60,474 nucleotides of DNA from a virus. Numbering within the stretch: position 1 is the stretch's first letter; each line of letters begins with the position of its first letter. The stretch is taken from positions 1 through 60,474 of the IMG/VR virus record IMGVR_UViG_3300045988_152007. The stretch is one strand, 5' to 3'. Below the pieces are notes generated by a model that was not told the origin of the DNA, did not search any database, and was given only the letters and a program-made list of their open reading frames with translations. The position numbers and the translations under genes are program-made. Positions 1 to 60,474 of this stretch are shown here, in pieces.

Positions 1-910
1 AATTAAGAAGAACACCAGTCGGAACAGTATCAAATTCAAGCGTTTTGTAGGCCTCATTATCCCAAACAAATGCAGAGTCTAAACCAGGGTCACGTCCCGC
101 AACCTCACCAATAGTGCCATAGACTAAAACATAATTTACACCATTATTTGTAATACCAATTGACGTTGCTTTTTGATTATTCGTTGTAAAAGGAATATTG
201 GTTGTTATTAATGTCAGTGAAGCTTCATCAACTGGTGCATTATTTTTAATTTTCCATGTTTCTTTACCAATTAATGACATAGAAGTTATTGAGTCTATTG
301 AAGGAATTAGTCTAATTTTATTTTTCTTTTTGTATTTAAACTCATTACTTACTACTTTGAATTTAACGTTTGGATGTTCAGCCAAAGTAATATAAGTAAA
401 ATTACTATTTGCAGAATCTATTTCTACAGTTAAAATAGTCCCTTCAAAATTATGTAATGCAAACTATTTAGTAAAATTATTAATTTTATTATTTATTTTA
501 TAATTTAAATATATTTGTTCATCAACAGTTAATGGACTTATATATTTTGATGTAGTAGTTTCATCACCATTAGGGATAGAAATTGTAAGACCATTTTCAT
601 TGAAATGAGTTATCTTATTTTTTATTTGAGCTTCATTCTAAAATAAAATGCTCCATGTATTAAATTTTTTTTGTTCTTCAGTAAGAACTTCTTCATTATT
701 TATTAAAGCAATTAATGCTAATTTTTCTGCTTGAGTAAAATAATGTTGTTCTATTAAACTAGTTCGTACTGCTGCTTCATCTTTGGTTATTTCAGAGGTA
801 GGAGGAACTATAATACATACTTCTCCTTTAGAAGGAGTGTAATTAGCTCCAATAGTTTCCCAAACAGCAGAGTTTTTAGCTTTAGTATTTACAACAATAT
901 ATCTATTCAT
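1..910 (-). CDS. putative virion/host-interaction protein; N-terminus at 910, runs off window start; in-frame TAG at 638-640 and ~457-459
   Basis: ATG 908-910 with GGAGG upstream. ORF 638..910 ends in TAG and the same frame stays open to position 1 if TAG is sense. Confidence 0.55.
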
Positions 911-1047
911 ATATTCACTCCTCCGTTTTATCTTTTTATACTTCTTCTAATAATAAAAAGATGAGTAAGTTCATTATTAGAACTTACCCATCTTTTCCAA
1001 AGAAACACCAAACAAACAAAAGGAGGATGACAATATTAGAATCTTAG

Positions 1048-1121
1048 TGGACCAGGATAGGAGAATTGAACTCCCAACAGATGATTGGAAATCACCAGTT
1101 TTACCATTAAACTAATCCTGG
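1048..1121 (-). tRNA. tRNA-Gly(TCC)
   Basis: Cloverleaf by hand: acceptor CCAGGAT/ATCCTGG, D-loop AATGGTA, anticodon loop TTTCCAA, T-loop TTCAATT, CCA encoded. Confidence 0.8.
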
Positions 1122-1139
1122 ATATTATTTTATAATTCG

Positions 1140-1540
1140 CAGCATATCGGATGAGGCACTCGCCGTCCGAGTCTTCTACTAAGGGCATATGACCTCCTGT
1201 TCGATGTAATTTTTTTACCTATACTATATGCCACTAATACAATTGGTCCTTTTGTATTTTAATACCAGTGGCGGAATTTAAACCGCACATTAAGAATAAA
1301 CAATAGTATGGTAGCTATGACCCGGTTTCATGGTCGCTTTACAGGATGGCAGTCAAAAGTTGTTACCATTCGCCTAAAATCTCCATCCAAACCTCAAATG
1401 AGGAAAACATCTAAGCCGTATCATTCGGATTTCCCGACTCATTTCGACTTGCGGATTTGTTACCTACCGCCGTACTACCTGCTAACCTTTCTATGTTAGC
1501 CCCGACCCGTCTGTTCAACTGCCGTTAGCTACTATTGTTT
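1140..1540. ncRNA. unassigned GC-rich non-coding block with several hairpins (e.g. GCGG-AATTTAAA-CCGC); candidate structured RNA
   Basis: GC content far above flanking coding DNA; no credible ORF; lies between two tRNA genes. Confidence 0.2.
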
Positions 1541-1594
1541 AATGGTGCCGGTGGCGGGACTCGAACCCGCATGGTGTTGCCACCGAGGGATTTT

Positions 1595-2332
1595 CTTACT
1601 ACTCTATGTCACCATAGCCACATTTTTGTGTTGTAGTCTGGAATACGTCTTTATCATATGCACGACTTGCACTTAGATAGTTGGTATATACTCTCTACAC
1701 ATTTATTTGGAACAATTTTTTCCACGATAAGAAGATGTTTTTGCATGACAATTTGGGCATAATAATTGGAAATTATCTAATTCATTATTAAAATGATTTC
1801 CATCTTTATGATGAAGTTCTAAAGGAATTGGTTCTCCTAACCATTCGGTTAATCCACAACATTCACATTTGTACTCTTTATAACCTTCATCAAGAAGTTT
1901 TTTTCTTACTTTATTACTCTGTATATCAATACTTTTTTCTAAGTATTCTAACAAAGATAATTCATGTCCATTGGGTTTTGACAATCCTTTACAACCTTGA
2001 TTTCCAGCATATTCAAGACCAAGCTTTTTTAATACTGGATTAATTGTTTTAGGATTACAACCCAATTCTCTTGCCATTTGAGCTTTAGTTTTACCTTCAG
2101 TAATCCATTGCTCAATTTCTTCTTTGCGTTCTAAAATATCAGTTCTCATTTATATTACCTCTCTTTCATTATTACTTAAAAATTAAAAAAGGTATTTTAA
2201 TGAGTGTCGTCCAATTTTTTAGAATGTGTTCCAAAACTTAGCACGGCGTTCTCTTAGCCATTCACCGTTTTAGCCAACTTCTGCTCTAAGAGTTTCCTCT
2301 TAGGCACTCCATTTTAACGTTTGCTAAGTCAA
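1595..2332 (-). mobile_element. group I intron (738 nt) in tRNA-Leu anticodon loop, carrying an HNH homing endonuclease
   Basis: 5' exon ends in U and the intron ends in G; P7-like CAGACTA near the 3' end; ORF 1703..2149 lies inside. Confidence 0.65.
1703..2149 (-). CDS. HNH homing endonuclease (intron-encoded), N-terminal HTH
   Basis: ORF track 148 aa; motifs CECCG...ELHHKDGNHFNN...CPNCH. Confidence 0.8.
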   Translation of the reverse strand: MRTDILERKEEIEQWITEGKTKAQMARELGCNPKTINPVLKKLGLEYAGNQGCKGLSKPNGHELSLLEYLEKSIDIQSNKVRKKLLDEGYKEYKCECCGLTEWLGEPIPLELHHKDGNHFNNELDNFQLLCPNCHAKTSSYRGKNCSK

Positions 2333-2465
2333 AAGTCCCTTGTGTCTACCATTCCACCACACCGGCAAATAAACTATATTAATTAAATCAAGACTCAATT
2401 TTGAAAAATAGCAATTCATTTTAGGTGAACTTTCAAAAGTAAATTTGCTGCGTGAGCCTTACGCC

Positions 2466-2540
2466 TGGCACCGGCTCTCAGAGTCGAACTGAGACTTGCT
2501 GATTTAGAGTCAGCTGAGCTAACCGTTACCCAAAGCCGGA
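2466..2540 (-). tRNA. amber suppressor tRNA, anticodon CUA (reads UAG); U1:U72 mismatch and G73 resemble tRNA-Gln identity
   Basis: Acceptor TCCGGCT/AGCCGGT, D-stem with G-U pairs, anticodon stem GCTGA/TCAGC, loop CTCTAAA, T-arm CTCAG-TTCGACT-CTGAG, G73, CCA encoded. Confidence 0.7.
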
Positions 2541-2559
2541 ATATATATACAAGACAGTT

Positions 2560-4040
2560 TAATAAAGTATCTTCTTATGAACCAAAAACATATGATTATC
2601 TTTAATAAAAATTTGCTGAAACTGTCTTAGAGAAATTATCCTAACTTCTCTTTATCTTGTAAATATATTATACTAAATAATTTTTTTAAAATCAAATTAT
2701 TCAGTAGAATATATTTACAAAAATTAATATATCCAATAGGAATAAACTACACCATAGCCACTAACCATTTATAGGTCGCCTCTATGCCTGCCCACGCCAC
2801 TAAGTACTTCAGCTTACCTCATTCATTAGCTATTGGAATATATTAAATTTTTGACCTACCATTAAACTTATAATACCTACCAATAGGAAGTAGAATATAC
2901 AGTTTTTAATAATAGGATTTTCATTCTATAATCTAACACAATAAATAATAACTCTACCTATTATATGTCTTTTTCGTAGTCCATTACGTCTCATTTTCCA
3001 CGCCTTTATATGAGAGACTACCAAGGATCTTATTTCCGCACTTGGTAATGGCTTTTTGGTATGTGAGCCACAAACATCCCTATTCAGCTTATTTATAGTG
3101 GAGAGCTGGCTGGTTTAGCGTATTGTTCCACTACCTAATTAACCAAGATTAGGACGCTAATCAAATATCTGATACGTATCAGTACGGTTTCCAGATATAT
3201 CATTTCACCGGACAACAGGCGAGTCAACCTTATTTGATTAGATTATGTAAGAACCCTACAGCCATAGGAGCAGGTTCCGCAGAGGCCTCTAACGATGTGG
3301 GATTGGCTACCCAATGAGGTTAATGTGCAAGCCACCGCCTATATTAGCATCTACATAATTCATTTCAAATAAATCATTTAATGATTTATTTTTAACAGGA
3401 AAGGAAATCGTAAGTTATTAAATAATAACTTAATTACAATTATACTACGGACCTTCGCCCTACTGGTTAATAATCTTCATTTTATTAGGTAAGTAAGGAA
3501 ACAAGTCTGAGCTATGAATAGCGACTTCATAACTTCTTGCCCCGGCCTAAGCCAAATCTCACAGAGGACTGACTACCTCTATCTTTCACCGACCATTCAG
3601 AATAGTATTACCAATAATTTTTACTAAATTAATATCATACTGTCTTGGCAAATTTCGGCTACTTGACCCTTGACCTTCTCTTATAGTAGATTACGCCACA
3701 TCAATTGCCAACTTCCTTATTGGTATTTCCTTGGTTTGGCAAGGTTACCAGCCTTACCCTAACAAGGATTCGGCATTGCTGTTAACAATGCTGTCTATTA
3801 TGGAAGCGAGAAGAACAGGACCTTAAATGCGATTATCCCAGCACAATCTCCCCGTAGCCGCATCCTTCGATGCGTGAATCTAATGTATCACTACAAAAGA
3901 TTTAGAAATAATTTCAAAGTATCCTTTGAATATTCCATTCTACAATCTCCGCCAGAGTGGATCGATTTCTCAGCCTTATGGTGTTAAGTCTGCACTGAGT
4001 TGTACTATAACCGTAATTAAATTATTATTTAATTTTTAAA
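2560..4040. other. 1.5 kb ORF-free block, AT-rich to 2950 then ~40% GC, with degenerate tRNA-like hairpins; probably transcribed from the promoter at 4060..4088
   Basis: No ORF >=60 aa; anticodon-like hairpin GCATTG-CTGTTAA-CAATGC near 3755; perfect palindrome CTGATACGTATCAG. Confidence 0.25.
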
Positions 4041-4059
4041 GTTCATTTATTATATATAT

Positions 4060-4088
4060 ATTATATAATATTTTTTTTAAATTTTCAA
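4060..4088 (-). promoter_or_regulatory. sigma70-type promoter TTGAAA-N17-TATAAT (minus strand)
   Basis: -35 at 4083-4088 and -10 at 4060-4065 read on the minus strand; member of a conserved ~45-nt motif family. Confidence 0.6.
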
Positions 4089-4149
4089 ATTTTATTTTAA
4101 ATGGTAGGCCAGGTTGGACTTGAACCAACAACCGCATTAAGCACCTGAT

Positions 4150-4575
4150 TTATGGTGTTTGAAACGAGAATCGAACTCGAAATTTATAAGTCTAAAAGCC
4201 TTGATTATTGCTTGTTGGAGCTGTTCGTAAAGTAATCTATTTTGTATTTCCTGATTTTAAAATTTCTTTTAATGGAATTACATACATATTACCTTGAACA
4301 TCTATACAAAATAATAAATCAAGCTCAGAATGATTTAAAACATTATCATAAACAGTTCCTTTAGTACCACCGCAAGATCTTAACATTATAACATTATCCT
4401 AACTTCCAGTACATTTACATTGAACTGTCTAAAATTTACCATTTCGTTCTATAATTAAATCATACCACTGAGTATCATTTAAAGGAGTTGAGACTGTATA
4501 GCCTTTGTCAGTGAAATAGGCAATAGCCATAGCTAATCCAAAACGTCCTTTATCTTTGTTACTTTTTGACTACAA
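4150..4575 (-). CDS. PD-(D/E)XK-family putative homing endonuclease (I-Ssp6803I-like), TTG start, 3 in-frame TAG
   Basis: Paralog of ORFs 5108..5551 and 33991..34464 (shared motifs GKFxxIQCK and DxDxF); reading TAG as Q restores the homologous C-terminus. Confidence 0.55.
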
Positions 4576-4593
4576 AATGAACCTCCTTCAAAC
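4153..4593 (-). mobile_element. 441-nt intervening sequence in tRNA-Tyr, almost entirely occupied by a PD-(D/E)XK endonuclease ORF
   Basis: Flanked by complementary tRNA halves; the ORF stop codon TAA supplies anticodon-loop nucleotides of exon 2. Confidence 0.5.
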
Positions 4594-4633
4594 CAGTCAG
4601 GGGTGATACCAATTACACTGTACTGACCTATAT

Positions 4634-4708
4634 TGGCACTGGTGGCTGGATTTGAACCAACGAATACAGGAGTCAAAGTCCTGTGCCTTACCGCTTGGCG
4701 ACACCAGT
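4634..4708 (-). tRNA. tRNA-Gln(TTG)
   Basis: Acceptor ACTGGTG/CACCAGT, D-arm GCCAAGCGGTAAGGC as in E. coli tRNA-Gln, loop CTTTGAC, G73, CCA. Confidence 0.8.
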
Positions 4709-4749
4709 AAATTATAAGTAATTAATAATTTCTTATTGATTACTTATAT

Positions 4750-4778
4750 ATTATATAATATTTTTTTTTAAAATTCAA
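4750..4778 (-). promoter_or_regulatory. sigma70-type promoter TTGAAT-N17-TATAAT (minus strand)
   Basis: Motif family member; lies directly upstream of tRNA-Gln. Confidence 0.6.
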
Positions 4779-5096
4779 ATTTACAAGACACATTAAATAA
4801 ATTAACTATTATCCTACCCTTTGGATGAATTATCTTAACAGAGATAATATTGGACTTGAACCAATAACACATAGATTTTATCTAATATTTGCTGCGTGTG
4901 TCTTTACTGTTAGTTATTTAACCCCGACAACCTACTAACAAAAGGGATGGTTCAGGGGAGGTTATCTGTGTCATCTAGACCTCATTTTTTCATTCCAATA
5001 CAAATCTACTTAGGGAGATCAATCCTTTTCAATTATGTATCTTTAACAGAACCCTGATGGTCCGAGTGGCGAGACTTGAACTCACGGCCTCTTGAT

Positions 5097-5575
5097 CCAG
5101 GAAAATCTTAGATTGTCTTTAAGACCTCCTCAATTTTGTAATCATTAGCGATATGAATACCCTGTTTTTGACCAGATGAAGGATATTCATACCGCCATCT
5201 AAAAGTTGCACCAGTAGCTTCTTCAATGGAAACTAAATATCCTTGGCCTTCAAACCAAGTATAAAAATAATCAATATCATCTTTTGAATACTTATGACGA
5301 GTAGTAGATTTTGTATTAGTGGTAATACAACTTGTAGCAATTGCAAAAGCTACATTAGGTTCTTTTGTATCAGTAACCCAAGAAGATGTTTTACATTGAA
5401 TACGGATAAATTTACCCATCCCCATATCAGCTACTACATCATATTTAGAACTTTCATCAACAGATTTTAAACATCTATATCCAAGATTAGTTAAATCAAG
5501 AATACATCTTAACTCTGTTACAGTTCCTTTCTGTTGAGTAATATCTAACATATTTTTTAGACAAAAATCTCTTTT
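5097..5575 (-). mobile_element. 479-nt intervening sequence in tRNA-Pro carrying a PD-(D/E)XK endonuclease ORF
   Basis: Flanking halves complete the cloverleaf; the ORF fills 444 of 479 nt. Confidence 0.5.
5108..5551 (-). CDS. PD-(D/E)XK-family putative homing endonuclease (I-Ssp6803I-like)
   Basis: ORF track 147 aa; paralog of the 4150..4575 and 33991..34428 ORFs. Confidence 0.7.
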   Translation of the reverse strand: MLDITQQKGTVTELRCILDLTNLGYRCLKSVDESSKYDVVADMGMGKFIRIQCKTSSWVTDTKEPNVAFAIATSCITTNTKSTTRHKYSKDDIDYFYTWFEGQGYLVSIEEATGATFRWRYEYPSSGQKQGIHIANDYKIEEVLKTI

Positions 5576-5618
5576 CCCAAATCAAGCGTTCTACCAAACT
5601 GAACTACACCCGGATATA

Positions 5619-5638
5619 AAGGGTAATTAATTACCCTT
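5619..5638 (-). terminator. hairpin AAGGGTAATTAATTACCCTT downstream of gene 5644..6009
   Basis: Perfect 8-bp stem immediately after the stop codon. Confidence 0.4.
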
Positions 5639-5643
5639 ATTTA

Positions 5644-6009
5644 TTACATTTCCTTAGCGAGTCTTTCAACTACGCTATCATACATTTCCTTACCTCTTGC
5701 ACTATCATTGAAATACACAGTCATATCATCATAATACTTCTGTGCCTTCTCAAGTGCCTTAGCAGCTTCATCAAGCTTCTTAGTAGCACGCTTCAGACGC
5801 TGAGAACTGACCTTCGCCTGGCAACGTGCTGCGGCAAGCTGCTTACCCTTTTCAGTATCAAATGTATCCTTCGGATCACACTTGGCTACACCACGCACAG
5901 TCCTACCAGCATAAGTAGAAACTGCAACAACCTTATACGGCGTACCATCTGCCTTAGTGGGAATAAAATACTTGTACTTATCCAGAGAATATTCCATAAC
6001 TTTTAACAC
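5644..6009 (-). CDS. hypothetical protein (121 aa), GC-richer than neighbours
   Basis: ORF track; promoter motif directly upstream. Confidence 0.6.
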   Translation of the reverse strand: MLKVMEYSLDKYKYFIPTKADGTPYKVVAVSTYAGRTVRGVAKCDPKDTFDTEKGKQLAAARCQAKVSSQRLKRATKKLDEAAKALEKAQKYYDDMTVYFNDSARGKEMYDSVVERLAKEM

Positions 6010-6047
6010 CTTTTTCTCATTTATTTTTTTCTTTATTTTGTATATAT

Positions 6048-6076
6048 ATTATATACTATTTTTTTAATTTTTTCAA
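6048..6076 (-). promoter_or_regulatory. sigma70-type promoter TTGAAA-N17-TATAAT (minus strand)
   Basis: Motif family member. Confidence 0.6.
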
Positions 6077-6191
6077 ATAAAAGAAAATAGCCAAGATTAG
6101 AATTGCCAGCAGTTTTGAGTCCCGGCCATCTAGAATCTATTAACTAGAAACGGTTTTATTAACTATCCAATCTTGGCTAATGGTATAATAA

Positions 6192-6839
6192 TTAAGCATA
6201 TTTCCATTTAAACTTAGCAGCTGTATTTCGTTTACATTTGCATACTTCAGAAATATGTTGTTTTATAGTAGTCATTTTACAATTAGTTAATTTATTTTCT
6301 ACCATAAATTTAGCTGCTTCAGTTGTTGATGGAAAAGTCCTTAAATAATTATCATTTAAATCATACATATTAATTATTTTCCCATACTTATTTTGAACTA
6401 TTTTAGCATTAGGAATAATATCAATTTTATATAATTTTAAAATTTTAGAAACTGAATCTTCACTAATATTTAATTGTTTAGCAGTATCTACAATACATTG
6501 TAAATTCTTATATGTTTCGCATACTAAATCATAGTCAATATATTGTTTGCCATCTCCGCCAATTGTAGCGTTATATCCATATTTAAAAGAACCTAATTTT
6601 TCAATCCAATAAACTTCTTTATCATTAAGTTCTTCTAATGGACATTCCTCTAACTCTTTAATAGAAAAATTTTCTGAACCATATTTATTCATTGCGTCAT
6701 ATAAAGGACGTTTTTCACATCTAGGTTTTTTATAATCTTTAAGATGTTCTTTCCAACGTTCCTAAATATTATTTTTTACTGTTTTACCAACATAAATTTT
6801 TCCATTAATATTATTTGTTATCTAATAAATGTATGCCAT
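6192..6839 (-). CDS. GIY-YIG homing endonuclease (I-TevI-like) with two in-frame TAG
   Basis: N-terminus MAYIYQITNNINGKIYVGKT...ERW matches the I-TevI GIYQI...KVYVGS...KRW motif; a TAG sits at the conserved Q (6822-6824). Confidence 0.8.
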
Positions 6840-6918
6840 ATCTAAATGACTCCTTTAATAAATAATTGTGAAATTAGTTAAAACACTATCGCCACGAGAA
6901 GGCTTTCACATAATAGCG

Positions 6919-6991
6919 AGCCGGCAGACGGATTCGAACCCCCGACCTATTGATTACAAATCAATTGCACTACCAACTGTGCTATGCCGGC
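6919..6991 (-). tRNA. tRNA-Thr(TGT)
   Basis: Acceptor GCCGGCA/TGCCGGC, D-arm GCACAGTTGGTAGTGC, loop TTTGTAA, T-loop TTCGAAT; no CCA encoded. Confidence 0.7.
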
Positions 6992-7031
6992 ATTTAAGAG
7001 AGAATTTATTTTTCCCTCAATTTCTATATAT

Positions 7032-7060
7032 ATTATATAAAATTTTTTTTAAATTTTCAA
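7032..7060 (-). promoter_or_regulatory. sigma70-type promoter TTGAAA-N17-TATAAT (minus strand)
   Basis: Motif family member. Confidence 0.6.
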
Positions 7061-7932
7061 ATTATACAACATAAATAATGTGCTAATTCTAATTGATATT
7101 CTTGCTTAAAGAAAAAAGGAACTATTGAAAAAATTATAGTGAATACATCATTTCGACCGCTTAATTTAAAGCTGTTATAAAATAATGGTAAATATTTTTC
7201 ACATATTTCATTATAAGTAATTTGATCATTCTTATAATGAAAATTCTTTAAAGGATCATCACTTTTTAATGTTTTACATTTTAAAATATCTTTTGAAGTT
7301 ACTTCTTCATATAAAGTTATTTTAGCAAATCCATTATAATGTTTATATAAATATGGACAAATAATCGGGCAAGGGTCATTGCATAAAAGTTCAAATCTAT
7401 TTCTTACTTCTATTGGAATTGATTCTAAAAACTTAAAATCTTTTATTTGTCTTCGAGGTAAAACAATTTTATCATATTTATTTAAAAGAGACAAATAATC
7501 TGTATTTTTATTTGAAGCTATTATACTTCTTTTAATTTTAAATTTAGGATATTTATTTCTTATATATTCTTCTAAAATAGAGGAAGAAACTAAAATTGAA
7601 TTATTTTCATTTTCACATAAGGAAACGATTTTATTACAATATCTATCATACAAGTCTTCTTTTGTTAATAATGGATTTGTTAAGGTTAAAGCAATTTCTA
7701 TATTATTTCCATAATAAAAATCAATAATTTCTTTTATTTTTTCTAATGAAGGTTGATAGCCTTGATTGACAGTTCCTCCATTCCAAATCATATTTGGGAA
7801 TGTATCGAATATACTCTCTATAGCTACATTAAAATTGAAACATTCTGGAGCTGTCTATTGTAATTCTAAAAGAGTTTTATATATATTAAATCCAGTATAA
7901 AATCCTGGACAATTTAAATTTATTTTTTTCAT
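7057..7932 (-). CDS. hypothetical protein, paralog family A (NIWNGG / FYxG motif), one in-frame TAG
   Basis: ORF 7057..7791 extends upstream through a TAG to ATG ~7932 (MKKINLNCPGFYTGF...). Confidence 0.55.
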
Positions 7933-8269
7933 ATTTAAATTATATAATATTTTTTACTTTTTATCAAATATAAAATTTTGAATAATTTGTATTCTCCATT
8001 TTTTGAATTAACTAATTTTGATATTTTGTGTTAGTAGGAGCATTTAAATAAAAATTTTTTATTTCTGAAATTTTATTTAAAAGTTCATTTCTTTTTACTA
8101 TAAAATCAAAATTACTGTAATTATTAAAATTATTTTTTATATCTAAAATATATGGTTTATACATTCCTAGCTATAAACTTTGTTTATAACTTTTTGTTTT
8201 ATAATATTCAATTATTATTATTAGATCAATAAAAGATTTATAAATTAATTTATAATAATTTTTTAATTT

Positions 8270-8710
8270 ATAATAATTTTCTCGTAATCCAGTCTAAAAT
8301 AATCTATTACTTTCATTAATTAATTGAGAATAAATGACTGGTAAATTTTCTTTAACTATATCTTCATTAATTTTTTTTATTTCTAAAGTAAATTCATTAT
8401 CACTTAAATAATGATAAGGGAATAACCATCTATAATAACTATAGTTATTATTATAAAATAAATTATAAATAAAATGTTCTCCTGTATAAATCCGCCTTGA
8501 AGGATTCCAATTTATAATATTAAATTTTTTCATAAAATTATTAGACTATTCCTATGGAATTAAATTTAAATCAAAATTTGAAATTTTTTTTAATTCTTTT
8601 TCCATATTTATAAAAGAAGAATAGATTTCAATAATATCTATATCACTTGTGTTATTATTTATTCCATGCTGGTAAGAACCATCGATCAATCCATATAAAA
8701 AATAATCCAT
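8270..8710 (-). CDS. hypothetical protein (~146 aa) with in-frame TAGs
   Basis: Frame containing ORF 8294..8533 extends to ATG 8708-8710 (GAGGT upstream) and downstream to TAA 8270-8272. Confidence 0.5.
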
Positions 8711-8712
8711 AG

Positions 8713-9348
8713 TTACCTCAATAGTATAGTTAAATTTTTTGTATGTTCAATTAATTTTTTTATTTTAAATATTGTTAAATGAAAAGCCCATTTATCAGGA
8801 TAATGGTCAGTATCATGTTTATAATAAAATTTTGGTAAATGATAATATTTAGGATATAAGATATTAAATATTTCTTCATCTGTTTGAAAATTTATATAAA
8901 ACTATAATATTGATTTATATAAATTTTTATTTGGCTTTATTATAGCTATTCCGCCACTTAATCGTCCTTTAGATTCCTAGTTATCATATACTTCATAAAA
9001 ACTACCATCTGGATAATCAAAAATATTATCAATATTTTCAGCAATTAAAATATCAGCATCTATAAAACAAATTTTTTTGTACTAAGTTAAAGTATAAATA
9101 AAAAATTTATTAGCGGTATCTTTATAAAAATTAGAATCTCCACAAAAATAAATTGGCTATTCTATTATTTTATAATTTATATTATTTTTTTTTAAAATTT
9201 TAAAATAAATATCTGATACATTATTAGTAGTTAATAGTAAAAATGGATATTTACTATTAACTTTTTTTAATGAAAAATATAAGGCACAAGCACATTTAAT
9301 ATATTTATCAGTTGTTGCAAGTGTTACAAAGCAGTATTTGTCGTTCAT
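8713..9348 (-). CDS. family 8 glycosyltransferase-like protein, 4 in-frame TAG
   Basis: N-terminus CFVTLATTDKYIKCACALYFSLKK; downstream DADIL and GGxA motifs appear when TAG is read through. Confidence 0.55.
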
Positions 9349-10249
9349 CAGTGACTCCTAAAATATCTGTTACACAATGTTCAATAAAATCATATTGGTA
9401 TTCTGGTAATAATAAATATCGAGCATAAGTACATATATTATCAATATAATTTAAAGAACGTCCCTCTAATTTATACTATTCAATACCAAGAGGATAATAC
9501 AAATTATAAATATTATCTAATGTTACTGTATTCTTATAAGCAATAACTTCTGGGCTATTAACACTTTTAACTGCTTTACAATTTAATGTATAAGGTTTTC
9601 CATAAGATAAAGCATATTCACTATTGATTTTATAATGATTAATACGATTTGGACAATTAGGAATACAAATTGCATTACATAATAATTCAATTTTATTTTT
9701 TAAATTTAAAGGAATTTGTTTTAAAAAATCTATATTAGAATTTAAATCATAATCTAAACAAATAAATTTATATTGAGCTTTCTTAATTTCATTTAAACTT
9801 TGTTCTAAATTTGTAATTCTTTTAGTGGTTGAAGAAATAAAATTATACTTATTATATTTATTTCTAATATATTCTTCTAACCCTTCATTATTAATTACAA
9901 TTTCATTCAATCCATTATTTCCAATAGCTAAAATGAGATTTTCAAAACGATTATTATAATTTTCTTTAGTTAATAACTAATTTGTAAAAACTAATCTGAC
10001 CGCAATATTATAAGAATTATAAAAATTAAAAATTTCCTCAATATCTTTCTTTAAAGCCTAATGAGTTTTAAAATTAGTAAAAGTTCTGCCGCCTTCCCAA
10101 GAACAAAATTGGAAATTTCCATAACAAGCATGAATTGTAATATTTTTATTAAAAATTTCTGGCTATTTATTAAGTTGTTCAATTGTTAATTTATTTAATT
10201 GGTATGTTTCATACATACCTGGTAAATTAAAATTAATCATTACTTATAT
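9308..10249 (-). CDS. hypothetical protein, paralog family A, in-frame TAGs
   Basis: ATG 10247-10249 (MINFNLPGMYETY...); the frame includes ORF 9476..9910, which ends in TAG. Confidence 0.5.
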
Positions 10250-10250
10250 T

Positions 10251-11099
10251 TTATCTCCTTATAAATAATTCTTGAAAGGCATATTCTTTAAATTCTGGTT
10301 TAATAAAATAATTAATTAAAAATAGACCGTATTCATTTTCATTGTTAGAGAAATAATCTATTAAAAAATTAGTGATACCCATAGGGATATAAATATCTTT
10401 AATTTCTTTAATCGTTATATATTGTTTATTATTTATAGAATTTTTACAATTACAAAATGTAGGTTCAAATGTATAATTTAATATATTATTATTTTCTACT
10501 ATTGGACATTGAAAATAATTTTTACATTTTGGATTACAAAGATTATTAACTGGAATTATAATATTTTCTTTATTATTAATTTCATTTAAATATTGCTGTG
10601 AAGTTTTAAACTCGTTAGGGATTATTATATATAATGGATTTAAATTTTGATGAAAATTATTTATAATATCGGGAGTAAGAGGATATAAGATATTAGCATT
10701 TTTAGAAATAACATATTTCAAATTAGGAAATTTGTTATTTATATAATTTAATAAATCTAAATTACTAATTTCAAAAATGCAATTATTTGGTAATAATTTT
10801 AAAATTACATTACTCATTACATCATAGAAATCTGATTTTTCTAATAAAATATTAGAAAAATCTAACCACAAAGGTAAATTACTTTGCTTAATTATTAATT
10901 CTATATTAGGATACAATAAAGTATCACCAACCATGTTATTTAATCCTCCATTCCAAATATTATAAGGGAATGTCCCTCTAATATAGGAAAAAACTATGTT
11001 TTTATCAAGAAGCCAATTAGTATGGCTTCTTGATAAATTAATAAATTTATCATTTACAGTATGAAAATAGTAAAAATCAGGTAAGGTAAATTTAATCAA
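10251..11099 (-). CDS. hypothetical protein, paralog family A (282 aa)
   Basis: ORF track; FPYNIWNGG motif shared with 7057..7932. Confidence 0.65.
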   Translation of the reverse strand: MIKFTLPDFYYFHTVNDKFINLSRSHTNWLLDKNIVFSYIRGTFPYNIWNGGLNNMVGDTLLYPNIELIIKQSNLPLWLDFSNILLEKSDFYDVMSNVILKLLPNNCIFEISNLDLLNYINNKFPNLKYVISKNANILYPLTPDIINNFHQNLNPLYIIIPNEFKTSQQYLNEINNKENIIIPVNNLCNPKCKNYFQCPIVENNNILNYTFEPTFCNCKNSINNKQYITIKEIKDIYIPMGITNFLIDYFSNNENEYGLFLINYFIKPEFKEYAFQELFIRR

Positions 11100-11102
11100 T
11101 TT

Positions 11103-11360
11103 TATTCTCCTATAGAATATAGCTAATTTGTTAATTTATTTAATTCTTTTGAATAATCTATATTTAAATCTTTTAGTCGTAAATCCTAATTCTATAATAA
11201 ATTTGCTAAGGTATAAATTATTTTTTTATTGACTTCTGGATTTGGTTCTTCTAAAGTAACCATATTATTGTATATAACAAATAATAAATCCATATATCCC
11301 TTATTTTCTTTTATAATATTATTTGTAATTTCTTTTAAAATATTATCTAAATTATCCATT
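11103..11360 (-). CDS. small hypothetical protein (MDNLDNILKE...) with TAGs
   Basis: Hand translation; start overlaps the stop of the upstream gene. Confidence 0.3.
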
Positions 11361-12641
11361 TAAATCATACCCCAATTCTATAGCTATGTTTTCTATTACT
11401 TTTGGTAATATTTTTTGATCTTTCGCACTTTTCAAAACTCCAGTTTCAAAATATAATTTAAATAAATAATTATATTTTTCTTGAAATAAATTACAAACTG
11501 ATAAACAAGGGATAGAAAAATCACCATAAGTTTCTATCTAAGCTCCCAAACATCCTTTAATACAGACATCTCTACACCAGCATTCTAAACATCTTGGAGC
11601 ATAAACAGGGTTAAAAGATTTCATTCCTATATAAGCTGTGGCATTATCACTTATTAAATCAATTATCTCTGTTTTTTCATCATTTATTTTAAAATGTCCA
11701 CCAATTAAATGATTATAACAAGTACGATGACAAGGAACGATAGCTAAATCTCCAACCCTTATATGGACAGTAGACTACAATGCACAGCTTATTCGGTTAT
11801 GTCTGTCTTCTTTATCTGATAAATTCATTAATCGTATAGGATCTCCATTGTGCTCATTAAATGTAGGAGTATTATTAGCCCCATCCCCTTTAAACATTGC
11901 ATAAGCCATAGTATTAATATCATTATTGCAATCATTCAATCTATCTTCAAAGATATGTTTTAAGAATTTTTTATAATTCTCTATAGATTCTTGAGTCCAA
12001 TTATTATTTCGAACTTCTAACATATAAGGAGTTTTCTACCATGAATTGTATTCTTTTAATTTCTTTTTAAACCAATCATAAGTTTTAATGGCTTTATCAA
12101 CATTTTGGCTAGAAATCATAGGATGGAAGCCATCATTATTTTCTGTAGCAAATTCAAATAATTTATTAAAATATTCATCATTTAAATCTTTATGTTCTCT
12201 AAATTCAGTGCTATACGGCCCATCAGTAGAAAATGAAAAATGAATTTCTACATTTATATCTTTCATCTTTTGGATATATTTTTTTATTTTTATTACTTTT
12301 TCATTATCAGAAATAAAACTACCATTAGTAGGTATTACTAGTTTACCTTTTTCTTTTATTTTATAAGCAAATTCATACCATTTTTTTAAATACGGAAAAA
12401 ATACATCTAGTATTTCAAAAATTAATCCATCATAAAATAAGTCTCCGGCGAATAATGACCATTCTAAAGGTTTTATTTGTTTTTTATCAAAATAATCTAA
12501 TAATAATTTTAAATTATCTAATATCTAAGAATTAGAAAAATGTTCTGGATATAATTCTTTGCCATAATTAGTTATATAACAATAATCACATTTTTGATTA
12601 CAGTCTTGTCTTATAATTAATTCTAATATTTCATTTTCCAT
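11352..12641 (-). CDS. radical SAM / SPASM-domain protein (anSME-like peptide-modifying enzyme type), in-frame TAGs
   Basis: N-terminal CNQKCDYC and C-terminal Cys-rich CHRTC...CLECWCRDVCIKGC; merges ORFs 11775..12023 and 12036..12266. Confidence 0.55.
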
Positions 12642-12721
12642 CTTTTTTAATTCATGATTAAAAATAAAATTCTAAAATAGAATATTTTCTTCCTATTGGA
12701 AATCAATAGACGTTGTTATCA

Positions 12722-14155
12722 TTATTTTTCCTCCAAAACTTCTTCAATAATTCCATTACAATATCTTCTTAAAAATCCACTATCTCTAAAGAAATAAGAA
12801 CCAGTACTGATTAAACTGTTAAAAAAGCAAGAATGTATAGGTACTAATAATAATGCTGCTTTCATTAAAAATTTATCATCATTAAATTTTTGACTTATCT
12901 AATGCACTTCTCGTAAATTACATAATAAAGAAACAATCTAATTATATACATAAAAAAAACTAGATACAGATAAAGTTTCAAATAAAAAACAACAATTTTT
13001 TATATCTTCATCTTTATCTTTCAATGGATTTATATAATTATGATGATTTGCGGCAAATTGCTTAATAATCCCAATTTTATCATTAGTATTAATATATTCT
13101 GGATTAGTATCATAAAGAGAACTCTAACAATTTACTAATGTTCCATCATATAAAAGTTTTAAGCTTCCTGTTTTTTCTCCGCAATATAAGAATGGAGTTA
13201 AGTTTCTATTATAATTCTTTAATTCTTTATTAGAGAATGCTAAAACTTTATCAAGAGCTTCATCTAAATTAGAACATTCCAAATTTTTTAATAAAAATTT
13301 TTTTGCTTTTCGAGGTAAACACAATAATCCTTCAATAGAGTCTTTATCTGGATTATTAATTTCTGGATAATGTTCTCCAATTGATTTACAAATTTTTATA
13401 AAATTACTCCAATTAATACCATCAATGCTAGAAGTATTAATAGGTAATTCGCTAGAGAAATTTATAGTATTTTTGATAAAAACAGATTTATTTAGATTTA
13501 AATTAGTTAAATATTGAATTTTTTCATTAGCCTAAATAAAATACTATTCTATTTCTTTGTAATTATTATTAAAATGATTTATGAGTTCATTACTAATAAC
13601 TCCATGAGTATTAAGAGCAATAGTAATATTATTAAAACGAATTGTATTTAAAGTTTCTATTAAATATTTTAAATTATTATATACTACTTTAGAATTAGCT
13701 CTTCTTACATTATCAGTACTATAATCTCCATCATAAGAAAACTAAATACAAATAAATGAATGTTTTTTAGTTAAATTATCAAAAGTTTTTAAAAAATCAA
13801 TTATTTTATCAGTATTAGCCATACCATTAGTAGAAGTAAAAAATTCATTAATATTGGGACATAATTCAAAAAAATCTTTTAAATTTTTAGTAAAATGTTC
13901 TAATACTAATGTAGGTTCTTGACCCCAAAAACTTATTTTATGGATATTTAATGGATCAACTTCTAATTTTTTCATAACATTTTTAATATTCTATAAATAA
14001 CTTCCATCTTTAAGAGCCTTTATAGTCTATTCTTGTAACTATTTACTATATTCATTTACAGCCTAAGCTGAATGACAATATTTACAATTTAAATTACATC
14101 CACAAGCTCCAATAATAGATAATTCTTCTATTGAAAAATCCGATATATATTTCAT
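12722..14155 (-). CDS. radical SAM protein 2, in-frame TAGs
   Basis: GACGCNLNCKYCH cluster near the N-terminus; ISFWGQEPTL glycine-rich SAM motif; merges ORFs 13124..13324 and 13742..13975. Confidence 0.5.
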
Positions 14156-14175
14156 TCCTTTTTCTCCTTTAAATG

Positions 14176-14691
14176 TTAAGTGTGACTAGAACCGTAATGA
14201 CTAGAGCATCCATGAGATGTACACCAGGTTTGATTAACCCCTGACCAATAGGAAGAATGATAACCTGAACCATCATGAGAAGAATTATAAGAAGTATCCC
14301 ATCCTGCTCCATAATTAGAACTATCCCAACTACTATTATATCCACTACCTCTATGGCTAGCATTATAACTCGCATCATGAGCGCAAGTATCATTTATGCT
14401 TCTAATTGTAGTAGTAAATCTATTAAAAATAATAGGACTAATTAAATCTCCTGCCGAAGGAGGATTTTCACTAATATTTGCTCTTGAACCAACATAACTG
14501 CTACTGGAAAAAGATTCTATATACTTATTTAAATTCTGAGCTAATTGAGCCATAGCTTGTGTTGACTATCCTCCAGGAGTCGCTTGAAAATCACTCTAAC
14601 TAGGGAAAAATTTTTTTCTTGCGGTATTTAAATTAGTAAAAATAGTCTAAATATCACTCCAATTTATTTTAGAGTTTGAACTAATTGCCAT
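14176..14691 (-). CDS. Ser/Gly/Tyr/His-rich small protein with Cys-containing C-terminus (possible modified-peptide substrate)
   Basis: ORF 14176..14553 extends through TAGs to ATG 14689-14691 after GGAGG. Confidence 0.5.
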
Positions 14692-15745
14692 ATTTTTCCT
14701 CCTCGTATTTTATAAAATCAATATACTCTTTGTTAATAAATTGTTTAATTAGTTTATTATTATCAAGTATATGATTTCCTTTATTAAATAGACTATTTAA
14801 ATTAAATAATACAGTATTATTTAATTTAATAAAATCTTCTTTTTTTATTTTATTTAATAAATCTTTATAAAACAATGATAACTTATTAAACAAAATTTTA
14901 TCATTAATTAAAATTAAACAAATAAGACTTAAACAAATTGCTTCTTCTTGTTTTATATCTTTTAGATATTCTTTGTCTTTATCAGTTACTTCTTCTATTA
15001 TAGATAAATTTACAATAATTTTATTAAAAATATGTTCGAAAATAAAATGATTATTTTCATATTTTTTATTTGTTAAATATTGTCTATAAAAATAAGTAAA
15101 AACAATTAATTCATTTATTGTCATATATAAAAAATTAATATCTTTACCCATACTTTCATTATTTCTATTATATACGTAAATAGGCTATTCTAAGAAGGGA
15201 ATTGCACCATTATAAAAATCAAAAATCTATAATGATAAAAATCTATCTTCATTATAAATAAATTTGCCATAAGAAAAATTATTTTTTATAAAAAATTCTC
15301 TATTATATAAATAACTATGAGCGTCATGGATAAATTCATTTTTATCATAGGTCTATCCATTTACAATTCCATAATTATTATTTTCAGCATATATATATAA
15401 ATTTTCTAAAGCCTTATTATCATAAAAATAATCATCACTATCTAAACAGAAAAAATACTTATTGAAGCTATTATTAATTCCTAGAGTCCTAGCTGATGCA
15501 GGGCCTGATTTAGTTTTCTAAGTATCTAATAATATTATATTGTATATATTATTATAAGTTTTATAAAATTCATATACATATTTTTTATCTGGAGAATTAT
15601 CACTAATTAAATAGATTACACAATCATTAATAATACTTTGTTTAAAGACAGAATCTAAACATTTCTAAAAATATATTTTATTTATTGTATAAAAAGGAAT
15701 TATAATATCAATTTTTCCTTCGTTGCGCTTTCTAAATGTCCTCAT
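14681..15745 (-). CDS. family 2 glycosyltransferase-like protein; may be the C-terminal part of a fusion with the upstream radical SAM domain
   Basis: IIIPFY...DSDDYF (DXD) motifs; frame is continuous with 15746..16645 when TAG is sense. Confidence 0.45.
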
Positions 15746-16645
15746 TTTATCAGGAGCATACCAAGAATCAACGTTATTCCAAGATTTCTTTTTTGAAAAA
15801 TCCTAAAAATTAGAAAAATCAACAAATTTTTTATAATATTCATTATAATTTGTTAAGAATAATTCTTTTTCTGTTTTAGTATATTCATCATAAGTTTTAG
15901 TCGATTGATCCCAATCAACCACATCTCCTGGCCGACAATATTTACATATATTTTTTTCACATAATTTTAAATTCTATAAATCTTGTAAATTTGTTTTTTC
16001 TGTTAGTTTTATAAAATCTTTATTTTCTATTAATGGAATTTGTTTAAAAAAATAATTACAAAAATTATTTATGTGTGCCCCAAACTGACAAAAATATATT
16101 TTAAAATCTTTTAATGTAAAGCAAGGAATCCTATTTGGACAACTATATATACGAGTTTTATTATCTTGTTTACCTAAAGGGTCAACCAATGTCTAATCAA
16201 AGAAAAATCTATCATTTAAATATGAGATATTTTTATTATTGCTAAAATCTTTGTAGTCTTGATTAGGATATTTAGAAATACTTATATGTATATTTAATTC
16301 TTCTAATTTTTTTAATTTTTTTGTATCATAATTATTTAAAATTATACCATTAGTTAATATCTTTATTTCTATCTCTGGGAGAATATTTCTAGCTATCTAA
16401 CATAATTCTATTAAATTAGGATGTAAAAATGGTTCTCCCCCTAATAGCATTAAAACTTTAATAGAAGGCAAAGTTTTTTTTACTAATTTTAGCTAATTTT
16501 GAAAATCTTCGTAAGTAATAAAAAATGGAGAAGCCAAAGGAGAAAAATGATTACAATTATTACATTGTAAGTTGCAATGGTCTACTAAATGAATTTCTAA
16601 TTCAAATCCATCAAAAACTGTAGGCCAAAATGCTCTAGTAGGTCC
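15746..16645 (-). CDS. radical SAM domain protein 3, possible GTG start
   Basis: LVDHCNLQCNNCNHF and MLLGGEPFLHP motifs; same frame as ORF 15974..16189. Confidence 0.4.
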
Positions 16646-16746
16646 ATCTCTATACTAATTTATTTTATTCACCTTCTTTTTTTATTATTATATAAAAAAA
16701 ATGCTTGAAAAGCAAATTTTAAGAACAAGCTTTTCAAGCATTGATG

Positions 16747-17070
16747 TTAAACAAAATGAATAATTAAATTATTAATTTGGACTCCATTATCATTCATAAT
16801 AAAAATTTCATCTACTTTATTATAATTATTATATTCCCAAATTAGTTCTTCATTATCATTATAAACTTTTATATTTTCAATTTTATCTAATTCCATAAGC
16901 CATCCTAACATTTGTTTTATATTATAATTAGATGGCACATTTCCTCTAGCTGCTTCTAATAAAAACATTGTTTTTGGCTAATCATCAGAAGCAGGATGGT
17001 AAGCTCGTTCTGTAACAAAACTTAAATTATCAATAGGTTTATCAACTAAATTATTAATTATAATTTTCAT
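16747..17070 (-). CDS. hypothetical protein (~107 aa), one TAG
   Basis: ATG at 17070 after GGAGAAAG; includes ORF 16747..16968. Confidence 0.5.
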
Positions 17071-17103
17071 TTTTCTTTCTCCTTTTATTTTTTATTAGCC
17101 CCA

Positions 17104-17532
17104 AGCAACTGGGATAGGTTTCCATGAATCGCTTGATGATGTACGATATTTCAATACTCCATTACTAGAAATATCTACCCAAATAAGAGCAGATGAAGAA
17201 GAAGGAGCAGTAGTCCCAATATAAATCTAATTGTTTGACGTAAAACCAACAGTAGGAGTTATAGTTGGATTACTATTATCCACATAATTTTTAGTAGCTA
17301 TATCATTACCAGATATTGGGACATAGTTATTCGCCATCTAAATTTTACCATTGGCGCTCATTACATTTACTTCATCTTTATAAAGACGCTATTCAAAATC
17401 ATCGTCTATAATTACTAATGATTGTTCTTCATTTAACTAATTATCCTCTTTTAATTGTCTATATAAAGCTCTAGTAGGGATTTGATTGATAGAAAGAGTA
17501 TTTAAATTTGTACTAGTTTTTGAAGCCATTTG
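17104..17532 (-). CDS. small tail-associated protein sharing a C-terminal domain with 21898..22890
   Basis: ATG ~17532 after AGGAGG; shared IYIG..LIWVD..KYR..VAW motif. Confidence 0.45.
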
Positions 17533-17572
17533 TATACCTCCTTCTTACTTTTTCTTTCTTATATAAATAAAA

Positions 17573-17607
17573 AATAGGACATAATAATTTAATTATTATG
17601 TCCTATT
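17573..17607 (-). terminator. hairpin AATAGGACATAATAATT...AATTATTATGTCCTATT followed by a T-run on the minus strand
   Basis: 17-bp stem; sits downstream of the tail-fibre gene and between the promoter 17667..17695 and the next gene start. Confidence 0.5.
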
Positions 17608-17666
17608 CAAGAAAGGGGGTGAGTTAAATGCTGTAAATAAAAAATTTATTTCTTATTTACATTTAT

Positions 17667-17695
17667 ATTATATAAAATAATTTTTTAAAAATCAA
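17667..17695 (-). promoter_or_regulatory. sigma70-type promoter TTGATT-N17-TATAAT (minus strand)
   Basis: Motif family member. Confidence 0.45.
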
Positions 17696-17707
17696 ATTTT
17701 ATAATGC

Positions 17708-20428
17708 CTAACTCCATGTGTTTGCGGCAGTTTTTGCCCATATACCTTTTATTTTATGCCAGCCGGTCAAGGTAACAGCAGGTCCGCCAGTGAAGGTGCC
17801 TGTTCCGGCGTTTTTATAGAATACTTTATTTATTTTATCCCATAGACCATAAATATTAGTTGTAGTTTTAACTGGAATAAAATCGCGGACTAAAGTGTTT
17901 CCATCATAAATTTGACAAGAATATAATTTTGCACTTAAAAAGTATTTAGCGGTTCCAACATCATTTAATGCCAATAAAAACATATTAGTTGTAGCATTTA
18001 CTGTGCTAGAAGTATTGGTAATCATAATATTATTAAATGAACATATATTTTTATTTTTATCAATATTTGTTATTTGCATAACAGTAGGAGTTTCAGCAGT
18101 TAATGATGAACCAAAATAATCACTACGATATAATGTAGCGGCTGGAATTGCAGCATTATAAGCTTGAGAAGCAGTAGGAAAAGTAGCATTTCTTGTGCCA
18201 AAAAATGCACTCCAAGTACTCCAAGACATTGGTTCAGCTTTCATAATAGTGCGAGTTGTAGCTTTGGGAATAAAATTACTATCAATATACTATGTGCCAC
18301 TAGACTATATATATTCAATCGGTGTTCCTATTGCTGCAATAGCAGATTTTTCTGTGCCTGCTGTAAAATTGCCACCATTTTCATCAGTATAAAATTTAAG
18401 ATTAACTTTATCCCATAAGCCAGCTTTCCCATCAGATATCCTTCTAGCTGGGATGAAATCACGAACTAATGTACCATTATCATATATTTTACAAGAATAT
18501 AATTTCATTGAAGCTTTATTATAATTGCCACCATTATTTACACTAAATAAATATAAATTATTTCCATCCTTTGAGAAATCACTAGAATTTGGAGTAACAG
18601 TTATTTTGCTAGTGTCAATGCTCCATATATTATTAGTATTATTTGAAATATATTTTCTTTTCCCAGTTAATTCTGCAAGCGTTTTATTATTACTTCCATA
18701 ATAAGCATACATAGTCGTATTTTGTCTCCACCAAGAAAAATATGAACCACTAGTATAATCACCTAGTATCATAACCCATCCACTCGCAGCAGATACATCT
18801 ATATCAGCTTCAACCTTTAGGTTTTTTGAAGCTTTAATGCCAGTGTCAATATATTGTGTACCGGTACTTTCAATGTATTCTAATTCAACTAATCCACTAG
18901 AAATAGTAGTACTACTTCCAGTATTTACGAACATTTGTACTGGTTCTTTCCAATTATTCGAAGTAGTTTTCACTAAAGTATTTCCAGAACTAGCTTCTAT
19001 AACGGTAATACGTATATAGCCATTACCTGCATGGCCTGTTTCACTTGTACCTGTTGGAGAAATAAATGCAGCATTTCCTGCTAATATAGTAGCATTAGTT
19101 AAATAATAAGATGAATTCAATAAACAACCAGAAGGATAATAAGAGGCTGAGCTGGAAGTGTACATATAACCAGAACCACCACCTCCAACACCGATAGCAC
19201 CACCGCCGCCATACCAGCCGCCGCCCCCTCCTGAGCCATAATAAGTGTTTGAACCACTATTATAATTTCCACCTTGTCCGAAGCTTCCTGCAGTAGTATA
19301 ATTAGAATAACTAGTATTTGCTGCACCACCCTAGGTTTGGCTACCACCACCACCATACCAGCTGCTACCACTAGATGAGTCTTGATTATTATATGTCTTG
19401 CCTGATATTCCTCCACCAGCAAAACCAGCCAAACTAGTATAGCCACTAGAACCACTGCCACCACCAGCGACTAAAACTCTAGCATATAAAGAATCGACAG
19501 CAATGCGAATATCTGTGCCGCCGCCACCGCTTCCTCGACTATTAACTGAGGTAGCAGAACCGCCTCCATTGAATCCTCCAGCAGTGGTTGCTCCATTTGA
19601 ATTATAAGTAGTTCCATTAAGGCCCTATCCACCGGTATATAAATATAAATTAGTTTTCTTATTTAGAGTTATAATTCCTTTACTATAACCGCCTTTACCG
19701 CCAGGCTAGGAAGTATTATTAGTTCCATTGCCTCCCTAGGCGCCCCAGCATTCTAATTGATACTATCCTTTTGGAAGAATTACTGATTTCATAGACCCAC
19801 TATAAGGACAATTTAATATATCACCAGTCTATATTTTTGTAGGAGTTGTAACAGTTAAATCATATTTATTAGGAGCTTCATATTGAATTGTTTTATTACC
19901 AGCAAAATATTCAATATTAGTATTGCACCATTCCTGAGTAGGTTCATTACCTGTGCCGAATGCAGCAGTTAAATCAATAAGCATAGCATCATCAATATAT
20001 GCTACTGTATTTCCCACCATGCCTTCAAAATCAAATCTAAATTGAGCTGTCTAATTATCATTCCAGTTAGCACGTACATTATGCCAACTTAATCGCTGCC
20101 ATTGATTTAATTTAGTTTTATCTACTTTAGCAATACCTACTAATGGTTCTGCTATTGGCCAATAACATTGCATTTCAGAACATACATTAACAGTTTCATA
20201 AAAATAAACACTTATATAATATATATGATTTTTTCTGATAGCATATGTGTCAGAGGTTACAATTAATGATTTAGAACTTGAGGTAGATGTGACTTTTAAG
20301 CTATAAGAGCCGGAATGTTTAGGAGAGGTGGCGTAACTAACTGAGCAAGCTGAATTAGCAGTCCAACCTGTCTTTTCAAAACTTGGATTAGTTAATAAAT
20401 TAGTTAAAGTAATTGTTTGTTTTGCCAA
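17708..20428 (-). CDS. large tail fibre (907 aa): N-terminal CBM-like domain, Gly-rich region, two C-terminal repeats (LYSC.IYD.GTLVRDFIP...GLWDK.N..FY); many in-frame TAG
   Basis: 2721 nt, exactly in frame from ATG 20428 to the stop at 17708; joins ORFs 20051..20428, 19829..20020, 18305..19165 and 17708..18244. Confidence 0.6.
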
Positions 20429-20443
20429 TTAAATCAACTCCTT

Positions 20444-20882
20444 AATTTGTATCATATTGTATCCAAATATCGCCGATATTACCATCTGATGCTGTTGGTT
20501 CTGCAGTAGATATTAATATTGGGCGTAAATATTTTACTGATGCAGTAATTGGAGTAGTGCCATTCCAAGTCATTGGTGTAGTTATTCCTGTTGGCTATTC
20601 GATTGTTACTGACGGAGACCAAGTATTAGTAGAAGTTAAGGTTAGATATTTAGTATTCGTAGTAGAATAACCTCTATTACGGAAATCTCTATAATAAAAT
20701 TTTATAGTATTACTACCAGTAGGGATTTCAGTTAGCATATAAATATCTGAATTAAATACTACAATAATATCTTTACCACTGTCCCAAGCATCTTTAATTT
20801 CTTTATAAGTGGTAATATCTTTAGTTGCGATAAATACGCCACCTGCATTTTCAATCTATTCTATAAGTTTAGGTTTAGACAT
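20444..20882 (-). CDS. hypothetical structural protein (~145 aa)
   Basis: ATG 20882 after AGGAGG. Confidence 0.4.
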
Positions 20883-20895
20883 TTAAAAACCTCCT

Positions 20896-21882
20896 TTAAT
20901 TATTAAATTTAGGAATCGCTATATAATAATAAGTATAACCGTTATTATTGAATATACTAGTATAATAACTACTAGCAGCAGTAATAATAACTGATTTTGA
21001 ATTCCAAGTAAAGCTAACATAAGTGCCATTATTGTTAGGAAATGGGTATTTCATTCCTTGTATGCCACACATATAATTTTGAGCAGTACCAGCGTTAGTT
21101 TGCACCATAAATAGCATCAAATAAGCAGGTTCAAAATTAAAATTAAGAGTTTTTATTAAAGCATTATTTCCTATATAACTTCCAACATAAGCTCCTTTGA
21201 TACTTATATCGCCAGTCATTCCATTTACTGATCTAACCAAATGAGATGTAAGATATCCAGCATCATTAGTTAATTGACTTACTTTAGAAATTTTGTTATT
21301 CTATATCTACTAATCAACATATTTTTTATCGGTTAAGTCTCCAGTATTAGATGGTGTATAAGTACTATTCATAGTTATTTTGCCTGTTGTCATAATATTA
21401 TTTTTTGAGGTTAATAGCATTTCATTCATATCTTTTGGCAATTCATTTATTTTATTATCAATAGCCTAAATAGTATCATTTTTTATAATCTATAAGTCAT
21501 TTATCACATCTAATAAATAGTCTTCTGGTTCTATTCCTCGAATATTAAGAACAATAATACTATCATTAGCTGATGCCGCAAAATCTAATAACTTAATTTT
21601 ATTATCTTGAATTGTATAGTTTATATTTTTAGTCATTAATATACCATTAAAAAATATATTTAAATCTTCAGGATTTTCAACAGTAAAAGGAAAAGTAAAT
21701 GTTGTATCTCCTTCTTGTGCAATGAAAGAATATTTATAAGGAAGGTCATCTTCTTTATTTACAATGTATATTTCATCATTATTTACTTTTCCTTGTTTCA
21801 CCATTTGATTATAAATTTTCCTAGATGGAACTTTATTTATAACTAAAGAATCTAATAATTTTTCATTGTTTTTTATTTCCAT
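20896..21882 (-). CDS. tail protein (328 aa) joined across TAGs
   Basis: 987 nt in frame; joins ORFs 21490..21882 and 20896..21240. Confidence 0.55.
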
Positions 21883-21897
21883 CTATTATTCTCCTTA

Positions 21898-22890
21898 TTA
21901 ACTCCAAGCAACAGGTACGATAGTCCAAGTTCCAGTTTTAGATGTACGATATTTAAAAGTACCAGATGAAGATGTGTCAATCCATAATAAAGGTGCTGTG
22001 CCTGACGCGGGAGTAGATGAGCCAATATAGATTGGAAAAGTAGTAGCTGTACCAACTATTGAAGGTTTACTATCATCTACATATTTTTTTGTAGCAACAT
22101 CTCCGTTTGCTGAAGGAGTATAAGTACTATACATAGTAATCTTACTATCAGCAGCCATTGTGTTTGTTTTATTTAAAAACATAATATTGGAAGTATCCGA
22201 TGGTAATGTGGCAACTAAATCATTAATTTCTTTAAGAGTCTTTTCTTTCACAGTATTTATTTCATTAATTGATGAAGTTTTTATAGCTTGTATTTGTTTA
22301 ATTGCATCTTCTGCTTCTTTACCAAAATCAATTGCTGCAGCTCCTTCTATACCCATTACAGTAAGATAATCACCAGCTTCGGCTGTGAATCCAGCAAGTG
22401 TAATTACTTTACTAGATACTGTATAGTTATCTATCTCCCTCATCATTATACCATTATAATAAACAGTAAGTGCGCTACTGTCTTCAAAATCAAATGGAAT
22501 AGTAAATGTAGACTAACCTGCTGTTGCAGTAAATGTAAATCTATTTACTATATGGTCATTAGCGGCAACCTAGTCATCTACATATTTTTTATTTGCGGCT
22601 TCTGTATCGGCTGTTGGAGTTTTTAAATTAGTAATTGTTTTATTATTAATATTAATATTACCAGTCATAGTACCACCAGCAAGAGGTAAATATTTTCCAT
22701 TTATAGTATCTAAGTCATTAATAAAAACCAGATTTCCTACTTTAGTAGCTCCATCACCTATTTTTATTTTCTTTAAATCATCATATATAATAATTTCGCC
22801 TTTTAAGGGGACAAAATTAGTTGCTTTATCCCAATTAGCTTTTGTATCATGCTTCTAAATCATACGGCCTTGGAATGTATTATTTGCCAT
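21898..22890 (-). CDS. tail fibre protein with HylP-type N-terminal domain, 3 in-frame TAG
   Basis: 993 nt in frame; TAG codons at 22513, 22570 and 22855; GGAGGA precedes ATG 22888-22890. Confidence 0.65.
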
Positions 22891-23035
22891 TATATTTCCT
22901 CCTTAAACAAAAATATAGGGAAATAAATATTTTGAAAATAGTTCAAGATATTTATTTCCCTATATTAAATATCTTTCTCAATCATCTATTTTCAAAAGAG
23001 TAAAGATTATAATAAATAAGTTATCAATTTCAAAC

Positions 23036-24178
23036 TTATCCTGTCCATTTAGTCCAAACAGCTGAATTAGTATTTTTTACATAAATAAATCCATCACTAA
23101 TACCAATTGTACTATTATCTATTTTTACACCGCCAAGAGTAGAGGTTGAAGCAGTTGGTAATGTGTATTCAGATATGTCTGTTTTTAAAGCATATTTAGA
23201 TAAATCTGGTTTATTTAATAAATCAGCATAATTACCTGACTAGCTACTAGATGGTAAACTATTTATAATAGCTCGACACATCGCATCTTTGCTGATTGCT
23301 TCTAAAGTAGTAGGTTTTTCTACTATCTTAGACCATAAGATATTTGCATCAGCTATAATTTCTCCTGTTGCATATAATTTACCATTTTCATCAATACCGA
23401 TACCAGTTCCGCCGCCCATAACTACACCTAATGTATTTTCACTAGCTATTGGAGCATGATAATTATTCATGACATCATTTATATACGTTTTAGCCTTTTT
23501 TAAAGTTTCATTATCCTAATTATTTACATAATTAAATAATCCTTGAAATGTATTAGGTCCTTTAATTGTTCCATCTTCTTGTAACCATCTTAATAAATCA
23601 CCTGTTGGCTTTTCTTTGGTAAATTTAATTATATTATAAGCCTAATTTTCCCAAGATATTTCTTTATAATTAATAGCAGAATTATCTTGAGGACTATGAC
23701 CAACACAAGTGGTATCATAATATAACATATCTTCAAGAATAATACCATCTTTCTTGGGCTAAGTATTTTTTTTATATTCTATAGAAGAATAAGTTATTCC
23801 ATTAGAAACAAATTCAATATTACTTTTAAAATAGAAAGATGGGGCTTTATGAATAATCCAGGTTTCACTTAAATCATTTTCTTCATTACCATTAAATTTT
23901 GCTTCTAACATTTTAGTATGATTTTTTAAATCATCTAATGTTACACATTTTAGTTCTACAAATTTATTATTTACTTCTTCAGATAAATTTTTTTCTGTTA
24001 AAATCTTAGGTTTATCATTTAAATCATTGTAGCTTGTAACTATATCTTTCTAATAAGCTATTCCGCCATTAAGTCTAATATCAGATAATAAATTTTGTAA
24101 TTCTTCTACTGTTAATTTAACGACATATTTATCACTTATATTAGGAAACTATAATGATTTTAATTGTTTATCTGCCAA
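23036..24178 (-). CDS. hypothetical tail-associated protein (380 aa), TTG start, 5 in-frame TAG
   Basis: 1143 nt in frame; AGGAGG 8 nt before TTG; contains ORF 23240..23470. Confidence 0.5.
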
Positions 24179-24297
24179 TGAAAGTTCCTCCTTTCAATGT
24201 TTCTTATTCTAAAATTATATAAAAAATAAAAATATCAAATTATTTAAATTAGTCCAGATAAAAAAAAAATAAAGACTCCAAAATGGAGTCTTTATTA

Positions 24298-24639
24298 TTA
24301 TATATTTACAGTTGAAGAACCGCAATCAAAAATTACATAGTTGGCATCAGGGTTAGCGCCTATTTCATCAAGGGTATAGGATGGCTTTGTAGGTGCCTTA
24401 GCCCATGCCGGGACATCTGCTCCAAGCCCTGCTCCCCAAGGTAGTTTTTCCCATGTGGTCGTACCATCACCAACTTTAAATAATACAGTAGGAGCTGTGG
24501 TTGTTGTACCAGATGTAAGTGCTGGTACATAACAAAATCCCACTTCACCGGCAAGTAAAACTTTTGATTTGTTTGCAGTCCAATTAGCAAGTGTATCGTA
24601 TTTTGACTTAATACGAATATTTAAAGTTTTATCAGCCAT
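24298..24639 (-). CDS. small HylP-N-domain protein (113 aa)
   Basis: ORF track; motif DTLANW...GE.G... Confidence 0.6.
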   Translation of the reverse strand: MADKTLNIRIKSKYDTLANWTANKSKVLLAGEVGFCYVPALTSGTTTTAPTVLFKVGDGTTTWEKLPWGAGLGADVPAWAKAPTKPSYTLDEIGANPDANYVIFDCGSSTVNI

Positions 24640-24740
24640 TCCAATCCTCCTAATGGAAAGGGGAGATTTCTCTCCCCTTATAATTTATTAAATCAAAGCG
24701 TATTAGCGTTACCACCATCAAGGATAAGAGTATCAGCACC

Positions 24741-27326
24741 CTATTTAAGAAGATCAGTAGAAACTGCCTTCACGCTAAGAGTATGATTAGCATTATTCTC
24801 AATAGAAGTGCCATCACCCTTATAGCTTTCAAGAGCTATTGTCTTCTTAGTAGGAGTCTGTTCTGTACCATTAACTGTAATCTTTTCAATTACGTTAACT
24901 TGAGCGCCTTCTGCAATACCATCAAGTTTAGTAATCTTGGTATCAGCAATTAAGCTCTTACCAGTTTCTTTCTTGACAACATCAGCATCTTTTGCATACT
25001 GAGTAATATTAAGGGTATCAATAGCATCTTTAACAGTTTTCGCTACAGAACCTTCAACAGTGTCAGCGCCTTCAAGAGTAGTAAGACGAGTAGCTAAACC
25101 ACTTTCAATACCTGTCGCACGACTGGTTTCATCGGTAATTGCAGTATTAAGTTTTGTTTCTTCGGCCTTAGCACGAGCAGCTTCATCTTCAACTGCTTTC
25201 TTATTAGCTGCAATATCTTTAACCATTTGATCAGCAGCAGAGCCATGCGTGCTAATGTAAGTCTGAATTTCTTTTAAGGTATCAACAGCAGCATCGCCGA
25301 CTTCTGCAGCTGCAAGGAAGGTGTCAACACGAGATTTAACATCAGCAACTGCAGTAGCATTTGCTTGTTCTTTACCTTCTGCACGCTTCTGTTCAACAGC
25401 AACAGCATCCTTAACTGTCTTAGCCACAGAGCCTTCAACAGTATCAGCACCATTTAACTTAGTAATAGCATCAGCATTAGCTTTGATACTTGCCTTAACA
25501 GTGCTATCATCATAAGTAGCAGCCTTTTGAGCATCAGCAATCATCTAAACAATTGTCTTGTCTGCTGAAACAGTGCCAACTTTATCGCTTAATGCATTAA
25601 CAGAAGTCTGAGCCTCAGTGCCCGCTTTCTTTGCATCAGCAACAGCCGTATCAACTTCAGTCTTAACAGCATAGCCCTTAGCTTCGACTTCTTTCATTGT
25701 AGCCTTGGAAGCAGCAAGTTCATAAGCTTCTTTTACAGTGCCAGTATGTTCTTCACCAAGAATAGCAGTCTTAGCAGTTGCAATTTTAGTATCAGCATTA
25801 GTGCCTGCGGTATTAATAGCTTCGGTCTTAGCTGTATCAATTGCACCACTTACGCTATCAACATCAACCTTACCTTCAAGAGCGGCAACTTTTTTACCAA
25901 TGGCAGAAGTATCGCCAACTAAACCATCAGCATAAGTTTTAGCAGAAGCAAGAGTAGTCTTACCGACTTCATCTGCATACATCTTTGCGCCATGGATAGT
26001 ATTGCTATCCTTAGTATCAATATCAGTCTTACCATCTTTGCCGCCAAGAGTATGGATTAAATTATCAACAGCAGTATTAACAGTGCTTTCAGTAGCAACT
26101 TTGTTAGTGCCAGCATTATAAGTACCCTCAAATGTTAAATTATTCTGCTTAGCATCGAGAGCATCCTGAAGACCATCAATCTTGGAAATACCAAGAGTAG
26201 GAATGTCAGAAACAGCAAGATTCTCACCTTTAGTTACAAGACCTTTAGCATCATAAGTAACTTTAGTAGCAGTACCAGCGGTAATATCTTTATTGGCAAC
26301 GACAGCCGCATCAGCCGTTTTTTTCACAGCAGCAATAGCAGTTGCATTATCGCTATCAGCTTGATCAAGAGCTGTCATCTTAGTATCATAAGCAGATTGA
26401 TCAACAAAATTACCCGCATCTTGCTTTGCATTCCACTTAGCGATATCTTCAGCAGTAATACCAGCCGCAGGAAGATTTTCAACTACGCTAACACGTCCGG
26501 CGAGAGTAGTTAAATCAGCAGCCTTAGCATAATCGCCAATTTTGAGAGCCTTAATGGCGCCATCAATATAAGCCTTTACTTCAGGAGATTCGCCTTCAGC
26601 AGTACCAAATCCTTTAAGGATAGCTTTTAATTTATTAATATCACCAGTTAAACCATTAACAACTTCTGGATGCTTTGCGACCCAGTCAACTAATTCTTTG
26701 AAGGTATCAATAGTGCCATTATCAGTAGCCTTGGTAGCAAATGCATCAATAGCATCATTAACAGCCTTCGCGACTGAACCTTCACCAGTGCCTTTCAGAA
26801 CACCAATAGCATCTTCATTAGTCTTAATACGCTTACGAAGACCAGTAGTATCATCAGCACCAACAACAGTTTCAAGGGCATCTACATCAGCCTGTGCTGC
26901 AACAGCTTTATCATCAGCAGTCTTTGCATTAGTGACGCCTTTATCTGCTTGCTTTTGGGCAGCTTCAATTAATGCATATAAACCAGTTGCTGCGGTTTCG
27001 CCTTCCTTAGCTGCACCGACCTTCTCAATAAGAGAAGCAACTTTACCTTGTAATGTAGAGACATCAGAAGCAAGGTCACCAGAAGCAGTAGTAGAAGCAA
27101 GCTTAACAAGAGTGCCAGCTGCATTACTGATCATGTAAGCTTCGCACTTATTATCTACAACTAAAGTTAAAATCTGACCGACATAAGCTATAGCGCCAGA
27201 TTTAGCATAAGTTTCTAATTCTGTTTTATTATACCATACAGCGGTAGTATCAACAGGAGCAGGATTACCACGCTTAATAGACAGCGGGAAACCCATATAA
27301 GCAGCATTATTTAAAATAGTAGCCAT
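24741..27326 (-). CDS. Ala/Thr/Lys-rich repeat fibre protein (861 aa) with an in-frame TAG at 25545-25547
   Basis: ORFs 25545..27326 and 24741..25544 abut with no gap in the same frame; the GADTVEGSVAKTVKDA repeats occur on both sides of the TAG. Confidence 0.7.
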
Positions 27327-27349
27327 ATTATATTATTCCTCCTTCAAAA

Positions 27350-28570
27350 TTAACCAATCGTAACGCTATATGTTTCACCAGCGTCAATAGAAGCAGGTTG
27401 ATAGACATATACATCATAAGGAGCTGCAGCATAGCTTTCAGCACCTTCAACACTAACAGTAGTGCCTTGTTTAACAAATAGAGCTGTAACATCAGCATTA
27501 AGAGCACTTGGCATAAAAACCTTCGTAATCTTACGACCAGCAGGAACTGCAACGATAACTTTCTTTGCGCCAGCTCCAGCACCAAATGCGCCTAATGTAC
27601 CAGCGCCCTAAGCTTGTTTATGAGCAAGAGCACGAACATTAGCAGAGTTAAGTCCAGCATCAGAAGTCATAGGACCCCAGAACATATAACGAACACCCTG
27701 AAGAATATTACTATCCTTAGAAGCAGAGCCTGCTGCAATTTTACCCGCAGGATAAGGATTGCCCAAATTGGTTACTGGAATAGATCCTTCATTATAAGTT
27801 GCTTTAGCTGTAATCTTCTTAGCAGTAGCTTCAGCAACAACATTTTCAAAAGTACCTGTTGCAGTTGTTTTCTTTTCGGTTACACCAGTGCAACTAACTT
27901 CCCAAGTCTAAGCCGCAATACCAGTAGCTGGACCATAGGTATAACTACCAGTAGATAGAGCTGCTGTATATGTTAGATTCTTTTTAGTACCAATCTCAAA
28001 TGTACCAAAGCCGCCCTGTGCGCTGAAGCTAACAGCAGGATTGGACTTAGTGGGATTAGCCTCTTGAGCCATTAGGCTAGAAAGCACCTGTTCGACATTC
28101 TTACCTTTCGCCGCAAATTTAGCAGAACCCGAAGGCTTAGAAAGAGTACCAATAGCAACGGTATAAGTAATGTCATCATCAAAATAAACATTGTCAGCGC
28201 GATAATTGCCATCCATAGCTTTCCAAGTACCATCATATACATAAGCAGTATAAGAAATCTTATCGCCAGTAATAACACGCTTTACAATAGCAGTATCGCC
28301 ATTATGAAGTTCTGCAGAAGCTACAACACGAGTAATAGCCTGAACATCAGTTTCCTCACCTGCTGGAATAGCTTCGAAATTTTTAGCTTCATCACCGCCA
28401 ACAAAGGTTAAGTTTTCAAGAGTGGATTCACCATCACCAATCTTCATTTTATGAAGATCACTATCATAGACAATTTCACCACGAAGGGGAACTTTATCTT
28501 TCTTCGCCGCAAGATTGGCAGTAGTATCATTTAATACTTGAATACGAGTATTAAGAGTTTTATCAGCCAT
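27350..28570 (-). CDS. tail fibre with HylP-type N-terminal domain (406 aa), in-frame TAGs
   Basis: ORF 27908..28570 ends in TAG and the frame continues to TAA ~27350. Confidence 0.55.
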
Positions 28571-28742
28571 AAATCATTTTCCTCCTATAAAATTAATTAA
28601 GAGTATTTGCGTCACCGCCATTGAGGATATCATAACTATCTTCTCCATATTGAATAGGTACAAGATCATTATTTACATCTACAATATAAGGCAACCATTT
28701 ATTATTCTAAAAAATAGATACAATTTGACCAACACAATTATG

Positions 28743-29108
28743 CTAGGTAATATAGTTAATTGCATCTACTAAAGAATTGAAAGAATTTTGTGCTGGAGAG
28801 GAAGTTTCTGTAGTTGTCCATTTACCATCGTAAATATATAATTTACCATTATAAATACACATTTCTCCATCCTCAGCGGTAGCTGGAAGTGTATCAACTG
28901 TGCCTAAAAATTCCATTACATTATCAGGAAGATCAATTGTACCACTTTCGCCACCAATATATGGTAAATCATTCCATAAGGTTTTACCATCACCAATTTT
29001 CAGTTTATGAGTGTCTAATTCAAATCCAGGCTCGCCATCCTTAAGCAATAAGTTTTTTTCGCGCCATGTAATTGATCGACCTCTTTTGAACTTGATGATA
29101 TCAGCCAT
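28743..29108 (-). CDS. small HylP-N-domain protein (121 aa)
   Basis: ORF track; KRG...W...GE.G.ELDT..LKIGDG motif. Confidence 0.6.
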   Translation of the reverse strand: MADIIKFKRGRSITWREKNLLLKDGEPGFELDTHKLKIGDGKTLWNDLPYIGGESGTIDLPDNVMEFLGTVDTLPATAEDGEMCIYNGKLYIYDGKWTTTETSSPAQNSFNSLVDAINYIT

Positions 29109-29123
29109 AGATTATTCCTCCTT

Positions 29124-30185
29124 CTAGACAGTATAGAAGCCATTGACAAGTACTTGTCTATAGCCAGGAGCTAGATAAGAAGGATCTAATTCTCTATTAA
29201 AACGACCACCACTAATTTCAATACGAGGGTCGCCCTCAACCTTGAAATTCTTATCTTGTGCAGTAATAAATGTACCACCGCTAATATATGTATTTTGAGG
29301 ATTTAAATCTTCACTTAATTTACGAAGATAAAAATTATATTCGCCTTGACTTGGCTTACTATTTTCAAAATACCCATCAGTGATAGTTATTGACTTACCA
29401 TTAGCAAGAATAGTATTATAGAATGTGCCGCCATTAATATTTAAAACAGCATTATCATCATTTTTTATAGCATATAAGCCGCCAGCGAATGTACCATCAT
29501 TAATAGTTAATGTAGGCATTTCAGCATTTTGGCCTTGAACATAGCCATTAGTAGTATTACCAGCGTGATAATCCCAATAGCCATTTTCAATCATGCTAGA
29601 AAATTCGCCACCACTCATAAACATGCCGCCATTGATTGTCATAGTGCCATGATTAACAGCAGTATAATAACCATTACCTGCTACATCAGTAGTACGTTGT
29701 AATTTACCATTATTAATAGTAATATTACCATTATTAAAAACTGCGGCATTTTCATTCTTATTACATTCAATAGTACCTTGGCCCTTAATAGTTAAATCGC
29801 CGTTTGCTTTGATATCTATTGGCGTTTTTTCATTATTAATAATATCATTACCATTTAATTCAATAGTCAATGCTTTATCAATAGAAACACTGTTATCAAA
29901 GTTAGCATTAAGACGAATTGTACTTCCTGCTGGAGCTTTCATAAATGCCACATCAATAGATTGATAAGGCACACCATCTACAACCGCAGGATTATCAGTG
30001 TATTCTTGAACATTAACAACTTTAGTTCCGCCTACATAAGATAGTTCATTCCAAGGGGTTGAACCATCGCCGACTTTAATCTAATGTGTATCAAGTTCTA
30101 CGCCGATTTCACCAGCTGCAAGAATTATATTCTTTTTAGACCAGCTAGTTGATTTACCGCGTCTTAATTTAATAATTTCAGCCAT
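29124..30185 (-). CDS. tailspike with HylP-type N-terminus and beta-helix (pectate-lyase-like) repeats, one in-frame TAG
   Basis: 1062 nt in frame; NGG/ING repeat pattern; N-terminus MAEIIKLRRGKSTSW... Confidence 0.6.
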
Positions 30186-30197
30186 CTCGTGTTCTCC

Positions 30198-30311
30198 TTT
30201 CTTTAATCATCATCTATAGAGCCGCCATCCCAGCCGCCCGTTGACTTGGAAGTATCTTCTTTATCAATGTCGCCGCCATCTTTGCCGCCCTTATATGAAA
30301 GAATAAACATT
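30198..30311 (-). CDS. small Gly/Asp-rich peptide (37 aa)
   Basis: ATG after AAGGAGAAGGA; unusually GC-rich codons. Confidence 0.25.
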
Positions 30312-30473
30312 TTCATATTGTCCTTCTCCTTTCATATTTAAAATTATTTTATATTGCTCTATACCTGTTGGACCGAAAATTTCTTAAATGGAATTTTAAT
30401 TCAAGCATTCGGTTTTAATGGTCCAAGTCGGCCCGAACCCCTATAACCTACTGTCTTTAAAATATATAAAAAA

Positions 30474-30508
30474 AAAGATGGACTGATTAATCTAATCAGT
30501 CCATCTTT
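30474..30508. terminator. perfect 16-bp hairpin AAAGATGGACTGATTA-ATC-TAATCAGTCCATCTTT
   Basis: Seen directly in the sequence; lies between the structural module and the tRNA array. Confidence 0.5.
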
Positions 30509-30547
30509 ACAGAAAGGATGAAATGCAATGAACGAATTTGAAACGAG

Positions 30548-30636
30548 TGGCGCGGAACTGAGGTGTCGATCCCCATCCCTATCACAGGACCACTTGTTTT
30601 CAAGACAAGGCTTACCGCCGGGTAAGTTAATTCCGC
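30548..30636 (-). tRNA. unusual type II tRNA, anticodon UGA (Ser), with Sec-like/allo-tRNA-like architecture (8-bp acceptor possible, 6-bp D-stem with 4-nt loop)
   Basis: D-stem CTTACC/GGTAAG with loop CGGC; anticodon stem CTTGT/ACAAG; loop CTTGAAA; long V-arm; G73; CCA. Confidence 0.45.
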
Positions 30637-31039
30637 ATATCATAATTGGCTATAGACCCTTAACTATCTATGATTTAAATACGCCACAATTACCATGAAG
30701 CTTAGCGATACCAATTATTTTAAAAAACAAGACTCATTGAAAAGCCAAAATAAAAACGCGGAATTTAGCTTACTAAACCAGCTAAAAAGAAAAAACTTTT
30801 CAAAATATACTTTATTTTCTTTATTATACTTTTTCATCTATTATTTGATAAGTAAGTATTGTAGAGCCTTTGTAGGCAAAAGTTTGCTGAAAATGAGTCT
30901 TAATATATGAGGGGTGGAAAAGAATACCTTGTTGTCTTTGCCCTCGACAAGGTTTAACCGTATTATACGAAAGTAGGGTTATGTTAATGTAAGATTAGTT
31001 TAAACATCATCGCCACGGGAAGGCTCTTACTTGATGACG

Positions 31040-31124
31040 CATAGGAGCAAGGGATTCGAACCCTGGATGTGTAGCTACAATTAGTTTTGGAGACTAACCC
31101 AATCGACCACTCTGGCACTCCTAC
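31040..31124 (-). tRNA. unusual tRNA with anticodon CCA and a long (15-nt) variable arm
   Basis: Acceptor GTAGGAG/CTCCTAT, D-arm CCAG-AGTGGTCGA-TTGG, anticodon arm TTAGT-CTCCAAA-ACTAA, V-arm TTGTAGCTACACATC, T-loop TTCGAAT. Confidence 0.45.
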
Positions 31125-31139
31125 ATATAATTATGTAAA

Positions 31140-31748
31140 TTAAATATATTTCCAAAAATATCCTTTACAACTTTTTCTTGTACCTTTATATACATCAGCA
31201 ATATGGTGAGTATTTCCATTTTCTTTCTCAGCTTCTGTTATTGAAGGATAAATTTTTAATATTTTATTAGTTTTTATATCAACCATAGCAACTGGCTTAT
31301 ATAAAGTTTGAATTCTTCTAATATCTCGTTCTTGTGGAGTTACCCCATGATTATCTAATGCTACTTTAATAGTATGATCATCATAATGAGTAATTTCATG
31401 AATTTGTTTATAATTATTACCTTGATTATATAAAGAATATATTAAATCATAATCTGCATAACGTTTTCCATCTCCACCAATCGTAGCATTATATCCATAT
31501 TTAAAAGATCCTAATTTTTCAATCCAATATTTTTCTCTTTCTTCTGGATCATTAGTTTCTTCAATAAGTTTAATATGAAAATGTTCTATTCCATATTTTC
31601 TCATTGCTGCATACAAAGGACGTTTTTCATTTCTTTCTCGAAAAGCATCATTACAATGTTTTTTAAAACGATTTTCAATAGAAGATTCAGTTTTACCAAT
31701 ATAAATTTTTTCATTTATGTCATTTGTTATCTAATAAATGTATGCCAT
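31140..31748 (-). CDS. GIY-YIG homing endonuclease with an in-frame TAG
   Basis: MAYIYQITNDINEKIYIGKT N-terminus joined to ORF 31140..31616. Confidence 0.7.
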
Positions 31749-31838
31749 AATTAAATAGCTCCTTTTCATTATATTATAAGGATTAGTTTAAATAGTATCA
31801 CCACGAAAAGGTCCCTTATATGATACCGCGGAATCGCC

Positions 31839-31922
31839 GCGACTCGAACGCGGACTACCTAAGAGGTAGGATGGATTAGCAATCCATTGGAATACCATTA
31901 TCCCACGACTCCAAATATAAAA
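31839..31922 (-). tRNA. tRNA-Ser(GCT), type II
   Basis: Acceptor GGAGTCG/CGATTCC, 3-bp D-stem, loop TTGCTAA, 17-nt V-arm, T-arm CCGCG-TTCGAGT-CGCGG, G73. Confidence 0.65.
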
Positions 31923-32071
31923 AAATAGATAGTAAAAAACAAGCATTGCGCCAAGGCGTAAAAACTCTATCTATTGTATAGTTTTTGTTCCTTACATATT
32001 TAAATATATAAGAAAGGATTACCGGTAGCCTGCCGCCTAATGACAGGATTTCCTATAACCGGACTTTATAT

Positions 32072-32257
32072 TCACACCGTGGCCTCGGTGGAACGAACTT
32101 TTACAAAATGTTCAGCCTGATATTTTGACATCCAAATTAAAGTGCCATCATAAAATCTGAAAAGATAAGTCATAAAATTATCCTTATTATCAGCCTTGCG
32201 GCACTTACCCTTACCATATCTCTTGCACCAGACCTTGTCTCCTGGATTAAACTTCAT
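32072..32257 (-). CDS. small hypothetical protein (61 aa)
   Basis: ORF track. Confidence 0.4.
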   Translation of the reverse strand: MKFNPGDKVWCKRYGKGKCRKADNKDNFMTYLFRFYDGTLIWMSKYQAEHFVKVRSTEATV

Positions 32258-32384
32258 TATTTTCTCCTTAACAATTTTAACAAAGCCCTAAAATCATTTG
32301 CTGGATTTGAACCAACTCTAAAAAATTTTTGCAGAATTTCTTATTTATCCTATTAAAAGTTGCTGTATGGGCTTTTCATATAAA

Positions 32385-33035
32385 TCATATATATTTCCAG
32401 ATATAACCATATGCTGTTTTACGTTTTCCATTTGCACATTCAGCAATATGACTTCTAACTCCAGAATTATAATTTAGACATTTTTTATTTTCAAAACACC
32501 ATTGTCCAGCTTCTGCTACAGAATCAAAAGTATTAATTAATATTCCATTTTTATTATATTGCCTAATACTTTTGGATTTTTCTTTTTTCATCTATTCATT
32601 ACTTTGATTAATTATCTAAATTTGGTGTTCTTTAGCTATCTATTGAACTAAATCACAACTACAATTAAATAATTTAGCTATTTCAATTGGACGTGGATTT
32701 ATTCTTAATGCTTCTAAAATTTTTTGATGGTCATATTTTATCTTGCCATCTCCTCCTTTAGTAGCATTATATCCATATTTAAAAGAGTTTAATTTCTCAA
32801 TCCAATAAATTTCTTTTTCGCTAGCTTCTTCAGCAGAACATTCTTCTAATTCCTTAATAGAAAAATTTTCTGGACCATATTTATTTATTGCGTTATATAA
32901 AGGACGTTTTTCATATTTAGATTTTTTATAATCTCTTAAATATTCTTTCCAACGTTCCTAAATATTATTTTTTAATGTTTTACCAACATAAATTTTTCCA
33001 TTAATATTATTTGTTATCTAATAAATATAAGCCAT
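32385..33035 (-). CDS. GIY-YIG homing endonuclease (216 aa) with 5 in-frame TAG
   Basis: 651 nt in frame from ATG 33033-33035 to the stop of ORF 32385..32591; N-terminus MAYIYQITNNINGKIYVGKT. Confidence 0.7.
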
Positions 33036-33161
33036 AATTATTATCTCCTCCATAATATTATGGAAATTTTGGTTGCAAAATTAATTTTCCGCGACCAAAA
33101 ATTTTTTAATCAATTAGCATTACCCAAGATACGCCCCGTGGAGGCTTGATTAATGTATCTC

Positions 33162-33234
33162 TTGCGGGAGTGGGATTCGAACCCACGATAACCAGTTTAT
33201 GAGGCTGGTGTCTTAACCACTTGACGATCCCGCA
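33162..33234 (-). tRNA. tRNA-Met/Ile2(CAT)
   Basis: Acceptor TGCGGGA/TCCCGCA, D-arm GTCAAGTGGTTAAGAC, loop CTCATAA, T-loop TTCGAAT, A73. Confidence 0.7.
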
Positions 33235-33289
33235 ATATTAACAAGACAATTTTTATACGTTGCGCTACCAATTACGCTATATCTGATCT

Positions 33290-33440
33290 TCGACCAGACA
33301 GTAGGACTCGAACCTACAACACACGGCTCCCAAAGCAAATTTATAATTGCTGTATTGTCTTTCATAAATGGTGGAGCCAGAGGGAATCGCACCCTCGACT
33401 TTGAATTAAATTCAACGTTTTCCTACCATAAACTATGTCC
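33290..33440 (-). other. two tandem degenerate tRNA-like elements (T-arm plus acceptor 3' strand; one has anticodon-like loop ATTTAAT)
   Basis: T-loops TTCGAGT and TGCGATT with flanking stems but imperfect or absent 5' acceptor strands. Confidence 0.25.
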
Positions 33441-33542
33441 CCAAATATGATGGTTATAAAACTTAATCTAATGCAGGCATCAGATTAATAGAACGCTCTA
33501 TCAAGTTCTATGTTTCAAAATCGCTTATATCGGGAAAGCGAA

Positions 33543-33618
33543 TGGCGATGCTGATGGGTCCTGACCCCATGACCTCCAGCGTGACAGGCTGGCATTCTTC
33601 CAACTAAACTACAGCACC
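33543..33618 (-). tRNA. tRNA-Asp(GTC)
   Basis: Acceptor GGTGCTG/CAGCATC, loop CTGTCAC, G73, CCA; unusual T-loop GTCAGGA. Confidence 0.6.
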
Positions 33619-33623
33619 ATAAA

Positions 33624-33700
33624 TGGTCAGCGCAAGGGGGATCGAACCCCTACATTCTACCTTGAAAGGGTAGTGACTATACCTATTTGTCTATGCGCCG
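33624..33700 (-). tRNA. tRNA-Glu(TTC)
   Basis: Acceptor CGGCGCA/TGCGCTG, loop CTTTCAA, T-arm AGGGG-TTCGATC-CCCCT, A73, CCA. Confidence 0.65.
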
Positions 33701-33705
33701 ATTTA

Positions 33706-33870
33706 TTCATCAGAAATCATTTTTTCAGATTTCTCTTTTTCTTTCGCCCTATCATATTCCATACCCTTACCTTTCTTGGCAGGCACAATAGATCTACGAC
33801 GACGAAACAGAAGATACTCGTTCAACTCTGTATTATCCATTTTAATTGCAGGTTTTTTAGTAGTTGCCAT
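33706..33870 (-). CDS. small basic protein (~55 aa, MATTKKPAIK...)
   Basis: ATG ~33870 after AGGAGAT; sits between a promoter and tRNA-Glu. Confidence 0.35.
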
Positions 33871-33900
33871 TTCAAATATCTCCTTTATTATTATATATAT

Positions 33901-33929
33901 ATTATATAATATTTTTTTTAAATTTTCAA
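33901..33929 (-). promoter_or_regulatory. sigma70-type promoter TTGAAA-N17-TATAAT (minus strand)
   Basis: Motif family member. Confidence 0.6.
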
Positions 33930-33977
33930 ATTTATTGGTGCAGGATATTGGATTCGAACCAATGACCTCTTGGATTA

Positions 33978-34456
33978 CTTAGCAATGCTCTTACAATTTC
34001 TTCAACACCTCCTCCGCCAAATAATCTTGAGCGAAATTAATACCAATTCGTTGTCCATTTTTAGGGGGGGTATAACGAATAGATTTAGTAGCTCCGCTAC
34101 ATTCTTCAACAGGAATTAAATAAACTTTTCCTTGGTGATAAGTAGCGAAAAAATCAATATCATTTTTTGTGTATGGAGTTTTTTTATAACCAGTCGTATT
34201 ATGACTTTGCCATCTCGTAGCAAAAGAAAAATGTGTAATTTCTCCTAATGTATATTCATCTTTAGCATGTTTAACTTGAACTTTATAAAGTTTACCTTTA
34301 TAATCCATAATTAAATCATACTTTTGACTATTTCCAAAAGGAAATGAAATATCACATCCCAGTTCATAAAGACCAGTAATACATTGTAATTCTGCTAAAT
34401 TACCGACTTCTTTAGAATTTCGTGTCATAAAATAGAAATTAAAAGAGTTTGCCGAG
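33978..34456 (-). mobile_element. 479-nt intervening sequence in a tRNA gene carrying a PD-(D/E)XK endonuclease ORF
   Basis: Same organisation and length as the insertion at 5097..5575. Confidence 0.5.
33991..34428 (-). CDS. PD-(D/E)XK-family putative homing endonuclease (I-Ssp6803I-like)
   Basis: ORF 33991..34464; probable start at the internal Met (MTRNSKEV) because 34457+ is tRNA exon sequence. Confidence 0.65.
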   Translation of the reverse strand: MTRNSKEVGNLAELQCITGLYELGCDISFPFGNSQKYDLIMDYKGKLYKVQVKHAKDEYTLGEITHFSFATRWQSHNTTGYKKTPYTKNDIDFFATYHQGKVYLIPVEECSGATKSIRYTPPKNGQRIGINFAQDYLAEEVLKKL

Positions 34457-35035
34457 TAAACCAAACGCTCTAACCAGCTGAGCTAATCCCGCATATAGTC
34501 TACTTAATTAAACTGCCAAGAAAAATTAAATAGACTTTTATAAAAATTCCTCATTGGGTATGGAGGCTATATCAAACTGGCTTTTACAGTAGGCCCAGTA
34601 AAGTGGATCTGCTTGATTTCCACAAGTATGAGTTTAATTAAAACAATTTTAACTCTAATTAAAACCTTGTTGCCTAGACTTTGACTATACATAGCGTTTG
34701 GACAAGGTAACTCAAACCTCGGGTTTCACTGTTACGTCGCTCCCCTAAGAACCAACGGAATGTTTTTCGATTACATTCAACGCCTTCTTTTGCTGTCCAA
34801 ACATGGCAGGTATCCTTTCCATCTTTTATCTTGTTCAACACAAGATGTGCTACCTTTATTGGTATCTCATACGCACGGTCTCCCGCAATATGATCTTGCC
34901 ATTACTCTTTAAGATTCTCTAATAGGATGAACTACGAGAATTTTGCTATCTTATATTACTTACGCGTTTTCATATAAGTGCCATTTAACGTCAGCGATGC
35001 TTTATGAAATTTCTCAAACTTGACCTGGTGATGGT

Positions 35036-35110
35036 GGAGGGATTTGAACCCTCGGTACCCTGCTTAAAAGGCAGGTGCCTTACCACTAGGCCACACCATC
35101 ATTCAATTTT
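35036..35110 (-). tRNA. tRNA-Lys(TTT)
   Basis: Acceptor GATGGTG/CACCATC, D-arm GCCTAGTGGTAAGGC, loop CTTTTAA, T-loop TTCAAAT, A73, CCA. Confidence 0.8.
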
Positions 35111-35676
35111 ATAATGTTGTTCAGCATGACAATTAGCACATAATAACTAACATTTATCAACTTCTTTTAATAAATTTTCAAAAGAAAATTCACCTTCATT
35201 TAAATTTACTTGAGAAATTGTAAATTCTTTTTCTTGCGGATTTAAATGATGAAACTATAAAGCTCCTTCACATTTATCATAACCACAAATTTCACATTTT
35301 CCGCCTTTATATACTATTAATTTATGTTTAATAATTCTTTTGATATGTCTTAATCGGTCAGCTGCTGATATATTGTCTGGAGAACAATTAAAACAATATT
35401 TTCTTTTAGGATTATTAGTTATAAACTTTTCTCCACAAATTAAGCATTGCTTTTCTTTGCTAATATTAAAAAGATTATTTTCATTATGCTACCCGCAACT
35501 TGTAGTTCTACCATCTGTTAAATGACAAGTCTAAATAATTTTATGAGTTCCGCATAATAAACATTCACATTCCCAATAAGTCTTTTTATTTCTAGTAGGA
35601 GCTTTCTAAATACATTTTAAATTTCCAAATACTTTATTCGTTAAATCTAAGGCTTTTGGCAATTAATTACCTTCTT
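35109..35676 (-). CDS. HNH homing endonuclease (~189 aa), probable TTG start, 4 in-frame TAG; stop overlaps the first nt of tRNA-Lys
   Basis: Hand translation: CEICGYDKCEGALQFHHLNP...LLCANCHAEQH. Confidence 0.5.
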
Positions 35677-36270
35677 TCTATTTTATTCTATTATATTTAG
35701 GAAATAAAAGTAATTAATTAGCTCACTTCGTCCAAATTTATTTTTTTCGACTGAGCTACAACCGCATATCGCATTTCAGAGGTTCCGGACCCTCCTGAGC
35801 AGCGTCACTCAAATAAGATTTTGTCACCTAATTTTTAAAACCTTATCAAAAAACAAACCAGTTTTTTAGCTGAACCTTTAACTCCCTTTCCGTTTTTACT
35901 TATATGTCAAGAAACAACCAAAGAGAAAGTATAAAAAGATAACATATAGGCAGATCATTTATAGACGCACACTATAAACTCGTCTTGCGGTCATGTTATT
36001 TTATAATCAAGTAAGTAATAACTTCAACCGCATTTCTTTAACTTAAATAACCTTTAATAATAGTCCTATATTAAATAATTAGTTATGGGCGACTATTATT
36101 TCCCAGCTTTAATTAATCCTTCTATTGGAATTGAACCAATACCTCCGCCTCTTTCAGGCAGCATGCTTCCATTACACCAAGAAGTAATATACATATGGCT
36201 TATTTACATAACGATGGAGCCACCAACCACCGAGCCTTGATTATAGTGAGTATAGCTACTACTTCACTAT

Positions 36271-36346
36271 TGGTACCGGTGAAAGGACTCGAACCTTCAG
36301 ATTAATGATCCTAAATCATTCGCCTATGCCATTCGGCTACACCGGC
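36271..36346 (-). tRNA. type I tRNA with anticodon UAG (Leu CUN by anticodon, but short V-arm)
   Basis: Acceptor GCCGGTG/CACCGGT, anticodon stem AATGA/TCATT, loop TTTAGGA, T-arm GAAGG-TTCGAGT-CCTTT, A73, CCA. Confidence 0.5.
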
Positions 36347-36599
36347 ATATGGTGGAAAGAAGTATTTCACCTTTTATAGCGCGCTTCTCCCCGTTCCCGC
36401 GCTACCCCTCTCCCAATTAGCTTGATTACAAGAAGATTTTACTATGAAGTTCATCATAGCTAACTATAAAATTTCTTTATAGCTATATATATTAAAACCC
36501 GATTTCCCTTTGCCTCAGTTTATTTTTAATTGGTCTATTGCCAACGGTAGGTGACTAATCTACCTAGTTCAAATCGGAAACCCCATGTATAAGACCAAT

Positions 36600-36676
36600 T
36601 GGTGGGACAGAGAGGTATCGAACCTCCATCCTTTGGTTTTTCAGACCAATGCTCCGACCTCGTAAGCTACTGTCCC
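36600..36676 (-). tRNA. tRNA-Phe(GAA)
   Basis: Acceptor GGGACAG/CTGTCCC, loop CTGAAAA, T-arm GGAGG-TTCGATA-CCTCT, A73, CCA. Confidence 0.8.
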
Positions 36677-36716
36677 ATACAAATGAGAATTTATTTCTCA
36701 TTTATTTTGTATATAT

Positions 36717-36745
36717 ATTTTATAATATTTTTTTTAATTTTTCAA
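36717..36745 (-). promoter_or_regulatory. sigma70-type promoter TTGAAA-N17-TAAAAT (minus strand)
   Basis: Motif family member with a variant -10. Confidence 0.45.
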
Positions 36746-36985
36746 TTAAACTTCAGGATGACGAACAAAAAATTCAATAAACAAGCCTTCATCCTGCTTA
36801 CTATCACAGAAAAGTTCCAATTCATCACCATGCTGGCCGAGCAATGCACCAAGTGCAATATACTGTGAAAGTGCAGATTTCATATTATATCTATCACCCT
36901 GCGGACTAACCAGCCATACATTACTATGTGCCCGATTAACTGCTGCGATAAAATCTTCAACCTACTTAATATTTGTCAACTTCAT
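36746..36985 (-). CDS. small hypothetical protein (~80 aa), one TAG
   Basis: Hand translation MKLTNIKQVEDFIAAVNRAH...; GC-richer codons. Confidence 0.35.
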
Positions 36986-37011
36986 TATTTTGATTCCTTT
37001 CTATTGGAATA

Positions 37012-37159
37012 TGGTGGGGCCGGTTGGATTCGAACCAACGATTTGGCAATTTGGCCCAAAATGTTAGGTTTGAACTCACATCTTTCTTGCGCATAGACTA
37101 TTTTACCATTTAAACTAATCTTGGATAAGTTGCCGGCCTTACCGCTTGGCCACGACCCC
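37012..37159 (-). tRNA. tRNA with Gln-like D-arm split by a 73-nt anticodon-loop insertion (37055..37127); anticodon CCA under the U/G boundary rule, UCA or UAA under others
   Basis: Exon1 GGGGTCG-TG-GCC-AAGCGGTAA-GGC-C-GGCAA-CT; exon2 CCAAA-TTGCC-AAATC-GTTGG-TTCGAAT-CCAAC-CGGCCCC-A-CCA. Confidence 0.45.
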
Positions 37160-37190
37160 ATTTATTTAATTTCTTATTGATTACTTATAT

Positions 37191-37219
37191 ATTATATTAT
37201 ATTTTTTTAATTTTTTCAA
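37191..37219 (-). promoter_or_regulatory. sigma70-type promoter TTGAAA-N17-TATAAT (minus strand)
   Basis: Motif family member. Confidence 0.6.
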
Positions 37220-37250
37220 ATTAAGAAATTTACCCAAGACTTTTTATACT

Positions 37251-37325
37251 TGGCTCCAAGGAAGGAATTCGAATCCTTATTTTCAGAATTAACTCTGATG
37301 AATTATCCAGTTATTCGACCACGGA
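37251..37325 (-). tRNA. tRNA-like gene with an aberrant 6/8-nt anticodon loop (GTTAAT); anticodon unclear (UAA or AAU)
   Basis: Acceptor TCCGTGG/CCTTGGA with one mismatch, D-arm GAAT-AACTGGATA-ATTC, T-arm AAGGA-TTCGAAT-TCCTT, G73, CCA. Confidence 0.35.
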
Positions 37326-37370
37326 AAAAAGTTTAAGTTGCTGTAAAAGCCTTTCTCTTTTTATATAAAT

Positions 37371-37399
37371 ATTATATAATATTTTTTATTAAAAATCAA
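37371..37399 (-). promoter_or_regulatory. sigma70-type promoter TTGATT-N17-TATAAT (minus strand)
   Basis: Motif family member. Confidence 0.55.
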
Positions 37400-37411
37400 A
37401 TAATTATTTTA

Positions 37412-37540
37412 TTCAAACAAGACTTATTTGATTTGGTTCCGCTGGGTTTAACCGCTTCCCTACCTCCGCCATATAATGGTGGGGAGGGCAGGATTCGAAC
37501 CTGCGTAGCATTTGCGACGGATTTACTGTCCATTTTTTGC
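37412..37540 (-). other. non-matching tRNA halves in permuted order: a 3' half with CCA (37466..37540) followed by an unrelated 5' half (37412..37451)
   Basis: GCAGG-TTCGAAT-CCTGC-CCTCCCC-A-CCA, then TTATAT, then GGCGGAG-GT-AGGG-AAGCGGTTAAA-CCC-A-GCGGA. Confidence 0.25.
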
Positions 37541-37575
37541 TGTTAAAGTCTTTATTTTCTTTATTTTGTATATAT

Positions 37576-37604
37576 ATTATATATTAATTTTTATTAAATA
37601 TCAA
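37576..37604 (-). promoter_or_regulatory. sigma70-type promoter TTGATA-N17-TATAAT (minus strand)
   Basis: Motif family member. Confidence 0.5.
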
Positions 37605-38281
37605 ATTTATAAATTTTTTCTTGTGAATGATTATCAATAATTTCAATTAATTCATTAAGATAATTTTTATTTTCTGCAACTTTATCAATTTCAATAGCTA
37701 AATTTAAAGCTGTATAACTAAAAGAGAGCTATTCTTTAATTCCAGGAATTTTTTTTATTTCTTCAGTAAATTGCTATAAATTACTTTTATTCAAATAAAA
37801 ATTTCCCAACAATAAAAATAAATTAGTTTTACCATTAATTAAAAAATAAATCTAATCTAAAATTTTCCAAAATTGTTTATCTATTTTTTTAAAATTATTA
37901 AATAGCAATTTTAAACAATAATTTATATAACTAATATTTTGTTCAAAATTAAAATTATTAAAATCAGTATATATTAACTAATTATCAAAATTATAATTAT
38001 TATTAATAATCTACAATAATAATTTATATCTATTAATAAAAATTTTATCTTGAATTTCCATAATTTTATATAATTCTATACCTTTATATTGTTTTAATAT
38101 ATCCTTATGTAAAATATATTTTTGACATAAATATTCATAAACAGATAAAATCTAAATATCCATATTATATTTTTGAAAATTTATATTCTTATAATTACTT
38201 ATACAAAATAAAATATTATCTTGTATAAGATACATATAATATATCTTACAGTTATATGTATTTTCGATAAATATTTTTAAA

Positions 38282-38932
38282 TTATAATGGTTCATTTCTA
38301 CCTGTGCCACTACATGTGCCAGTACAGCTTTTACATAAACCTGAACAACTTCCTCCACACAATCCAGTACAATCGTTAGCACAATGTCTTGTACAGCTAC
38401 CACTGCATCCACTACATCCTGTATAGCATCCACCTGAGCAAGAACCACTACATCCGCTACAGCTACCACTACAACTGCTTCGACATCCGCCTCTGCAAGT
38501 GTTTTGACAACCTCCTTGGCAAGTATTCTTACAACTACCTAAACAAGTTCCCTAACATTGTACTCCACAACTTTCGCTACAACTGGTAGAACATAATCCA
38601 GTGCAATAAGCTGAACATCCAGTATTCGAATCAGTTAATCCCATAGCTTGATAAGCTGTAATTTTTGCCTCTAATGTACTTAAATCATCATCTTTAATAA
38701 CATTTATATTTTCATTCTGATTTTCAATATTTATTGCCGCCATAGGTTCTACCAGTTTTGTTATGTGTTCTTTTGAAATAACTTTTCCATTATCAGGCTA
38801 AGTAGTATAATCATAAGAAGTCCCTCCATATGAACTTACACTACCGGTATATTTACGACGTAAACATTCAGCCTTTATTTTTTTCTTTAATTCATTGAAT
38901 CTATCAGAAGTTATTGTCGTTCCTATTTTCAT
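38282..38932 (-). CDS. Cys-rich repetitive protein (216 aa; about 30 Cys in the C-terminal 110 aa with GCSGSCSG-type repeats), one TAG; candidate radical-SAM substrate
   Basis: 651 nt in frame; AAGGAGA before ATG; contains ORF 38552..38743, which ends in TAG. Confidence 0.55.
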
Positions 38933-40244
38933 TTGTCATTGTCTCCTTTATTATATTATATTCATCCTAAGAGATAATTTTTAATGCTTTTTCCCTATCT
39001 CCATTAAATTTAAATCGTTTATTCGAGTTTATTTTTTTTAAAATAGAATTTAAATAATATAAAGAAGCTAGAACTGTAGCATAATGCATATCACAAATAT
39101 AAGTAACTCTTTTATTAACATTACCTGTTTCTTGATAATTATAAGCTGTACACCAAGAGCATCCTCCAGAAATTTCACAATCTAAACATTCTTGAGGAGA
39201 TTGACTAATAACTGTTATTTCAGATAAATCTTTTAATCTATTGATGGTTAAATTATCTTGGCCTATTCCCTAATAAATATCTCCAATATAATATTCTGGC
39301 TGATTACTTATGCTATCTTCCATATAACGTAAACATGGATAATATTTACCTTTCCAATTTAAGGCTAACATACGACCATTCCCGCCACACCAATTATCAT
39401 TAGATAAATTTTTACTTCCATCATTAATATAAAAAATAGATAAATAAACTTTATCCCACAAATCATTATTTAATAAATAATCAGCAATTTTTTTTAACTA
39501 ATAATATAATGTAGTGGCATGGTTAAGTTCCCAACCTTTTTCATACACACAATTTAGATTGATTTGACTATAACCATTGTTTATCATTTCTAAAACAGCG
39601 TCATATAAATAATCTATATTAAATGGAGAGATAGTCATTTTACTCCCAATCCATTTATTATAATTATGACTATAATGTAATGCGGCAGACAATGCTTTAT
39701 CATAACTACCACTACCATCAGGGAAAACTCTACAAGCGTCATGTAATTTTTTATTTCCATCAATAGAAATTGATAAACTTAAATTTTCATTATTTTTTTT
39801 AATATACTCTTGTACTTTTTGTTCAAAATATAAAATACCATTAGAACTAATTGAAATTTTATATTTAGTAGCCCAAGGATGCCGCAATTCAATCATTTTA
39901 TTAATAAAATAATCAGTAATCTAATCAATTAATTCAATTTCTAAAAATGGCTCTCCACCTATAAATTCTATTATTACTCCTGGTATTTTATAAGAATCAA
40001 TATAACCAATAATTTTATTATCTCTGGTTAATATCTAATCAATCATCTGTTTAGCTGTTTCAAAAGATAATTTATGTTTACCTTTATGCCCTTGATAACA
40101 ATAAGTACAATTTAAACAACAATCATCTGTAACCTAAAATGTTAATGTAAATACAGACTAAGAATTTAAACAATCTTCAGGATATAAACGACCTATAAAA
40201 TCAGAAAATTCTTCAGGAATGTGGCTTATTTTAGGAAATAACAT
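38904..40244 (-). CDS. radical SAM / SPASM-domain maturase-like protein (446 aa), in-frame TAGs
   Basis: CLNCTYCY, GGEPFL and a C-terminal Cys cluster (CGGNG...CLDCE..GGCSWC); 1341 nt in frame; joins ORFs 39498..39896 and 39270..39461. Confidence 0.6.
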
Positions 40245-40512
40245 CAATAATTACCTCATTTGTATAAAAATCTAAATTCCAATTGCAAGTTTGATTCCCA
40301 ATTTCTGGTTTGATATAATTATTTTCTAATTCTAATTTAGCTAATTCATATTCAGCAAATAATTCTATATACTCATTATGATAATCATCAAAAGCTTTAT
40401 TTCTAATATTTTGTCTAATTAAAAATTGACATAAATTTTTTCTAGCTTCAATTTCATAATTTAATTTCTAAAGATAATTTACTTCTTCTTGAGGAATTAT
40501 AATCTTCTTCAT
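40231..40512 (-). CDS. small hypothetical protein (93 aa), one TAG
   Basis: ATG 40510-40512; ends 14 nt inside the radical SAM gene start. Confidence 0.35.
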
Positions 40513-40620
40513 ATTTTTTATTCCTTTCTTATATAAGAAATTTAATTATTTAATTAATATAATATACCCTATATAAATAATTATAACATAAAAATAAGAG
40601 AAAGTCAATTTGACTTTCTC

Positions 40621-40929
40621 TTATAAACCAAGCTTTTCAATTAAAGCTTTTAAATTTTCTTCTTCTTCTGGACTAATTTCTGTAGCCTTCTTTACAGACT
40701 GAATTGTTGCACCATCTTCAAAATTAAGTTCATTATTACCAAAATCCATAGAACCAAAATTTTCCACAGGAGTTTTCGGACAAGTTAAACTAATTGCAAT
40801 CTGAATATATTGTCCATTTTCTTTAGCTCGCACATAATACTTTTTATCATAAGATCCGAGGAAATCTTCACCAAATGCTTCTGCAATTTTTTCTACAACA
40901 GCATCTTTAGCAATACTACCTTTTGCCAT
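40621..40929 (-). CDS. hypothetical protein (102 aa)
   Basis: ORF track. Confidence 0.55.
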   Translation of the reverse strand: MAKGSIAKDAVVEKIAEAFGEDFLGSYDKKYYVRAKENGQYIQIAISLTCPKTPVENFGSMDFGNNELNFEDGATIQSVKKATEISPEEEENLKALIEKLGL

Positions 40930-42251
40930 TATTCATTCTCCCTATCAAATAAAATTTCATCATAACAAGCTTCACAATAGTAAGCATTGTTTTCTTCATC
41001 ATAAATTAAATCTTTTTTATCATAATACATATTACAATTATCACATATCTAATAATTGTCTCCGCAACTACGGCATACATAACCATCATCATCATCTAAT
41101 GATATTGCTTCAGGAATATAAATACGTCTACCGCACTCTCTACAGAAAGTAAAATCTTCTGTTTCTTCTGTACCATATTTAAGTTCGCAATCAATACAAA
41201 GCATTGTATCTGTTAAAACACAATCATTTTTACCACAAATACAGCATTTTACATCATGTCCTATATTAACTTTAGTAGTGGTACGAGTTCTTGGAAGAAT
41301 TAACTTATCTTGTGGAATACCTTCTTCATGCCAATAAGGTTCACTATAAGCAATACTAAACCAATAGTCATATACAGTAGAATGAAGAGGGTCATTGTAA
41401 TGCAAAGGATTTTTTGGGTCAACAATAACCTTAATATCTGGGGTCATTACGTATCCCGTAGGCAATAAACGAACTTCATTAGAAAAAATTTTATCATTTA
41501 TTGTAAATGTATTATATTTTTCATGACACCAATCAGTAAAACGGTATCCTTGCCCGAAAAATGTTTCATACAGTTCAAGAGCAAAATCTTGTAATCCTTT
41601 ACTTTCATAAGGATAATGCCGACCTGAAATAACCATAGTATCATCATCAGACACATGAAGAAGCATACGCCACTTCTTATCCACCCATGGCACATCATCT
41701 GGAAATCTAGGTAAAACTGCGTCATGTTCACTCTTAATATAACATATAATTGTACAATTATCTGCCATATAAGATAAATTACCAGCCCGATATTCTCCAT
41801 CAAGTGCATGGCATGACCGCCAGTTATGCGTATTTTCACTTAAACTAAGATAATCCAATGGATGAACTGACATACAAAAATATCCACTAATTTTTGTATT
41901 CTGAATGAGCATACTGGCTTTATCTTGTATTTCAGTAAGAATTTCCTTATCTTCTACAAAATATTTAAATGCTTTAATTATTTTCATTCCTTTTGGAATG
42001 ATAGTTCCATTATTCATTGGATAATCTTCGCTTAAAATATTATTATAAAAATCTTTTCTATTATTTTCAACAAAATCTCTTAATTCAAATAAGCCATAAC
42101 GCCAACGAATGTTGTCAATAAAACAATCTAATTCAGCTTTTTTATCATCTTCTGAAATAGACATTGTAATAGGTGCATGGCTTTGATAAATTAATTTATT
42201 ACCAGGAAGCCTGCTATAAAATTTGCATTTATTCTCTTCCCAATCATTCAT
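40929..42251 (-). CDS. paralog family B protein (HPLDY...W.SC core plus C-terminal CxxC zinc-ribbon repeats), 440 aa with one TAG
   Basis: ORF 41049..42251 ends in TAG and continues to TAA 40929-40931. Confidence 0.6.
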
Positions 42252-42331
42252 TAATTTATCAATATTTAAAAGGTTAATATCCAGCCCCTATGAATAGGCA
42301 ATAACCTTCTTTACTTGTTCTTTAATTTCAT

Positions 42332-43330
42332 TTAAATTACAACAGGGACTCGACATTTATTACATACTCTTTCTTTCATATTATTTGAATAAAATAAATT
42401 ATAACATCTTTCACATTGATGAATATTAGGATCAAGTGCTAAACATTCAGGACATACATGGACCTTTACTCCATCAATATCAAGAGGAAAATCTTCCCAC
42501 TCATAATATAACTGATTACAAAAACTACAATTAAGAAGTTTATCATCATCAAAATCATAAGGCATATGATATTTATTAGTTAATGTAATCCACTGAAGAT
42601 ATTCCTTGCTAGGAATAAATTTATATTTATCTGCATTTTCGATATCATCAAGCATTTTACATACTTTATTAATTGTATTATACAATGTTCTAATATGCAA
42701 ATCTTCATTTTGAGTATGTTCATGATGATAGCCAACTGATAAATTTACTCCGGCAATTTCCCATTCAGGCATAATAATACTAATATCTGTAAATGATCCA
42801 ATTGCTTGCTTAAAGCCGAAACTTTCAACATAATCCATGAACGTAAAATTTTCACACTCATAGAAGACACAATCTCTTTCACCAGCTCTATCAAGCTCAA
42901 TCATGTACTTAATATTTGGAGCTACTGGATGTTCTTCAACAAATATATGTGCCCCATAGCCACCCATTTCTTCATCTGTTGTAAAAAGAACATAAGGTCT
43001 ATACTTTTTGCGTAAAATCTGAATAATCGCAAAAACACCTGCTCTATCATCTGCTCCAAGACCTTCCTTGCCTTTATAAACAGCTCTTTTCTCATTATAA
43101 GTAAATTGACGAATTGGCTGTCTAAATACAGTATCTACATGTGCGATAAGCATAACAGGAATATTGCCTTCAGCATATACATAATCTTCTGTAATCTCTA
43201 CATTAGAATATTTATTAGATACAAAATCACCAAGAGCTTTCAAAAGACCTACTTCGCTAATCTTGAATAGTCCTTCCAAAAGCCCTCTACAATTTTCAGT
43301 AAACTCAGGAACTAAAACTTTTTTACCCAT
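42332..43330 (-). CDS. M20/M42-like metallopeptidase-domain protein with a C-terminal zinc ribbon
   Basis: ORF track 332 aa; motifs LIAHVDTV and GADDRAG; C-terminal CPEC...CERC...CNKC. Confidence 0.55.
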   Translation of the reverse strand: MGKKVLVPEFTENCRGLLEGLFKISEVGLLKALGDFVSNKYSNVEITEDYVYAEGNIPVMLIAHVDTVFRQPIRQFTYNEKRAVYKGKEGLGADDRAGVFAIIQILRKKYRPYVLFTTDEEMGGYGAHIFVEEHPVAPNIKYMIELDRAGERDCVFYECENFTFMDYVESFGFKQAIGSFTDISIIMPEWEIAGVNLSVGYHHEHTQNEDLHIRTLYNTINKVCKMLDDIENADKYKFIPSKEYLQWITLTNKYHMPYDFDDDKLLNCSFCNQLYYEWEDFPLDIDGVKVHVCPECLALDPNIHQCERCYNLFYSNNMKERVCNKCRVPVVI

Positions 43331-43359
43331 TTCTTATTCCCTTCTATTATTATATAAAT

Positions 43360-43388
43360 ATTATATAATAATTTTATTAAATAATCAA
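43360..43388 (-). promoter_or_regulatory. sigma70-type promoter TTGATT-N17-TATAAT (minus strand)
   Basis: Motif family member. Confidence 0.5.
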
Positions 43389-44212
43389 TTAGGGCTTATC
43401 TGTTCTTGGTCTTCTCCCTCATGCTCGGCAATATACTCCTTGGCCCATTGACGTCCAGCCCGTTCGAAATATAATACTTTATCACACATTTGACAATAGG
43501 GCTTAGGTGTTTCACATACTTGTTTACAATTAAGACGCATTTCATCAAGACCTTCATACACCAATCTATCATCAATATTAGTATTAAGTCCAAAAATCAA
43601 TGAATTCATGTCATTTGGCCAAGACTTATCTTCAAAATAAATGCGGTAGAAGGCTCGTTCTTGCGTAGGCCCATCATTTTCAAATTCACAAACATCAAAA
43701 TATGGTTCATAAATATCAAGTTTTTCTGGACGAACCCAAGTGCCATGTAAGCCACTCATTTGTGGAATATGCCCTTGGATATATGCCCGATTTGGTACAA
43801 TCCTTAACGGGATATCTATTTTTTTTACTTCATTTAAATCAAAGAAGATAGGAGCATCAATATAAGCATATGATACACCTAATTTTTTTAGATTATACAG
43901 CTCATAATATGTTTTTGCTGGTTCACTATAAAAAAATTTAAAATCGTATTTCTCCATCCAGCGTAATGTAAGCAAAGGATTTAGATCATGCAACCGAATA
44001 TAGAAGGTGTGGCCCTAATGTAGGCCGGCCTTACAAGTAGCTATACTTTTCCAATCCATTGGTTTGCCTTTTGGAGCATCTATGACAAAATCTTTATCAG
44101 GATATTTTTCTACTAAATCAAGAAGTTGGTCAATATATGCCCACTTAACCTCGACCTATTCTGCCTTTTGGAGATATTGTTCTTCTTGATTATGTCTTAA
44201 ACAAACTTTCAT
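43385..44212 (-). CDS. hypothetical protein (275 aa), two in-frame TAG
   Basis: ORF 43385..43993 extends in frame to ATG 44210-44212. Confidence 0.5.
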
Positions 44213-44352
44213 TTTTATCTACTCCTTTTTTATATTATTTTATCATATTATTAATATTTAGTCAAAAAAATTCTTAAACCACTTTTTAATTTGGATGTTC
44301 GGTATAGACGCTTGACCTTGGCCGGAGCAGCATCCTAAAAGGGCAAAACAAA

Positions 44353-44372
44353 AGGGTCGGTTTCCCGACCCT
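44353..44372 (-). terminator. rho-independent terminator GGGTCGGGAAACCGACCC plus T-run
   Basis: GC-rich hairpin then TTTTGTTTTG on the minus strand, right after gene 44380..44775. Confidence 0.6.
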
Positions 44373-44379
44373 TCATTTA

Positions 44380-44775
44380 TTAAGCCTTTGCATAGCACAT
44401 GGCATGACGTGCCTTCTCGCCCTCGCCGCCAGGAATCTTCATTTCCTGCTTCTTTACAAGACCATCGCGGACAAGACCTGCAAGACGATGACGAACCTTA
44501 CCCAGAGTAATATCTTCATCACCAATAAAATCATGAATTACATCAGCAGTACGGAACTGCTCGTCAAGTGCAGCAAATACCTTCTCGCGTGCAATATCAG
44601 GTTCAGCCTTCTTAGCTTCACGCTTCTCGCGATCCTTGGCATTACGCTGATCAATACGGTCAATTTCTGTCTGACAGAAATCAACCAGAGTCTGCGCATC
44701 AACTTCGACCTCTTCACCGCACAGCTTGCCAATCAGAGCATCATACAGCTCACGCTTCGTAAACTTCTTTTCCAT
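44380..44775 (-). CDS. hypothetical protein (131 aa), GC-richer
   Basis: ORF track. Confidence 0.6.
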   Translation of the reverse strand: MEKKFTKRELYDALIGKLCGEEVEVDAQTLVDFCQTEIDRIDQRNAKDREKREAKKAEPDIAREKVFAALDEQFRTADVIHDFIGDEDITLGKVRHRLAGLVRDGLVKKQEMKIPGGEGEKARHAMCYAKA

Positions 44776-44817
44776 AATTTAATGACTCCTTTTATTTTTC
44801 CTTTATTTTATGTATAT

Positions 44818-44846
44818 ATTATATTATTTTATTTTAAAAATTTCAA
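44818..44846 (-). promoter_or_regulatory. sigma70-type promoter TTGAAA-N17-TATAAT (minus strand)
   Basis: Motif family member. Confidence 0.6.
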
Positions 44847-46490
44847 TTAAATCGCGATTGACCTATTGTAACTATAAAAACGCTCAGGATAACGACGAAT
44901 AGCATAAGTATAATCAGTAATTATAGTAGAATAAGGATCATTAGAAATTATCTTTTTAGCCTCTACATTTAAATCATCTTCTTCAATTAAAAGAGCCACC
45001 ATACCATAATAAGGACCGCCATCCAATCGAATTGTTTCAGCTCTAATATCAGTATCTCCAAGATACTTTAAATATTCTTTATTAGCAAGACATTCACTAC
45101 AAATATAATGTTCATCATAATCAATATTAATAGTTTGATTTTCAATATGTCCAACAAATACAGTAGTGAAATCTTCATCAAAATGAGCATCCTCACAGCA
45201 TAAGCATCTATGCAAATCATGATAACAATCTTCGCAAACCAATTCACCATCTACTTCAATTGCATCATTTGCATTAACTCGTTCGCCACAGCAATAACAA
45301 TAAGTGGGTGGATCACAGTCTTCACAAACCACCATTTCAGTATCATCAGACCAATAAGCATCCTCGCCGCAGCACATACAAGTCATTAAACCAGAATAAT
45401 TAATTGTAAATGTACGATATTTATTGTTTGGTGAATTAATTGAAAAAATTCCATAATTCTCTGTATTACCAAAATCATTATACATTTCATTTGTTGCAAA
45501 ATCCAACAGAAAATGATTATTCTTATCTTCTTTATCTTGCCAAGCTCCAATATAAGAGCAACTTTCCAAACTCTCTTGTGGCTTTTTTCTGTTATAACGC
45601 CATTCAGTTTTTTCTTCAACCAAATCAACAAGCCAATTTACAAGAGCTTTATCAAATGCAATATTATAATAAGGATAAGATTTTACAGAACAAATAGCAT
45701 TCGGATGGACAATAATTAATTCTCTCCAGCTTTTAGAAGTCCATTCAATAGAAGTGTTTGCTGGATAATAAGGTTTAGTAGTAATATATGCTATAACAAC
45801 TAATGGACTATTCATCATCTCAATAGTACCAGCACGATAACTTCCTGGTCCTTGAGTCCAGTTCATACAACTTTCCCATCCATTTGCATTATCGCTCATA
45901 GTCATATAATCCAAAGGATGAATAGATAGAGTAAATTTGATTTTAGATTTGCGTACTTCGGTAATACGTGAAATATGATTGCGGAAAATTTCAAAATCAG
46001 GTAAATCAAATTCTTTAGCCATTTTTTGAAGAACTTTCATTACCTTGGCTCCTTCTGGAACTTTAACTGCCTTACCATCTTTATTATGATAAATAAATCC
46101 TTTAGCAACTCTATTAGTAAAAAGTTGATAAGCTTGAATTAAATTATATATTGCATGTTTTGTTGCATAACTATCGTCAAAATAAATATTATTAAGCTCA
46201 AATAACTTACGAAGATTCTTAATAAAATTAATACCAGGATTAAAACTATAGAGATATTCACTAACTTCTCTTATTTTTTTATTATCTCCATCTTCAACCT
46301 GGATTTCCTTCTCCAGCATTAACTTTTCACCAAAAATATCAAACAGAGTTTGCTTACTCTTATTCCATTCTCGAAGGATATAATCAAGAGGGGCTTTAAG
46401 TTTAACGGGGGAATTAATGCCACCCCATTTTTCAATATATTCAGTAATATATTTCTTATCTTGGGCCGTTAATGCTTCATAAGGTGTCAT
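44847..46490 (-). CDS. paralog family B protein (547 aa)
   Basis: ORF track; SIHPLDYMTMSDNANGWESCMNW motif plus C-terminal CxxC repeats. Confidence 0.7.
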   Translation of the reverse strand: MTPYEALTAQDKKYITEYIEKWGGINSPVKLKAPLDYILREWNKSKQTLFDIFGEKLMLEKEIQVEDGDNKKIREVSEYLYSFNPGINFIKNLRKLFELNNIYFDDSYATKHAIYNLIQAYQLFTNRVAKGFIYHNKDGKAVKVPEGAKVMKVLQKMAKEFDLPDFEIFRNHISRITEVRKSKIKFTLSIHPLDYMTMSDNANGWESCMNWTQGPGSYRAGTIEMMNSPLVVIAYITTKPYYPANTSIEWTSKSWRELIIVHPNAICSVKSYPYYNIAFDKALVNWLVDLVEEKTEWRYNRKKPQESLESCSYIGAWQDKEDKNNHFLLDFATNEMYNDFGNTENYGIFSINSPNNKYRTFTINYSGLMTCMCCGEDAYWSDDTEMVVCEDCDPPTYCYCCGERVNANDAIEVDGELVCEDCYHDLHRCLCCEDAHFDEDFTTVFVGHIENQTINIDYDEHYICSECLANKEYLKYLGDTDIRAETIRLDGGPYYGMVALLIEEDDLNVEAKKIISNDPYSTIITDYTYAIRRYPERFYSYNRSIAI

Positions 46491-46550
46491 GATTATTTAC
46501 TCCCTTTATTTTTTCTATAAATATTTTATAATATTTTTTTATAAAAATAA

Positions 46551-46586
46551 AAAAGGGATAAAGAATCAAATCTTTATCCCTTTTTT
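46551..46586 (-). terminator. hairpin AAAAGGGATAAAGA...TCTTTATCCCTTTTTT
   Basis: Stem plus T-run downstream of gene 46595..47095. Confidence 0.55.
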
Positions 46587-46594
46587 ATCTATGT

Positions 46595-47095
46595 TTAATT
46601 ATCTTTTGTCTGATTATATGTCACAATAGGTTCACAAACGAAGCAACACATAGCACAAGAAACTTTAACAGCTTCTTCTGAATCATGTCCAAGATGAAGG
46701 GCTGTCAAAGCATAAGGAGCACCAGCACCGATGGCATAATAATCTTTAATTTCTCTAACCAAATATCCACAAATCTGAAAAAGATGACCTCCAAAAGCCA
46801 TTAAATAACTATTCTTAATATCACGAGTATTAGCAATATCGCCTTTCCATTTACCAAATTCAGCAAAATAATTAAGAATTTCTCTCTCTGTAGCATTAAG
46901 CGGCTGATGATTTTCCATATATAGCCACATAAGGCTACATTCATCTGCATTACCAACACTACCAACAATCATATCATTTAAAGAAATAATTTTAGTAAAG
47001 TTAGTATTGGGGTCTTTTTCCCATCCATTAGTTAAAATACTATCTGCAGACATTTGAATATTATTATCATATACCTTCGCGGCAACTACGCTCAT
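46595..47095 (-). CDS. HslV/proteasome-beta-like Ntn-hydrolase family protein
   Basis: ORF track 166 aa; AIGAGAPYALTA and VGSVGNADE resemble the HslV motifs AIGSGGPYA and GFAGGTADA. Confidence 0.45.
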   Translation of the reverse strand: MSVVAAKVYDNNIQMSADSILTNGWEKDPNTNFTKIISLNDMIVGSVGNADECSLMWLYMENHQPLNATEREILNYFAEFGKWKGDIANTRDIKNSYLMAFGGHLFQICGYLVREIKDYYAIGAGAPYALTALHLGHDSEEAVKVSCAMCCFVCEPIVTYNQTKDN

Positions 47096-47120
47096 TTTAT
47101 ATTACCTCATTTAATATTAT

Positions 47121-47709
47121 TTTATTTATAAATTGTTCCCTTTAACAAATCGGGTAATTCATTATTAAGAACTTCTTTCCACCCAATTATATTACCTTCA
47201 AAACCTTCAAGGTCTTTGAAATTGCCAGTTGGGCAAGTTTGACTAATCTTACTATCTACAACAAGCTCAATTAATTCATCACAAATAATACCGTGAATTA
47301 AATCCCAGTTTTTTGTATGGCGGTCTTGCTTTTCATCAGCTTTAACGACCTTAATCTCTGAACCATCTTCACAAATAAAAATCCATTTTGAACCAATCTT
47401 ACCGAAATACCTTCCAAGAGCACAAGCAGTATAGCCATCATCAGTAGCTAATGTGCCGTTCTCCTAAATGGTTAAATAATTATGAATTAAATCCCATTGA
47501 GGACTATCAGTAGATGTAATATCAGTCCACCATTCAAAGGGTTTATTAGTATGGTCGATTCCGCAATTACAATATTCTGTAGGACCGTATTCGATTTCTG
47601 ACCTGCTTCCGCCATCAGCACTATAACTTTTTATGTTAAAAGCATTTACTGGCATCATCATTAAAGCAACCATAGCGATTACAAGAATGACATTTAAGAA
47701 TTTTCGCAT
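47121..47709 (-). CDS. secreted hypothetical protein (signal peptide), one TAG
   Basis: ORF 47464..47709 (MRKFLNVILVIAMVALMMMPVNA) ends in TAG and continues to TAA ~47121. Confidence 0.5.
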
Positions 47710-47802
47710 ATTAATTCTCCTTCAATATAAAATAAATAACTAGTAAATAATACTATATTTCATATGAAAAGTCAAATTTAATAGCTAAAAAGAATTGACC
47801 AC

Positions 47803-48582
47803 TCAAAAGCGGTCAATATTATTTACAGCATCATCCATTTTATCATGCCAGAGGAAAATATCTTCCAAAGGGTCGATACAATTAAAAAAGATAATATTAT
47901 GCTTATTAATAAATCTATCACAATGATAATGACCAAAGAGCCATACATCATATGTAATCATATTCTTAATTTCTTCAAGCCATTCTTCCATAGAAGTATC
48001 TACGGTAGATTGATCTACTATTGAAAGGAATTTATCAACTGGCCTAAGAGAATAAGGGCAGGTGTGTGATAGTACAAGATCAAAATGCTTATTAGTTTGT
48101 CGAATAAGCATTTCAGCATCAACTTTTTCTTTATTATTTAATTGTTCATCTTCCCACCAAAGCAAATTGTTTTTAAGACGATAATATTTATCAACAGAAT
48201 AAGCACCACCAATAACTAATGTACGATATTCTCTATCTTCGGTTTTAAGATAATAAATCCCGTAATTATCAAAATATCTAATCAGAGGGTGAGTCGGCTC
48301 ATACCATACATTAGCCTGAACATTGCTATCCCAAACACGCTCCATACCTTCAACGTTTTCAGGACGTACTTCATGATTGCCATGCACGCAATAAATAAAA
48401 TATCCAAACTGGCTTGCATATTCTTTCTTCATATTATCTCTGAATGCACTACCAGTATTAAAACCGCAGTCTCCAAGGATAATAATTGCGTAGTCTTTTG
48501 GATTTAAAATTCTAAACATTCTTGCATTAAGCCATGTGAAATCACCATGACAATCGCCTCTAATCAGATAGTCCTTGAACAT
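47803..48582 (-). CDS. calcineurin-like metallophosphoesterase
   Basis: ORF track 259 aa; motifs GDCHGD, GDCG, GNHE. Confidence 0.7.
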   Translation of the reverse strand: MFKDYLIRGDCHGDFTWLNARMFRILNPKDYAIIILGDCGFNTGSAFRDNMKKEYASQFGYFIYCVHGNHEVRPENVEGMERVWDSNVQANVWYEPTHPLIRYFDNYGIYYLKTEDREYRTLVIGGAYSVDKYYRLKNNLLWWEDEQLNNKEKVDAEMLIRQTNKHFDLVLSHTCPYSLRPVDKFLSIVDQSTVDTSMEEWLEEIKNMITYDVWLFGHYHCDRFINKHNIIFFNCIDPLEDIFLWHDKMDDAVNNIDRF

Positions 48583-48595
48583 TGAAGTTCCCTCC

Positions 48596-48787
48596 TTACG
48601 TATTTTCTTCTTTAGCCAGCTCTTCCTTTAATTTTTCTACTTTTTCTATAACTGCACTAAGCACAACAGCTTGAGCCCCAAATCTGGTAAAATGTTCAGT
48701 CAACCATTTACCAAGATCATCAAAATTGTTTTCAATTTCTTCAATATCTCGACTATCAATTTCAATAGTCATATTATCTTCAGACAT
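48596..48787 (-). CDS. small acidic hypothetical protein (63 aa)
   Basis: ORF track. Confidence 0.45.
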   Translation of the reverse strand: MSEDNMTIEIDSRDIEEIENNFDDLGKWLTEHFTRFGAQAVVLSAVIEKVEKLKEELAKEENT

Positions 48788-49595
48788 TTAACATTTCCTT
48801 TACAATTCTTTTTTTCATAATAAGATAAACAATCTTATTCATAAAATCTTCAAGTTCTTCATTACCTTCATCCTTGGTCTTAGAACAATAATCATCAGCT
48901 ACTCTTGTAATATTATTAATAGCAGTATTTGCTACAATTCGTGCAGTTTCAAGATCATAGTGATAATTTTTTACAGCAAGAAGATAATCACCCCTTGGTG
49001 CCTGAAGACAATCAGCATACTTAACCTCATCAATATAACGTCCAAGATACTGTTCGATACGAAGCAAATGCATAAGCTGCTTACTATCATAACCATATGT
49101 ATCAATCAGATGAGTTTTAGTAGGATATCTATGCTCCATTGCATGATATTTTTCCATAGCAATACCCTTCATTGTCTTAACTGCCTTGTAAGGATTATAA
49201 CGTGCAATAGCTTCACGCTCATTAAGCAGTGCCTGCCACTCATTCCAATACACGCTTGATGCCATTTTATAAGGTGTGAAGATACATTCAAGATATGCCA
49301 TATTCTGTTTCTTCAAACAATCAATGAACAAACGAATATCTTTAAAATCAATGTGTTCATCATTAGGAAGAATTTTGGTATAAGACACTGGCTTTTTATT
49401 CAATACAATATCTTCAAATGAAGGAAGAACAATAAGCCGGGTATCTACATCAGACAATTGAGTATCAAGACCATAGTTCTGGCTACCATAAGCCATTAAG
49501 CTAACCCAATTTTCTCCTCTGACATTAACTGCTTCTAAATGAGTTTCTACTTTATCCATAACCCATTTATCTAAATGGTAATTCATAATTATCAA
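48780..49595 (-). CDS. nucleotidyltransferase-fold protein (Pol-beta superfamily)
   Basis: ORF track 271 aa; GS...DVD motif (AYGSQNYGLDTQLSDVDTRLIV). Confidence 0.55.
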   Translation of the reverse strand: MIIMNYHLDKWVMDKVETHLEAVNVRGENWVSLMAYGSQNYGLDTQLSDVDTRLIVLPSFEDIVLNKKPVSYTKILPNDEHIDFKDIRLFIDCLKKQNMAYLECIFTPYKMASSVYWNEWQALLNEREAIARYNPYKAVKTMKGIAMEKYHAMEHRYPTKTHLIDTYGYDSKQLMHLLRIEQYLGRYIDEVKYADCLQAPRGDYLLAVKNYHYDLETARIVANTAINNITRVADDYCSKTKDEGNEELEDFMNKIVYLIMKKRIVKEMLNV

Positions 49596-49599
49596 CTCC

Positions 49600-49845
49600 T
49601 TAAATCATTGAAAACTGTTCATCTTCAAAAATTCCTTCATATACAAATCCAATAGTATCAGAATAAACATTATCAATGGCATCGTATTCTCGCACGTGTG
49701 AATAGCCCCAATAATATCTACTCTCTCCTGCGGCTTTGCGAATAATTTGATTGGCATGTTCAGCATCAAGGGCAGCAACTAGACTAAATCCATGCCACCC
49801 TACCTGTGGTTCAATCAGATACACCTTACATTTATATTCAGTCAT
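49600..49845 (-). CDS. hypothetical protein (81 aa)
   Basis: ORF track. Confidence 0.5.
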   Translation of the reverse strand: MTEYKCKVYLIEPQVGWHGFSLVAALDAEHANQIIRKAAGESRYYWGYSHVREYDAIDNVYSDTIGFVYEGIFEDEQFSMI

Positions 49846-49847
49846 AC

Positions 49848-50078
49848 TTATTCCTCTACAAAATGAATAATTAAATCATAACCTTCTTCCGTTTCAACCA
49901 TTTCATATGGATGATGAAGATCAATTTTATATCCATCTCGCTTTTGAATTTCAACACCTTGAGAACCAATAGCATCAGGGAAAATACGAATCCTATTAGA
50001 AGTATAATTCCAAGAGGAAATAAGAATCATTCCGGCAGCTATAATCAATAGGATTGTTATAACACACTTTTTAATCAT
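49848..50078 (-). CDS. small membrane protein (76 aa)
   Basis: ORF track; hydrophobic N-terminal segment. Confidence 0.5.
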   Translation of the reverse strand: MIKKCVITILLIIAAGMILISSWNYTSNRIRIFPDAIGSQGVEIQKRDGYKIDLHHPYEMVETEEGYDLIIHFVEE

Positions 50079-50316
50079 TTGCAGTCATATCCTTCCATGT
50101 ACAAGTATTAAGCCAGTATCGTGTCTGATTACTACCATCTTTAGAACTCGCCGCTAGCCCCTGACCGATGAGGCCACGCATAACACCTGAAACCCCTTGT
50201 GATGTAATATCAAAATCATACTTACGCTTTGCGAACGCTGAAATTTGCTTTGCAGTAAGAGTGCCGCTTTCTTTAAGAATTTTAATTACCATTTCTTTTT
50301 TTCCCATTACATCCAA
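50071..50316 (-). CDS. hypothetical protein (81 aa)
   Basis: ORF track. Confidence 0.5.
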   Translation of the reverse strand: MDVMGKKEMVIKILKESGTLTAKQISAFAKRKYDFDITSQGVSGVMRGLIGQGLAASSKDGSNQTRYWLNTCTWKDMTAND

Positions 50317-50762
50317 TCCTCGCTTACCCTTTCATTAACCGGTCTGACTACATTAAGTTCAATAGGTTCCCAATTGTAATCAGCCCAGTGAAGCCAATCA
50401 GTTGCTGTCCATTTATTATGTTCTTCAACTAACTTATCTATTTTCTTCATTTGGCAGTTACAATCAATGACAATACGTTCATATTTCTTATATTGTTTCT
50501 TGGCGTCTTTGTATTCAGGATTTTCCTTACCCACCTGAAGGATGGGAAGATATTTATTCATGTCCTGAATTGCTTCATGGCGTTTAGTTTCGTATCGAGC
50601 TTTTTCAGCTTTGAGAGTTTCAAAATGATTATGAATGCTACTTTGCATTAGAGTTGAATGAAACAACTCTTCAAGATAATCATTCAACTTATCTTCAGTA
50701 AGATAACCAAGCTTCTGCTCTTCATAATAAGGACCATATGTTAGTCTATAAATGCGTTCCAT
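50307..50762 (-). CDS. hypothetical protein (151 aa)
   Basis: ORF track. Confidence 0.55.
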   Translation of the reverse strand: MERIYRLTYGPYYEEQKLGYLTEDKLNDYLEELFHSTLMQSSIHNHFETLKAEKARYETKRHEAIQDMNKYLPILQVGKENPEYKDAKKQYKKYERIVIDCNCQMKKIDKLVEEHNKWTATDWLHWADYNWEPIELNVVRPVNERVSEDWM

Positions 50763-50841
50763 ATCTCTCCCATCCTTTCTATATATATTATATCAAATTT
50801 TTTATAAATTTTCGAGTATTCAATTTTGGCAAGAATTTAAA

Positions 50842-52506
50842 CTAAACATAATCATCAGGATAAGTCGCCTTTAGCCGCATCTTGGCATCAGCAATTCTTT
50901 CAAGGGACAGAAATGGCTCCCATACCTTTTTATCTGCCTTGTCAACATCAATATACTGAAAATCGCCCCACAAGTCTGGCTCCTTCGGTGCATCACCAAA
51001 ATCATAATCTTCATAACAATCATCACAGACATCAATGGGATTTCCAACATCACGACGATGCTTACCATTAGGAGTTTTTACTTCAAACATATAGGGAAGA
51101 GCCTGCTTCTTGAAATCATAATCAAGCCATTTAGTTTCTCCGCAACAGCTACAAGTCTGAGTGCGGCCATCTGCACACCAGCTACAATAAGTTGCACCGT
51201 CCCCTTCACAGAACCAAGCATCTTCACTATCAATCCAAGAGCCACAATCATCACACTGGACTTTGCCTTCACAGGTTGCACATACGACTTTATCACATTC
51301 TACAAATGCATCTACATTTCCACTCGGATCAGCTTCATAGCCTTTACCGCAGCACATACATTCAGCTACACCAGAATAGTAAACTTCTACTTCTTTTACT
51401 TCTGGATTGATATAAGCATAATGATTATCATAATAATCATTATACATAGCTCCAGTTCTCATGCGGATATAAACCTGACCAAAATCAGTATCATTGCTCT
51501 GATTCTGCCAAACCTCATACATCTTATCGTCGTAATGCCAGCCCATATTCTGTTCAGCTAACTGCTTAATTTTATTCAGCACATAATCACGCAGATAAAT
51601 ATTGTTATAAGGATACTGCTTAATTTCAGTGATAATATCCTTATTAACAATATAAAGACACCGCCAACGCTTATTACTCCAAGTTCTTTTGTCACGGTCA
51701 ATAGGACAATAAGGATGCTCGGATTCAACATATGCTTCAAGGATGACAGGAGAATTCATCATTTCAACAGTGCCAAGACGATAATCACCGCCCTGATACC
51801 AGTTCATACAACTCTCCCAATCACAAGCATTATCACTCATAGTAAGATAATCAAGCGGATGAATAGAGAGTACAATATCAGCATTAATCATACGATCATT
51901 CAAAACACGCGAATGAAGAATACGAAACTGCTCAAATGCTTCTTTATCCAGCTCAAACCAATCGACAATTTTAGCCATCATTCGCATCAGCTTCATATCA
52001 CTCTTCAACTCAAGCGGCTTCGAAGTATCTGCATGCGGACCACGGCGAATAACAACAGATTTGCGACCCCAATCAAACATATATACATTTTTATTGGCTA
52101 CGAGAGATTCACTATCAAGGCAATGGTCAATCATGCTACAACAATTAACACGTTCATCTTTATCAAGAGTGGTATCCATCCAAGAATAATAAATATTAGT
52201 AATTTGCTCGTAAGAATCAATGAATTTTTTGACGTTTGCTAATTCAGGATTATTATAAATTTCTTCATACATTTCACCGAATTTATCCATCAAATCATCT
52301 CCAGATGCCTGATAGGAAATATGGTCTTCGACCATCAAATTATTACCAAGCAACTCATACAGGTCAGGCTTTTCAGCAGCCCAAAACCGCAGAAGATGAT
52401 TAATTTCATCTACAGTGCAGTAATTATCAGAATGAAGGTACTCTTTAATATAATCATGCAGCAGATTCTTTTCTTCTTCTGGAATGAGTGTCCTCAAATC
52501 TGTCAT
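50842..52506 (-). CDS. paralog family B protein (554 aa)
   Basis: ORF track; SIHPLDYLTMSDNACDWESCMNW motif plus C-terminal CxxC repeats. Confidence 0.7.
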   Translation of the reverse strand: MTDLRTLIPEEEKNLLHDYIKEYLHSDNYCTVDEINHLLRFWAAEKPDLYELLGNNLMVEDHISYQASGDDLMDKFGEMYEEIYNNPELANVKKFIDSYEQITNIYYSWMDTTLDKDERVNCCSMIDHCLDSESLVANKNVYMFDWGRKSVVIRRGPHADTSKPLELKSDMKLMRMMAKIVDWFELDKEAFEQFRILHSRVLNDRMINADIVLSIHPLDYLTMSDNACDWESCMNWYQGGDYRLGTVEMMNSPVILEAYVESEHPYCPIDRDKRTWSNKRWRCLYIVNKDIITEIKQYPYNNIYLRDYVLNKIKQLAEQNMGWHYDDKMYEVWQNQSNDTDFGQVYIRMRTGAMYNDYYDNHYAYINPEVKEVEVYYSGVAECMCCGKGYEADPSGNVDAFVECDKVVCATCEGKVQCDDCGSWIDSEDAWFCEGDGATYCSWCADGRTQTCSCCGETKWLDYDFKKQALPYMFEVKTPNGKHRRDVGNPIDVCDDCYEDYDFGDAPKEPDLWGDFQYIDVDKADKKVWEPFLSLERIADAKMRLKATYPDDYV

Positions 52507-52571
52507 TTTAATTCACCTTTTCCCTTTAATTTATATATATATTTTATAATATTTTTTTATAAAAATAAAAT

Positions 52572-52593
52572 AAGGAGCCTTTAACAAGGCTCC
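52572..52593 (-). terminator. hairpin AGGAGCC-TTTAACAA-GGCTCCT
   Basis: Seen directly; downstream end of gene ..53504. Confidence 0.45.
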
Positions 52594-53504
52594 TATAAAA
52601 GTAAATCATCTATTGTTAAATCTTTATATTTCGTATATGGTATTCTAATTAATGGAATATTATTATCTCTACACCATTGAGTTTTTATATTGTCTCTATA
52701 TTGCATATCATCTATTGACTCTCCCCAATTTTTTGTAGGAGCATCTATAGAATGCTATATTCCATCATATTCAATTAAATATTTATTATCAATAAAAAAA
52801 TCAAATCTTAATTTTTTATTAGTTTTAGGATTAATACAATCATCAAAACTCTTTTCTCTTACATAAGGGATATGATATTCTTCTAATATCTATTGTATTT
52901 TTAATTCTCCATGAGATATTTTTAAACATCCACAAGATTGAGTGTCACCGCTACTTAAATGACTTCCTCTCACTGAAACTATATTACCACAATCACATTG
53001 ACAAATCCAATATTTAATTTTAGGAATTGATTTTTCTGTATCTAATTTTATAACAGTTAATAATCCAAACCTTTTACCTACTAAATTAACAGTAGATGTT
53101 TCAGAAGTTCTTTCTTTCTAATAGCATCCGCAAGATTTAGTATGACCTGTATTTAAATGATTTGTATTTACTATCACTTTATTACCACATTTACATTGAC
53201 ATTCCCATAAGGCACTATTAGGCATACGTCGTAAAACAGTTAAATATCCATAAACTTTTCCAGTTAAATCTTCAGATTGATTAGCCTCTCTTGTTTTTTC
53301 TCTTTGTAAACAACCACAAGACTATGTAGGTTTAGCTCTATTTAAAGAAGCACTTGATATATCAAGTTCATTACCGCAATCGCATTTACAATGCCATAGA
53401 ATACGATTATAACTATTTTTTTTACCCGTATCATATTCTACTAACAATCTACCAAATCTTTTTCCAGTTAAATCTTTCTTTGCTGGCATATAAAAATCCT
53501 CCAT
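52581..53504 (-). CDS. free-standing endonuclease-like protein: three W.C.C.CGN...SCGC zinc-binding modules plus a C-terminal Vsr/DUF559-like EYDG.QH domain; in-frame TAGs; 3' end uncertain
   Basis: ORF 53322..53504 ends in TAG and the frame continues; repeats were hand-translated. Confidence 0.45.
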
Positions 53505-53556
53505 AGTTAAAAAGTAAAATTATCTTCTACACTTTTTAACTATGGAGATAAATTAA

Positions 53557-55173
53557 TTAATTAGTCTTACCCGGAAAATTATTCATCATAAGCATCGGCA
53601 GAAGCCAATCTTTATCACCATCAGCCTTATCCGACATAAGATAGAGCATCATAGGATTAAAACCGGTCATACCATTTGCACCATTCATAAGCAGCATCAT
53701 AGGAAGAATATCTTTCATGGACTTATTATTGTCATCAAGAAGAGTAAACATCCACATATTGCCCAGAGGGTTGTCTTTAGAAGGAGGAGCCATCATATTA
53801 TCAAAAAGGCTTACAATTTTAGTAATAAAACTAAAATTACCAAAAGGAGACTTTGTAGGCATAATAGTCTTCTTTTCACCCATTGCAATATCAATTGCAA
53901 TTACATCACCCTGCTCGGAGAAACCAAAGACAAAACACGGACGTCTGTTGAAAATAATCACATCACCAGCTTCAATGGCGTCAATGCCAACAGGCATCTT
54001 GAAGAACATATTATCAGCCTTAAAGTTGAAAATATCAACATCCATAATCTCGCCATTCTTCTTATCATAAGCCTGATATGTGCCATTAACATTCTTAACC
54101 GCCAGACCATACGGCGACATACGAACAGCATCATTATCCTTAATCGGACCAAAATCAAAATTAAACATCTTCATATTATTTCCTTTACCTTTCACATCAT
54201 CATTGTTTGTTTCAAGTTTATTAATTCTTTCTTCCATTGTATCAATACGGCTAGTTAAACTATCACAGATTGAAACAGTAGCTGTAGTATATGGATTATA
54301 AGTAATACCAGAATCACCATTAACTTCAATAGTTTTCCCTATAACACTTTCGCCAGTAATAGAACTAGCTGTAGAAGCGGTTGGACGATATCCCCAATCT
54401 ATACTAACAGACGCAGTAGAAGCTGTTTCATCTTTAATATCCAATTTAGCTGGATCAATAGGGCTAACATTAATAGTTGCCGTATCAGAAAATGTGGTAT
54501 TTTTTACTTTATCTACATTTTCATATACTTTATTAAGCCATTCAGTATTTTCGTTAATTTTATTATAACAATTATTAAGAATCTCAGTAGTCTTATTAAA
54601 TTCGCAATTGAGCTTCTTTATATCTTTTTTTACATCATTAAAAATCGCTTGACCAGTTGTACCCTCCACCGCGGGATTAAGTGCCCAATTAATAGCACGC
54701 CAACCGATGCCGTCCTCTGAACTATAAGCTCCTAAATTAGTTAAGCCAAATAGCCTATAATCATCTACCTTTTCATCAGCTTCTACCCAATCAAAATAAT
54801 CATAGAACAACATATCGGCCAAATATGTACCAAATGAATAATCATCTTCAGAAGTATTATACTTCTTATCAGTACCTACCATTCTAAAATTATCTGAATC
54901 TTTTAAATACTTAAATTCCTGAATATGGACTATAGTAGGAGCAAGACAGGTATTATTAATCTCAAACCATACTACCTTATAGTCTCCATCCATTAAATGG
55001 AGAACTTTCCAATCAGTATAAAGCAGTTTATTATAAGCTCCGGCTTTAACATTTTTGTTAAAATCATCTAGTAACTTTTCCCAGGCTTCTTTATTATAAA
55101 CTTTGGCATCATAGACTGGACTATAAGTTCTTTTCTTGTCCATCGGCCATATGTCTTTTAAATAAGCTTTCAT
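53557..55173 (-). CDS. hypothetical protein (538 aa) with a Met-rich C-terminus
   Basis: ORF track. Confidence 0.65.
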   Translation of the reverse strand: MKAYLKDIWPMDKKRTYSPVYDAKVYNKEAWEKLLDDFNKNVKAGAYNKLLYTDWKVLHLMDGDYKVVWFEINNTCLAPTIVHIQEFKYLKDSDNFRMVGTDKKYNTSEDDYSFGTYLADMLFYDYFDWVEADEKVDDYRLFGLTNLGAYSSEDGIGWRAINWALNPAVEGTTGQAIFNDVKKDIKKLNCEFNKTTEILNNCYNKINENTEWLNKVYENVDKVKNTTFSDTATINVSPIDPAKLDIKDETASTASVSIDWGYRPTASTASSITGESVIGKTIEVNGDSGITYNPYTTATVSICDSLTSRIDTMEERINKLETNNDDVKGKGNNMKMFNFDFGPIKDNDAVRMSPYGLAVKNVNGTYQAYDKKNGEIMDVDIFNFKADNMFFKMPVGIDAIEAGDVIIFNRRPCFVFGFSEQGDVIAIDIAMGEKKTIMPTKSPFGNFSFITKIVSLFDNMMAPPSKDNPLGNMWMFTLLDDNNKSMKDILPMMLLMNGANGMTGFNPMMLYLMSDKADGDKDWLLPMLMMNNFPGKTN

Positions 55174-55394
55174 CCTCGACTATACATCTCCCATACCATA
55201 TCTTCTTCGGCAGGTGTGATATCCTCAATCCCGCACTCTTCACACATAATATTAAAATTTTCCTCAACATACCATCGAGGATTTTCTTGCATCTTACGTA
55301 CCAGAGTATTAATACATCCAGTACGAGTGTTTACCATTCCAGTACCCTCTGCTTCATTCATGAACAGAAAATAACTATCATCAAAACCAAACAT
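55170..55394 (-). CDS. hypothetical protein (74 aa)
   Basis: ORF track. Confidence 0.5.
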   Translation of the reverse strand: MFGFDDSYFLFMNEAEGTGMVNTRTGCINTLVRKMQENPRWYVEENFNIMCEECGIEDITPAEEDMVWEMYSRG

Positions 55395-55422
55395 ATTAAT
55401 TACTCCTTATCTTTATATATAA

Positions 55423-55451
55423 ATTATATAATATTTTTTTATTTTTTTCAA
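55423..55451 (-). promoter_or_regulatory. sigma70-type promoter TTGAAA-N17-TATAAT (minus strand)
   Basis: Motif family member. Confidence 0.6.
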
Positions 55452-55453
55452 AT

Positions 55454-56047
55454 TTACAAACAAGAAATAGAACCTTCCGGGGTAGTCAATTGTGCAGTTG
55501 CAGTATAATTATATTTAACAAGTTCAACAATACCATCCTCATTAACTACACACTTATAAATATGTTTAAGTTCAGCATCATTTTCAACCGTTTGCTTAAT
55601 AAGCTGGGCACTACTAATTGCCGCCTTACAAATTGCCTCTTGGCTTTCTTCTTTGAGTGTCTGACAATCTGCTTTCATAAGGTCACAAAATTCAAGACCC
55701 TTAAGCAGTTCTGCTTCCTGCATTGCTTTAGTTCTTTTATTTTCCCACCATTGGATAAATTTACGGTATTCCTTATAAGAACTAAAATACACATAAAATT
55801 TACTTTCACCAACAATATTTTTTTTACCAATTTTATAAGAAATGCTAGTATCACTAATACACCATTTATCAGGCTTAATAGCAGAGTATTTCATTACTTC
55901 ATCAAAGGTAAGCTCAACAGTTTTATCATGCCATCCAATGGCTTCCTTTTTAAAACGCTGATAATCTTCCCAATTCTTAAAATAGCTAAATACTATAAAA
56001 CAGATAATAGCAAATACAATAAAAATACCTAAAATAATTAAAAACAT
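55454..56047 (-). CDS. membrane-anchored hypothetical protein (197 aa)
   Basis: ORF track; N-terminal transmembrane helix. Confidence 0.6.
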   Translation of the reverse strand: MFLIILGIFIVFAIICFIVFSYFKNWEDYQRFKKEAIGWHDKTVELTFDEVMKYSAIKPDKWCISDTSISYKIGKKNIVGESKFYVYFSSYKEYRKFIQWWENKRTKAMQEAELLKGLEFCDLMKADCQTLKEESQEAICKAAISSAQLIKQTVENDAELKHIYKCVVNEDGIVELVKYNYTATAQLTTPEGSISCL

Positions 56048-56592
56048 TACTTATTATCCTCCTTCTTCTGTCGCAGATCATGGTCTTCGCCATCATAAAT
56101 TTCACGATATTTAGTAAACAGAGAGCCATCATTATAATAATATCTAATACTATTCCAACCATTATAATGATCAGTCAAATCAGGCCAATCTACAATACGT
56201 GCCTGCCGTTCAAGCTCCTGCTGCGGCACAACTCTATGTCTCTTGGAGTTCCATTCCTTTGAATTTTCTACACTAGCGATAATAACCATAAGCTGGTAGT
56301 TATCAAAATGAGGAAAACGGCTTCTGATTTCTTCTCTCTGTCCAAGAGTCAAACAATTAGTATCAATGATAATATCTGCCTTATCCATCTCTGCACAATG
56401 TACAATCTGATATAATGTCTGCCAAACTTCGAACTTATGACAGCGGTTGCATTCATCACCATTGAAGACAGCATACAATTCATCAGGGTTTACATACCGG
56501 ATGTGATTCATCTTTGCGAAGGATTTCGCGAATGTAGTCTTTCCATTTGCACTCAAGCCGCACATCATATATAGAGTCGCCATCAACTTCAT
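56047..56592 (-). CDS. P-loop NTPase, polynucleotide-kinase/zeta-toxin-like
   Basis: ORF track 181 aa; Walker A GLSANGKTT. Confidence 0.6.
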   Translation of the reverse strand: MKLMATLYMMCGLSANGKTTFAKSFAKMNHIRYVNPDELYAVFNGDECNRCHKFEVWQTLYQIVHCAEMDKADIIIDTNCLTLGQREEIRSRFPHFDNYQLMVIIASVENSKEWNSKRHRVVPQQELERQARIVDWPDLTDHYNGWNSIRYYYNDGSLFTKYREIYDGEDHDLRQKKEDNK

Positions 56593-56911
56593 CTCCTCTC
56601 AGTCTGCTTGCCAATATATATTCTATATAGATAGAATCTACTGTTGGATTTTCTATTTTTTCTATACTAATTACATCTTCTTCAGTAGTAATTACAATAT
56701 AAAAATCATCAAAGCATTTAATTAATGCTTTATACCATTTATGACCATGCCAACACCAATAGTCTTCAAGAATAACTTGACCTGATTTAAGCAGAACATG
56801 GTATTTATGTAATGTGTCTTCTTTTTTAATACGACCCATTAAATAATCCATTTGATTAAATACAAAAGGATTGCCTGGACCAGACATTACCTTGCTCATG
56901 TCAAATTCCAA
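56483..56911 (-). CDS. hypothetical protein (142 aa); 3' part overlaps the next gene by ~110 nt
   Basis: ORF track. Confidence 0.4.
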   Translation of the reverse strand: MEFDMSKVMSGPGNPFVFNQMDYLMGRIKKEDTLHKYHVLLKSGQVILEDYWCWHGHKWYKALIKCFDDFYIVITTEEDVISIEKIENPTVDSIYIEYILASRLRGDEVDGDSIYDVRLECKWKDYIREILRKDESHPVCKP

Positions 56912-57177
56912 TTACTCAATTCAATCCTCTCATTATAACTTTTCTTGTCAGAAATCGGCTCACAAAAAATAACTATTCCATTACGCATCCAATCTGCATA
57001 AACCATATCATCCCAAAGGATTATACGCAAACGATAATAATTCCCATTCTCTTCACTCTGTAAATCAATAGCAATCTTACCATATTTAAGAGCATTAGAA
57101 TGCTTTTCATTAACCATATGTTGATAAACTTCTTCAGCATATGCATCAAATATATCCATCCAATTATCCAACTTCAC
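56896..57177 (-). CDS. hypothetical protein (93 aa)
   Basis: ORF track. Confidence 0.5.
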   Translation of the reverse strand: MKLDNWMDIFDAYAEEVYQHMVNEKHSNALKYGKIAIDLQSEENGNYYRLRIILWDDMVYADWMRNGIVIFCEPISDKKSYNERIELSNWNLT

Positions 57178-57874
57178 TACACCTCGTCAAATAAGTAATT
57201 TTCTGCTTCTGGTAAGTTCCAAGAGACTTAATAGTTCCCTTAATAGTAAGTTCCTTACCAATTTCCCAATTCTTGGCGGCTGTACTCCAGCAGTACAGAT
57301 TCTCATTGGCATCAATAAACGTCATAATATGATTAACACCATAGTAATTTTCTGCTTCAATGTTTTTAATTACTTTTACATCACGTTCAATCTTATCGCC
57401 AACTTCACCCTGATAACGACTATTGCCTTCATCATAAATAAGATTTTCAACTACCTTATTAATAACAGCATTATCTTTCAGAGTGCCGTCGTCATTACCT
57501 ACGAGTTCCCAAGGCAGCTGCACGGGCGTAATACCTTCCGGCACATCGGCAGGAACTTCTTCGGTAGAAACAACATACCACTTGAACGTAGTGTGGAAAC
57601 GGGCATTAGAATGTTCAAACCATTCAAGATTTTCATAAGTATTACCTTTAAACAGGGTAATATATCCATTATCAAAACCAAGAATATGCTTACGATTACC
57701 AGGTTTAATAATTTTTACAGGAGGATAATAGCGGTCATACTCTGACTGGGTGTAGCTCTTGACCTTCTTGACCTTGCCATCCTTGGTCCGCACATCACAA
57801 TAACGCTTGCCATTTTCAATATAAGTATCACGGACAATTTCCAAATCCTGATAAGATTTAGCAACAAGAGCCAT
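57164..57874 (-). CDS. hypothetical protein (236 aa)
   Basis: ORF track. Confidence 0.6.
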   Translation of the reverse strand: MALVAKSYQDLEIVRDTYIENGKRYCDVRTKDGKVKKVKSYTQSEYDRYYPPVKIIKPGNRKHILGFDNGYITLFKGNTYENLEWFEHSNARFHTTFKWYVVSTEEVPADVPEGITPVQLPWELVGNDDGTLKDNAVINKVVENLIYDEGNSRYQGEVGDKIERDVKVIKNIEAENYYGVNHIMTFIDANENLYCWSTAAKNWEIGKELTIKGTIKSLGTYQKQKITYLTRCSEVG

Positions 57875-58068
57875 TATCTGTCACCCTCCTCAAAAAGCTG
57901 CTTATAAAGAATATCAAGAGCCATGTCAATTTCTTCCGCTTCAGCATTGTCAATATACTCATAATTACTTACACAGAGATCAACGACCTTATTATAAGCA
58001 TTGACAACTTCTTCGTTTCTAATCTTGTCCATAGTATCGTCTCCTTTAAAATTCTTTATATCTCTCAT
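57874..58068 (-). CDS. small acidic hypothetical protein (64 aa)
   Basis: ORF track. Confidence 0.45.
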   Translation of the reverse strand: MRDIKNFKGDDTMDKIRNEEVVNAYNKVVDLCVSNYEYIDNAEAEEIDMALDILYKQLFEEGDR

Positions 58069-58111
58069 TTCTTTATATATATATTTTATAATATTTTTTT
58101 ATAAAAATAAA

Positions 58112-58138
58112 AGAGGAGTCTCTTATCAAGACTCCTCT
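58112..58138 (-). terminator. hairpin AGAGGAGTC-TCTTATCAAG-ACTCCTCT
   Basis: Seen directly; overlaps the 3' end of gene 58126..58536. Confidence 0.45.
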
Positions 58139-58536
58139 GTATAATCAATCAATTCAATTTCTGACCAAAATGGCTGCTCATACCAACTTGTCCAAGGATT
58201 ACTCCTATAGAACTGATGAATACGCACTTTTTCATTGAATTCTTTTACTTGAGTATAATACAATTCATTTACACCAACTCTTGAAGTTTCAAGGAAACTA
58301 TCATGGTGTTCTATCTGATAAACAATAACATCTCGTTCGGCTTCTACATTAGCACGGTCAATAGATGCAGTTGCTCTGTGGCATATAAAAGCAATTGTAC
58401 TAAATAATACTACAAGAGCAAGTATAAAGCCAATAGTAAATGGAAGAGCAGCCCAATCACTAAAATTATCACTCAAACATTTTGCAATGATAAAACAAAT
58501 TACGCCGATAACAATAGCCAACAAATACAATAACAT
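58126..58536 (-). CDS. membrane protein (136 aa)
   Basis: ORF track; two hydrophobic helices. Confidence 0.55.
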   Translation of the reverse strand: MLLYLLAIVIGVICFIIAKCLSDNFSDWAALPFTIGFILALVVLFSTIAFICHRATASIDRANVEAERDVIVYQIEHHDSFLETSRVGVNELYYTQVKEFNEKVRIHQFYRSNPWTSWYEQPFWSEIELIDYTEES

Positions 58537-58538
58537 AA

Positions 58539-58841
58539 TTATTCCTCCATTGTTCTGTAACCTTCAACATCTACATCAGCCATATCACTAATGTCGAAAT
58601 CATCATCATCTTCTGAAACATTATAGTCTGCCTTGGCGGCATCAATAAAATCTCCAATAGATGCACCATACCAATCCCAATTGTCAACGCCACCACAGTC
58701 TAATGCTTGAAGTCGCAAACTATCATAGAGCAAATCTTTTAGTTCATCTTTTGGAACAAGGCAATAAATCATATTAATACTTGGTTCCTTTCTTATAGTT
58801 ATAGAAATACAATCCACCAAGGACGACAATAGCAATAACAA
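58539..58841 (-). CDS. acidic hypothetical protein (100 aa)
   Basis: ORF track. Confidence 0.5.
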   Translation of the reverse strand: MLLLLSSLVDCISITIRKEPSINMIYCLVPKDELKDLLYDSLRLQALDCGGVDNWDWYGASIGDFIDAAKADYNVSEDDDDFDISDMADVDVEGYRTMEE

Positions 58842-58861
58842 GAATAATTACGGGGTCCATA

Positions 58862-60019
58862 TTAGTTCTCCTTTTTAAAATCAAAAATTGTTTTTAATTC
58901 TTCTACTTTATCAAGCTGTTCCCAAGGGCTATTACATTCAATACGACCAAAATGACCGAAGCAAGCATAGGGTAAATAGCGAGTATGTTTTAAATCAAAT
59001 TTATGAATAATACTACGCGGTGCAAAATCAAATGTCTGATTAACTGCTTCAAGAATTTCAGCGATAGGTTTCTTTTCTGTACCAAAACAATTAATATTAA
59101 TAGATACAGGTTCTGTCTGCCCAATAATATAAGCAACTTGAATCATACATTTATTACAAACACCAGAAGCTACAAGATTTTTAGCTACATAACGTGCCAT
59201 ATAAGCACCAGACCTATCTACTTTACAGGGCGACTTCCCTGAAAAACATCCCCCACCATGTGGAGCATAACCACCATATGTATCTACGACGATTTTACGT
59301 CCGGTTAATCCAATGTCAGCCGCAGGTCCACCAATTACGAATCTGCCTGTTGGGTTAATATAAAATTTACAATCTTTCTTAATGGCATAACCTTGAAGGG
59401 CAATATTACAAATGTTTGTAATATCGGGTGTTATTTCCTTAATACTATATTTGTCTTTGTGTTGGGCCGATACGACAATTGTATCTACCCCTTCAAAGTT
59501 GCCATCATCATCGTATTGGACAGTTATCTGACATTTGCCGTCAGGTAATGCCCAAGGTAGCAAATCATTTTTATACTTACTAAACATAATGACCGAGATA
59601 TTGTTAGCAAGTTGCTGGGCAATAGGCATATAATTTTCTGTTTCGTTAGTTGCATAACCAAACATCATGCCTTGATCTCCAGCACCATCCCTATCGACAC
59701 CCGCAGCGATGTCAGGGGATTGATTTACTACATTAATAATATATGAACAAGTGTCGCAGTTAAATCCTGCTTCATCATTGTCATAACCAATAAATCTTAA
59801 AGTCTCTCTTGCAATTTCCTGATAAGGAATAGATTGTTCTGTTTTAGCTGTAATCTCTCCCATGATGTGGAAAAGACCTGGACTAATAGTACATTCACAA
59901 GCTACTCGTGCATCAGGGTCAAGCTGGAGGACATAATCCAGAATAGCATCACTTACCTAATCACAAACCTTATCAGGGTGACCGGCAAAAACGCTCTCAC
60001 TGGTAAATAAATAACTCAT
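58862..60019 (-). CDS. metK: S-adenosylmethionine synthetase (MetK), 385 aa, with an in-frame TAG at 59957-59959 at the conserved Gln
   Basis: ORF 58862..59863 carries GAGDQGMMFGYA, GGPAADIGLTGRKIVVDTYGG and GGGCFSGK.P.KVDRSGAY; the upstream frame through the TAG gives [28 protein letters not shown], the MetK N-terminus; GGAGG precedes ATG 60017-60019. Confidence 0.8.
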
Positions 60020-60047
60020 ATAATATTTCCTCCTTTATTATATAAAT

Positions 60048-60076
60048 ATTATATAATATTATTTTTTATTTTTCAA
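60048..60076 (-). promoter_or_regulatory. sigma70-type promoter TTGAAA-N17-TATAAT (minus strand) upstream of metK
   Basis: Motif family member. Confidence 0.6.
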
Positions 60077-60446
60077 TTTTTTCTGCCGATACTAAATAAC
60101 AATATTTATCAACATACTCTTGCTCACTCATATCTGATGGTTTATGAATAAATGCTAAATAATGTTTCAGCCGATCAATAGCTTTATCTACATTAAAATC
60201 TTCAGTAGCAAGATAACTTTCTGTTTCAGTATTACCTTGATAGTCGGCAACGATAATATTCCAGTATTCTTTTTTTCTGTTTTGATTTACTTTTTCTTTA
60301 GTATAATAGCAATGCTCTAAATAATTAACCATTGCCGCAGAATTATCATACTTATGTCCAAAAAAATTTTCAGCAATATCCAATAGAATACGATTAATAA
60401 ATGATTGAGTTATGGTATCTTTATCTATAAAAACTTCTTTTACCAT
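60066..60446 (-). CDS. hypothetical protein (126 aa)
   Basis: ORF track. Confidence 0.55.
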   Translation of the reverse strand: MVKEVFIDKDTITQSFINRILLDIAENFFGHKYDNSAAMVNYLEHCYYTKEKVNQNRKKEYWNIIVADYQGNTETESYLATEDFNVDKAIDRLKHYLAFIHKPSDMSEQEYVDKYCYLVSAEKIEK

Positions 60447-60474
60447 TTCATCTTTTGGTGTATAGAAGTTTAAA

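Follow-up and report, generated by a model that had tools for sequence, protein, structure and literature searches.

Three tRNA genes on the minus strand of a ~188-kb human-gut phage, those for Tyr(GUA), Pro(UGG) and Val(UAC), each carry an insertion in the anticodon loop, and the question they raise is how, if at all, such an insertion is removed from the RNA. The stretch of this genome that was analysed, the window, is 60,474 nts long. The answer to which we incline, with slightly less than even confidence, is that the insertions are mobile homing-endonuclease cassettes acting as tRNA introns without a ribozyme, which would be spliced by enzymes and the exons resealed by an RNA ligase.

Interrupted tRNA genes and their relatives

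The tRNA-Tyr gene (4629..4102) has a 5′ exon of nts 1–34 (4594..4629) that ends CCTGA-CTG and is identical to that of the uninterrupted tRNA-Tyr of a relative, L135, an intron of 441 nts between nts 34 and 35 (4593..4153), and a 3′ exon (4102..4152) that begins TAAA-TCAGG, has a long variable arm and encodes its CCA. In the tRNA-Pro gene (5613..5058), exons at 5577..5613 (nts 1–36) and 5058..5097 flank an intron of 479 nts (5576..5098) between nts 36 and 37; its own sequence is compatible with 35/36 too, and the position is set by homologous elements. The tRNA-Val gene (34492..33936) has a 5′ exon of nts 1–36 with a G3:U70 pair in the acceptor stem (34456..34492), a 480-nt intron, also at 36/37 (34455..33976), and a 3′ exon at 33936..33975. 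The Tyr intron is of the kind termed here class I (tRNA-like minihelix) and the other two are class II (rod). An initial annotation of this DNA had recognised that the Tyr, Pro-like and Val-like genes are split in the anticodon loop and that their flanking halves form complete cloverleaves. Both points are borne out, by comparison with relatives and by ARAGORN, which from the insertion-free sequences reports tRNA-Tyr(gta) of 87 nts and tRNA-Pro(tgg) and tRNA-Val(tac) of 77 nts each, all of them complete cloverleaves whose anticodon loop has 7 nts. It had, however, begun the Val gene at 34491 and given two insertions as exactly 479 nts; the gene starts at 34492 and only the Pro insertion has that length. 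The junctions predicted after splicing are CTGACTG/TAAATCAGG for Tyr, TTTGG/GATCAAG for Pro and TTTAC/ATCCAAG for Val. No second Tyr, Pro or Val tRNA gene is seen in the window. The ARAGORN call of the Val gene as an ochre suppressor is ruled out in favour of UAC by the 36/37 rule, an orthologue in L052 and the other class II elements; that ORFs of the window phage end in TAA also speaks against it.

Two further tRNA genes of the window are interrupted. One (37012..37159, minus strand; supported by an Rfam tRNA match over 145 nts and by ARAGORN on the spliced sequence) is tRNA-Ile(UAU) under the class I rule, and its ORF-less intron of 73 nts (37052..37124) runs from CCAAGAT through a T-like hairpin to ATTTTGG-G-CCA. 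The other (2366..1543) has a 736-nt insertion with an HNH ORF, U and G at the ends and no Rfam match.

Presence and absence of these elements at identical sites in near-identical phages is as would be expected were they mobile. The Tyr element is present in the window and in L136 and absent from L135, whose uninterrupted tRNA-Tyr matches the window exons at all but one base. Comparison of the two makes the boundaries unambiguous, the intron being GTTTGAA...TTCAAAC-A-CCA. A 66-nt element in tRNA-Gln is in L135 only. For the Pro element, which is in the window, the tRNA-Pro genes of L135 and L136 are uninterrupted between identical flanks; between those flanks the window exons differ strongly from the resident allele, the signature of co-conversion. 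Intron-less relatives of the Val gene were not found in the same phage lineage. The initial annotation had held that its exons would be in error if intron-less homologues did not align to them, and had looked to insertion-free relatives for the exact boundaries; the homologues do align exactly to the proposed exons, and for Tyr they fix the boundaries to the nucleotide.

The cultured Enterococcus phage EFP01 (KY549443) has an element of the same kind (class II) exactly between nts 36 and 37 of tRNA-Asn (predicted junction CTGTT/AACCAGT), the position being fixed by comparison with iF6 and EFDG1. This element is absent from ~29 close Schiekvirus relatives, leaving EFP01 the sole carrier among ~30. 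The host tRNA in L021 and L022 has decayed. It counts against splicing that exon integrity may reflect recent or repeated homing and not function, as the solitary occurrence in EFP01 brings out.

Intron reading frames and the apparent lack of a ribozyme

All three intron ORFs match Pfam PF11645, PDDEXK_5 (E values of 1.6e-17, 3.7e-19 and 8.1e-26; 64.2, 69.5 and 91.1 bits, with a gathering cut-off of 26.1), and they are mutually 30–37% identical. Among solved structures the Pro ORF is best matched by PDB entry 2OST (E 4e-4), a 151-residue chain labelled ‘putative endonuclease’ which we take to be I-Ssp6803I. The catalytic motif D...(E/Q)xK is kept, with YD and QxK invariant in the three paralogues and aligned to 2OST. 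The proposal that the insertions encode paralogous, I-Ssp6803I-like PD-(D/E)XK proteins thus stands. On the minus strand, as are the others, the Tyr-intron ORF (4150..4575; 141 aa) has a TTG start after AGGAGG and five in-frame TAG codons, and is open only with TAG read-through; a tRNA with the anticodon CUA, an amber suppressor (2466..2540, minus strand), would be needed for its translation. In the window TAG is frequent in ORFs from 7 to 44 kb and absent from most ORFs from 44 to 60 kb. Nts 35–37 of the tRNA double as the TAA stop codon of the Tyr ORF, in agreement with the earlier observation that this stop supplies nucleotides of the anticodon loop. The Pro-intron ORF (5108..5551; 147 aa) has no TAG, and that of the Val intron (33991..34428) encodes 145 aa.

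The protein family has been described as ‘generally encoded in cyanobacteria’ (PMC3384342). It is common in gut phages, and is also present in Enterococcus, Pectobacterium, Salmonella and haloarchaeal viruses. Among 100 distinct family ORFs, 43 are inside tRNA genes and 33 directly abut one; homologous ORFs directly upstream of intact tRNA-Tyr or other tRNA genes are found on many contigs and in phages My1 and 241. A direct search of viral contigs with the Val ORF gave no match; a profile search did find relatives.

Each ORF takes up 91–96% of its intron (not 92–97%, as first estimated), and the non-coding nucleotides number 18 for Tyr, 35 for Pro (25 + 10) and 42 for Val (27 + 15), too few to accommodate a group I core of ~200 nts. 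The initial annotation had remarked on this lack of room and suggested a search with group I and group II models. When run with Rfam, this gave no group I or group II match across the whole window at gathering scores, and no match to these or any other Rfam ribozyme at E≤10 in 3900..5800 or at E≤1 in 33800..37300. The last exon nucleotide of a group I intron is U and the last intron nucleotide G (PMC11915505). The window junctions break this rule, being G and A for Tyr, G and G for Pro, and C and A for Val. Among 22 class II elements, 12 have U as their last exon nucleotide, five have G and five C, and the intron closes with A in 10, G in five, C in five and U in two. Among 11 Pro-type ORFs, no extended stretch of suppressed synonymous change was found, and ORF-less relatives of the elements are just 47–73 nts long. 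A known ribozyme, whether group I, group II or other, was rejected on the Rfam result, the junction rules and the lack of space. Judged by their sequences, the Tyr, Pro and Val elements are not group I introns.

That they nonetheless self-splice, whether through a group I core that shares sequence with the ORF or through a small ribozyme of unrecognised type built from the paired intron ends, is improbable. To our knowledge every known bacterial or phage tRNA intron is self-splicing, a property that suits elements which hop between hosts, and the founding member of the ORF family sits in a group I intron. Since Rfam also misses the 736-nt HNH-containing insertion with its U and G ends, its silence alone is not decisive. 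Against self-splicing, nevertheless, stand the junction nucleotides, the 18–42 non-coding nts, the lack of a synonymous-site constraint of ribozyme size and the shortness of the ORF-less relatives. With no room for a self-splicing RNA, removal and resealing would therefore probably be the work of cellular or phage enzymes.

Two kinds of intron ends

The ends of the Tyr intron resemble part of a tRNA. The first seven nts, GTTTGAA (4587..4593), pair with TTCAAAC at 4157..4163 to give an acceptor-like stem; directly before the 3′ strand is a T-arm-like hairpin, TCGAG-TTCGATT-CTCGT, within the 3′ end of the ORF (4164..4180), and after it come a discriminator A and CCA (4153..4163 in all, minus strand), the A of CCA being the last intron nucleotide. 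A 7-bp stem after a 5-bp T-arm, with a discriminator and with or without CCA, is found in both the Tyr and the 73-nt introns. Over 12 class I elements, 59 of the 60 cells that make up acceptor-like pairs 2–6 are paired, by a wide range of pair types. There is covariation in the T-like stem as well, and the loop of that stem fits TTCRANY. The insertion point varies (32/33, 34/35, 35/36 or 36/37), as is expected if the intron itself defines the cuts, and in all 12 the loop left after removal is of 7 nts with the expected anticodon. The introns end N-CCA at six loci in which CCA is encoded by the tRNA genes nearby (47 of 57 tRNAs), and at the discriminator at three loci in which it is not (two of 28 tRNAs encode CCA). 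RNase Z enzymes are documented whose cut follows the discriminator or, in other cases, an encoded CCA, and in Bacillus RNase Z is inhibited by an encoded CCA (PMC7479834). The boundaries of the Tyr intron coincide exactly with predicted RNase P and RNase Z sites. From this coincidence, and from the match in CCA status between introns and tRNA genes, we infer cleavage by these enzymes at class I junctions.

There are exceptions to the class I pattern, and together with failures of single-sequence folding they count against the model. L009 is mismatched at acceptor pairs 1 and 2; in L024 and L033 pair 1 is G:A. Folded singly, the 73-nt intron does not form the acceptor-like stem (z −0.2), and in a Tyr mini-construct pairing of the Shine-Dalgarno sequence with a T-stem strand is preferred.

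The Pro and Val introns have neither T-arm nor CCA. Instead their ends form a covarying rod, in which the anticodon is paired with the final three nts of the intron (TGG with CTG in Pro, TAC with GTA in Val). In the 22 class II elements, which represent 10 anticodons, this pairing is present in 65 of 66 cells, as against 31–34 of 66 in slid controls; a 33:37 pair is always present, and a +1:−4 pair in 21 of the 22. The Pro rod is 97% paired as opposed to 41–60% when slid, with 12 of its 20 pairs changed on both sides; these 12 include all five pairs of the helix that joins the 5′ UTR to the 3′ end of the ORF. The Val rod has a minimum free energy of −27.6 kcal/mol compared with −11.9±2.9 for shuffles (z −5.5), and the intron has a conserved CAA-A / CA-TTG motif. 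The consensus fold is a continuous helix, without bulges, of which the 3-bp anticodon:tail helix is a segment, and the two junctions flank this segment on opposite strands with a 3-nt 3′ stagger. No class II element seen is without an ORF, the ORF-less elements being of class I or another type.

Which enzyme would cut the rod is less readily deduced. Excision by RNase III was considered and set aside, on the reasoning that a final loop of 7 nts needs an odd overhang (that observed is 3 nts) and that RNase III leaves a stagger of 2 nts. RNase P cutting at both junctions is an idea of low probability, the helix being continuous and offering no free 3′ tail. It tells against the splicing model that elements lacking T-arm and CCA, with junctions in a continuous helix, are poor RNase P substrates for which the RNase III stagger is also unfit.

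Proposed removal of the introns and comparison with known systems

The model to which we incline runs as follows. At the DNA level, where it is largely established, the PDDEXK_5 enzyme, like its relative I-Ssp6803I, would target the anticodon stem-loop of an uninterrupted tRNA gene, and repair would copy the element in, sometimes together with donor exons. At the RNA level, as we infer, the pre-tRNA would serve as mRNA first; enzymes, rather than self-splicing, would then remove the intron, and RNA ligase would seal the two tRNA halves. In class I, the intron would act as a mimic of tRNA. Its 7-bp pairing after a T-arm-like hairpin, with discriminator and CCA, argues that RNase P would cut exactly at the 5′ junction, and that a tRNA 3′-end endonuclease of the RNase Z kind would do so, just as exactly, at the 3′ junction. 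The 3′-OH and 5′-phosphate so left in the anticodon loop would be a substrate for ATP-dependent phage RNA ligases. In class II, the long rod would continue the anticodon stem and present the junctions on either side of the 3-bp anticodon:tail helix. The model is burdened by the fact that exonucleolytic trimming of the 3′ side would destroy the 3′ exon; given this, and the inhibition of Bacillus RNase Z by CCA, a precise cut after CCA needs an enzyme of a particular kind. The initial annotation had left the splicing mechanism open, in our judgement rightly.

The phage encodes candidates for the sealing step. Its RNA ligase of 456 aa lies ~5.6 kb past the high end of the window, on the neighbouring part of the same contig (1119..2489 of L137; Pfam RNA_ligase, 31.2 bits with a cut-off of 27); it belongs to PF09414, bears an OB domain at its N terminus and has no PDB homologue by sequence. 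No RNA ligase is among the ~20 window proteins scanned. The window does encode a metallophosphoesterase (47803..48582), an RlaP ‘RNA repair pathway’ nucleotidyltransferase (48780..49586) and a P-loop kinase of AAA_33 or polynucleotide-kinase-like type (56047..56592), all on the minus strand. The presence of ligase, kinase, phosphoesterase and RlaP in the same phage is counted in favour of the model. Schiekvirus annotation shows no ligase in EFP01 from 1 to 50 kb or in phage 113 from 100 to 150 kb, and no Enterococcus phage stands among the organisms named or the records listed for a tblastn search with the window-phage ligase, which weighs against the model.

The insertions may instead be dead ends, in which homing genes inactivate tRNAs, no mature tRNA is made and the RNA structures serve release, stability or translation of the mRNA of a selfish gene. 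We consider this unlikely, with much nonetheless in accord with it: homing-endonuclease genes are selfish, many family members are free-standing beside tRNA genes, EFP01 is alone in carrying its element, the host tRNAs of L021 and L022 have decayed, and in two-piece permuted tmRNAs tRNA-processing enzymes excise intervening RNA without religation (PMC11915505). On the other hand, the ends of the elements match predicted processing sites to the nucleotide and leave exons ready for ligation; the tail is matched to the host anticodon over 10 anticodons, which release of an mRNA alone does not need; all interrupted tRNAs of the window keep perfect cloverleaves, with no second Tyr, Pro or Val gene seen; and the phage encodes an RNA ligase. 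That the halves are released and work unligated, held together by base pairing, was raised in the initial annotation and is barely conceivable. They do keep complementary acceptor and anticodon stems. The break, however, would fall within the anticodon or at its edge (34/35 or 36/37), and tRNAs nicked there by anticodon nucleases are inactive in decoding, so that such halves are not expected to decode.

For the Pro and Val type there is also the thought, a doubtful one, that the splicing cuts are made by the intron's own PD-(D/E)XK protein. In RNA form, the rod reproduces the left half and centre of the DNA target (nts 27–36 paired to their complement), and the RNA junctions flank the three anticodon bp with a 3-nt 3′ stagger; the cut that I-Ssp6803I makes in DNA reportedly also leaves a 3-nt 3′ overhang. 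The ORF is present in all class II elements seen. The conserved residues, though, are of the metal-dependent DNase type (YD...QxK), the intron side of the rod is unlike the right half-site, and we know of no metal-dependent PD-(D/E)XK DNase that cleaves A-form double-stranded RNA. PD-(D/E)XK folds do include RNA nucleases, for instance the archaeal tRNA splicing endonuclease (PMC3424549). Splicing of archaeal type, with a bulge-helix-bulge (BHB) cut by an EndA-like endonuclease and the exons joined by RtcB, is very remote. The intron ends do pair and extend the anticodon stem, and it is established that archaeal BHB introns can carry homing-endonuclease genes. Yet the two 3-nt bulges are absent, the 3-bp central helix is continuous with its neighbours, the position is 36/37 or variable and not 37/38, and neither EndA nor RtcB is seen among the ~20 scanned window proteins or the Pfam labels of the flanking contigs.

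Protein-dependent tRNA splicing is a textbook property of archaea and eukaryotes, and full-text searches of the literature turned up no account of a ribozyme-less tRNA intron in phages or bacteria. Enzymatic removal of a tRNA intron would be new for bacteria and their viruses. It may tentatively be ventured that these are the first enzyme-spliced introns of the bacterial world and follow a route without precedent in any domain of life, excised through tRNA mimicry by RNase P and RNase Z, universal processors of tRNA ends, and joined by a phage ligase, and that in the rod class the homing endonuclease might double as RNase. If spliced, the elements would constitute a large, conserved and mobile family of ribozyme-less phage tRNA introns and a new splicing route. 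Phage RNA ligases and ‘RNA repair’ cassettes would then serve a second function, and there would be implications for the origin of enzymatic tRNA splicing. If the rod were indeed cut by the PD-(D/E)XK protein, this would be a present-day counterpart of the ancestry from such DNases that has been proposed for the tRNA splicing endonuclease of archaea and eukaryotes. There is also a practical consequence. ARAGORN missed tRNA-Tyr entirely and, besides its ochre call for Val, gave the Ile gene with the 73-nt intron as Trp and a Gln gene as Glu. Standard tRNA finders thus miss or mis-assign such genes, and phage tRNA repertoires and inferences of codon recoding are therefore biased. As EFP01 is cultured and its ~29 intron-less relatives are sequenced, the question of splicing is testable now.

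The nearest known system is the group I intron of Synechocystis tRNA-fMet with I-Ssp6803I, which shares with the phage elements the protein family PF11645, the anticodon-loop site and the presumed homing target, the pseudo-palindromic DNA of the anticodon stem-loop (PMC3384342). The cyanobacterial ORF is inside a self-splicing ribozyme, whereas the phage elements have neither ribozyme nor the U and G rule and are 91–96% ORF. With archaeal BHB introns they share paired ends that extend the anticodon stem, anticodon–intron pairing, mobile ORF-carrying versions and, as proposed here, protein-dependent excision (by EndA and RtcB in archaea). The archaeal introns have 3-nt bulges, a 4-bp helix and a LAGLIDADG ORF; the phage elements have no bulges, a 3-bp helix, a PD-(D/E)XK ORF, a position that is 36/37 or variable, and a bacterial-virus setting. 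Free-standing homing genes beside phage tRNAs have homologous ORFs, but the window gene is internal to the tRNA and has acquired structured RNA ends. In T4, an anticodon loop cut by PrrC is healed by Pnkp and sealed by Rnl1. There, as proposed here, a phage RNA ligase seals an anticodon-loop break, and the window phage has kinase, phosphoesterase, RlaP and RNA ligase, though its ligase, a PF09414 protein with an OB domain at the N terminus, is not Rnl1; T4 repairs damage inflicted by the host, while here the break would be a programmed step in intron removal. Class I introns share their tRNA-like processing module with plant mitochondrial t-elements, mascRNA and permuted tmRNA; an embedded acceptor/T-arm module of this sort directs cuts by RNase P and RNase Z (PMC1920247, PMC11915505). 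In those RNAs the cuts make RNA ends without religation, whereas the phage module lies within a genuine tRNA, in its anticodon loop, with boundaries that leave exons needing to be rejoined exactly.

Interrupted tRNA genes and their intron-less alleles

Every tRNA gene in the window lies on the minus strand, and a default ARAGORN run lists 13 of them, without the interrupted tyrosine, proline and valine genes. The interruption is in the anticodon loop in all three: in tRNA-Tyr (4629..4102) by 441 nt (4593..4153), in tRNA-Pro (5613..5058) by 479 nt (5576..5098) and in tRNA-Val (34492..33936) by 480 nt (34455..33976). The initial annotation had proposed that the halves form complete cloverleaves, and the joined exons bear this out: once the insertions are removed, ARAGORN recognises all three as canonical tRNAs, Tyr(gta), Pro(tgg) and Val(tac). 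The Val gene start in that annotation, 34491, missed the first G (34492 is correct). A fourth tRNA (37012..37159, minus) carries a 73-nt ORF-less intron (37124..37052) of the class termed I below. It is Ile(UAU) under the class I boundary rule; the ARAGORN call, Trp(CCA), arises because the intron's terminal CCA is taken as the anticodon. The fifth (1543..2366, minus), a type II tRNA and probably Leu(UAA), has a 736-nt anticodon-loop insertion in which roughly 290 nt of non-coding RNA accompany an HNH ORF (1703..2149).

Also on the minus strand are a low-scoring tRNA (33372..33442) with anticodon UUA, formally an ochre suppressor, yet local ORFs end in TAA, and an 86-nt tRNA (31039..31124) with a CCA (Trp) anticodon and a long variable arm, atypical for Trp. 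Two large or unexplained structured RNAs lie within the tRNA array, ROOL (3430..4023, minus, 323 bits) directly downstream of the interrupted tRNA-Tyr and RAGATH-33 (1417..1529, minus) directly downstream of the HNH-interrupted tRNA.

Intron-less homologues on contigs of two close relatives, L135 and L136, align with the exons proposed initially and uphold them. The uninterrupted tRNA-Tyr of L135 (...CCTGA CTGTAAA TCAGG...) differs from the two exons by 1 base, and therefore the alignment is unambiguous and the intron exactly GTTTGAA...TTCAAAC-A-CCA. In both relatives tRNA-Pro is uninterrupted with flanks identical to the window's, while many positions of its body differ from the window exons; differing exons between identical flanks are the classic signature of exon co-conversion in homing. 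Conversely, tRNA-Gln has a 66-nt ORF-less intron in L135 and is intact in the window (4634..4708). In a cultured Enterococcus phage, EFP01, the tRNA-Asn gene houses a homologous ORF, 42% identical to that of Val; about 29 Schiekvirus genomes of 92–98% identity have this gene intact. The alignment of CTGTT[463 nt]AA with CTGTTAA of the intron-less relatives iF6 and EFDG1 places the insertion unambiguously between nt 36 and 37.

Beside the tRNA-Asn that EFP01 has interrupted, Enterococcus phage 113 (L133 29814..31524) has two free-standing HNH genes. L139 and L140, ~188-kb contigs of the same phage and near-identical, differ at locus positions 1000..3500, where one has an HNH gene and the other an additional GIY-YIG gene, and L135 has a GIY-YIG gene at a site without one in the window. 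These differences show a rapid turnover of homing-endonuclease genes around the tRNA arrays.

Intron-encoded endonucleases and the case against a ribozyme

An ORF occupies nearly the whole length of each of the Tyr, Pro and Val introns. That the three are mutually homologous PD-(D/E)XK proteins, as initially annotated, stands: all belong to Pfam PF11645, PDDEXK_5 (E 1e-17 to 1e-25), with pairwise identities of 30–37%. The structure nearest to the Pro ORF is 2OST, which we take to be I-Ssp6803I, and the intron-encoded protein is an ordinary I-Ssp6803I family member. The insertions belong to a mobile family of homing-endonuclease genes with a close link to tRNA genes: among 100 distinct family ORFs, 43 interrupt a tRNA gene, 33 directly adjoin one and another 10 lie no more than 500 nt away. 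In Pectobacterium phage My1 (L125) a few nucleotides are shared between a PDDEXK_5 ORF and the start of tRNA-Ile.

The window corresponds to ~60 kb of ~188-kb contigs from human-gut metagenomes. The Tyr intron ORF has five in-frame TAGs. Such codons are frequent in ORFs at 7–44 kb of the window and missing from most at 44–60 kb, which with a CUA-anticodon tRNA (2466..2540) is the pattern of a TAG-recoded phage. Three paralogous proteins of 475–572 aa (40929..42356, 44847..46490 and 50788..52506, minus), with a common HPLDY..S(D/E)N...W.SC motif and Cys-rich C-termini, are encoded among RNA-repair-type genes; Pfam gives no significant match for any of them, and 44847..46490, the one compared with PHROG, has none there either. 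Several radical-SAM-like genes (38282..40244 and 11352..16450, minus) adjoin a Cys-rich repeat protein, labelled tSAM_targ_Cxxx_rpt by Pfam on a relative's gene, which suggests a peptide-modification cassette in the phage late region.

Membership of group I was rejected, none of three defining features tested being found. Group I introns are preceded by U and have G as final nucleotide (PMC11915505). The junctions here are G|...A (Tyr), G|...G (Pro) and C|...A (Val), and vary freely among 22 related elements. The earlier argument that a group I core lacks room holds, non-coding RNA amounting to 18 (Tyr), 35 (Pro) and 42 (Val) nt. No constrained stretch of ribozyme size appears in 11 Pro-type ORFs compared codon by codon, in which synonymous identity is 0.56–0.86 across all 9-codon windows. 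ORF-less relatives are only 47–73 nt long. Rfam gave no intron or ribozyme match at gathering scores over the whole window, at E ≤ 10 for 3900..5800 or at E ≤ 1 for 33800..37300. This negative is weak on its own because Rfam also fails on the 736-nt insertion (nothing of group I even with the cut-off at E ≤ 1), though its ends (5′ exon U, intron G) are those of group I tRNA-Leu introns; the conclusion is carried by the other arguments.

Two architectures of the intron ends

The 123 loci collected from IMG/VR include two classes. Class I comprises the window Tyr intron, the 73-nt intron, elements at L009, L012, L024, L025, L033, L040, L043 and L046, and ORF-less mini-introns of 47–66 nt in Gln and Leu tRNAs (L135 ~6969..7109, Gln; L025 4291..4424; L055 398..533; L069 3276..3399; L048 44..174). 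Intron nt 1–7 pair with the 7 nt directly 3′ of a hairpin (5-bp stem, TTCRANY loop; RGCAGYA instead in several mini-introns), and this acceptor-like stem is followed by a discriminator, usually CCA, and the 3′ exon. In 12 elements, pairs 2–6 are formed in 59/60 cells with at most five pair types per position, and the T-like stem covaries despite lying within coding sequence. Some elements have stem-end mismatches, and the minihelix is not the preferred thermodynamic fold of single sequences. With the intron taken to run from the start of the stem to N(CCA), a 7-nt loop and the right anticodon remain in every case, in agreement with two natural intron-less alleles, at insertion points 32/33, 34/35, 35/36 and 36/37; the L069 tRNA is thereby Gln (Glu by ARAGORN). 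CCA-ending introns sit among tRNA genes that encode CCA (47/57 tRNAs), and the three CCA-less introns among genes that do not (CCA in 2/28).

Class II, inserted at 36/37, comprises the window Pro and Val introns, EFP01 and elements in Thr, Asn, Ser, Asp, Met, Arg, Glu and Lys tRNAs. The last 3 intron nt pair with the anticodon in 65/66 cells (31–34/66 in slid controls), U33 with nt 37 in 22/22 elements and intron +1 with −4 in 21/22. The 5′ UTR pairs with the 3′ end of the ORF to form a rod, paired in 97% of cells in 11 Pro-type sequences against 41–60% when slid; 12 of its 20 pairs have changed on both sides, including 5/5 of the distal helix. For the Val rod the folding energy is −27.6 kcal/mol (shuffles −11.9±2.9). 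The 3-bp anticodon:tail helix separates the two junctions, which have a 3-nt 3′ stagger and lie within a continuous duplex. The RNA ends of the elements are under selection for structures involving the exons.

A possible third kind of short insertion, 31–67 nt with provisional boundaries, has a GGTC...GACC hairpin and an (A/T)CAGCAA motif, without CCA or ORF (L011 2528..2666; L019 2527..2665; L014 2481..2634; L043 1838..1959; L004 196..316; L087 3130..3251).

A candidate splicing route and its relation to known systems

The class I intron may mimic a tRNA from within another tRNA. Its 5′ junction would then be cut by RNase P, immediately before the first intron nucleotide, and its 3′ junction by a tRNA 3′ endonuclease acting behind either the discriminator or the CCA; RNase Z enzymes capable of precisely these two kinds of cut are documented (PMC7479834). 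Encoded CCA inhibits Bacillus RNase Z, a weakness of this route. Both cuts would leave 3′-OH and 5′-phosphate, the substrate of an ATP-dependent RNA ligase. The same phage has an RNA ligase gene 5.6 kb outside the window (Pfam RNA_ligase, 31.2 bits, cut-off 27), with an N-terminal OB domain and 43% identity to annotated phage RNA ligases, and genes for a PNK-like kinase, a metallophosphoesterase and an RlaP nucleotidyltransferase ('RNA repair pathway') lie in the window itself. For EFP01, no RNA ligase appears in the annotation of EFP01 1–50 kb or phage 113 100–150 kb, and the organism names and records listed for a tblastn search with the gut-phage ligase include no Enterococcus phage.

For class II, the 2-nt stagger of RNase III does not fit the 3-nt stagger, and neither an ordinary RNase P site nor a bulge-helix-bulge (BHB) motif matches the junction geometry; the intron's own PD-(D/E)XK enzyme is a candidate nuclease of low probability. 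The main rival to splicing is a dead end, insertions with RNA structures that benefit the selfish gene alone; we think this reading unlikely, while according it real weight. Exon integrity may reflect recent homing, not function.

A literature search found no description of such elements and, provided that the predicted splicing occurs, they are a categorically new intron type. Membership of the BHB introns was rejected, the motif being absent, but in their predicted splicing the elements are closest in working to the archaeal enzyme-spliced introns. The predicted class I route is also like tRNA-like processing signals (t-elements, permuted tmRNA) combined with T4-style anticodon-loop sealing.

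Follow-up and report, generated by a model that had tools for sequence, protein, structure and literature searches.

Theta ribozymes, which are HDV-like, have already been published at the 3′ ends of phage tRNA genes and validated in vitro (PMC10879173). In the literature, no earlier description was found of a ribozyme-led nuclease cassette at a tRNA end, nor of a nuclease gene in a tRNA anticodon loop without a self-splicing RNA. Here, we describe the second arrangement, and a candidate for the first, in a 60,474-nt stretch of DNA (the window) belonging to a human-gut phage of ~188 kb in which TAG serves as a sense codon. The best overall explanation, to which we assign a probability of about 0.65, is that three kinds of mobile homing-endonuclease cassette, each built for life among tRNA genes, have colonised the tRNA blocks of this phage.

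The window contains nine real endonuclease genes (Table 1). Most of the inventory in the initial annotation holds: its three GIY-YIG enzymes match Pfam PF01541 (E 1e-10 to 1e-12), its three PD-(D/E)XK enzymes, listed without coordinates, match PF11645 (E 1e-17 to 1e-25), and PHROG families recover both the HNH enzyme at 1703..2149 and the endonuclease at 52581..53504. A second HNH enzyme is also present, but the interval given for it (35109..35676) is out of frame and not a multiple of three. The description of these genes as free-standing fails for the PD-(D/E)XK genes, all three of which sit within split tRNA genes. Eight of the nine genes lie inside two tRNA blocks that together span ~24% of the window (p ~8e-5, simple binomial), and seven abut or interrupt a tRNA; the claim that nearly all do so thus gives way only for the HNH gene at 1703 and the gene at 52581. 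TAG recoding, split tRNAs and ribozyme-like elements had been overlooked.

Table 1. Nuclease genes, tRNA genes and RNA elements of the window (positions in the window).
Feature	Position	Strand	Basis or remark
HNH endonuclease gene, HTH + HNH, no TAG	1703..2149	-	PHROG HNH families 1.6e-27
Amber suppressor tRNA, anticodon CUA	2466..2540	-	ARAGORN 'tRNA-Pyl (cta)'; Rfam tRNA 49.2 bits
tRNA-Tyr 3′ part	4102..4152	-	class II, long variable arm, CCA
Insert (441 nt) between tRNA-Tyr nt 34 and 35; PD-(D/E)XK ORF 4150..4575	4153..4593	-	PF11645 1.7e-17
tRNA-Tyr(GUA) 5′ part, ends at G34	4594..4629	-
tRNA-Pro 3′ part, nt 37-76 incl. CCA	5058..5097	-
tRNA-Pro anticodon-loop insert; PD-(D/E)XK (PDDEXK_5) ORF 5108..5551, no TAG	5098..5576	-	PF11645 3.7e-19
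tRNA-Pro(UGG) 5′ part, nt 1-36	5577..5613	-	junction ambiguous by <=3 nt ('GGA')
GIY-YIG + NUMOD1 homing endonuclease gene, 2 in-frame TAG	6192..6839	-	PF01541
Theta-type (HDV-like) ribozyme candidate	6866..6917	-	alignment; descriptor search with catalytic-C controls; RNAalifold P2 + P3
tRNA-Thr(UGU), host of first GIY-YIG cassette	6918..6991	-	ARAGORN; Rfam tRNA 67.7 bits
Fourth theta-type ribozyme candidate, 3′ of 84-nt tRNA(CCA) 31041..31124	30987..31040	-	descriptor, RNAalifold
GIY-YIG homing endonuclease gene, 1 TAG (codon 6, in GIY motif)	31140..31748	-	PF01541
Theta-type ribozyme candidate, directly 3′ of tRNA-Ser(GCU) (31828..31912)	31775..31827	-	alignment, descriptor, RNAalifold
GIY-YIG homing endonuclease gene, 5 TAG	32385..33035	-	PF01541
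Theta-type ribozyme candidate, directly 3′ of tRNA-Met (33162..33235)	33105..33161	-	alignment, descriptor, RNAalifold
tRNA-Val 3′ part	33936..33975	-	nt 37-38 = AU vs AC in intact alleles
tRNA-Val anticodon-loop insert (480 nt); PD-(D/E)XK ORF 33991..34428 (end also given as 34494)	33976..34455	-	PF11645 1.3e-25
tRNA-Val(UAC) 5′ part, nt 1-36	34456..34492	-	alignment
tRNA-Lys(UUU)	35026..35100	-	ARAGORN
HNH endonuclease gene, 5 TAG	35099..35662	-	PHROG HNH 6.6e-25
16-nt remnant, 5′ end of second (L001-type) tRNA-Lys allele, upstream of HNH gene	35750..35765	-
Multi-Zn-ribbon endonuclease gene, 5 TAG	52581..53504	-	PHROG endonuclease families 1e-59

Under translation table 11, six of the nine nuclease ORFs are truncated by in-frame TAG and are open only when TAG is a sense codon. 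Such broken frames could be decaying pseudogenes with genuine stops, but the in-frame stops are TAG alone, never TAA or TGA, and all three GIY-YIG paralogues have TAG where the GIY motif (YIYQITN) carries its conserved Gln. Decay is further contradicted by 74 in-frame TAG in the late structural genes, by the phage-encoded CUA suppressor tRNA (whose sequence includes G73) and by the already established phages that use Code 15, making pseudogenes a very improbable explanation. TAG is most likely decoded as Gln in the late genes, where it makes up 0.40 of Gln-type codons, compared with 0.32 in the nuclease genes and 0.01 in the early genes. The suppressor tRNA is required for translating the TAG-containing nuclease genes. 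Because most cassettes carry in-frame TAG, along with 'late-type' Gln codon usage, their nucleases would be produced only after this tRNA has become active, a timing of expression that we infer from codon content.

Close relatives do not share one arrangement; the nuclease genes are polymorphic among them (related loci are denoted L). For each of the nine, at least one close relative cleanly lacks the gene between flanks that are 84–100% identical, and IMG/VR contig 164919 (loci L012 and L018), whose identity to the window is 99.7–100% within block A and falls to about 96% farther on, is missing seven. As all relatives are metagenome-assembled contigs, chimeric or collapsed assemblies might mimic such a pattern. 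This is scarcely credible, given that assemblies made independently in different studies share these junctions, that L116 and L115/L118 are 99.9–100% identical to the window over 5.4–5.9 kb, and that the empty sites are precise to the single nucleotide and leave tRNA genes whole. The PD-(D/E)XK insert of tRNA-Pro recurs in L113 with a single change in 481 nt; its host there is another tRNA-Pro allele, diverging at 13 of the 78 exon positions, and all 13 are compensatory stem changes. At the level of sequence, presence/absence between conserved flanks supports mobility of the nuclease genes. We propose that the mosaic exists because cassettes home between co-infecting relatives, acting at putative targets and cleavage sites.

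The initial annotation went further and suggested endonuclease-driven shuffling of the tRNA array, of which the mobility is supported and the reordering is not. The window, L001, L003, L012 and L018 have their shared tRNA genes in one and the same order, and no homologous tRNA genes were seen reordered beside nuclease genes among the seven related contigs examined. Besides the cassettes, variation consists of a small number of local events in which tRNAs are gained, lost or replaced: the window lacks tRNA-Ala and tRNA-Asn, L001 carries one more copy of tRNA-Val, tRNA-Lys has acquired a different 5′ half beside an HNH gene, and L018 and L020 have the tRNA-Lys 3′ half alone. These differences in content would fit active reordering of the array by endonucleases, but each is an insertion, deletion or replacement in place, so active shuffling is unlikely.

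The GIY-YIG cassettes are inserted at one precise point, with the tRNA discriminator base on one side and the CCA or trailer on the other. Each consists of a 52–57 nt theta-type ribozyme candidate followed by the ORF, the two being separated by a ~26-nt spacer that contains a ribosome-binding site. In each of the three, the predicted cleavage site coincides with the exact tRNA 3′ end; at tRNA-Thr, G1 of the element is the base immediately after the discriminator. The entire tRNA-Thr cassette (6184..6917) is absent from L012, where GCCGGCTC runs directly into CCATTAGCC, and the cassette at 31132..31827, placed between tRNA-Ser and the next tRNA, has its empty site in L001. The third gene (32385..33035) is missing in five of five IMG/VR relatives; its element, which follows a tRNA-Met without an encoded CCA, occurs in L003 and L018 without the GIY-YIG gene. 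No nuclease gene follows the fourth candidate in the window. Among close GIY-YIG relatives from other phages in IMG/VR, 14 of 17 have the element ~78–86 nt upstream of the start codon.

We consider these elements to be probable ribozymes that would cut at their own 5′ end, at G1. CCA could then be added to the freed tRNA 3′ end and the nuclease mRNA would be released, so that the insertion would do little harm. They share a conserved core (CCUYCNCGNGG...CUAA) in the order of an HDV-like nested double pseudoknot, and every copy keeps both the G1.U wobble that opens P1 and a C as first J4/2 base. They could instead be regulatory or terminator hairpins, or DNA recognition sites of the GIY-YIG enzymes: no Rfam HDV model matches them, P4 is nearly missing, and P1.1 is weak in 'UUCUCGU' variants by our own reading of the alignments. 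This alternative is improbable in view of the RNAalifold support for P2 and P3 (double compensatory changes in seven of nine pairs), the tRNA context shared with the validated theta ribozymes (PMC10879173), and a descriptor search in which 26 matches with the catalytic C fell to 1, 0 and 4 when A, G or U was substituted. The descriptor demanded P1 and P2 pairing, so its matches alone are not independent proof of pairing; for 22 of the 26, an ARAGORN tRNA 3′ end is 0 or 1 nt away from G1.

The three PD-(D/E)XK genes belong to the I-Ssp6803I family, as their profile matches PDB 2OST (I-Ssp6803I; E 1.9e-14). They fill nearly all of 441–480-nt inserts in tRNA anticodon loops, in which a search for group I or other ribozymes found none. 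L012 has no tRNA-Pro insert and carries intact alleles of tRNA-Pro (11585..11661) and tRNA-Tyr (12090..12176), the latter making the tRNA-Tyr junction unambiguous, and the tRNA-Val insert is missing in all five IMG/VR relatives. The ORF in tRNA-Tyr starts with TTG, contains 5 TAG and ends in a TAA formed by tRNA-Tyr nt 35–37. In intron mode, ARAGORN places the ORF within a tRNA at about 25 of the 80 other viral loci, a lower estimate; a less refined search, which looks for tRNA halves that match, yields 39 of 84, some false calls included. In the main clade of inserts the insertion point is after nt 36, which we take to be the site of the I-Ssp6803I top-strand DNA cut; in the Tyr clade it is after nt 34 or 35.

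In main-clade inserts, the two ends base-pair together and also take in the anticodon, so that the anticodon stem runs on without a break into a single long helix. Their last three nucleotides track the anticodon over seven tRNA types, such as the GTA that pairs with UAC in tRNA-Val. Tyr-clade inserts have a long-range helix between their ends, out of register with the anticodon loop. Pairing in the insert-end helix reaches 81%, a level attained in none of 5000 shuffles (51.5 ± 3.5% when partners are shuffled), and the 43 G.U pairs against 4 A.C mismatches are a sense-strand signature. When the full ~560-nt precursors of the Pro and Val inserts are folded, the global MFE structure combines the cloverleaf with the long helix; the Tyr precursor, which was folded lacking 3 nt at its 5′ end, forms the long-range insert-end helix and pairs its Shine-Dalgarno sequence.

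The reading we favour, at roughly even odds, is that the interrupted tRNA is not restored, and that tRNA body and closing helix would provide the nuclease mRNA with a scaffold for its processing and stability, in the Tyr-type insert also hiding the Shine-Dalgarno sequence. The main alternative is that the inserts are true ribozyme-free tRNA introns, spliced with the help of proteins: the helix would present both junctions to an endonuclease (host, phage or intron-encoded), and phage RNA ligase and end-healing enzymes would rejoin the halves into functional tRNAs. The uniform 36/37 insertion point of the main clade with its exactly restorable 7-nt loop, the co-variation with the anticodon and the sense-strand pairing favour splicing, and so do the perfect, undecayed cloverleaves, including the allele with 13 compensatory differences, and a clean ORF-less hairpin insert (L083, 2816..2920). 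The same phage encodes an Rnl-type ligase (RNA_ligase PF09414), an AAA_33 kinase, a Metallophos phosphoesterase and RlaP; this ligase family is 140-fold enriched in such phages, its role not being settled (Kienbeck et al.), and EndA-type tRNA splicing enzymes are counted in the PD-(D/E)XK superfamily (PMC3424549). The undecayed tRNAs, restorable loop, ORF-less insert and ligase and healing genes speak against a scaffold and fit real splicing equally well. Splicing is nevertheless the less likely of the two readings, since the helix is continuous without a bulge-helix-bulge motif, the two cuts in the in-register helix would be 3 bp apart and do not match RNase III, and no bacterial protein-only tRNA splicing endonuclease is known. 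Moreover, the Tyr-clade junction differs (34/35 or 35/36) and its ORF extends into the exon, and in L060 a 5′ half with nuclease gene precedes an entire second tRNA-Tyr, as though to make up for a dead copy. Some insertions are very recent (flanks 99.7–100% identical), and selection has therefore had little time to act.

The multi-Zn-ribbon endonuclease gene is embedded in an early block that is otherwise TAG-free; L015 and L016 lack the region that contains it (52573..53680). It had been labelled 'Vsr-like', for which the sole match is a sub-threshold DUF2726 (E 0.0014). The HNH genes sit between RNA genes. The one at 1703..2149, whose Pfam HNH score is below the cut-off (18.3 < 21.4), is missing in L113, L114 and L119. 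The stop codon of the other (TGA, 35101..35099) does overlap tRNA-Lys as initially annotated, covering nt 1–2 instead of nt 1. The 5′ half of this tRNA-Lys is unlike the L001 allele, with homology resuming near the anticodon, and the HNH gene probably displaced the original 5′ end, bringing a replacement 5′ half along. Among the IMG/VR relatives examined, this gene was found solely in L003, in a copy 95% identical between flanks that are only 84–93% identical.

The persistence of homing endonuclease genes is commonly explained by residence in self-splicing introns and inteins or by a position between genes. The locus described here suggests two further solutions: a nuclease gene with its own small self-cleaving ribozyme could insert flush at any tRNA 3′ end, and a nuclease gene could settle in an anticodon loop, with an RNA helix matched to the particular tRNA as its only closure. 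As both patterns are seen repeatedly, in many gut-phage contigs, they can be treated as testable rules, not as one-offs.

The initial annotation listed nine nuclease genes, most of them beside tRNA genes, an observation that is largely right after some corrections. Its three GIY-YIG genes are borne out by Pfam (PF01541, 41–46 bits, cut-off 22.6); NUMOD1 is found in two of the three proteins, and the invariant residues Y3-I4-Y5, Y16-x-G18, R28, E80 and N90 are present in the GIY-YIG alignment (A9). By profile and catalytic motif, these genes are GIY-YIG homing endonucleases, with cleavage as their predicted activity. The three PD-(D/E)XK genes likewise stand, as PDDEXK_5 (PF11645, 64–90 bits, cut-off 26.1), a profile that matches the I-Ssp6803I structure 2OST (E 1.9e-14). 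Both HNH genes are backed by PHROG families (1.6e-27 for the gene at 1703, 6.6e-25 for the gene at 35099) and by visible HNH/Cys motifs (HHKDGNHFNN..CPNCH and HHLNPQEK..CANCH); in Pfam, the former falls below the HNH cut-off (18.3 against 21.4 bits) and the latter has no HNH match. The second HNH gene had been placed at 35109..35676, which is out of frame with the ORF in the table. Its stop codon does overlap tRNA-Lys, as had been proposed, but the TGA covers the first two bases of the tRNA and not the first alone. The ninth protein, encoded at 52581 and earlier called Vsr-like, matches phage endonuclease families in PHROG, its C-terminal part resembling 'homing endonuclease' (4.6e-24) and 'intron encoded nuclease' (1.3e-20) entries; a search for Vsr/DUF559-type domains returned DUF2726 as the sole match (18.8 bits, under the cut-off of 24.7), and a PDB sequence search gave no match. 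Of the nine genes, eight are confined to two tRNA blocks (~1–7 kb and 31–37 kb), six of the nine contain in-frame TAG codons and none is located in a group I intron.

Features of the window and of compared loci. L numbers are fetched loci of other viral contigs (IMG/VR or ENA); (−), minus strand.
Feature	Position	Present in	Absent from	Remarks
HNH gene	1703..2149	contigs 166471, 164919	L113, L114, L119
GIY-YIG gene	6192	L011, L115–L118	L012, L113, L114, L119, L120
PD-(D/E)XK gene in tRNA-Tyr		L115, L116, L118	L012, L011, L113, L114, L119
PD-(D/E)XK gene in tRNA-Pro		many ~188 kb contigs	L012, L011
GIY-YIG gene	31140		all five IMG/VR relatives
GIY-YIG gene	32385		all five IMG/VR relatives
PD-(D/E)XK gene in tRNA-Val			all five IMG/VR relatives
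HNH gene	35099..35662	L003 only	other relatives	95% identical in L003; flanks 84–93%
Endonuclease gene	52581..53504	L013, L014	L015, L016
RAGATH-33 RNA	1417..1529 (−)			139 bits
CUA-anticodon tRNA	2466..2540			called by ARAGORN
ROOL RNA	3430..4023 (−)			323 bits
Late codon dialect	7057..30185
Early codon dialect	40929..60019
Large late ORFs	11352..12722, 12722..14224, 14669..16672, 38904..40247 (−)
Ribozyme-like element after a tRNA	30987..31040
84-nt tRNA	31041..31124 (−)			anticodon CCA
Recurrent tRNA-like elements	~32375..32275, 33255..33325, ~37370..37240, ~37545..37425 (−)
tRNA missed by ARAGORN	33372..33442 (−)			Rfam 48.5 bits
148-nt tRNA-like gene	37012..37159 (−)			Rfam tRNA 46.6 bits
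Paralogous early proteins	40929..42356, 44847..46490, 50788..52506 (−)			475–572 aa
RNA-repair-type genes (Metallophos, RlaP, AAA_33 kinase)	47803..48582, 48780..49595, 56047..56592
PF09414 RNA ligase (DRB0094 type)	L121 457..1827			~7 kb past right edge of window
DNA-methyltransferase-like insert	L001 1725..3300			1.6 kb
tRNA-Lys 5′ half and 58-nt piece	L003 4013..4145
tRNA-Lys 3′ half	L018 ~11270..11365, L020 ~13070..13170
HDV-F-prausnitzii-like element	L083 1922..1989			38.4 bits, cut-off 44
Split tRNA with GIY-YIG cassette	L087 1972 onward
tmRNA	L093 952..1374

Comparison by BLAST with the same regions fetched from relatives supports mobility of the nuclease genes, both through presence/absence differences (table) and through exact empty sites. 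Contig 164919 (loci L012 and L018), which is 99.7–100% identical to the window in the left tRNA block and about 96% further along, is without seven of the nine nuclease genes; its empty sites are exact, with intact tRNA-Pro, tRNA-Tyr and tRNA-Val. Between the window and L113, the tRNA-Pro insert has one difference in 481 positions and the exons have 13 in 78, all 13 of them compensatory and in the D and T stems. Since a near-identical insert thus resides in diverged exons, it moves as a discrete unit. Relatives have different cassettes at different sites: in L001, one HNH gene follows tRNA-Leu, another separates tRNA-Ala from tRNA-Asn and a GIY-YIG gene follows tRNA-Glu, and in L002 a PD-(D/E)XK gene resides in tRNA-Asn. 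The shuffling of the tRNA array that had been proposed is overstated, as the order of tRNA genes is identical everywhere compared and differences are local only. Both tRNA-Ala and tRNA-Asn are absent from the window, and upstream of the HNH gene at 35099 there is a 16-nt stub from a different tRNA-Lys allele, with the tRNA-Lys 5′ half replaced. The tRNA-Lys locus looks like a recombination hotspot. Two loci without this HNH gene (L018 and L020) contain the tRNA-Lys 3′ half only, fused behind the 3′ end of another tRNA, and L003 has the 5′ half followed by a 58-nt piece that ends in a T-arm and CCA. Elsewhere, L001 has an insert between a 79-aa ORF and tRNA-Phe that contains two ORFs, one of them DNA-methyltransferase-like; this position is empty in the window.

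All three PD-(D/E)XK genes of the window reside within tRNA anticodon loops, with junctions that were placed by comparison with intact alleles. In tRNA-Tyr, a 441-nt insert separates nt 34 and 35 and contains a Shine-Dalgarno sequence, a TTG start and 140 codons, ending in a TAA stop that doubles as tRNA nt 35–37. tRNA-Pro is split within 'GGA', where a 36/37 junction fits, and tRNA-Val is split after nt 36. The inserts span 441–480 nt and their ORFs encode 140–147 aa, so that 21–45 nt per insert are non-coding. Rfam searches of the split tRNAs at permissive thresholds returned no group I or group II introns and no small self-cleaving ribozymes, and Intron_gpI had no match in the window block (E ≤ 1) or among 18 loci (E ≤ 0.1). 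Across loci, the last insert base can be A, C, G or T, instead of the terminal G of group I introns. Group I intron identity is ruled out by the missing core match, by a non-coding part of 21–45 nt where ~200 nt are needed and by this variable last base.

The closest known relative is I-Ssp6803I, the PD-(D/E)XK homing endonuclease of the Synechocystis tRNA-fMet group I intron; that intron measures 655 nt with a 150-aa ORF, leaving ~200 nt for the ribozyme (PDB 2OST; PMC1995217). The window proteins belong to the same family (above the PF11645 cut-off and matching 2OST) and share its kind of target, a tRNA anticodon loop; unlike that intron, their inserts are too short for a ribozyme and give no group I signal. 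Bonocora and Shub, in 2001, reportedly placed the top-strand cut of I-Ssp6803I next to the anticodon, a position matched by the main-clade insertion point after nt 36 described below.

A protein-alignment search extended the set to 80 viral loci, in ~25 of which ARAGORN in intron mode finds the ORF between matching tRNA halves; a stem-matching script gave 39 of 84, some false calls among them. In some other loci, the ORF is just 5′ of an intact tRNA-Tyr. In the main clade, which comprises the Pro and Val inserts of the window and the non-Tyr loci, the insert ends pair with each other and the helix continues in register into the loop (33:37, then 34–36 with the last three insert bases). Among 21 non-identical elements, positions 2–11 of this helix are 81% paired, against 51.5 ± 3.5% with shuffled partners, and none of 5000 shuffles reaches the observed value. 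Each helix position is occupied by 4–6 pair types. The helix contains 43 G·U pairs against four A·C mismatches, an excess that points to selection on the sense-strand transcript and not on duplex DNA. With the tRNA bodies checked against intact tRNAs, one rule describes the main clade: insertion between nt 36 and 37, with the final three bases of the insert matched to the anticodon (AAC or AGC for Asn, GAU or GGC for Asp, AGC for Ser-GCU, ACA for Thr-UGU, GUA for Val and CUG for Pro). Separate junction classes within this clade (34/35, 35/36 and 36/37) were dropped, as the choice of junction by ARAGORN is arbitrary and 36/37 holds throughout. Global MFE folds of the full 560-nt Pro and Val precursors consist of a cloverleaf with an extended anticodon helix of 15 bp or longer. 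The 'short introns' of 15–100 nt that ARAGORN calls in these arrays are mostly unconvincing. In an incomplete literature collection, we found no report of ribozyme-free PDDEXK_5 inserts in phage tRNAs, and we did not find I-Ssp6803I-family genes in anticodon loops, closed only by an anticodon-matched helix, described before.

The fate of the split tRNAs is the part most worth experiment. In the reading that we prefer, with a probability of about 50%, the tRNAs are not rejoined; the tRNA body and its helix would instead form a processing and stability scaffold for the nuclease mRNA and would exert translational control. Inserts of the Tyr type have a long-range helix of their ends that is offset by ~5 nt and out of register with the loop, and in the folded Tyr precursor (5′ end short by 3 nt, acceptor stem outside the model) this helix sequesters the Shine-Dalgarno sequence. 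The same design underlies the engineered 'tRNA scaffold' reported by Ponchon and Dardel for stable RNA expression, where a stem-closed insert replaces the anticodon loop. In both, the tRNA body is kept, the anticodon stem is extended and cargo takes the place of the loop; unlike the engineered version, the phage one is natural, its cargo is an mRNA and its function is putative.

Protein-dependent splicing, by which the tRNAs would be rejoined, is less likely in our estimate. The interrupted tRNAs show no decay and one insert is a clean, ORF-less hairpin. Sealing of a broken anticodon loop is plausible because the phage encodes RNA-repair-type genes: an AAA_33 kinase, a Metallophos phosphoesterase and an RlaP (PF10127) nucleotidyltransferase in the window, and a PF09414 RNA ligase beyond its right edge. 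Several points count against splicing: no enzyme is known that would excise the insert, and no splicing endonuclease is known from bacteria; the junctions differ in the Tyr clade; and L060 combines a 5′ half and nuclease gene with a complete second tRNA-Tyr. RNase III alone is excluded by our own reasoning: on an in-register helix, excision requires staggers of 1, 3 or 5 nt, and a 2-nt stagger cannot restore the 7-nt loop. Archaeal bulge-helix-bulge introns carry LAGLIDADG homing endonuclease genes, such as I-DmoI in rRNA. Like these, the phage inserts are ribozyme-free intervening sequences with a homing endonuclease ORF, whose ends pair mutually and with the exon; unlike them, they form a continuous helix in a bacterial host, and their splicing is putative. 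An archaeal or eukaryal tRNA intron of this type, defined by two 3-nt bulges with a 4-bp helix between them at the splice sites, is ruled out, as the helix is bulge-free in the in-register pairing and in the MFE folds.

Rather unlikely in our estimate is the fuller proposal that the I-Ssp6803I-family inserts are a new class of mobile, ribozyme-free phage tRNA intron. Here, the helix of insert ends and anticodon would mark both cut sites, the insert would be removed by a protein endonuclease, perhaps the PD-(D/E)XK enzyme that it encodes, with RNA as substrate, and the phage Rnl-type ligase, kinase and phosphoesterase would reseal the anticodon loop. If true, this would be a first for bacterial systems, a tRNA splicing pathway that depends on proteins, and the RNA ligases, which are strongly enriched in these gut phages, would have a role; rejoined tRNAs would also open bacterial protein-dependent tRNA splicing to experiment. 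Besides non-rejoining and splicing, the remaining probability falls to other outcomes.

The GIY-YIG genes follow another principle. All three inserts start at the base after the tRNA discriminator. At tRNA-Thr, the empty site in L012 reads GCCGGCTC directly followed by CCATTAGCC, and the window has 734 nt between these halves. The first 52–57 nt are conserved between the three window cassettes and an L001 cassette (alignment A7) and can be read as a minimal HDV-like ribozyme candidate. Its predicted P1 (5–7 bp) opens with G1·U, P2 has 6–9 bp, P3 (CC/GG) encloses a 7-nt L3 with the pattern UYCNCGN, there is hardly any P4, and J4/2 is CUAA. In A7 and in a further alignment of such elements (A10), the segments follow the HDV-like order P1-P2-P3-L3-P3′-P1′-(P4)-J4/2-P2′, with G1·U at the cleavage site and C first in J4/2. 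Rfam HDV-type families had no match at E ≤ 10 on 6820..6925 or at E ≤ 1 on 30300..37700, and we therefore used our own descriptor with catalytic-base controls, together with RNAalifold. Applied to 13 copies independently of the descriptor, RNAalifold predicts P2 and P3, with double compensatory changes in seven of nine pairs. The descriptor gives 26 hits (19 unique) in 0.97 Mb on both strands, dropping to 1, 0 and 4 when the J4/2 C is swapped for A, G and U. G1 is 0 or 1 nt from the 3′ end of a tRNA, called independently by ARAGORN, in 22 of the 26 hits, and hits upstream of IMG/VR GIY-YIG genes are at 0 or ±1 nt in 13 of 14 cases; theta ribozymes are defined by a cleavage site within ±5 nt of the tRNA 3′ end (PMC10879173). 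On these grounds, the elements probably have theta-type self-cleavage activity.

Among IMG/VR relatives of the GIY-YIG clade, the element is located 78–86 nt upstream of the ATG in 14 of 17, behind a tRNA for Thr, Gln, Ser, Leu or Pro; it is missing from GIY-YIG genes that are more distant. The tRNA 3′ end thus occurs in three states: tRNA-CCA (L012, L001), tRNA plus element (L003, L018, L113 and one site in the window) and tRNA plus element plus GIY-YIG gene. In the comparison of L012 with the window, element and gene move as one 734-nt unit. Alongside the tRNA intron proposed for the PD-(D/E)XK inserts, this unit could represent a second new 'harmless' homing cassette, in which the ribozyme would repair the tRNA 3′ end and no splicing would be needed. 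Some loci with PD-(D/E)XK-split tRNAs have additional neighbors. In L083, an HDV-F-prausnitzii-like element below its covariance-model cut-off, related to those described here, directly follows such a tRNA. L087 shows a double invasion, with a theta-type element and a GIY-YIG start motif immediately behind a split tRNA, and in L093 a phage-encoded tmRNA lies beside the split tRNA.

Nuclease genes in phage tRNA clusters are already known, for example the GIY-YIG gene of SegB in the T4 tRNA gene cluster, which is preferentially inherited in mixed infection (PMC2330249; see also PMC13096335). Like SegB, the window genes are free-standing between phage tRNA genes and vary in presence between related phages; the likeness may extend to preferential inheritance, reported for SegB. 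Unlike SegB, they are fused behind a candidate self-cleaving ribozyme, exactly between N73 and CCA, and contain in-frame TAG codons. Theta ribozymes at tRNA ends are known as well: Kienbeck et al. (2024) described these minimal HDV-like ribozymes at the 3′ ends of gut-phage tRNAs, mostly without encoded CCA, in recoded phages in which the DRB0094-type RNA ligase family is 140-fold enriched (PMC10879173). The window shares the position of G1 at the tRNA 3′ end, the mostly missing CCA, TAG recoding in a gut phage and the DRB0094-family ligase; here, unlike in the published cases, the ribozyme candidate leads a GIY-YIG gene cassette. Endonucleases have zero occurrences in that paper, and in the incomplete literature collection searched we found no report of theta or HDV-like ribozymes with GIY-YIG or other homing endonucleases, nor a description of the two as one cassette between N73 and CCA.

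By its sequence, the phage is TAG-recoded (code 15-type), of a kind already described for the gut. This assignment rests on ORF fusion, a CUA tRNA, TAG at a conserved GIY-YIG codon and TAG codon shares. From ~7 to 40 kb, ORFs are fragmented under table 11 and become long, with many in-frame TAG codons, when TAA and TGA are the sole stops; TAG is the only stop in frame, and a CUA-anticodon suppressor tRNA is encoded. The latter has G73 and an unpaired 1:72, both expected for Gln identity. In all three GIY-YIG paralogues, TAG is codon 6 within 'AYIY*ITN', where it coincides with the Gln of the 'YIYQITN' motif; the corresponding I-TevI motif is GIYQIKN, likewise with Gln. A pseudogene reading of the nuclease ORFs was rejected, as TAG is the sole interrupting codon. 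Among Gln-type codons, the TAG share is 40% for late genes, 32% for nuclease genes and 1% for early genes (41–60 kb), which use CAG instead. The window thus contains two codon dialects, an early one with CAG and CAA (TAG in 1 of 103) and one of late and nuclease genes in which CAA and TAG are used and CAG hardly ever occurs. Earlier work has noted recoded nuclease genes in early blocks: in Agate phages, a homing endonuclease gene rich in the reassigned stop TGA lies in a group I intron within an early, standard-code block, which was read as a delay of expression (10.1101/2021.08.26.457843). The window also has a nuclease gene rich in the reassigned stop in such a block; unlike in Agate phages, the reassigned codon here is TAG, it occurs in six of the nine nuclease genes and none of the nine is in a group I intron.

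These observations bear on the purpose of theta ribozymes and of the enriched phage RNA ligases, on the evolution of tRNA arrays in recoded phages and on the timing of nuclease expression by stop-codon recoding. They are relevant, too, to the failure of annotation pipelines to detect some tRNAs and nuclease genes of such phages, since standard tRNA finders do not see split tRNAs and table 11 breaks up ORFs that contain TAG.

The window has a G+C content of 31%, with nearly all genes on the minus strand. An ENA scaffold of 188,411 nt (L116) is 100% identical to window 8000..2108, related IMG/VR contigs measure 105–157 kb, and megablast of window 30000..50000 found no match among INPHARED phages. 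ROOL and RAGATH-33 RNAs are located in the left tRNA block, between tRNA-Tyr, the suppressor tRNA and the HNH gene at 1703; ROOL also occurs in L051 and L104, beside PD-(D/E)XK-split tRNAs. The tRNA blocks hold two tRNAs not called by ARAGORN. The loop AUUUAAU of the tRNA at 33372 would give the anticodon UUA, and the 84-nt tRNA has a long variable arm and scores best as tRNA-Sec-like (39 bits, below cut-off). The 148-nt tRNA-like gene, kept in L018, L019, L020 and L021, has a 73-nt insert in its anticodon region with a T-arm-like hairpin (weak fold z-score, −1.1). Recurrent tRNA-like elements share a closing stem 'AAAGRCYY...RRGYCUUU', an 'ACAGCAA' box and a T-arm; one is a weak YrlA (Y RNA-like) match, and the L001 copy of another is tRNA-Cys according to ARAGORN. 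Several large late ORFs, those in the table, have CxxxCxxC motifs (radical-SAM-like) and adjoin glycosyltransferase-like and nucleotidyltransferase-like ORFs. Finally, three paralogous early proteins share the core 'SxHPLDY..S.N...W.SC' and Cys-rich Zn-ribbon tails; their family match is limited to one PHROG of unknown function, and the nuclease gene at 52581 adjoins one of them.

Follow-up and report, generated by a model that had tools for sequence, protein, structure and literature searches.

A conserved, previously undescribed phage gene cassette places radical-SAM enzymes and U32-like proteins beside a repeat-tailed candidate substrate

The DNA analysed here, a stretch of 60,474 nucleotides that we call the window, comes from a gut phage in which TAG codes for glutamine. 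Treating TAG as a sense codon raised the amount of sequence in open reading frames (ORFs) of at least 100 amino acids from 43.9 to 69.2 kb, and lengthened the longest ORF from 596 to 910 amino acids. In-frame TAG codons in conserved genes, a tRNA-CUA and the alignment of TAG with Gln together indicate genetic code 15: TAG positions 138, 344 and 419 of the second radical-SAM enzyme, rSAM2, correspond to Gln in 19–20 of 20 homologs. Read in this code, the minus strand from 7057 to 17070 forms a single tight gene block containing three radical-SAM enzymes, a borderline GT8 glycosyltransferase, three paralogs and a small protein of 171 amino acids (SP). The features are as follows.

2466–2540, minus strand: suppressor tRNA with anticodon CUA (found by ARAGORN), needed for translation of the TAG-rich cassette genes
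7057–7932, minus strand: U32-like paralog A, 291 amino acids, an accessory third copy with 31–34% identity to paralogs C and B
7964–8710, minus strand: p248, accessory, a possible Pol-beta-type nucleotidyltransferase
8713–9348, minus strand: GT8-like glycosyltransferase, 211 amino acids, accessory, with a borderline Pfam match and a DAD motif
9308–10240, minus strand: U32-like paralog B, 310 amino acids, predicted (beta/alpha)8 barrel with conserved C192, C196 and C221
10251–11099, minus strand: U32-like paralog C, 282 amino acids, TTG start, accompanied by paralog B in almost every core cassette
11102–11359, minus strand: p90, 85 amino acids, between rSAM1 and the U32 pair
11352–12722, minus strand: rSAM1, 456 amino acids, radical SAM with a complete seven-Cys SPASM motif; its short N-terminal extension is conserved
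12722–14155, minus strand: rSAM2, 477 amino acids, radical SAM with a twitch/SPASM-like auxiliary-cluster region
14176–14691, minus strand: SP, 171 amino acids; head, residues 1 to about 105 (14377–14691); tail, residues about 106–171 (14179–14376)
14669–16672, minus strand: rSAM3-GT2 fusion, about 667 amino acids, accessory, a single ORF with a probable GTG start
16747–17070, minus strand: p110, 107 amino acids, with homologs upstream of the SP gene in many cassettes

The cassette ORFs between 7057 and 16450 together contain 48 in-frame TAG codons (0–12 per gene), and paralog C, counted over 10251–10934, is the only one free of them. As the cassette genes are rich in TAG, they would be translatable only with an active suppressor tRNA, that is, late in infection.

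An earlier note on this DNA, made from the sequence alone, had picked out the 171-residue protein for its low complexity. All the features that this note named proved to be there under the recoded reading. The 171-residue protein is real and conserved, with a Shine–Dalgarno sequence (GAGGAGG) ahead of its ATG, but it is not an isolated low-complexity ORF. The family numbers at least 340 clusters at 50% identity and combines a conserved three-helix head of about 105 amino acids, which begins at residue 1 in nearly all the matches listed, with a disordered, hypervariable and fast-evolving tail. The AF2 model of SP gives pLDDT values of 84–94 for the head and about 40 for the tail. The leader/core architecture that the note proposed to look for has a counterpart here: SP is precursor-like, its head being conserved and its repeat tail hypervariable. 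In the window the tail ends ...WCTSHGCSSHYGSSHT and consists of 26% Phe, Tyr, Trp and His, 28% Ser and 1% Leu, Ile, Val and Met; across the family, tails contain about 25% F/Y/W/H together with S/G/N, and aliphatic residues are nearly absent. They are built of short aromatic-X-(S/A/T)-S-like units. Pooled tails have a modal aromatic-to-aromatic spacing of 4, and Ser, Ala and Thr are enriched at position +2 from the aromatic residue. Precursors of triceptides, the RiPPs with three-residue cyclophanes, have repeated aromatic-X-X motifs in which the third residue carries a C-beta. Some SP-family tails have Gly at +2 (for example SYDGSYDG), and there a C-beta cyclophane cannot form. Tails reach about 390 amino acids, with irregular repeats, and the product may accordingly be a protein bearing modifications and not a small peptide. 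The head had no match in BFVD, which speaks neither for nor against incorporation into the virion. With a precursor-like gene, a conserved leader-like head before a variable core and adjoining putative maturases, the locus has the generic layout of a RiPP cluster.

Three radical-SAM enzymes do lie together, as the note had reported, each with a CxxxCxxC motif, and rSAM2 and rSAM3 pass the gathering cut-off of PF04055 (29.5 bits). The SPASM-like Cys cluster ascribed to rSAM1 proved to be a complete seven-Cys pattern, C-x10-G-x6-C ... C-x2-C-x5-C-x3-C ... C, kept in all seven loci compared, but the gene starts at 12722 rather than 12641 and so includes the conserved N-terminal extension. TIGR04085 is defined by the pattern Cx9-15Gx4C ... 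Cx2Cx5Cx3C ... C and by an HMM cut-off of 27; rSAM1 scored 17.9 even though its seven Cys are invariant. Its cluster motif is CNQKCDYC, and the radical-SAM motif and core are conserved in eight homologs (alignment of 7–8 loci), but its Pfam Radical_SAM score is 21.7 bits, below the cut-off. The match of rSAM1 to a PapB-like NCBIfam model is weak and full-length, and by sequence it matches ChlB, TvgB and CteB in the PDB. The note's assignment of rSAM2 to 12722–14155 held, with a Radical_SAM score of 31.1 bits. rSAM2 has 37 full-length homolog clusters, in which CxxxCxxC, C325-x12-G-x4-C343 and C443 are invariant and C466 nearly so; it has the first SPASM hairpin and two further Cys only. Among solved structures, the one nearest to rSAM2 is 8vpo (TvgB; E = 2.6e-7), an entry linked to radical-SAM cyclopropyl synthases (PMC10878394). 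The closest solved relatives of rSAM1 and rSAM2 are peptide maturases: TvgB (8vpo), ChlB, CteB and anSME. None of the NCBIfam maturase equivalogs scored (PapB, SCIFF/CteB, XyeB, YhhB, FxsB, HxsB/C, Nif11-type and CbpB) was reached, with best scores of 16–33 bits against cut-offs of 268–519, and the locus fits no particular RiPP class.

The suspected fusion of the third radical-SAM enzyme to a GT2 domain is real and forms a single ORF, with corrected limits of 14669 to about 16672 and GTG as its probable start codon; the ATG at 16645 belongs to another frame. Residues ~28–146 (about 16235–16591) make up the radical-SAM domain, which carries CNLQCNNC, and residues 323–455 (about 15308–15706) the GT2 domain. 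Pfam scores were 43.5 bits for Radical_SAM, 26.8 for Fer4_12 and 58.9 for GT2 (PF00535, cut-off 23.3), and the DxD element is present as DSDD within CLDSDDYF. Among relatives, whose loci are given L numbers, the two parts are fused in L009 and L069 and split in L012, and GT2 occurs alone in L010. The GT8-like gene has the DAD motif, but its PF01501 score is borderline (23.6 bits against a cut-off of 24.3). Relatives of it occur in L005, L006 and L011, and the source database records PF01501 on those of L006 (weakly) and L011. By profile search the GT2, rSAM2 and rSAM3 domains named in the note pass their cut-offs, GT8 is borderline, and rSAM1, TIGR04085 and the maturase equivalogs score below theirs. 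The p248 gene, also present in L016, has weak Pfam matches (Polbeta, E = 0.039; NTP_transf_2, E = 0.088) and, by eye, a GS...DID motif.

The paralogs A, B and C, recognized in the note as a family by the motif NIWNGG, are indeed related (27–34% pairwise identity), but the family can be placed: we conclude that they are remote U32-fold barrels, as structure prediction indicates. Two methods gave a U32 TIM-barrel fold, and the top structural match bears the annotation U32 peptidase. PF01136 gave no match to the window protein and 18.5 bits for the best family member, against a cut-off of 22.4. Three Cys are invariant across A, B and C (C192-x3-C196 ... C221), with more near-invariant Cys in type B. 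This spacing is unlike the published U32 motif CX6CX15CX3/4C and the CXnCX12CX3C of UbiV (PMC6747719). Paralog A, the third copy, is also present in L012, L020/L069, L047, L057, L061 and L070. The U32 members of established function, UbiU/UbiV, RlhA and TrhP, are Fe-S hydroxylases (PMC6747719, PMC5727448, PMC6599085); for very few other members has a molecular function been established (PMC6747719). UbiU and UbiV form a heterodimer encoded by paired genes (PMC6747719), with prephenate as the oxygen donor (PMC10990095). A DAHP synthase gene lies two genes past paralog B in the cultured prophage described below, and two other lineages have a chorismate mutase gene no more than 10 kb away; shikimate genes were seen in three lineages only and could equally supply aromatic amino acids. 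We found no report of a U32 enzyme in a RiPP-like cluster in the literature searched.

About 25 phage lineages and one cultured Clostridiales prophage share the gene order p110, SP, rSAM2, rSAM1, p90, paralog C, paralog B, and synteny is conserved in about 40 loci from some 25 lineages. These include divergent cassettes whose upstream proteins have aromatic tails of 200–470 amino acids. An SP head profile detects the upstream ORF in about 17 loci beyond the window's own phage, and in each locus that was examined by eye the gene immediately upstream of rSAM2 is a tail-bearing ORF. Homologs of p110 lie upstream of the SP gene in L007, L009, L012 and L069, and by eye also in L018 and L034; in the window, rSAM3-GT2 stands between the two. 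The p90 gene holds the same position in all seven cassettes studied first and in L020/L069 and L066, and a 227-amino-acid ORF takes its place in the L018 group. Neither p110 nor p90 matched a family in Pfam or PHROG. YcaO, a hallmark of RiPP clusters, adjoins the cassette in four lineages. Searches with Pfam, NCBIfam and PHROGs found no RRE (for which sensitivity was limited), leader peptidase or exporter in the conserved core.

The same phage carries a second, analogous system, a target–maturase pair in which both proteins pass curated cut-offs.

38282–38932, minus strand: CXXX-repeat target protein (TIGR04114, 20.6 bits; cut-off 20)
38904–40244, minus strand: radical-SAM maturase of the CXXX target (TIGR04115, 431.3 bits; cut-off 350)

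The pair occupies the site at which relatives carry the aromatic-tail cassette, and in L016 it lies beside the cassette. The CXXX/TIGR04115 system was reportedly defined in silico by Haft and Basu in 2011, and the literature searched held no experimental characterization of it.

We propose, with a probability of roughly 0.6, that the locus works as a post-translational modification cassette, self-contained and horizontally mobile, with SP as its dedicated substrate. Judged from gene content and conservation, the cassette most likely rewrites SP chemically. On the best reading, a RiPP-like system matures SP as a candidate substrate of protein size; the crosslinks, hydroxylation and glycosylation, as well as the role of the product, are inferred. 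The note's RiPP-like interpretation is supported by the precursor-like SP, YcaO in relatives, the peptide-maturase relatives and the CXXX pair in the same phage. The SP head would resemble a long leader in function, docking SP on the enzymes, and rSAM1, with its SPASM motif, and rSAM2 would form radical crosslinks repeatedly along the tail; aromatic-to-C-beta cyclophanes, Cys thioethers at the CxxxxC end, or both, are candidates. The pair of paralogs C and B may, like UbiU/UbiV, hydroxylate aromatic rings in an oxygen-independent, prephenate-dependent reaction, and GT2, GT8 and, in relatives, YcaO would add lineage-specific decoration. As the conserved core lacks a leader peptidase and exporter, the product is probably a protein-sized, rigidified and protease-resistant polymer. 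It could be freed at lysis or carried on the particle, with adhesion, host range and antagonism as candidate roles.

The cassette might instead make a classical secreted RiPP, in which a multi-core SP is crosslinked, its head removed and its repeats cut into small cyclic peptides that serve at lysis as a bacteriocin-like weapon or signal. The leader/core-like layout with repeated units would suit this, proteases that cut repeat precursors uniformly after radical-SAM crosslinking have precedent (PMC12957482), and one SP family member ends in a self-cleaving Hint domain. The conserved block beside the usual cassette site includes an M28 peptidase gene, which directly follows paralog B in L005/L006; the window's cassette, however, is about 25 kb from its M28 gene, and the conserved core has neither protease nor exporter. 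As the head is a folded domain of 105 amino acids, the long tails repeat irregularly and the repeats show no conserved cleavage motif, we regard small-peptide release as unlikely. The U32-like pair could supply the maturation protease that the core otherwise lacks, trimming the head or digesting the Gly/Ser-rich tail rather than hydroxylating it, in keeping with the historical family name and the annotation of the best structural match. Against this stand the hydroxylase activity of the functionally established members, a conserved gene pair with conserved Cys as in UbiU/UbiV, and prephenate-pathway genes adjoining in three lineages, and we consider a peptidase role unlikely.

It is also conceivable that what the enzymes synthesize or alter is a sugar, a nucleotide, a cofactor or a polymer of the host surface, and that SP is an unmodified, low-complexity structural or adhesive neighbour. 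Glycosyltransferases, the nucleotidyltransferase-like gene and the rSAM3-GT2 fusion fit glycan chemistry, and the cassette is flanked by tail-fibre genes in the window and in several relatives. The glycosyltransferases are, however, accessory, and many cassettes lack them; what stays together is SP, rSAM2, rSAM1 and the U32 pair. The SPASM motif of rSAM1 is typical of peptide and protein maturases, which are also the nearest relatives of these enzymes, and the CXXX pair follows the same logic of a target beside its maturase; a target other than SP therefore seems very improbable.

Within the preferred reading, in which SP is modified as a protein, a bolder version makes the U32-like pair the first protein-directed oxygen-independent, prephenate-dependent hydroxylases. 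They would convert Phe and Tyr of the tail to phenol or catechol (DOPA-like) groups, which the radical-SAM enzymes would then crosslink, giving a mussel-glue-like or sclerotized adhesive of the anoxic gut. We offer this as a speculation with the odds well against it; if it is true, the hypervariability of the tail would serve to adjust binding to host cells or mucus.

The cassette resembles the XyeB/YhhB/FxsB/GrrM triceptide, His-Xaa-Ser and TvgA/TvgB poly-cyclopropylglycine systems in that a substrate gene adjoins radical-SAM enzymes with auxiliary clusters. Like the precursors of these systems, SP has a conserved N-terminal part and many short aromatic-centred repeats in which small residues are enriched at +2; the weak NCBIfam matches of the cassette's enzymes fall in this group, and TvgB acts on a repeat precursor. 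Unlike those systems, the cassette misses all curated cut-offs (16–29 bits against 300–500), has two different radical-SAM enzymes, a folded head and tails of up to about 390 amino acids, is phage-borne and includes a U32 pair. The CXXX/TIGR04115 system likewise sets a target with an N-terminal domain and repeat tail beside its radical-SAM enzyme, but its tail is Cys-based and it has one such enzyme and neither a U32 pair nor glycosyltransferases. With UbiU/UbiV, RlhA and TrhP the paralogs share a TIM barrel and conserved Cys, including a CX3C element, and as in the UbiU–UbiV heterodimer two paralogs stand side by side, with prephenate-pathway genes near in some lineages. They differ in being sub-threshold for Pfam and in Cys spacing, and those enzymes are known to act on a quinone precursor and on RNA bases, in no case on a protein. 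The sublancin locus of prophage SPbeta is a phage-borne glycocin cluster with the GT2 enzyme SunS. By gene content it is alike in carrying peptide-modification genes, a GT2 among them, and a Cys-containing substrate on a phage; unlike the cassette, it has no radical-SAM or U32 enzyme, and its substrate is a short peptide whose leader is cleaved and which has an exporter of its own. QhpD/QhpC and anSME, to both of which there are weak matches, provide the precedent of a SPASM enzyme acting on a protein-sized substrate that is left intact; there the target is a single defined site or a few thioethers, whereas in the cassette it would be a hypervariable repeat tail.

The cassette lies on the minus strand at 7057-17070, and under the standard bacterial code this region breaks into many short ORFs. 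Reading TAG as sense brought the total in ORFs of 100 aa or more to 69.2 kb, from 43.9 kb, and extended the longest ORF from 596 to 910 aa. Reassignment of TGA gave a far smaller gain than that of TAG, and reassignment of TAA merely inflated ORFs in this AT-rich DNA, leaving the longest one barely longer. The window has 13 tRNA genes (at 1048-6991 and 31039-36676), among them a suppressor tRNA with a CUA anticodon at 2466-2540; an unusual tRNA-Phe(AAA) lies at 36116-36186. In alignments, TAG positions 138, 344 and 419 of the second radical-SAM enzyme (rSAM2) are glutamine in 19-20 of 20 homologs, and TAG position 395 of rSAM1 is glutamine in 6 of 7 sequences. With TAG read as glutamine, 7057-17070 becomes a compact block, the main features of which are:

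7057..7932, minus strand: U32-like paralog A
8713..9348, minus strand: GT8-like glycosyltransferase gene
9308..10240, minus strand: U32-like paralog B (U32B)
10251..11099, minus strand: U32-like paralog C (U32C)
11102..11359, minus strand: small protein p90
11352..12722, minus strand: rSAM1
12722..14155, minus strand: rSAM2
14176..14691, minus strand: SP, the 171-aa candidate substrate protein
14669..~16672, minus strand: rSAM3-GT2
16747..17070, minus strand: small protein p110

Genes between 1 and ~44 kb contain many in-frame TAG codons, those between 44.8 and 60.4 kb hardly any, which is the late/early pattern known for recoded phages (PMC10607447); the TAG load of the cassette would point to its late expression. 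The possibility that the cassette ORFs are an artefact of recoding is ruled out by full-length conserved homologs. A promoter scan returned 121 sites against 114.6 expected, a count that the AT-richness of the DNA makes uninformative. We spotted by eye a hairpin with a T-run at 16690-16745 (minus strand), after the p110 gene, and a scan placed another at 17572-17608 (minus strand), after an 824-aa fibre gene; these two elements may mark transcription-unit boundaries around the cassette.

The cassette sits in a low-GC island (~6000-18000; 0.19-0.26 compared with 0.29-0.40 in the flanks), between tail-fibre-like genes on one side and a tRNA and homing-endonuclease region on the other. The fibre-like genes (17095-30185) encode a Gly-rich 824-aa protein and proteins matching tail-fibre PHROGs. 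The other flank includes:

6918-6991: tRNA-Thr
6192-6839, minus strand: GIY-YIG-like gene, recognized by eye from motifs
1703-2149, minus strand: HNH-like gene, recognized by eye from motifs

Homing-endonuclease-type genes (also at 4150-5551, minus strand) are intermixed with tRNA genes directly downstream of the cassette. Homologs of the fibre proteins adjoin the cassette in six related loci (L009, L015, L016, L021, L023 and L071); elsewhere its neighbours are dUTPase-like and RuvC-like genes (L018 group) or DAHP synthase and terminase genes (L069). An obligatory linkage to tail fibres is thus ruled out, as fibre genes are adjacent in some lineages only and DNA-metabolism or packaging genes take their place in others. 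Since the neighbours vary and cassette GC is lower than that of the flanks in six related loci, the cassette appears to be an accessory, mobile module rather than a permanent component of the tail.

Homologs of rSAM2 fell into 37 full-length clusters of 31-75% identity, all of them metagenomic. The seven contexts reached through these homologs share one gene order: a small tail-bearing protein, rSAM2, rSAM1, a ~90-aa protein and two ~290-aa paralogs. Scanning 61 loci with local HMMs (51 from IMG/VR, 10 from genome assemblies) recovered the order rSAM2, rSAM1, (p90), U32C, U32B in about 40, representing roughly 25 distinct lineages, and a profile of the SP head found the substrate gene directly upstream of rSAM2 in ~17 of these. 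The SP profile misses the gene in divergent cassettes, yet an ORF directly upstream of rSAM2 there has the same design (201-474 aa, with a tail). The p110 gene is common upstream of cassettes, and accessory genes are variable: rSAM-GT2, GT8, the third paralog, a nucleotidyltransferase-like gene and YcaO (in L010, L012, L017 and L064; 107 Pfam bits for the copy in L010). Viral contigs with the cassette measure 15-201 kb, most of them >100 kb, and MAG contigs with it are mostly from Clostridia (Lachnospiraceae, Oscillospiraceae) and Erysipelotrichia. The cassette occurs in both TAG-recoded and standard-code phages. One copy is present in the cultured isolate Clostridiales Family XIII bacterium PM5-7, at a locus identical to a 113.7-kb IMG/VR provirus. 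Against GenBank phages, neither a megablast of 7000-20200 nor a tblastn with rSAM2 gave a match, and a tblastn with U32B matched only three unannotated faecal contigs; PHROGs held no match for any cassette protein. Two full cassettes stand in tandem in L070, and L005 has a second SP and rSAM2 at 11685-13780; such duplications suggest several substrates per phage. We conclude that the cassette is a dedicated modification system with a core of two auxiliary-cluster radical-SAM enzymes and a U32-fold pair, both of which are well supported.

That SP is the substrate of the cassette is likewise well supported. A word-indexed profile search yielded 18 relatives. Exhaustive HMMER over 1.84 billion representatives yielded at least 340 clusters (defined at 50% identity) with E<=1e-3, 170 of which reached E<=1e-10. 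The 150 matches listed range from 89 to 389 aa, and almost all of them begin with the conserved domain at residue 1. This head, of ~105 residues, carries the motifs WSDI..LF..LNTAR.KF ... P..G.LI.P ... I..I...C and is predicted by AlphaFold2 to be a three-helix bundle (pLDDT 84-94) followed by a disordered tail (pLDDT ~40). The tails, of 37 to ~390 residues, are entirely different between lineages (for example SYRGSYDG, SNYGSHRSAYYS, SHRGSFFTSNN, GFGNSSFGNS, SFTSFNARHG, NGFRSSDFAD and NYTPTYSSNNN), but despite this divergence they share a composition: 52 pooled tails contain S 20.9%, F 14.1%, G 11.9%, N 11.4%, T 7.4% and Y 5.8%, with L+I+M at 1.1% (3.0% including V) and K+E at 1.8%. The most frequent spacing between aromatic residues is 4, and their typical context is (G/S)-aromatic-(R/D/N/C)-(S/A/T)-S. 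Between close relatives it is the tail that diverges and the head that is retained, as in P0038, the database copy used for SP, and the family member P0040 (identity 88% in the head, 43% in the tail). Many tails close with two Cys four or five residues apart, such as WCTSHGCSSHY in the window and FCPAGFCPSGF and VCSAGYCPTNY at other loci; the family member P0313 has a Cys tail of CSHS type. The layout of SP is that of a precursor with a long leader and a core that diversifies.

TRF detected no tandem repeats in the DNA of the SP gene, SP, p90 and p110 had no Pfam or NCBIfam match, and the SP model found no significant fold match in BFVD. A non-significant BFVD match, A0A8S5UTL8 (Myoviridae sp. 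ctYA416, 200 aa), labelled 'Six-cysteine peptide SCIFF' by its depositors, may belong to the family and have been deposited under a wrong label. Another member, P0186 (373 aa), carries a Hint/intein-like self-cleaving domain C-terminal to its head and repeat tail (residues 230-369; Pfam Intein_splicing E 8e-8, slightly under the cut-off), which hints at autoprocessing or ligation of the tail C-terminus in some lineages.

The earlier note had proposed three radical-SAM enzymes. rSAM2 (31.1 bits) and the third enzyme (43.5 bits) passed the Radical_SAM Pfam cut-off, and rSAM1 (21.7 bits) fell below it. rSAM1 contains CNQKCDYC and a full seven-Cys SPASM pattern, invariant in 7-8 homologs; in rSAM2 a first SPASM/twitch hairpin, C325-x12-G-x4-C343, is accompanied by an invariant C443 and a near-invariant C466. 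The suspected fusion of a GT2 domain to the third enzyme was borne out by a single ORF with a GT2 domain at 58.9 bits; the ATG at 16645 that had been taken as its start lies in another frame, and translation probably begins at a GTG at 16672. The gene described as GT8-like came 0.7 bits short of its Pfam cut-off. A further gene, p248 (7964-8710, minus strand; 248 aa), has a GS...DID motif and weak Pol-beta nucleotidyltransferase matches, and in L016 it adjoins the substrate gene. None of the named peptide-maturase NCBIfam equivalogs was matched (16-33 bits against cut-offs of 268-519). By profile search, the nearest PDB matches were 8vpo (E 2.6e-7), which we take to be TvgB, acting on a repeat precursor, and anSME for rSAM2, and ChlB, 8vpo and CteB for rSAM1 (E ~4e-3). 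Both core enzymes are thus nearest to peptide or protein maturases. 8vpo is cited by a structural study of radical-SAM cyclopropyl synthases (PMC10878394).

The paralogs that the earlier note grouped as an NIWNGG family are of three types, with C and B paired in nearly all core cassettes and A optional. Three Cys are invariant across the types, and type B has further Cys that are near-invariant. The family comprises >252 clusters at 90% identity. Similarity to Pfam PF01136 is sub-threshold, so we treat them as remote U32-fold proteins that fall outside the family as curated; searching the PDB with profiles of the paralog alignments yielded noise only. Published work describes U32 proteins of established function as oxygen-independent hydroxylases (PMC6747719; PMC10990095; PMC5727448; PMC6599085), names prephenate as the oxygen donor (PMC10990095) and reports hydroxylation of RNA bases by RlhA and TrhP (PMC5727448, PMC6599085). 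UbiU and UbiV form a heterodimer with a 4Fe-4S cluster per subunit, held by four Cys (PMC6747719). The phage U32C and U32B are likewise a conserved gene pair. UbiU/UbiV hydroxylate an aromatic ring of a ubiquinone precursor, and their first step converts a phenol to a catechol, which is also how Tyr becomes DOPA.

Shikimate-pathway genes stand beside the cassette in three lineages. In the PM5-7 prophage a DAHP synthase gene lies two genes after U32B (L069/L020 11451-12314; NF006421 391.6 bits against a cut-off of 335), and chorismate mutase genes lie within 10 kb of the cassette in L012 (18938-19231) and L053 (17711-17986). KDO8P synthase was ruled out as the identity of the DAHP-synthase-like gene by NCBIfam scores (391.6 compared with 104.9 bits). 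Together with the gene pairing, these few cases are suggestive of a prephenate-dependent hydroxylase, although the shikimate genes could instead provide the tails with aromatic amino acids. A distant U32B-like branch (26-37% identity; L038-L063, for example L040 and L060) occurs without the two radical-SAM enzymes, sometimes adjacent to YcaO, and may be a different U32-based system.

The window contains a second radical-SAM system:

38904-40244, minus strand: CXXX-repeat maturase (TIGR04115, 431.3 bits against a cut-off of 350)
38282-38932, minus strand: CXXX target, 216 aa, in which a long (CxxxC)n tail follows an N-terminal domain; it reaches the TIGR04114 cut-off

This target is the window's second-best match to the SP head profile, weakly so (E 0.012). 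The CXXX pair follows a block of p275, an M28 peptidase, p475 and p102. The aromatic cassette adjoins a homologous block in L007, L011, L012, L064 and L072, and a modified form of it in L005/L006; in most loci with the homologous block it comes directly after p102. The two systems are adjacent in L016, and in L023 a CXXX maturase follows U32B. Given this shared site and adjacency, they behave as modules of a single functional class that can replace each other or sit side by side. Three phrog_18912 paralogs of 475-572 aa (40929-42356, 44847-46490 and 50788-52506, minus strand) have Cys-rich, zinc-ribbon-like C-termini, and one of them belongs to the conserved block by the cassette's usual site.

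We propose that the SP head would serve as a docking leader and that the radical-SAM enzymes would install repeated crosslinks, the obvious candidates being aromatic-X-S/A cyclophanes and thioethers at the terminal Cys. Tails that have Gly at +2 speak against the aromatic-X-S/A cyclophane as the sole chemistry. The U32 pair would hydroxylate aromatic rings, and GT2, GT8 and YcaO may add further decoration. The main rival reading has a multi-core precursor cut to release a conventional secreted RiPP; the M28 peptidase in the neighbourhood and the C-terminal Hint domain of P0186 are compatible with it. We favour a product that remains protein-sized because the core has neither a peptidase nor an exporter.

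If this is correct, large Clostridia-infecting phages of gut and rumen hold a widespread toolkit that heavily modifies one dedicated, fast-diversifying protein, RiPP logic reaches protein-sized, phage-encoded substrates, and U32 enzymes may have a protein substrate. The system is directly testable because one copy resides in the prophage of cultured PM5-7. We found no report combining radical-SAM maturases with U32-type Fe-S enzymes in the literature searched, which for U32 enzymes in RiPP clusters, phage-encoded radical-SAM RiPPs and the CXXX system returned nothing relevant. A radical-SAM/SPASM maturase beside a repeat-bearing precursor is of a known kind; new are the substrate family, the pairing with U32-like proteins, the aromatic tails, which are hypervariable and protein-sized, and the extent to which the system has spread among large Clostridia-associated phages.

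Follow-up and report, generated by a model that had tools for sequence, protein, structure and literature searches.

Two minus-strand tRNA genes of a TAG-recoded phage, here called tRNA-A and tRNA-B (Table 1), are probably working tRNAs that combine unusual bodies with standard codons and, judged from their sequences, would be charged by the seryl-tRNA synthetase (SerRS) and the tryptophanyl-tRNA synthetase (TrpRS) of the host, respectively. The window, i.e., the whole stretch of 60,474 nucleotides that was analysed, most likely belongs to a phage genome in which TAG is recoded and whose minus strand carries a large tRNA array; the phage probably infects Clostridia. In its conserved protein MetK, TGG encodes Trp and TAG encodes Gln.

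Table 1. Positions of tRNA-A, tRNA-B and neighbouring features in the window.
Feature	Position	Strand	Description and basis
tRNA-A, (8/4) tRNA-Ser(UGA)	30548..30636	-	89 nt; sequence, MFE fold, homologues
tRNA-A acceptor	30636-30629 (5' strand); 30559-30552 (3' strand)	-	GCGGAAUU and AGUUCCGC; 8 bp
tRNA-A linker	30628-30627	-	AA
tRNA-A D stem-loop	30626-30611	-	6 bp (CUUACC/GGUAAG); 4-nt loop CGGC
tRNA-A anticodon arm	30609-30593	-	5-bp stem; loop CUUGAAA; anticodon UGA at 30602-30600
tRNA-A V arm	30590-30575	-	5-bp stem
tRNA-A T arm	30574-30560	-	4-bp stem GGGG/CCUC
tRNA-A 3' end	30551; 30550-30548	-	G73; encoded CCA
tRNA-B, class II (long V arm) tRNA(CCA), most likely tRNA-Trp	31040..31124	-	85 nt to G73
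tRNA-B acceptor	31124-31118 paired with 31047-31041	-	G1.U72, U2-A71; followed by U8 G9
tRNA-B D arm	31115-31099	-	UGCCAGAGUGGUCGAUUGG; CCAG/AGUGGUCGA/UUGG
tRNA-B anticodon arm	31097-31081	-	loop CUCCAAA; CCA at 31090-31088
tRNA-B V region	31080-31066	-	15 nt, UUGUAGCUACACAUC
tRNA-B T stem	31065-31061 paired with 31053-31048	-	one extra nucleotide
tRNA-B 3' end	31040	-	G73; CCA not encoded in the window
tRNA(CUA)	2466-2540		ARAGORN
Terminator-like hairpin	30464..30508	-	16-bp stem, then T run; ~40 nt downstream of tRNA-A; terminator scan
GIY-YIG homing-endonuclease-like ORF	31140..31769	-	Pfam PF01541, E=1e-11; between tRNA-B and tRNA-Ser(GCU)
tRNA-Ser(GCU), canonical 7/5 class II	31828..31912	-	ARAGORN, Rfam tRNA 53.3 bits, fold
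Class I tRNA, anticodon UAG, A73	36271..36346	-	76 nt

When TAG was read through, long-ORF coverage of the minus strand rose from 55 to 81%. A tRNA(CUA) gene was found in the window, and codon 21 of MetK is an in-frame TAG that aligned with a conserved Gln. Read-through of TGA raised the coverage only from 55 to 57%; reading of TGA by tRNA-B was rejected, as nothing pointed to recoding of TGA. In the phage MetK, both TGG codons were at invariant Trp residues, and one more match of Trp to Trp at a TGG was found in a radical SAM protein, a comparison of three codons with distant homologues in which low-level misincorporation would escape detection. The frequency of TGG was normal (13.8 per 1000 codons), and those of the serine codons UCU, UCA and AGU were 19.7, 9.3 and 17.6 per 1000, respectively. 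The hairpin downstream of tRNA-A probably ends the tRNA transcription unit. The GIY-YIG ORF was missing at the same position in the relatives L026 and L010, as revealed by local blastn synteny. tRNA-A and tRNA-Ser(GCU) together cover both serine codon boxes. Genes for an RlaP-family protein and a metallophosphatase, with a possible link to RNA repair, are also present in the window.

The 6-bp D stem, 4-nt D loop and possible 8-bp acceptor that the original prediction had described for tRNA-A were borne out by the MFE fold, which was an 8/4 cloverleaf, and by covariation among 96 distinct homologues; the anticodon was likewise UGA, as stated there. tRNA-A was not called by ARAGORN on the window, was unmatched by the Rfam tRNA model (RF00005) and scored 45.6 bits with the Rfam tRNA-Sec model, whose gathering score is 47. 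A family model (R1) gave tRNA-A 95.1 bits and found no second 8/4 tRNA in the window. Comparison with the tRNA and tRNA-Sec covariance models, the check proposed with the original prediction, scored neither tRNA-A nor tRNA-B as an ordinary tRNA, and the unusual structures were not refuted. A whole-window Rfam scan in gathering mode is uninformative on class II tRNAs, since it also missed the canonical tRNA-Ser(GCU), which scored 53 bits in a local search.

The homologues of tRNA-A, extracted from at least 119 viral contigs, comprised 125 copies, of which 96 were distinct. The UGA anticodon and the T arm were set by the scan pattern, and the family gives no information on the anticodon. Carriers included Lak megaphages, a 634-kb phage and the Pseudomonas phages Astolliot and Milchi, the latter a cultured phage. 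The structure was kept by the 96 distinct homologues with many compensatory changes, with 97.6% of cells paired. The covariation score was 0.759, compared to 0.185 in shuffled alignments and at most 0.13 with slid partners, and the fold of tRNA-A is not due to chance. Pairing of the 8-bp acceptor was complete in 91 of the 96 homologues, which had 49 distinct acceptor stems, and that of the 6-bp D stem in 82 of the 84 homologues with standard geometry (47 distinct D stems). In an alignment of 50 sequences, all six D-stem pairs showed compensatory changes and 99.7% of the cells were paired. The D loop was CGGC or UGGC in 80 of 84, and the 5-bp V stem also covaried. Moreover, pair 8:83 was never unpaired in the 50 sequences (UA 37, AU 6, GC 5, CG 1 and UG 1). 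A 7/5 fold was rejected because the fifth T-stem pair that it requires, 67:83, was unpaired in 12 of 50 without compensatory change, whereas 8:83 covaries. Finally, G1-C72 was found in 92 of the 96 homologues, and the discriminator base was G in 77, U in 18 and A in 1. tRNA-A carries C2-G71, as do 15 of the 96 family members, whereas bacterial tRNA-Ser mostly have G2-C71.

An (8/4) tRNA-Ser class, which is a subgroup of allo-tRNAs, has been reported in phages (Mukai et al., NAR 2017; PMC5389517). Its features, namely a 12-bp 8/4 branch, a Sec-like D stem with tetraloop, a long V arm, G73 and a Ser anticodon, are all present in tRNA-A, which we assign to this class from its sequence. The Sec-like or allo-tRNA architecture originally noticed was therefore correctly recognized. 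Given its Ser-type body (long V arm, G73 and G1-C72) and its Ser anticodon, tRNA-A is predicted to be a cognate decoder of UCN. ARAGORN called only 8 of the ~125 copies of (8/4) tRNA-Ser, and deposited genomes such as that of Pseudomonas phage Milchi carry no annotation for the 8/4 tRNA. Because of these misses by ARAGORN and Rfam and the absent annotation, phage tRNA inventories and codon-compensation analyses undercount serine tRNAs. Some phages, including L004, combined an 8/4 tRNA with a canonical Ser(UGA) tRNA, and in phage loci other than this one the serine tRNA that most often accompanied the 8/4 tRNA was Ser(GCU).

For tRNA-B, ARAGORN predicted a tRNA-Trp(CCA) at 31039..31124, and the CCA anticodon and 15-nt class II variable arm noted originally were confirmed. 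The original description lacked one feature: the spacing from the T loop to G73 is 13 rather than 12 nt. With the Rfam tRNA-Sec model tRNA-B scored 39 bits, which is below gathering yet above its score with the tRNA model because of the extra T-stem layer. Its MFE fold was not a cloverleaf. The V arm has a 3-bp stem and 3–4 unpaired 3' nucleotides. In the relatives L013 and L026 the 3' end is encoded as G-CCA, which rules out a shifted register with U73. An acceptor of 8 or 9 bp, as drawn by the tRNA-Sec model, was also rejected, as L169 has U.C and L172 has U.U in place of the eighth pair. When the T stem is drawn with 5 bp and a bulge, it preserves a pair, 49:65, that covaries in the family; for tRNA-B itself, a T stem of six layers, one of them a C.U mismatch, is an equally good drawing. 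The irregular T stem might weaken EF-Tu binding.

Scanning viral sequences for class II CCA tRNAs with a looser pattern identified at least 120 loci and at least 83 distinct sequences with V arms of 11–22 nt. Among the 83 distinct sequences listed there were 53 distinct V stems. tRNA-B shares with this family the CUCCAAA loop, a V arm of 11–22 nt with a short covarying stem, U72 and G73. An 86-nt member is annotated as tRNA-Trp in the cultured Caulobacter phage CcrColossus. Among the matches listed, the nearest relative of tRNA-B outside its own clade was a class II Trp tRNA with a near-identical V arm (L188). A strict pattern matched 75 of the 83 distinct viral sequences listed and gave 34 loci in all 185,579 genomes; the long-arm tRNA(CCA) family is phage-enriched. 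One long-arm tRNA-Trp form occurs in tRNA operons of Collinsella. In textbooks and reviews, tRNA-Trp is placed in class I (PMC4810241), and the literature searched yielded papers on allo-tRNAs and nothing on long-arm tRNA-Trp in phages.

The acceptor end of tRNA-B points to tryptophan. Bacterial tRNA-Trp has G73 (PMC5370408), and CCA and G73 are its identity elements (PMC9976931; PMC5370408); both are present in tRNA-B. In 81 of the class II Trp tRNAs listed, the 1:72 pair was A-U in 38 and G.U in 29, U72 was found in 83% and G73 in 77 (95%). Class I phage Trp tRNAs look alike, with G73 in 42 of 46 and G.U at 1:72 in 6 of 46. The first pair of tRNA-B, G1.U72, keeps U72 and differs at position 1 from the Trp-type A1-U72. 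The class I body of tRNA-Trp, with a short variable loop and a 7/5 branch, is not found in tRNA-B. Phage Tyr tRNAs had A73 in 57 of 60 and G1-C72 in 51 of 60. The V-arm geometry of tRNA-B fits its family and the phage Tyr tRNAs; Ser tRNAs mostly have stems of at least 5 bp.

In the proposed scheme, the host SerRS would charge tRNA-A irrespective of its anticodon, by way of the long variable arm, G73 and G1-C72. tRNA-A would then read UCA/UCN and tRNA-Ser(GCU) would read AGY, giving one serine tRNA per codon box. tRNA-B would be a tRNA-Trp(CCA) whose body is of class II, with a D arm of the Ser/Tyr type, a short-stemmed, Tyr-like V arm and an extra T-stem layer. The host TrpRS would charge it via CCA, G73 and U72, so that UGG remains Trp. 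Both tRNAs would be expressed and used in the phage. The original prediction had taken tRNA-A, tRNA-B and the type I tRNA with anticodon UAG, whose type and anticodon were confirmed, to suggest additional layers of decoding manipulation. This suggestion was not supported for any of the three: tRNA-A joins a Ser body to a Ser anticodon in a known class that is found in cultured phages; tRNA-B has a Trp acceptor-end signature, a relative annotated as tRNA-Trp in CcrColossus and TGG codons at invariant Trp residues of MetK to argue against it; and short-arm Leu-anticodon tRNAs with A73 are common in phage tRNA arrays, with 76 distinct ones in the loci analysed. Odd tRNAs in this genome do not imply more codon reassignment; TGG stays Trp and TAG is read as Gln.

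Why such shapes persist is a separate question. We consider it possible, if on the unlikely side, that 8/4 Ser, class II Trp and class I Leu tRNAs serve counter-defence, being chargeable by the host and poor substrates for nucleases or toxins, a reading that is compatible with the scheme above. Evasion of tRNA-targeting defences by phage tRNAs has been documented (PMC10264068; PMC11464382; PMC11555353). The enrichment of these shapes in phages, the co-carriage of 8/4 and canonical Ser(UGA) tRNAs and the putative RNA-repair proteins in the window are consistent with such a role. However, no nuclease specific for the bodies of Ser(UGA) or Trp tRNAs is known for these hosts, published escape cases work through the anticodon loop rather than the body shape, and similar diversity would be expected from neutral drift in phage tRNA arrays, which evolve fast. 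It may be speculated, with more reserve, that phages systematically remodel tRNA bodies into a private pool that is charged by the host and unseen by immune nucleases and toxins, of which tRNA-A and tRNA-B would be two examples. Remodelled bodies in the loci studied here included 8/4 Ser tRNAs, long-arm tRNAs with Trp, Thr, Cys, Lys, Asn, Ile and His anticodons and short-arm Leu tRNAs. If defence evasion is their role, the escape mechanism of the anticodon loop would extend to remodelling of the whole body. In a rarer variant of the private pool, tRNA-B may be partly serylated and, late in infection, place Ser at a subset of UGG codons.

It is improbable that tRNA-B is a decaying or non-translational gene, such as a pseudogene, decoy or processing element, whose T stem bars normal translation. 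The extra nucleotide at the junction of T stem and acceptor, drawn as a C.U mismatch or a bulge, would fit decay, as would the lack of an encoded CCA in the window, the failure to reach Rfam gathering scores and the non-cloverleaf MFE fold. However, the same one-nucleotide irregularity is found again in unrelated family members (L169; L172 and L223), the 49:65 pair of the bulged drawing covaries (C-G, G-C and A-U) and all other helices of tRNA-B are intact. In addition, tRNA-B is kept without disabling changes in L010, L013, L026 and L285, two of which encode G-CCA as mentioned above, and the sole V-stem substitution still pairs (U-A to U.G); the four clade members are near-identical, and their conservation thus tells little on function.

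Quite improbable, too, is a serine-accepting missense tRNA, i.e., a Ser(CGA)-like gene in which G35 was changed to C and which SerRS charges to place Ser at some UGG codons. tRNA-B has the same D arm as canonical phage tRNA-Ser genes, its anticodon loop, CUCCAAA, is one base apart from the Ser(CGA) loop, CUCGAAA, and a long V arm and G73 are also serine determinants; thus, some serylation of tRNA-B is possible. SerRS does not depend on the anticodon, and tRNA-Ser with a mutated anticodon causes mistranslation (PMC9976931), and allo-tRNAs with non-Ser anticodons insert Ser in Escherichia coli (PMC5389517; PMC7609411). Moreover, Ser-bodied CCA tRNAs with G1-C72, G2-C71 and long V stems were found in a few bacterial genomes (L281, L284 and L302). 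However, G1-C72 and G2-C71, which are conserved in bacterial tRNA-Ser (PMC9976931) and were present in 94 and 101 of 108 phage Ser tRNAs (87–94%), are replaced in tRNA-B by G1.U72 and U2-A71. Its U72 is common to 83% of the class II Trp tRNAs listed, and its short V stem with 3–4 unpaired nucleotides is a non-Ser geometry, the serine type being a long helix with ~1 unpaired 3' nucleotide, which leaves G73 as the only element in common with the Ser identity set. A class II Trp tRNA as the nearest out-of-clade relative among the matches listed, the TGG codons at invariant Trp residues of MetK and the normal TGG frequency also argue against serine. Recent origin of tRNA-B from Ser(CGA) by anticodon mutation, considered for the identical D arm, is unlikely from the acceptor and V-arm signatures.

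Finally, that tRNA-A is a selenocysteine-type or stop-reading tRNA, as its Sec-like D arm and near-gathering tRNA-Sec score could suggest, or that the locus is instead the overlapping 80-aa mechanical ORF 30401..30643, is extremely improbable: the acceptor/T branch is 12 bp (8/4) with anticodon UGA, compared to 13 bp (8/5) and UCA in bacterial tRNA-Sec (RF01852), TGA read-through hardly raised ORF coverage, the RNA-type covariation holds among phages with differing flanks, and the strong terminator hairpin within the ORF argues against its being a gene. Membership in tRNA-Sec was rejected for both tRNAs, which scored below the RF01852 gathering score, and no selenocysteine machinery was seen within the window.

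The preferred reading of tRNA-B as tRNA-Trp bears on more than this phage. Long-arm tRNA-Trp is widespread in phages, and the rule that separates class I from class II tRNAs is not absolute. It also bears on identity rules, on tRNA evolution, including a possible link between Tyr and Trp, and on orthogonal scaffolds for code expansion.

Among known systems, the (8/4) tRNA-Ser of phages (PMC5389517) shares with tRNA-A the 8-bp acceptor and 4-bp T stem, the long D stem with tetraloop, the long V arm, G73 (U73 in some relatives), the Ser anticodon and the location in a phage tRNA cluster. [quoted passage not shown] There is no essential difference between them; tRNA-A has C2-G71 and belongs to a TAG-recoded phage. 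Different from tRNA-A with its Ser anticodon, most allo-tRNAs have non-serine anticodons and may mistranslate. Class I tRNA-Trp(CCA) of bacteria and phages has the CUCCAAA loop, G73 and U72 in common with tRNA-B, which differs by its 15-nt variable arm in place of a 4–5-nt loop, its class II D arm and its extra T-stem nucleotide. Bacterial class II tRNA-Tyr shares with the tRNA-B family the D-arm type and the V arm with a 3–4-bp stem and ~3 unpaired nucleotides, but has A73, G1-C72 and anticodon GUA where tRNA-B has G73, U72 and CCA. TyrRS and TrpRS are sister enzymes of class Ic. Allo-tRNAs with non-Ser anticodons and nematode V-arm tRNAs (cited in PMC5389517) are similar to tRNA-B in joining a long arm to an anticodon outside Ser, Leu and Tyr. 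However, such mistranslating class II tRNAs retain the Ser or Leu identity set, whereas the acceptor end of tRNA-B matches the amino acid of its own anticodon.

All long ORFs and all tRNA genes of the window were on the minus strand. When TAG was read through, the share of the window covered by ORFs of 100 codons or more increased from 55 to 81%; for TGA, the corresponding increase was just from 55 to 57%. ARAGORN called 13 tRNAs in the window, a tRNA(CUA) among them, and Rfam found two further tRNA matches plus a ROOL RNA and a RAGATH-33 RNA. Based on the readthrough coverage, the tRNA(CUA) and these tRNA counts, the window is a piece of a phage genome in which TAG is recoded and which carries a large tRNA array. 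The sole in-frame TAG of the phage S-adenosylmethionine synthetase (MetK) gene, codon 21, aligned with a conserved Gln in the ADQISDA motif of E. coli MetK. The ROOL and RAGATH-33 RNAs lie on either side of the tRNA(CUA) suppressor region.

Features of the window discussed in the text
Feature	Position	Strand	Remark
RAGATH-33 RNA	1417..1529	-	Rfam, 139 bits
tRNA(CUA)	2466-2540	-	ARAGORN
ROOL RNA	3430..4023	-	full-length; Rfam, 323 bits
ORF	6192..6839	-	paralog of 31140..31769
Mechanical ORF	30401..30643		dismissed as a gene
Terminator-like hairpin	~40 nt downstream of tRNA-A	-	16-bp stem, then T run
tRNA-A	30548..30636	-	anticodon UGA
tRNA-B	31040..31124	-	anticodon CCA
GIY-YIG endonuclease ORF	31140..31769	-	Pfam-supported domain
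tRNA-Ser(GCU)	31828..31912	-	canonical
ORF	32385..33053	-	paralog of 31140..31769
tRNA	33372..33442	-	Rfam, 48.5 bits; no ARAGORN call
tRNA, called Phe	36116..36186	-	anticodon AAA, 71 nt; Rfam low score, 38 bits
tRNA, class I	36271..36346	-	anticodon UAG, A73
tRNA-Phe(GAA)	36600..36676	-	normal
tRNA match	37015..37159	-	spans 145 nt; Rfam, 46.6 bits
Calcineurin-like phosphoesterase	47803..48582	-	adjoins RlaP-family gene
RlaP-family protein	48780..49586	-	RNA repair pathway; Pol-beta-like nucleotidyltransferase
MetK	58862..60019	-

At minimum free energy, tRNA-A, with its UGA anticodon, folded into a cloverleaf. Its 6-bp D stem, closed by a 4-nt loop, and its 8-bp acceptor stem agree with the original prediction, which had given the latter as possible; the variable (V) stem has 5 bp and the T stem 4 bp. 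Its sequence (reverse complement) is GCGGAAUU-AA-CUUACC-CGGC-GGUAAG-C-CUUGU-CUUGAAA-ACAAG-UG-GUCCU-GUGAUA-GGGAU-GGGG-AUCGACA-CCUC-AGUUCCGC-G-CCA. It was neither called by ARAGORN nor matched by the Rfam general tRNA model, and it scored 45.6 bits with the tRNA-Sec model, whose gathering score is 47. tRNA-B scored 39 bits with the tRNA-Sec model, under the gathering score and better than with the tRNA model; neither tRNA was scored as ordinary. A mechanical ORF overlapping tRNA-A was dismissed as a gene because a terminator-like hairpin lies within it. Mtd_N-domain (tail-fibre-like) proteins were encoded downstream of tRNA-A. Searched with a covariance model of the family that has this 8-bp acceptor/4-bp T stem (8/4), the window gave no second 8/4 tRNA.

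By blastn against cultured and deposited phages, the tRNA-A element was found in Lak megaphages, a 634-kb uncultured phage and the cultured Pseudomonas phages Milchi (PQ464597; L002 1484..1577) and Astolliot (OM982621), in both of which the 8/4 tRNA-Ser(UGA) is unannotated. A pattern scan of IMG/VR identified kin in at least 119 contigs; the pattern itself demanded the anticodon loop and the T arm, which alone accounts for their invariance in this set. At least 125 copies, at least 96 of them distinct, were extracted, and ARAGORN called just 8 of about 125. Among the matches listed, all eight acceptor pairs were formed in 91 of the 96 distinct copies (49 different acceptor stems) and all six D-stem pairs in 82 of the 84 with standard geometry (47 different D stems), and the D loop was CGGC or UGGC in 80/84. 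In a 50-sequence alignment, 97.6% of the cells were paired in the 8/4 structure, and its covariation score was 0.759, compared with 0.185 for shuffled alignments and at most 0.13 with the partners slid. The alternative 7/5 fold left its fifth T-stem pair unpaired in 12 of the 50 sequences, with zero compensatory change. The nucleotide after the T stem covaried with position 8 (UA 37, AU 6, GC 5, CG 1, UG 1; none unpaired), which decided that the fold is 8/4, not 7/5.

The 8/4 family also carried serine determinants, with G1-C72 in 92/96 and a G or U discriminator (position 73) in 95/96 among the matches listed. Because its body and anticodon agree, tRNA-A is predicted to be a cognate tRNA, not a recoding device. 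The sole other serine tRNA in the window was tRNA-Ser(GCU), and Ser(GCU) was also the commonest serine tRNA beside the 8/4 tRNA in other phages; the two would jointly cover UCN and AGY. The phage used UCU, UCA and AGU at 19.7, 9.3 and 17.6 per 1000 codons, respectively.

The CCA anticodon and 15-nt variable region noticed earlier for tRNA-B were evident in its sequence (reverse complement), GUAGGAG-UG-CCAG-AGUGGUCGA-UUGG-G-UUAGU-CUCCAAA-ACUAA-UUGUAGCUACACAUC-CAGGG-UUCGAAU-CCCUUG-CUCCUAU-G. The G at 31040 was assigned to position 73 because two related viral contigs, L013 and L026, encode G-CCA at this 3' end. From the T loop to G73 there are 13 nucleotides, not 12, which is why the tRNA-Sec model, drawing a 9-bp acceptor stem, outscored the tRNA model. 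The extra T-stem nucleotide was also found in three unrelated family members (L169; L172 and L223); an eighth pair in the acceptor stem was rejected, because in these members it would consist of U.C or U.U. Drawn as a bulge, it leaves a closing T-stem pair of C-G in tRNA-B, G-C in L169 and A-U in L172. For tRNA-B itself, an equally good drawing, as in L188, gives the T stem six layers, one of them a C.U mismatch, and leaves a V arm of 14 nt. L188, a class II (long V arm) Trp tRNA with the V arm UUGUUAAUACACAU, was the nearest relative beyond the clade of tRNA-B among the matches listed. Under either drawing, the independent recurrence of this irregularity argues against simple decay of tRNA-B.

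Acceptor ends of all ARAGORN-called tRNAs in the fetched phage loci
tRNA	n	1:72	2:71	Discriminator
Class II Trp	81	A-U 38, G.U 29	not distinctive	G 77
Class I (short V arm) Trp	46	A-U 24, G-C 13, G.U 6	not distinctive	G 42
Ser	108	G-C 94	G-C 101	G 87
Tyr	60	G-C 51	G-C 47	A 57

The acceptor end of tRNA-B (G1.U72, U2-A71, G73) reads as the Trp pattern, without either Ser acceptor pair. Its V arm consists of U, a UGU/ACA stem, an AGCU loop and CAU(C). Similar to tRNA-B, phage Tyr tRNAs and most of the long-arm CCA family had a short V stem and 3–4 unpaired 3' nucleotides, whereas V stems of Ser tRNAs were mostly at least 5 bp with about one unpaired nucleotide. Published identity rules agree with the Trp assignment: Trp identity lies in the discriminator (G73 in bacteria), the anticodon and the first pair, and bacterial tRNA-Ser has conserved G1-C72 and G2-C71 and is recognized chiefly via its V arm (PMC9976931, PMC5370408). 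The two TGG codons of MetK (156 and 366) both aligned with invariant Trp positions in the LPW and PWE motifs of the E. coli protein, and a radical SAM protein gave one more W-W match at TGG, which was used at 13.8 per 1000 codons. No sign of TGG reassignment was found, sequence alone being blind to low-level misincorporation. CCA anticodons on Ser-type bodies (G1-C72, G2-C71, G73, V regions of 18–20 nt) were observed in Pelagibius sp. 7325 (L281), a Saccharibacteria MAG (L284) and an Acidimicrobiia MAG (L302). These are real candidates for mistranslating bacterial tRNAs that would place Ser at UGG; tRNA-B, whose acceptor end and V arm differ, does not belong to this type.

Near-identical copies of tRNA-B were present in three related viral contigs (L010, L013 and L026) and in L285, differing only in the V region, where a single V-stem change preserves pairing. 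L285 (JALFQD010000068), a 2.7-kb contig of the Clostridium sp. MAG SUG910 bin, retained a part of tRNA-B identical to that of the window, the rest being cut by the contig end, and matched the stretch separating tRNA-A from tRNA-B at 87% identity, a weak hint at a Clostridia host of the phage or, alternatively, at phage contamination of the bin. A wider IMG/VR scan (CUCCAAA then GGUUCGAAUCC at class II distance) matched at least 120 loci with at least 83 distinct cloverleaf-forming long-arm tRNA(CCA), whose V arms ranged from 11 to 22 nt. Caulobacter phage CcrColossus, which is cultured, carries a member of 86 nt under the annotation tRNA-Trp. In 114 phage loci picked for the unrelated 8/4 tRNA, each of the 41 distinct Trp tRNAs was class I, and long-arm tRNA-Trp is a minority form among phage Trp tRNAs. 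With a stricter pattern that 75 of the 83 viral sequences fit, just 34 loci turned up among 185,579 genomes of bacteria and archaea; with the comparison uneven, the viral pattern being looser and its locus count a lower bound, long-arm tRNA-Trp appears phage-enriched. The 34 loci included apparent chromosomal Collinsella tRNA operons whose tRNA-Trp combined a class I D arm with a 15-nt V arm, and bacteria too seem to carry long-arm tRNA-Trp. Such tRNA-Trp(CCA) was found in L298 (7020-7062; Collinsella aerofaciens isolate, NZ_JAQLFJ010000002), L282 and L278/L294/L300. In L278 and L294 it was last in a cellular-looking operon (Gln-Met-Phe-Asn-Gly-Ile-Ser-Ser-Arg-Cys-Trp), and the Collinsella loci L282 and L298 had the same long-arm tRNA-Trp. 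The family of tRNA-B is widespread and has database annotations; no description of it was found in the searchable literature.

Other unusual tRNAs were also identified. The class I tRNA with anticodon UAG, likewise noticed earlier, was present and was one of 76 distinct short-arm Leu-anticodon tRNAs in the fetched phage loci (UAG 34, CAA 19, UAA 16; A73 in the examples inspected). This form is common and recurrent in phage tRNA arrays, whereas bacterial tRNA-Leu is class II. The anticodon arm of the tRNA at 33372..33442 could be drawn as UUGA-AUUUAAU-UCAA or, alternatively, as a 5-bp stem with a 5-nt loop. On the 4-bp stem its anticodon is UUA, which would read UAA (UAG by wobble), and it may be a second suppressor-type tRNA; TAA still appears to be a stop codon in this genome. 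The match at 37015..37159 had normal acceptor, D and T arms and an insert of about 73 nt in its anticodon loop (GGCAA-CUUAUCC...AAA-UUGCC), too short for a group I intron. The tRNA with anticodon AAA was near the normal tRNA-Phe(GAA), and A34 in a Phe anticodon is unusual. At the site matching that of tRNA-B, viral locus L001 (5178-5263, minus strand) encoded a class II tRNA of about 86 nt with a UGU (Thr) anticodon. The same family was found in L005, L008, L011, L012, L018, L019, L022, L023, L031, L032 and L034, with discriminator U in all except one, G1-C72 and C2-G71 shared and CCA mostly encoded. Further long-arm tRNAs had GCA (Cys; L016, L029) and UUU (Lys; L033) anticodons, and ARAGORN calls of at least 82 nt also included Asn, His, Ile, Met and Gln anticodons.

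The GIY-YIG ORF between tRNA-B and tRNA-Ser(GCU) looks like a mobile insertion, typical for a phage tRNA cluster, because it was missing at the same site in L010 and in L026, where tRNA-B and tRNA-Ser(GCU) sit side by side in the latter. It shared an N-terminal motif with two paralogous ORFs among the tRNA genes; GIY-YIG was confirmed (Pfam) for 31140..31769. The adjoining RlaP-family and phosphoesterase genes may form an RNA/tRNA repair module, which, if true, would fit phage–host conflict over tRNAs.

The original prediction took these tRNAs to suggest decoding manipulation beyond TAG. The non-canonical architectures held; additional manipulation was not supported, because such forms recur among phage tRNAs and their bodies agree in identity with their anticodons, and the evidence points to probable ordinary decoding, Ser at UCN by tRNA-A and Trp at UGG by tRNA-B. 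Evasion of tRNA-targeting host defences would be a plausible reason for phages to retain such bodies (PMC10264068, PMC11464382, PMC11555353). The allo-tRNAs of Mukai et al., which surfaced among near-threshold matches to the tRNA-Sec model, have an 8/4 or 9/3 branch and combine a long V arm with a D arm like that of tRNA-Sec (PMC5389517). tRNA-A, with an 8/4 branch and the same kinds of D and V arm, is a member of this published tRNA class.
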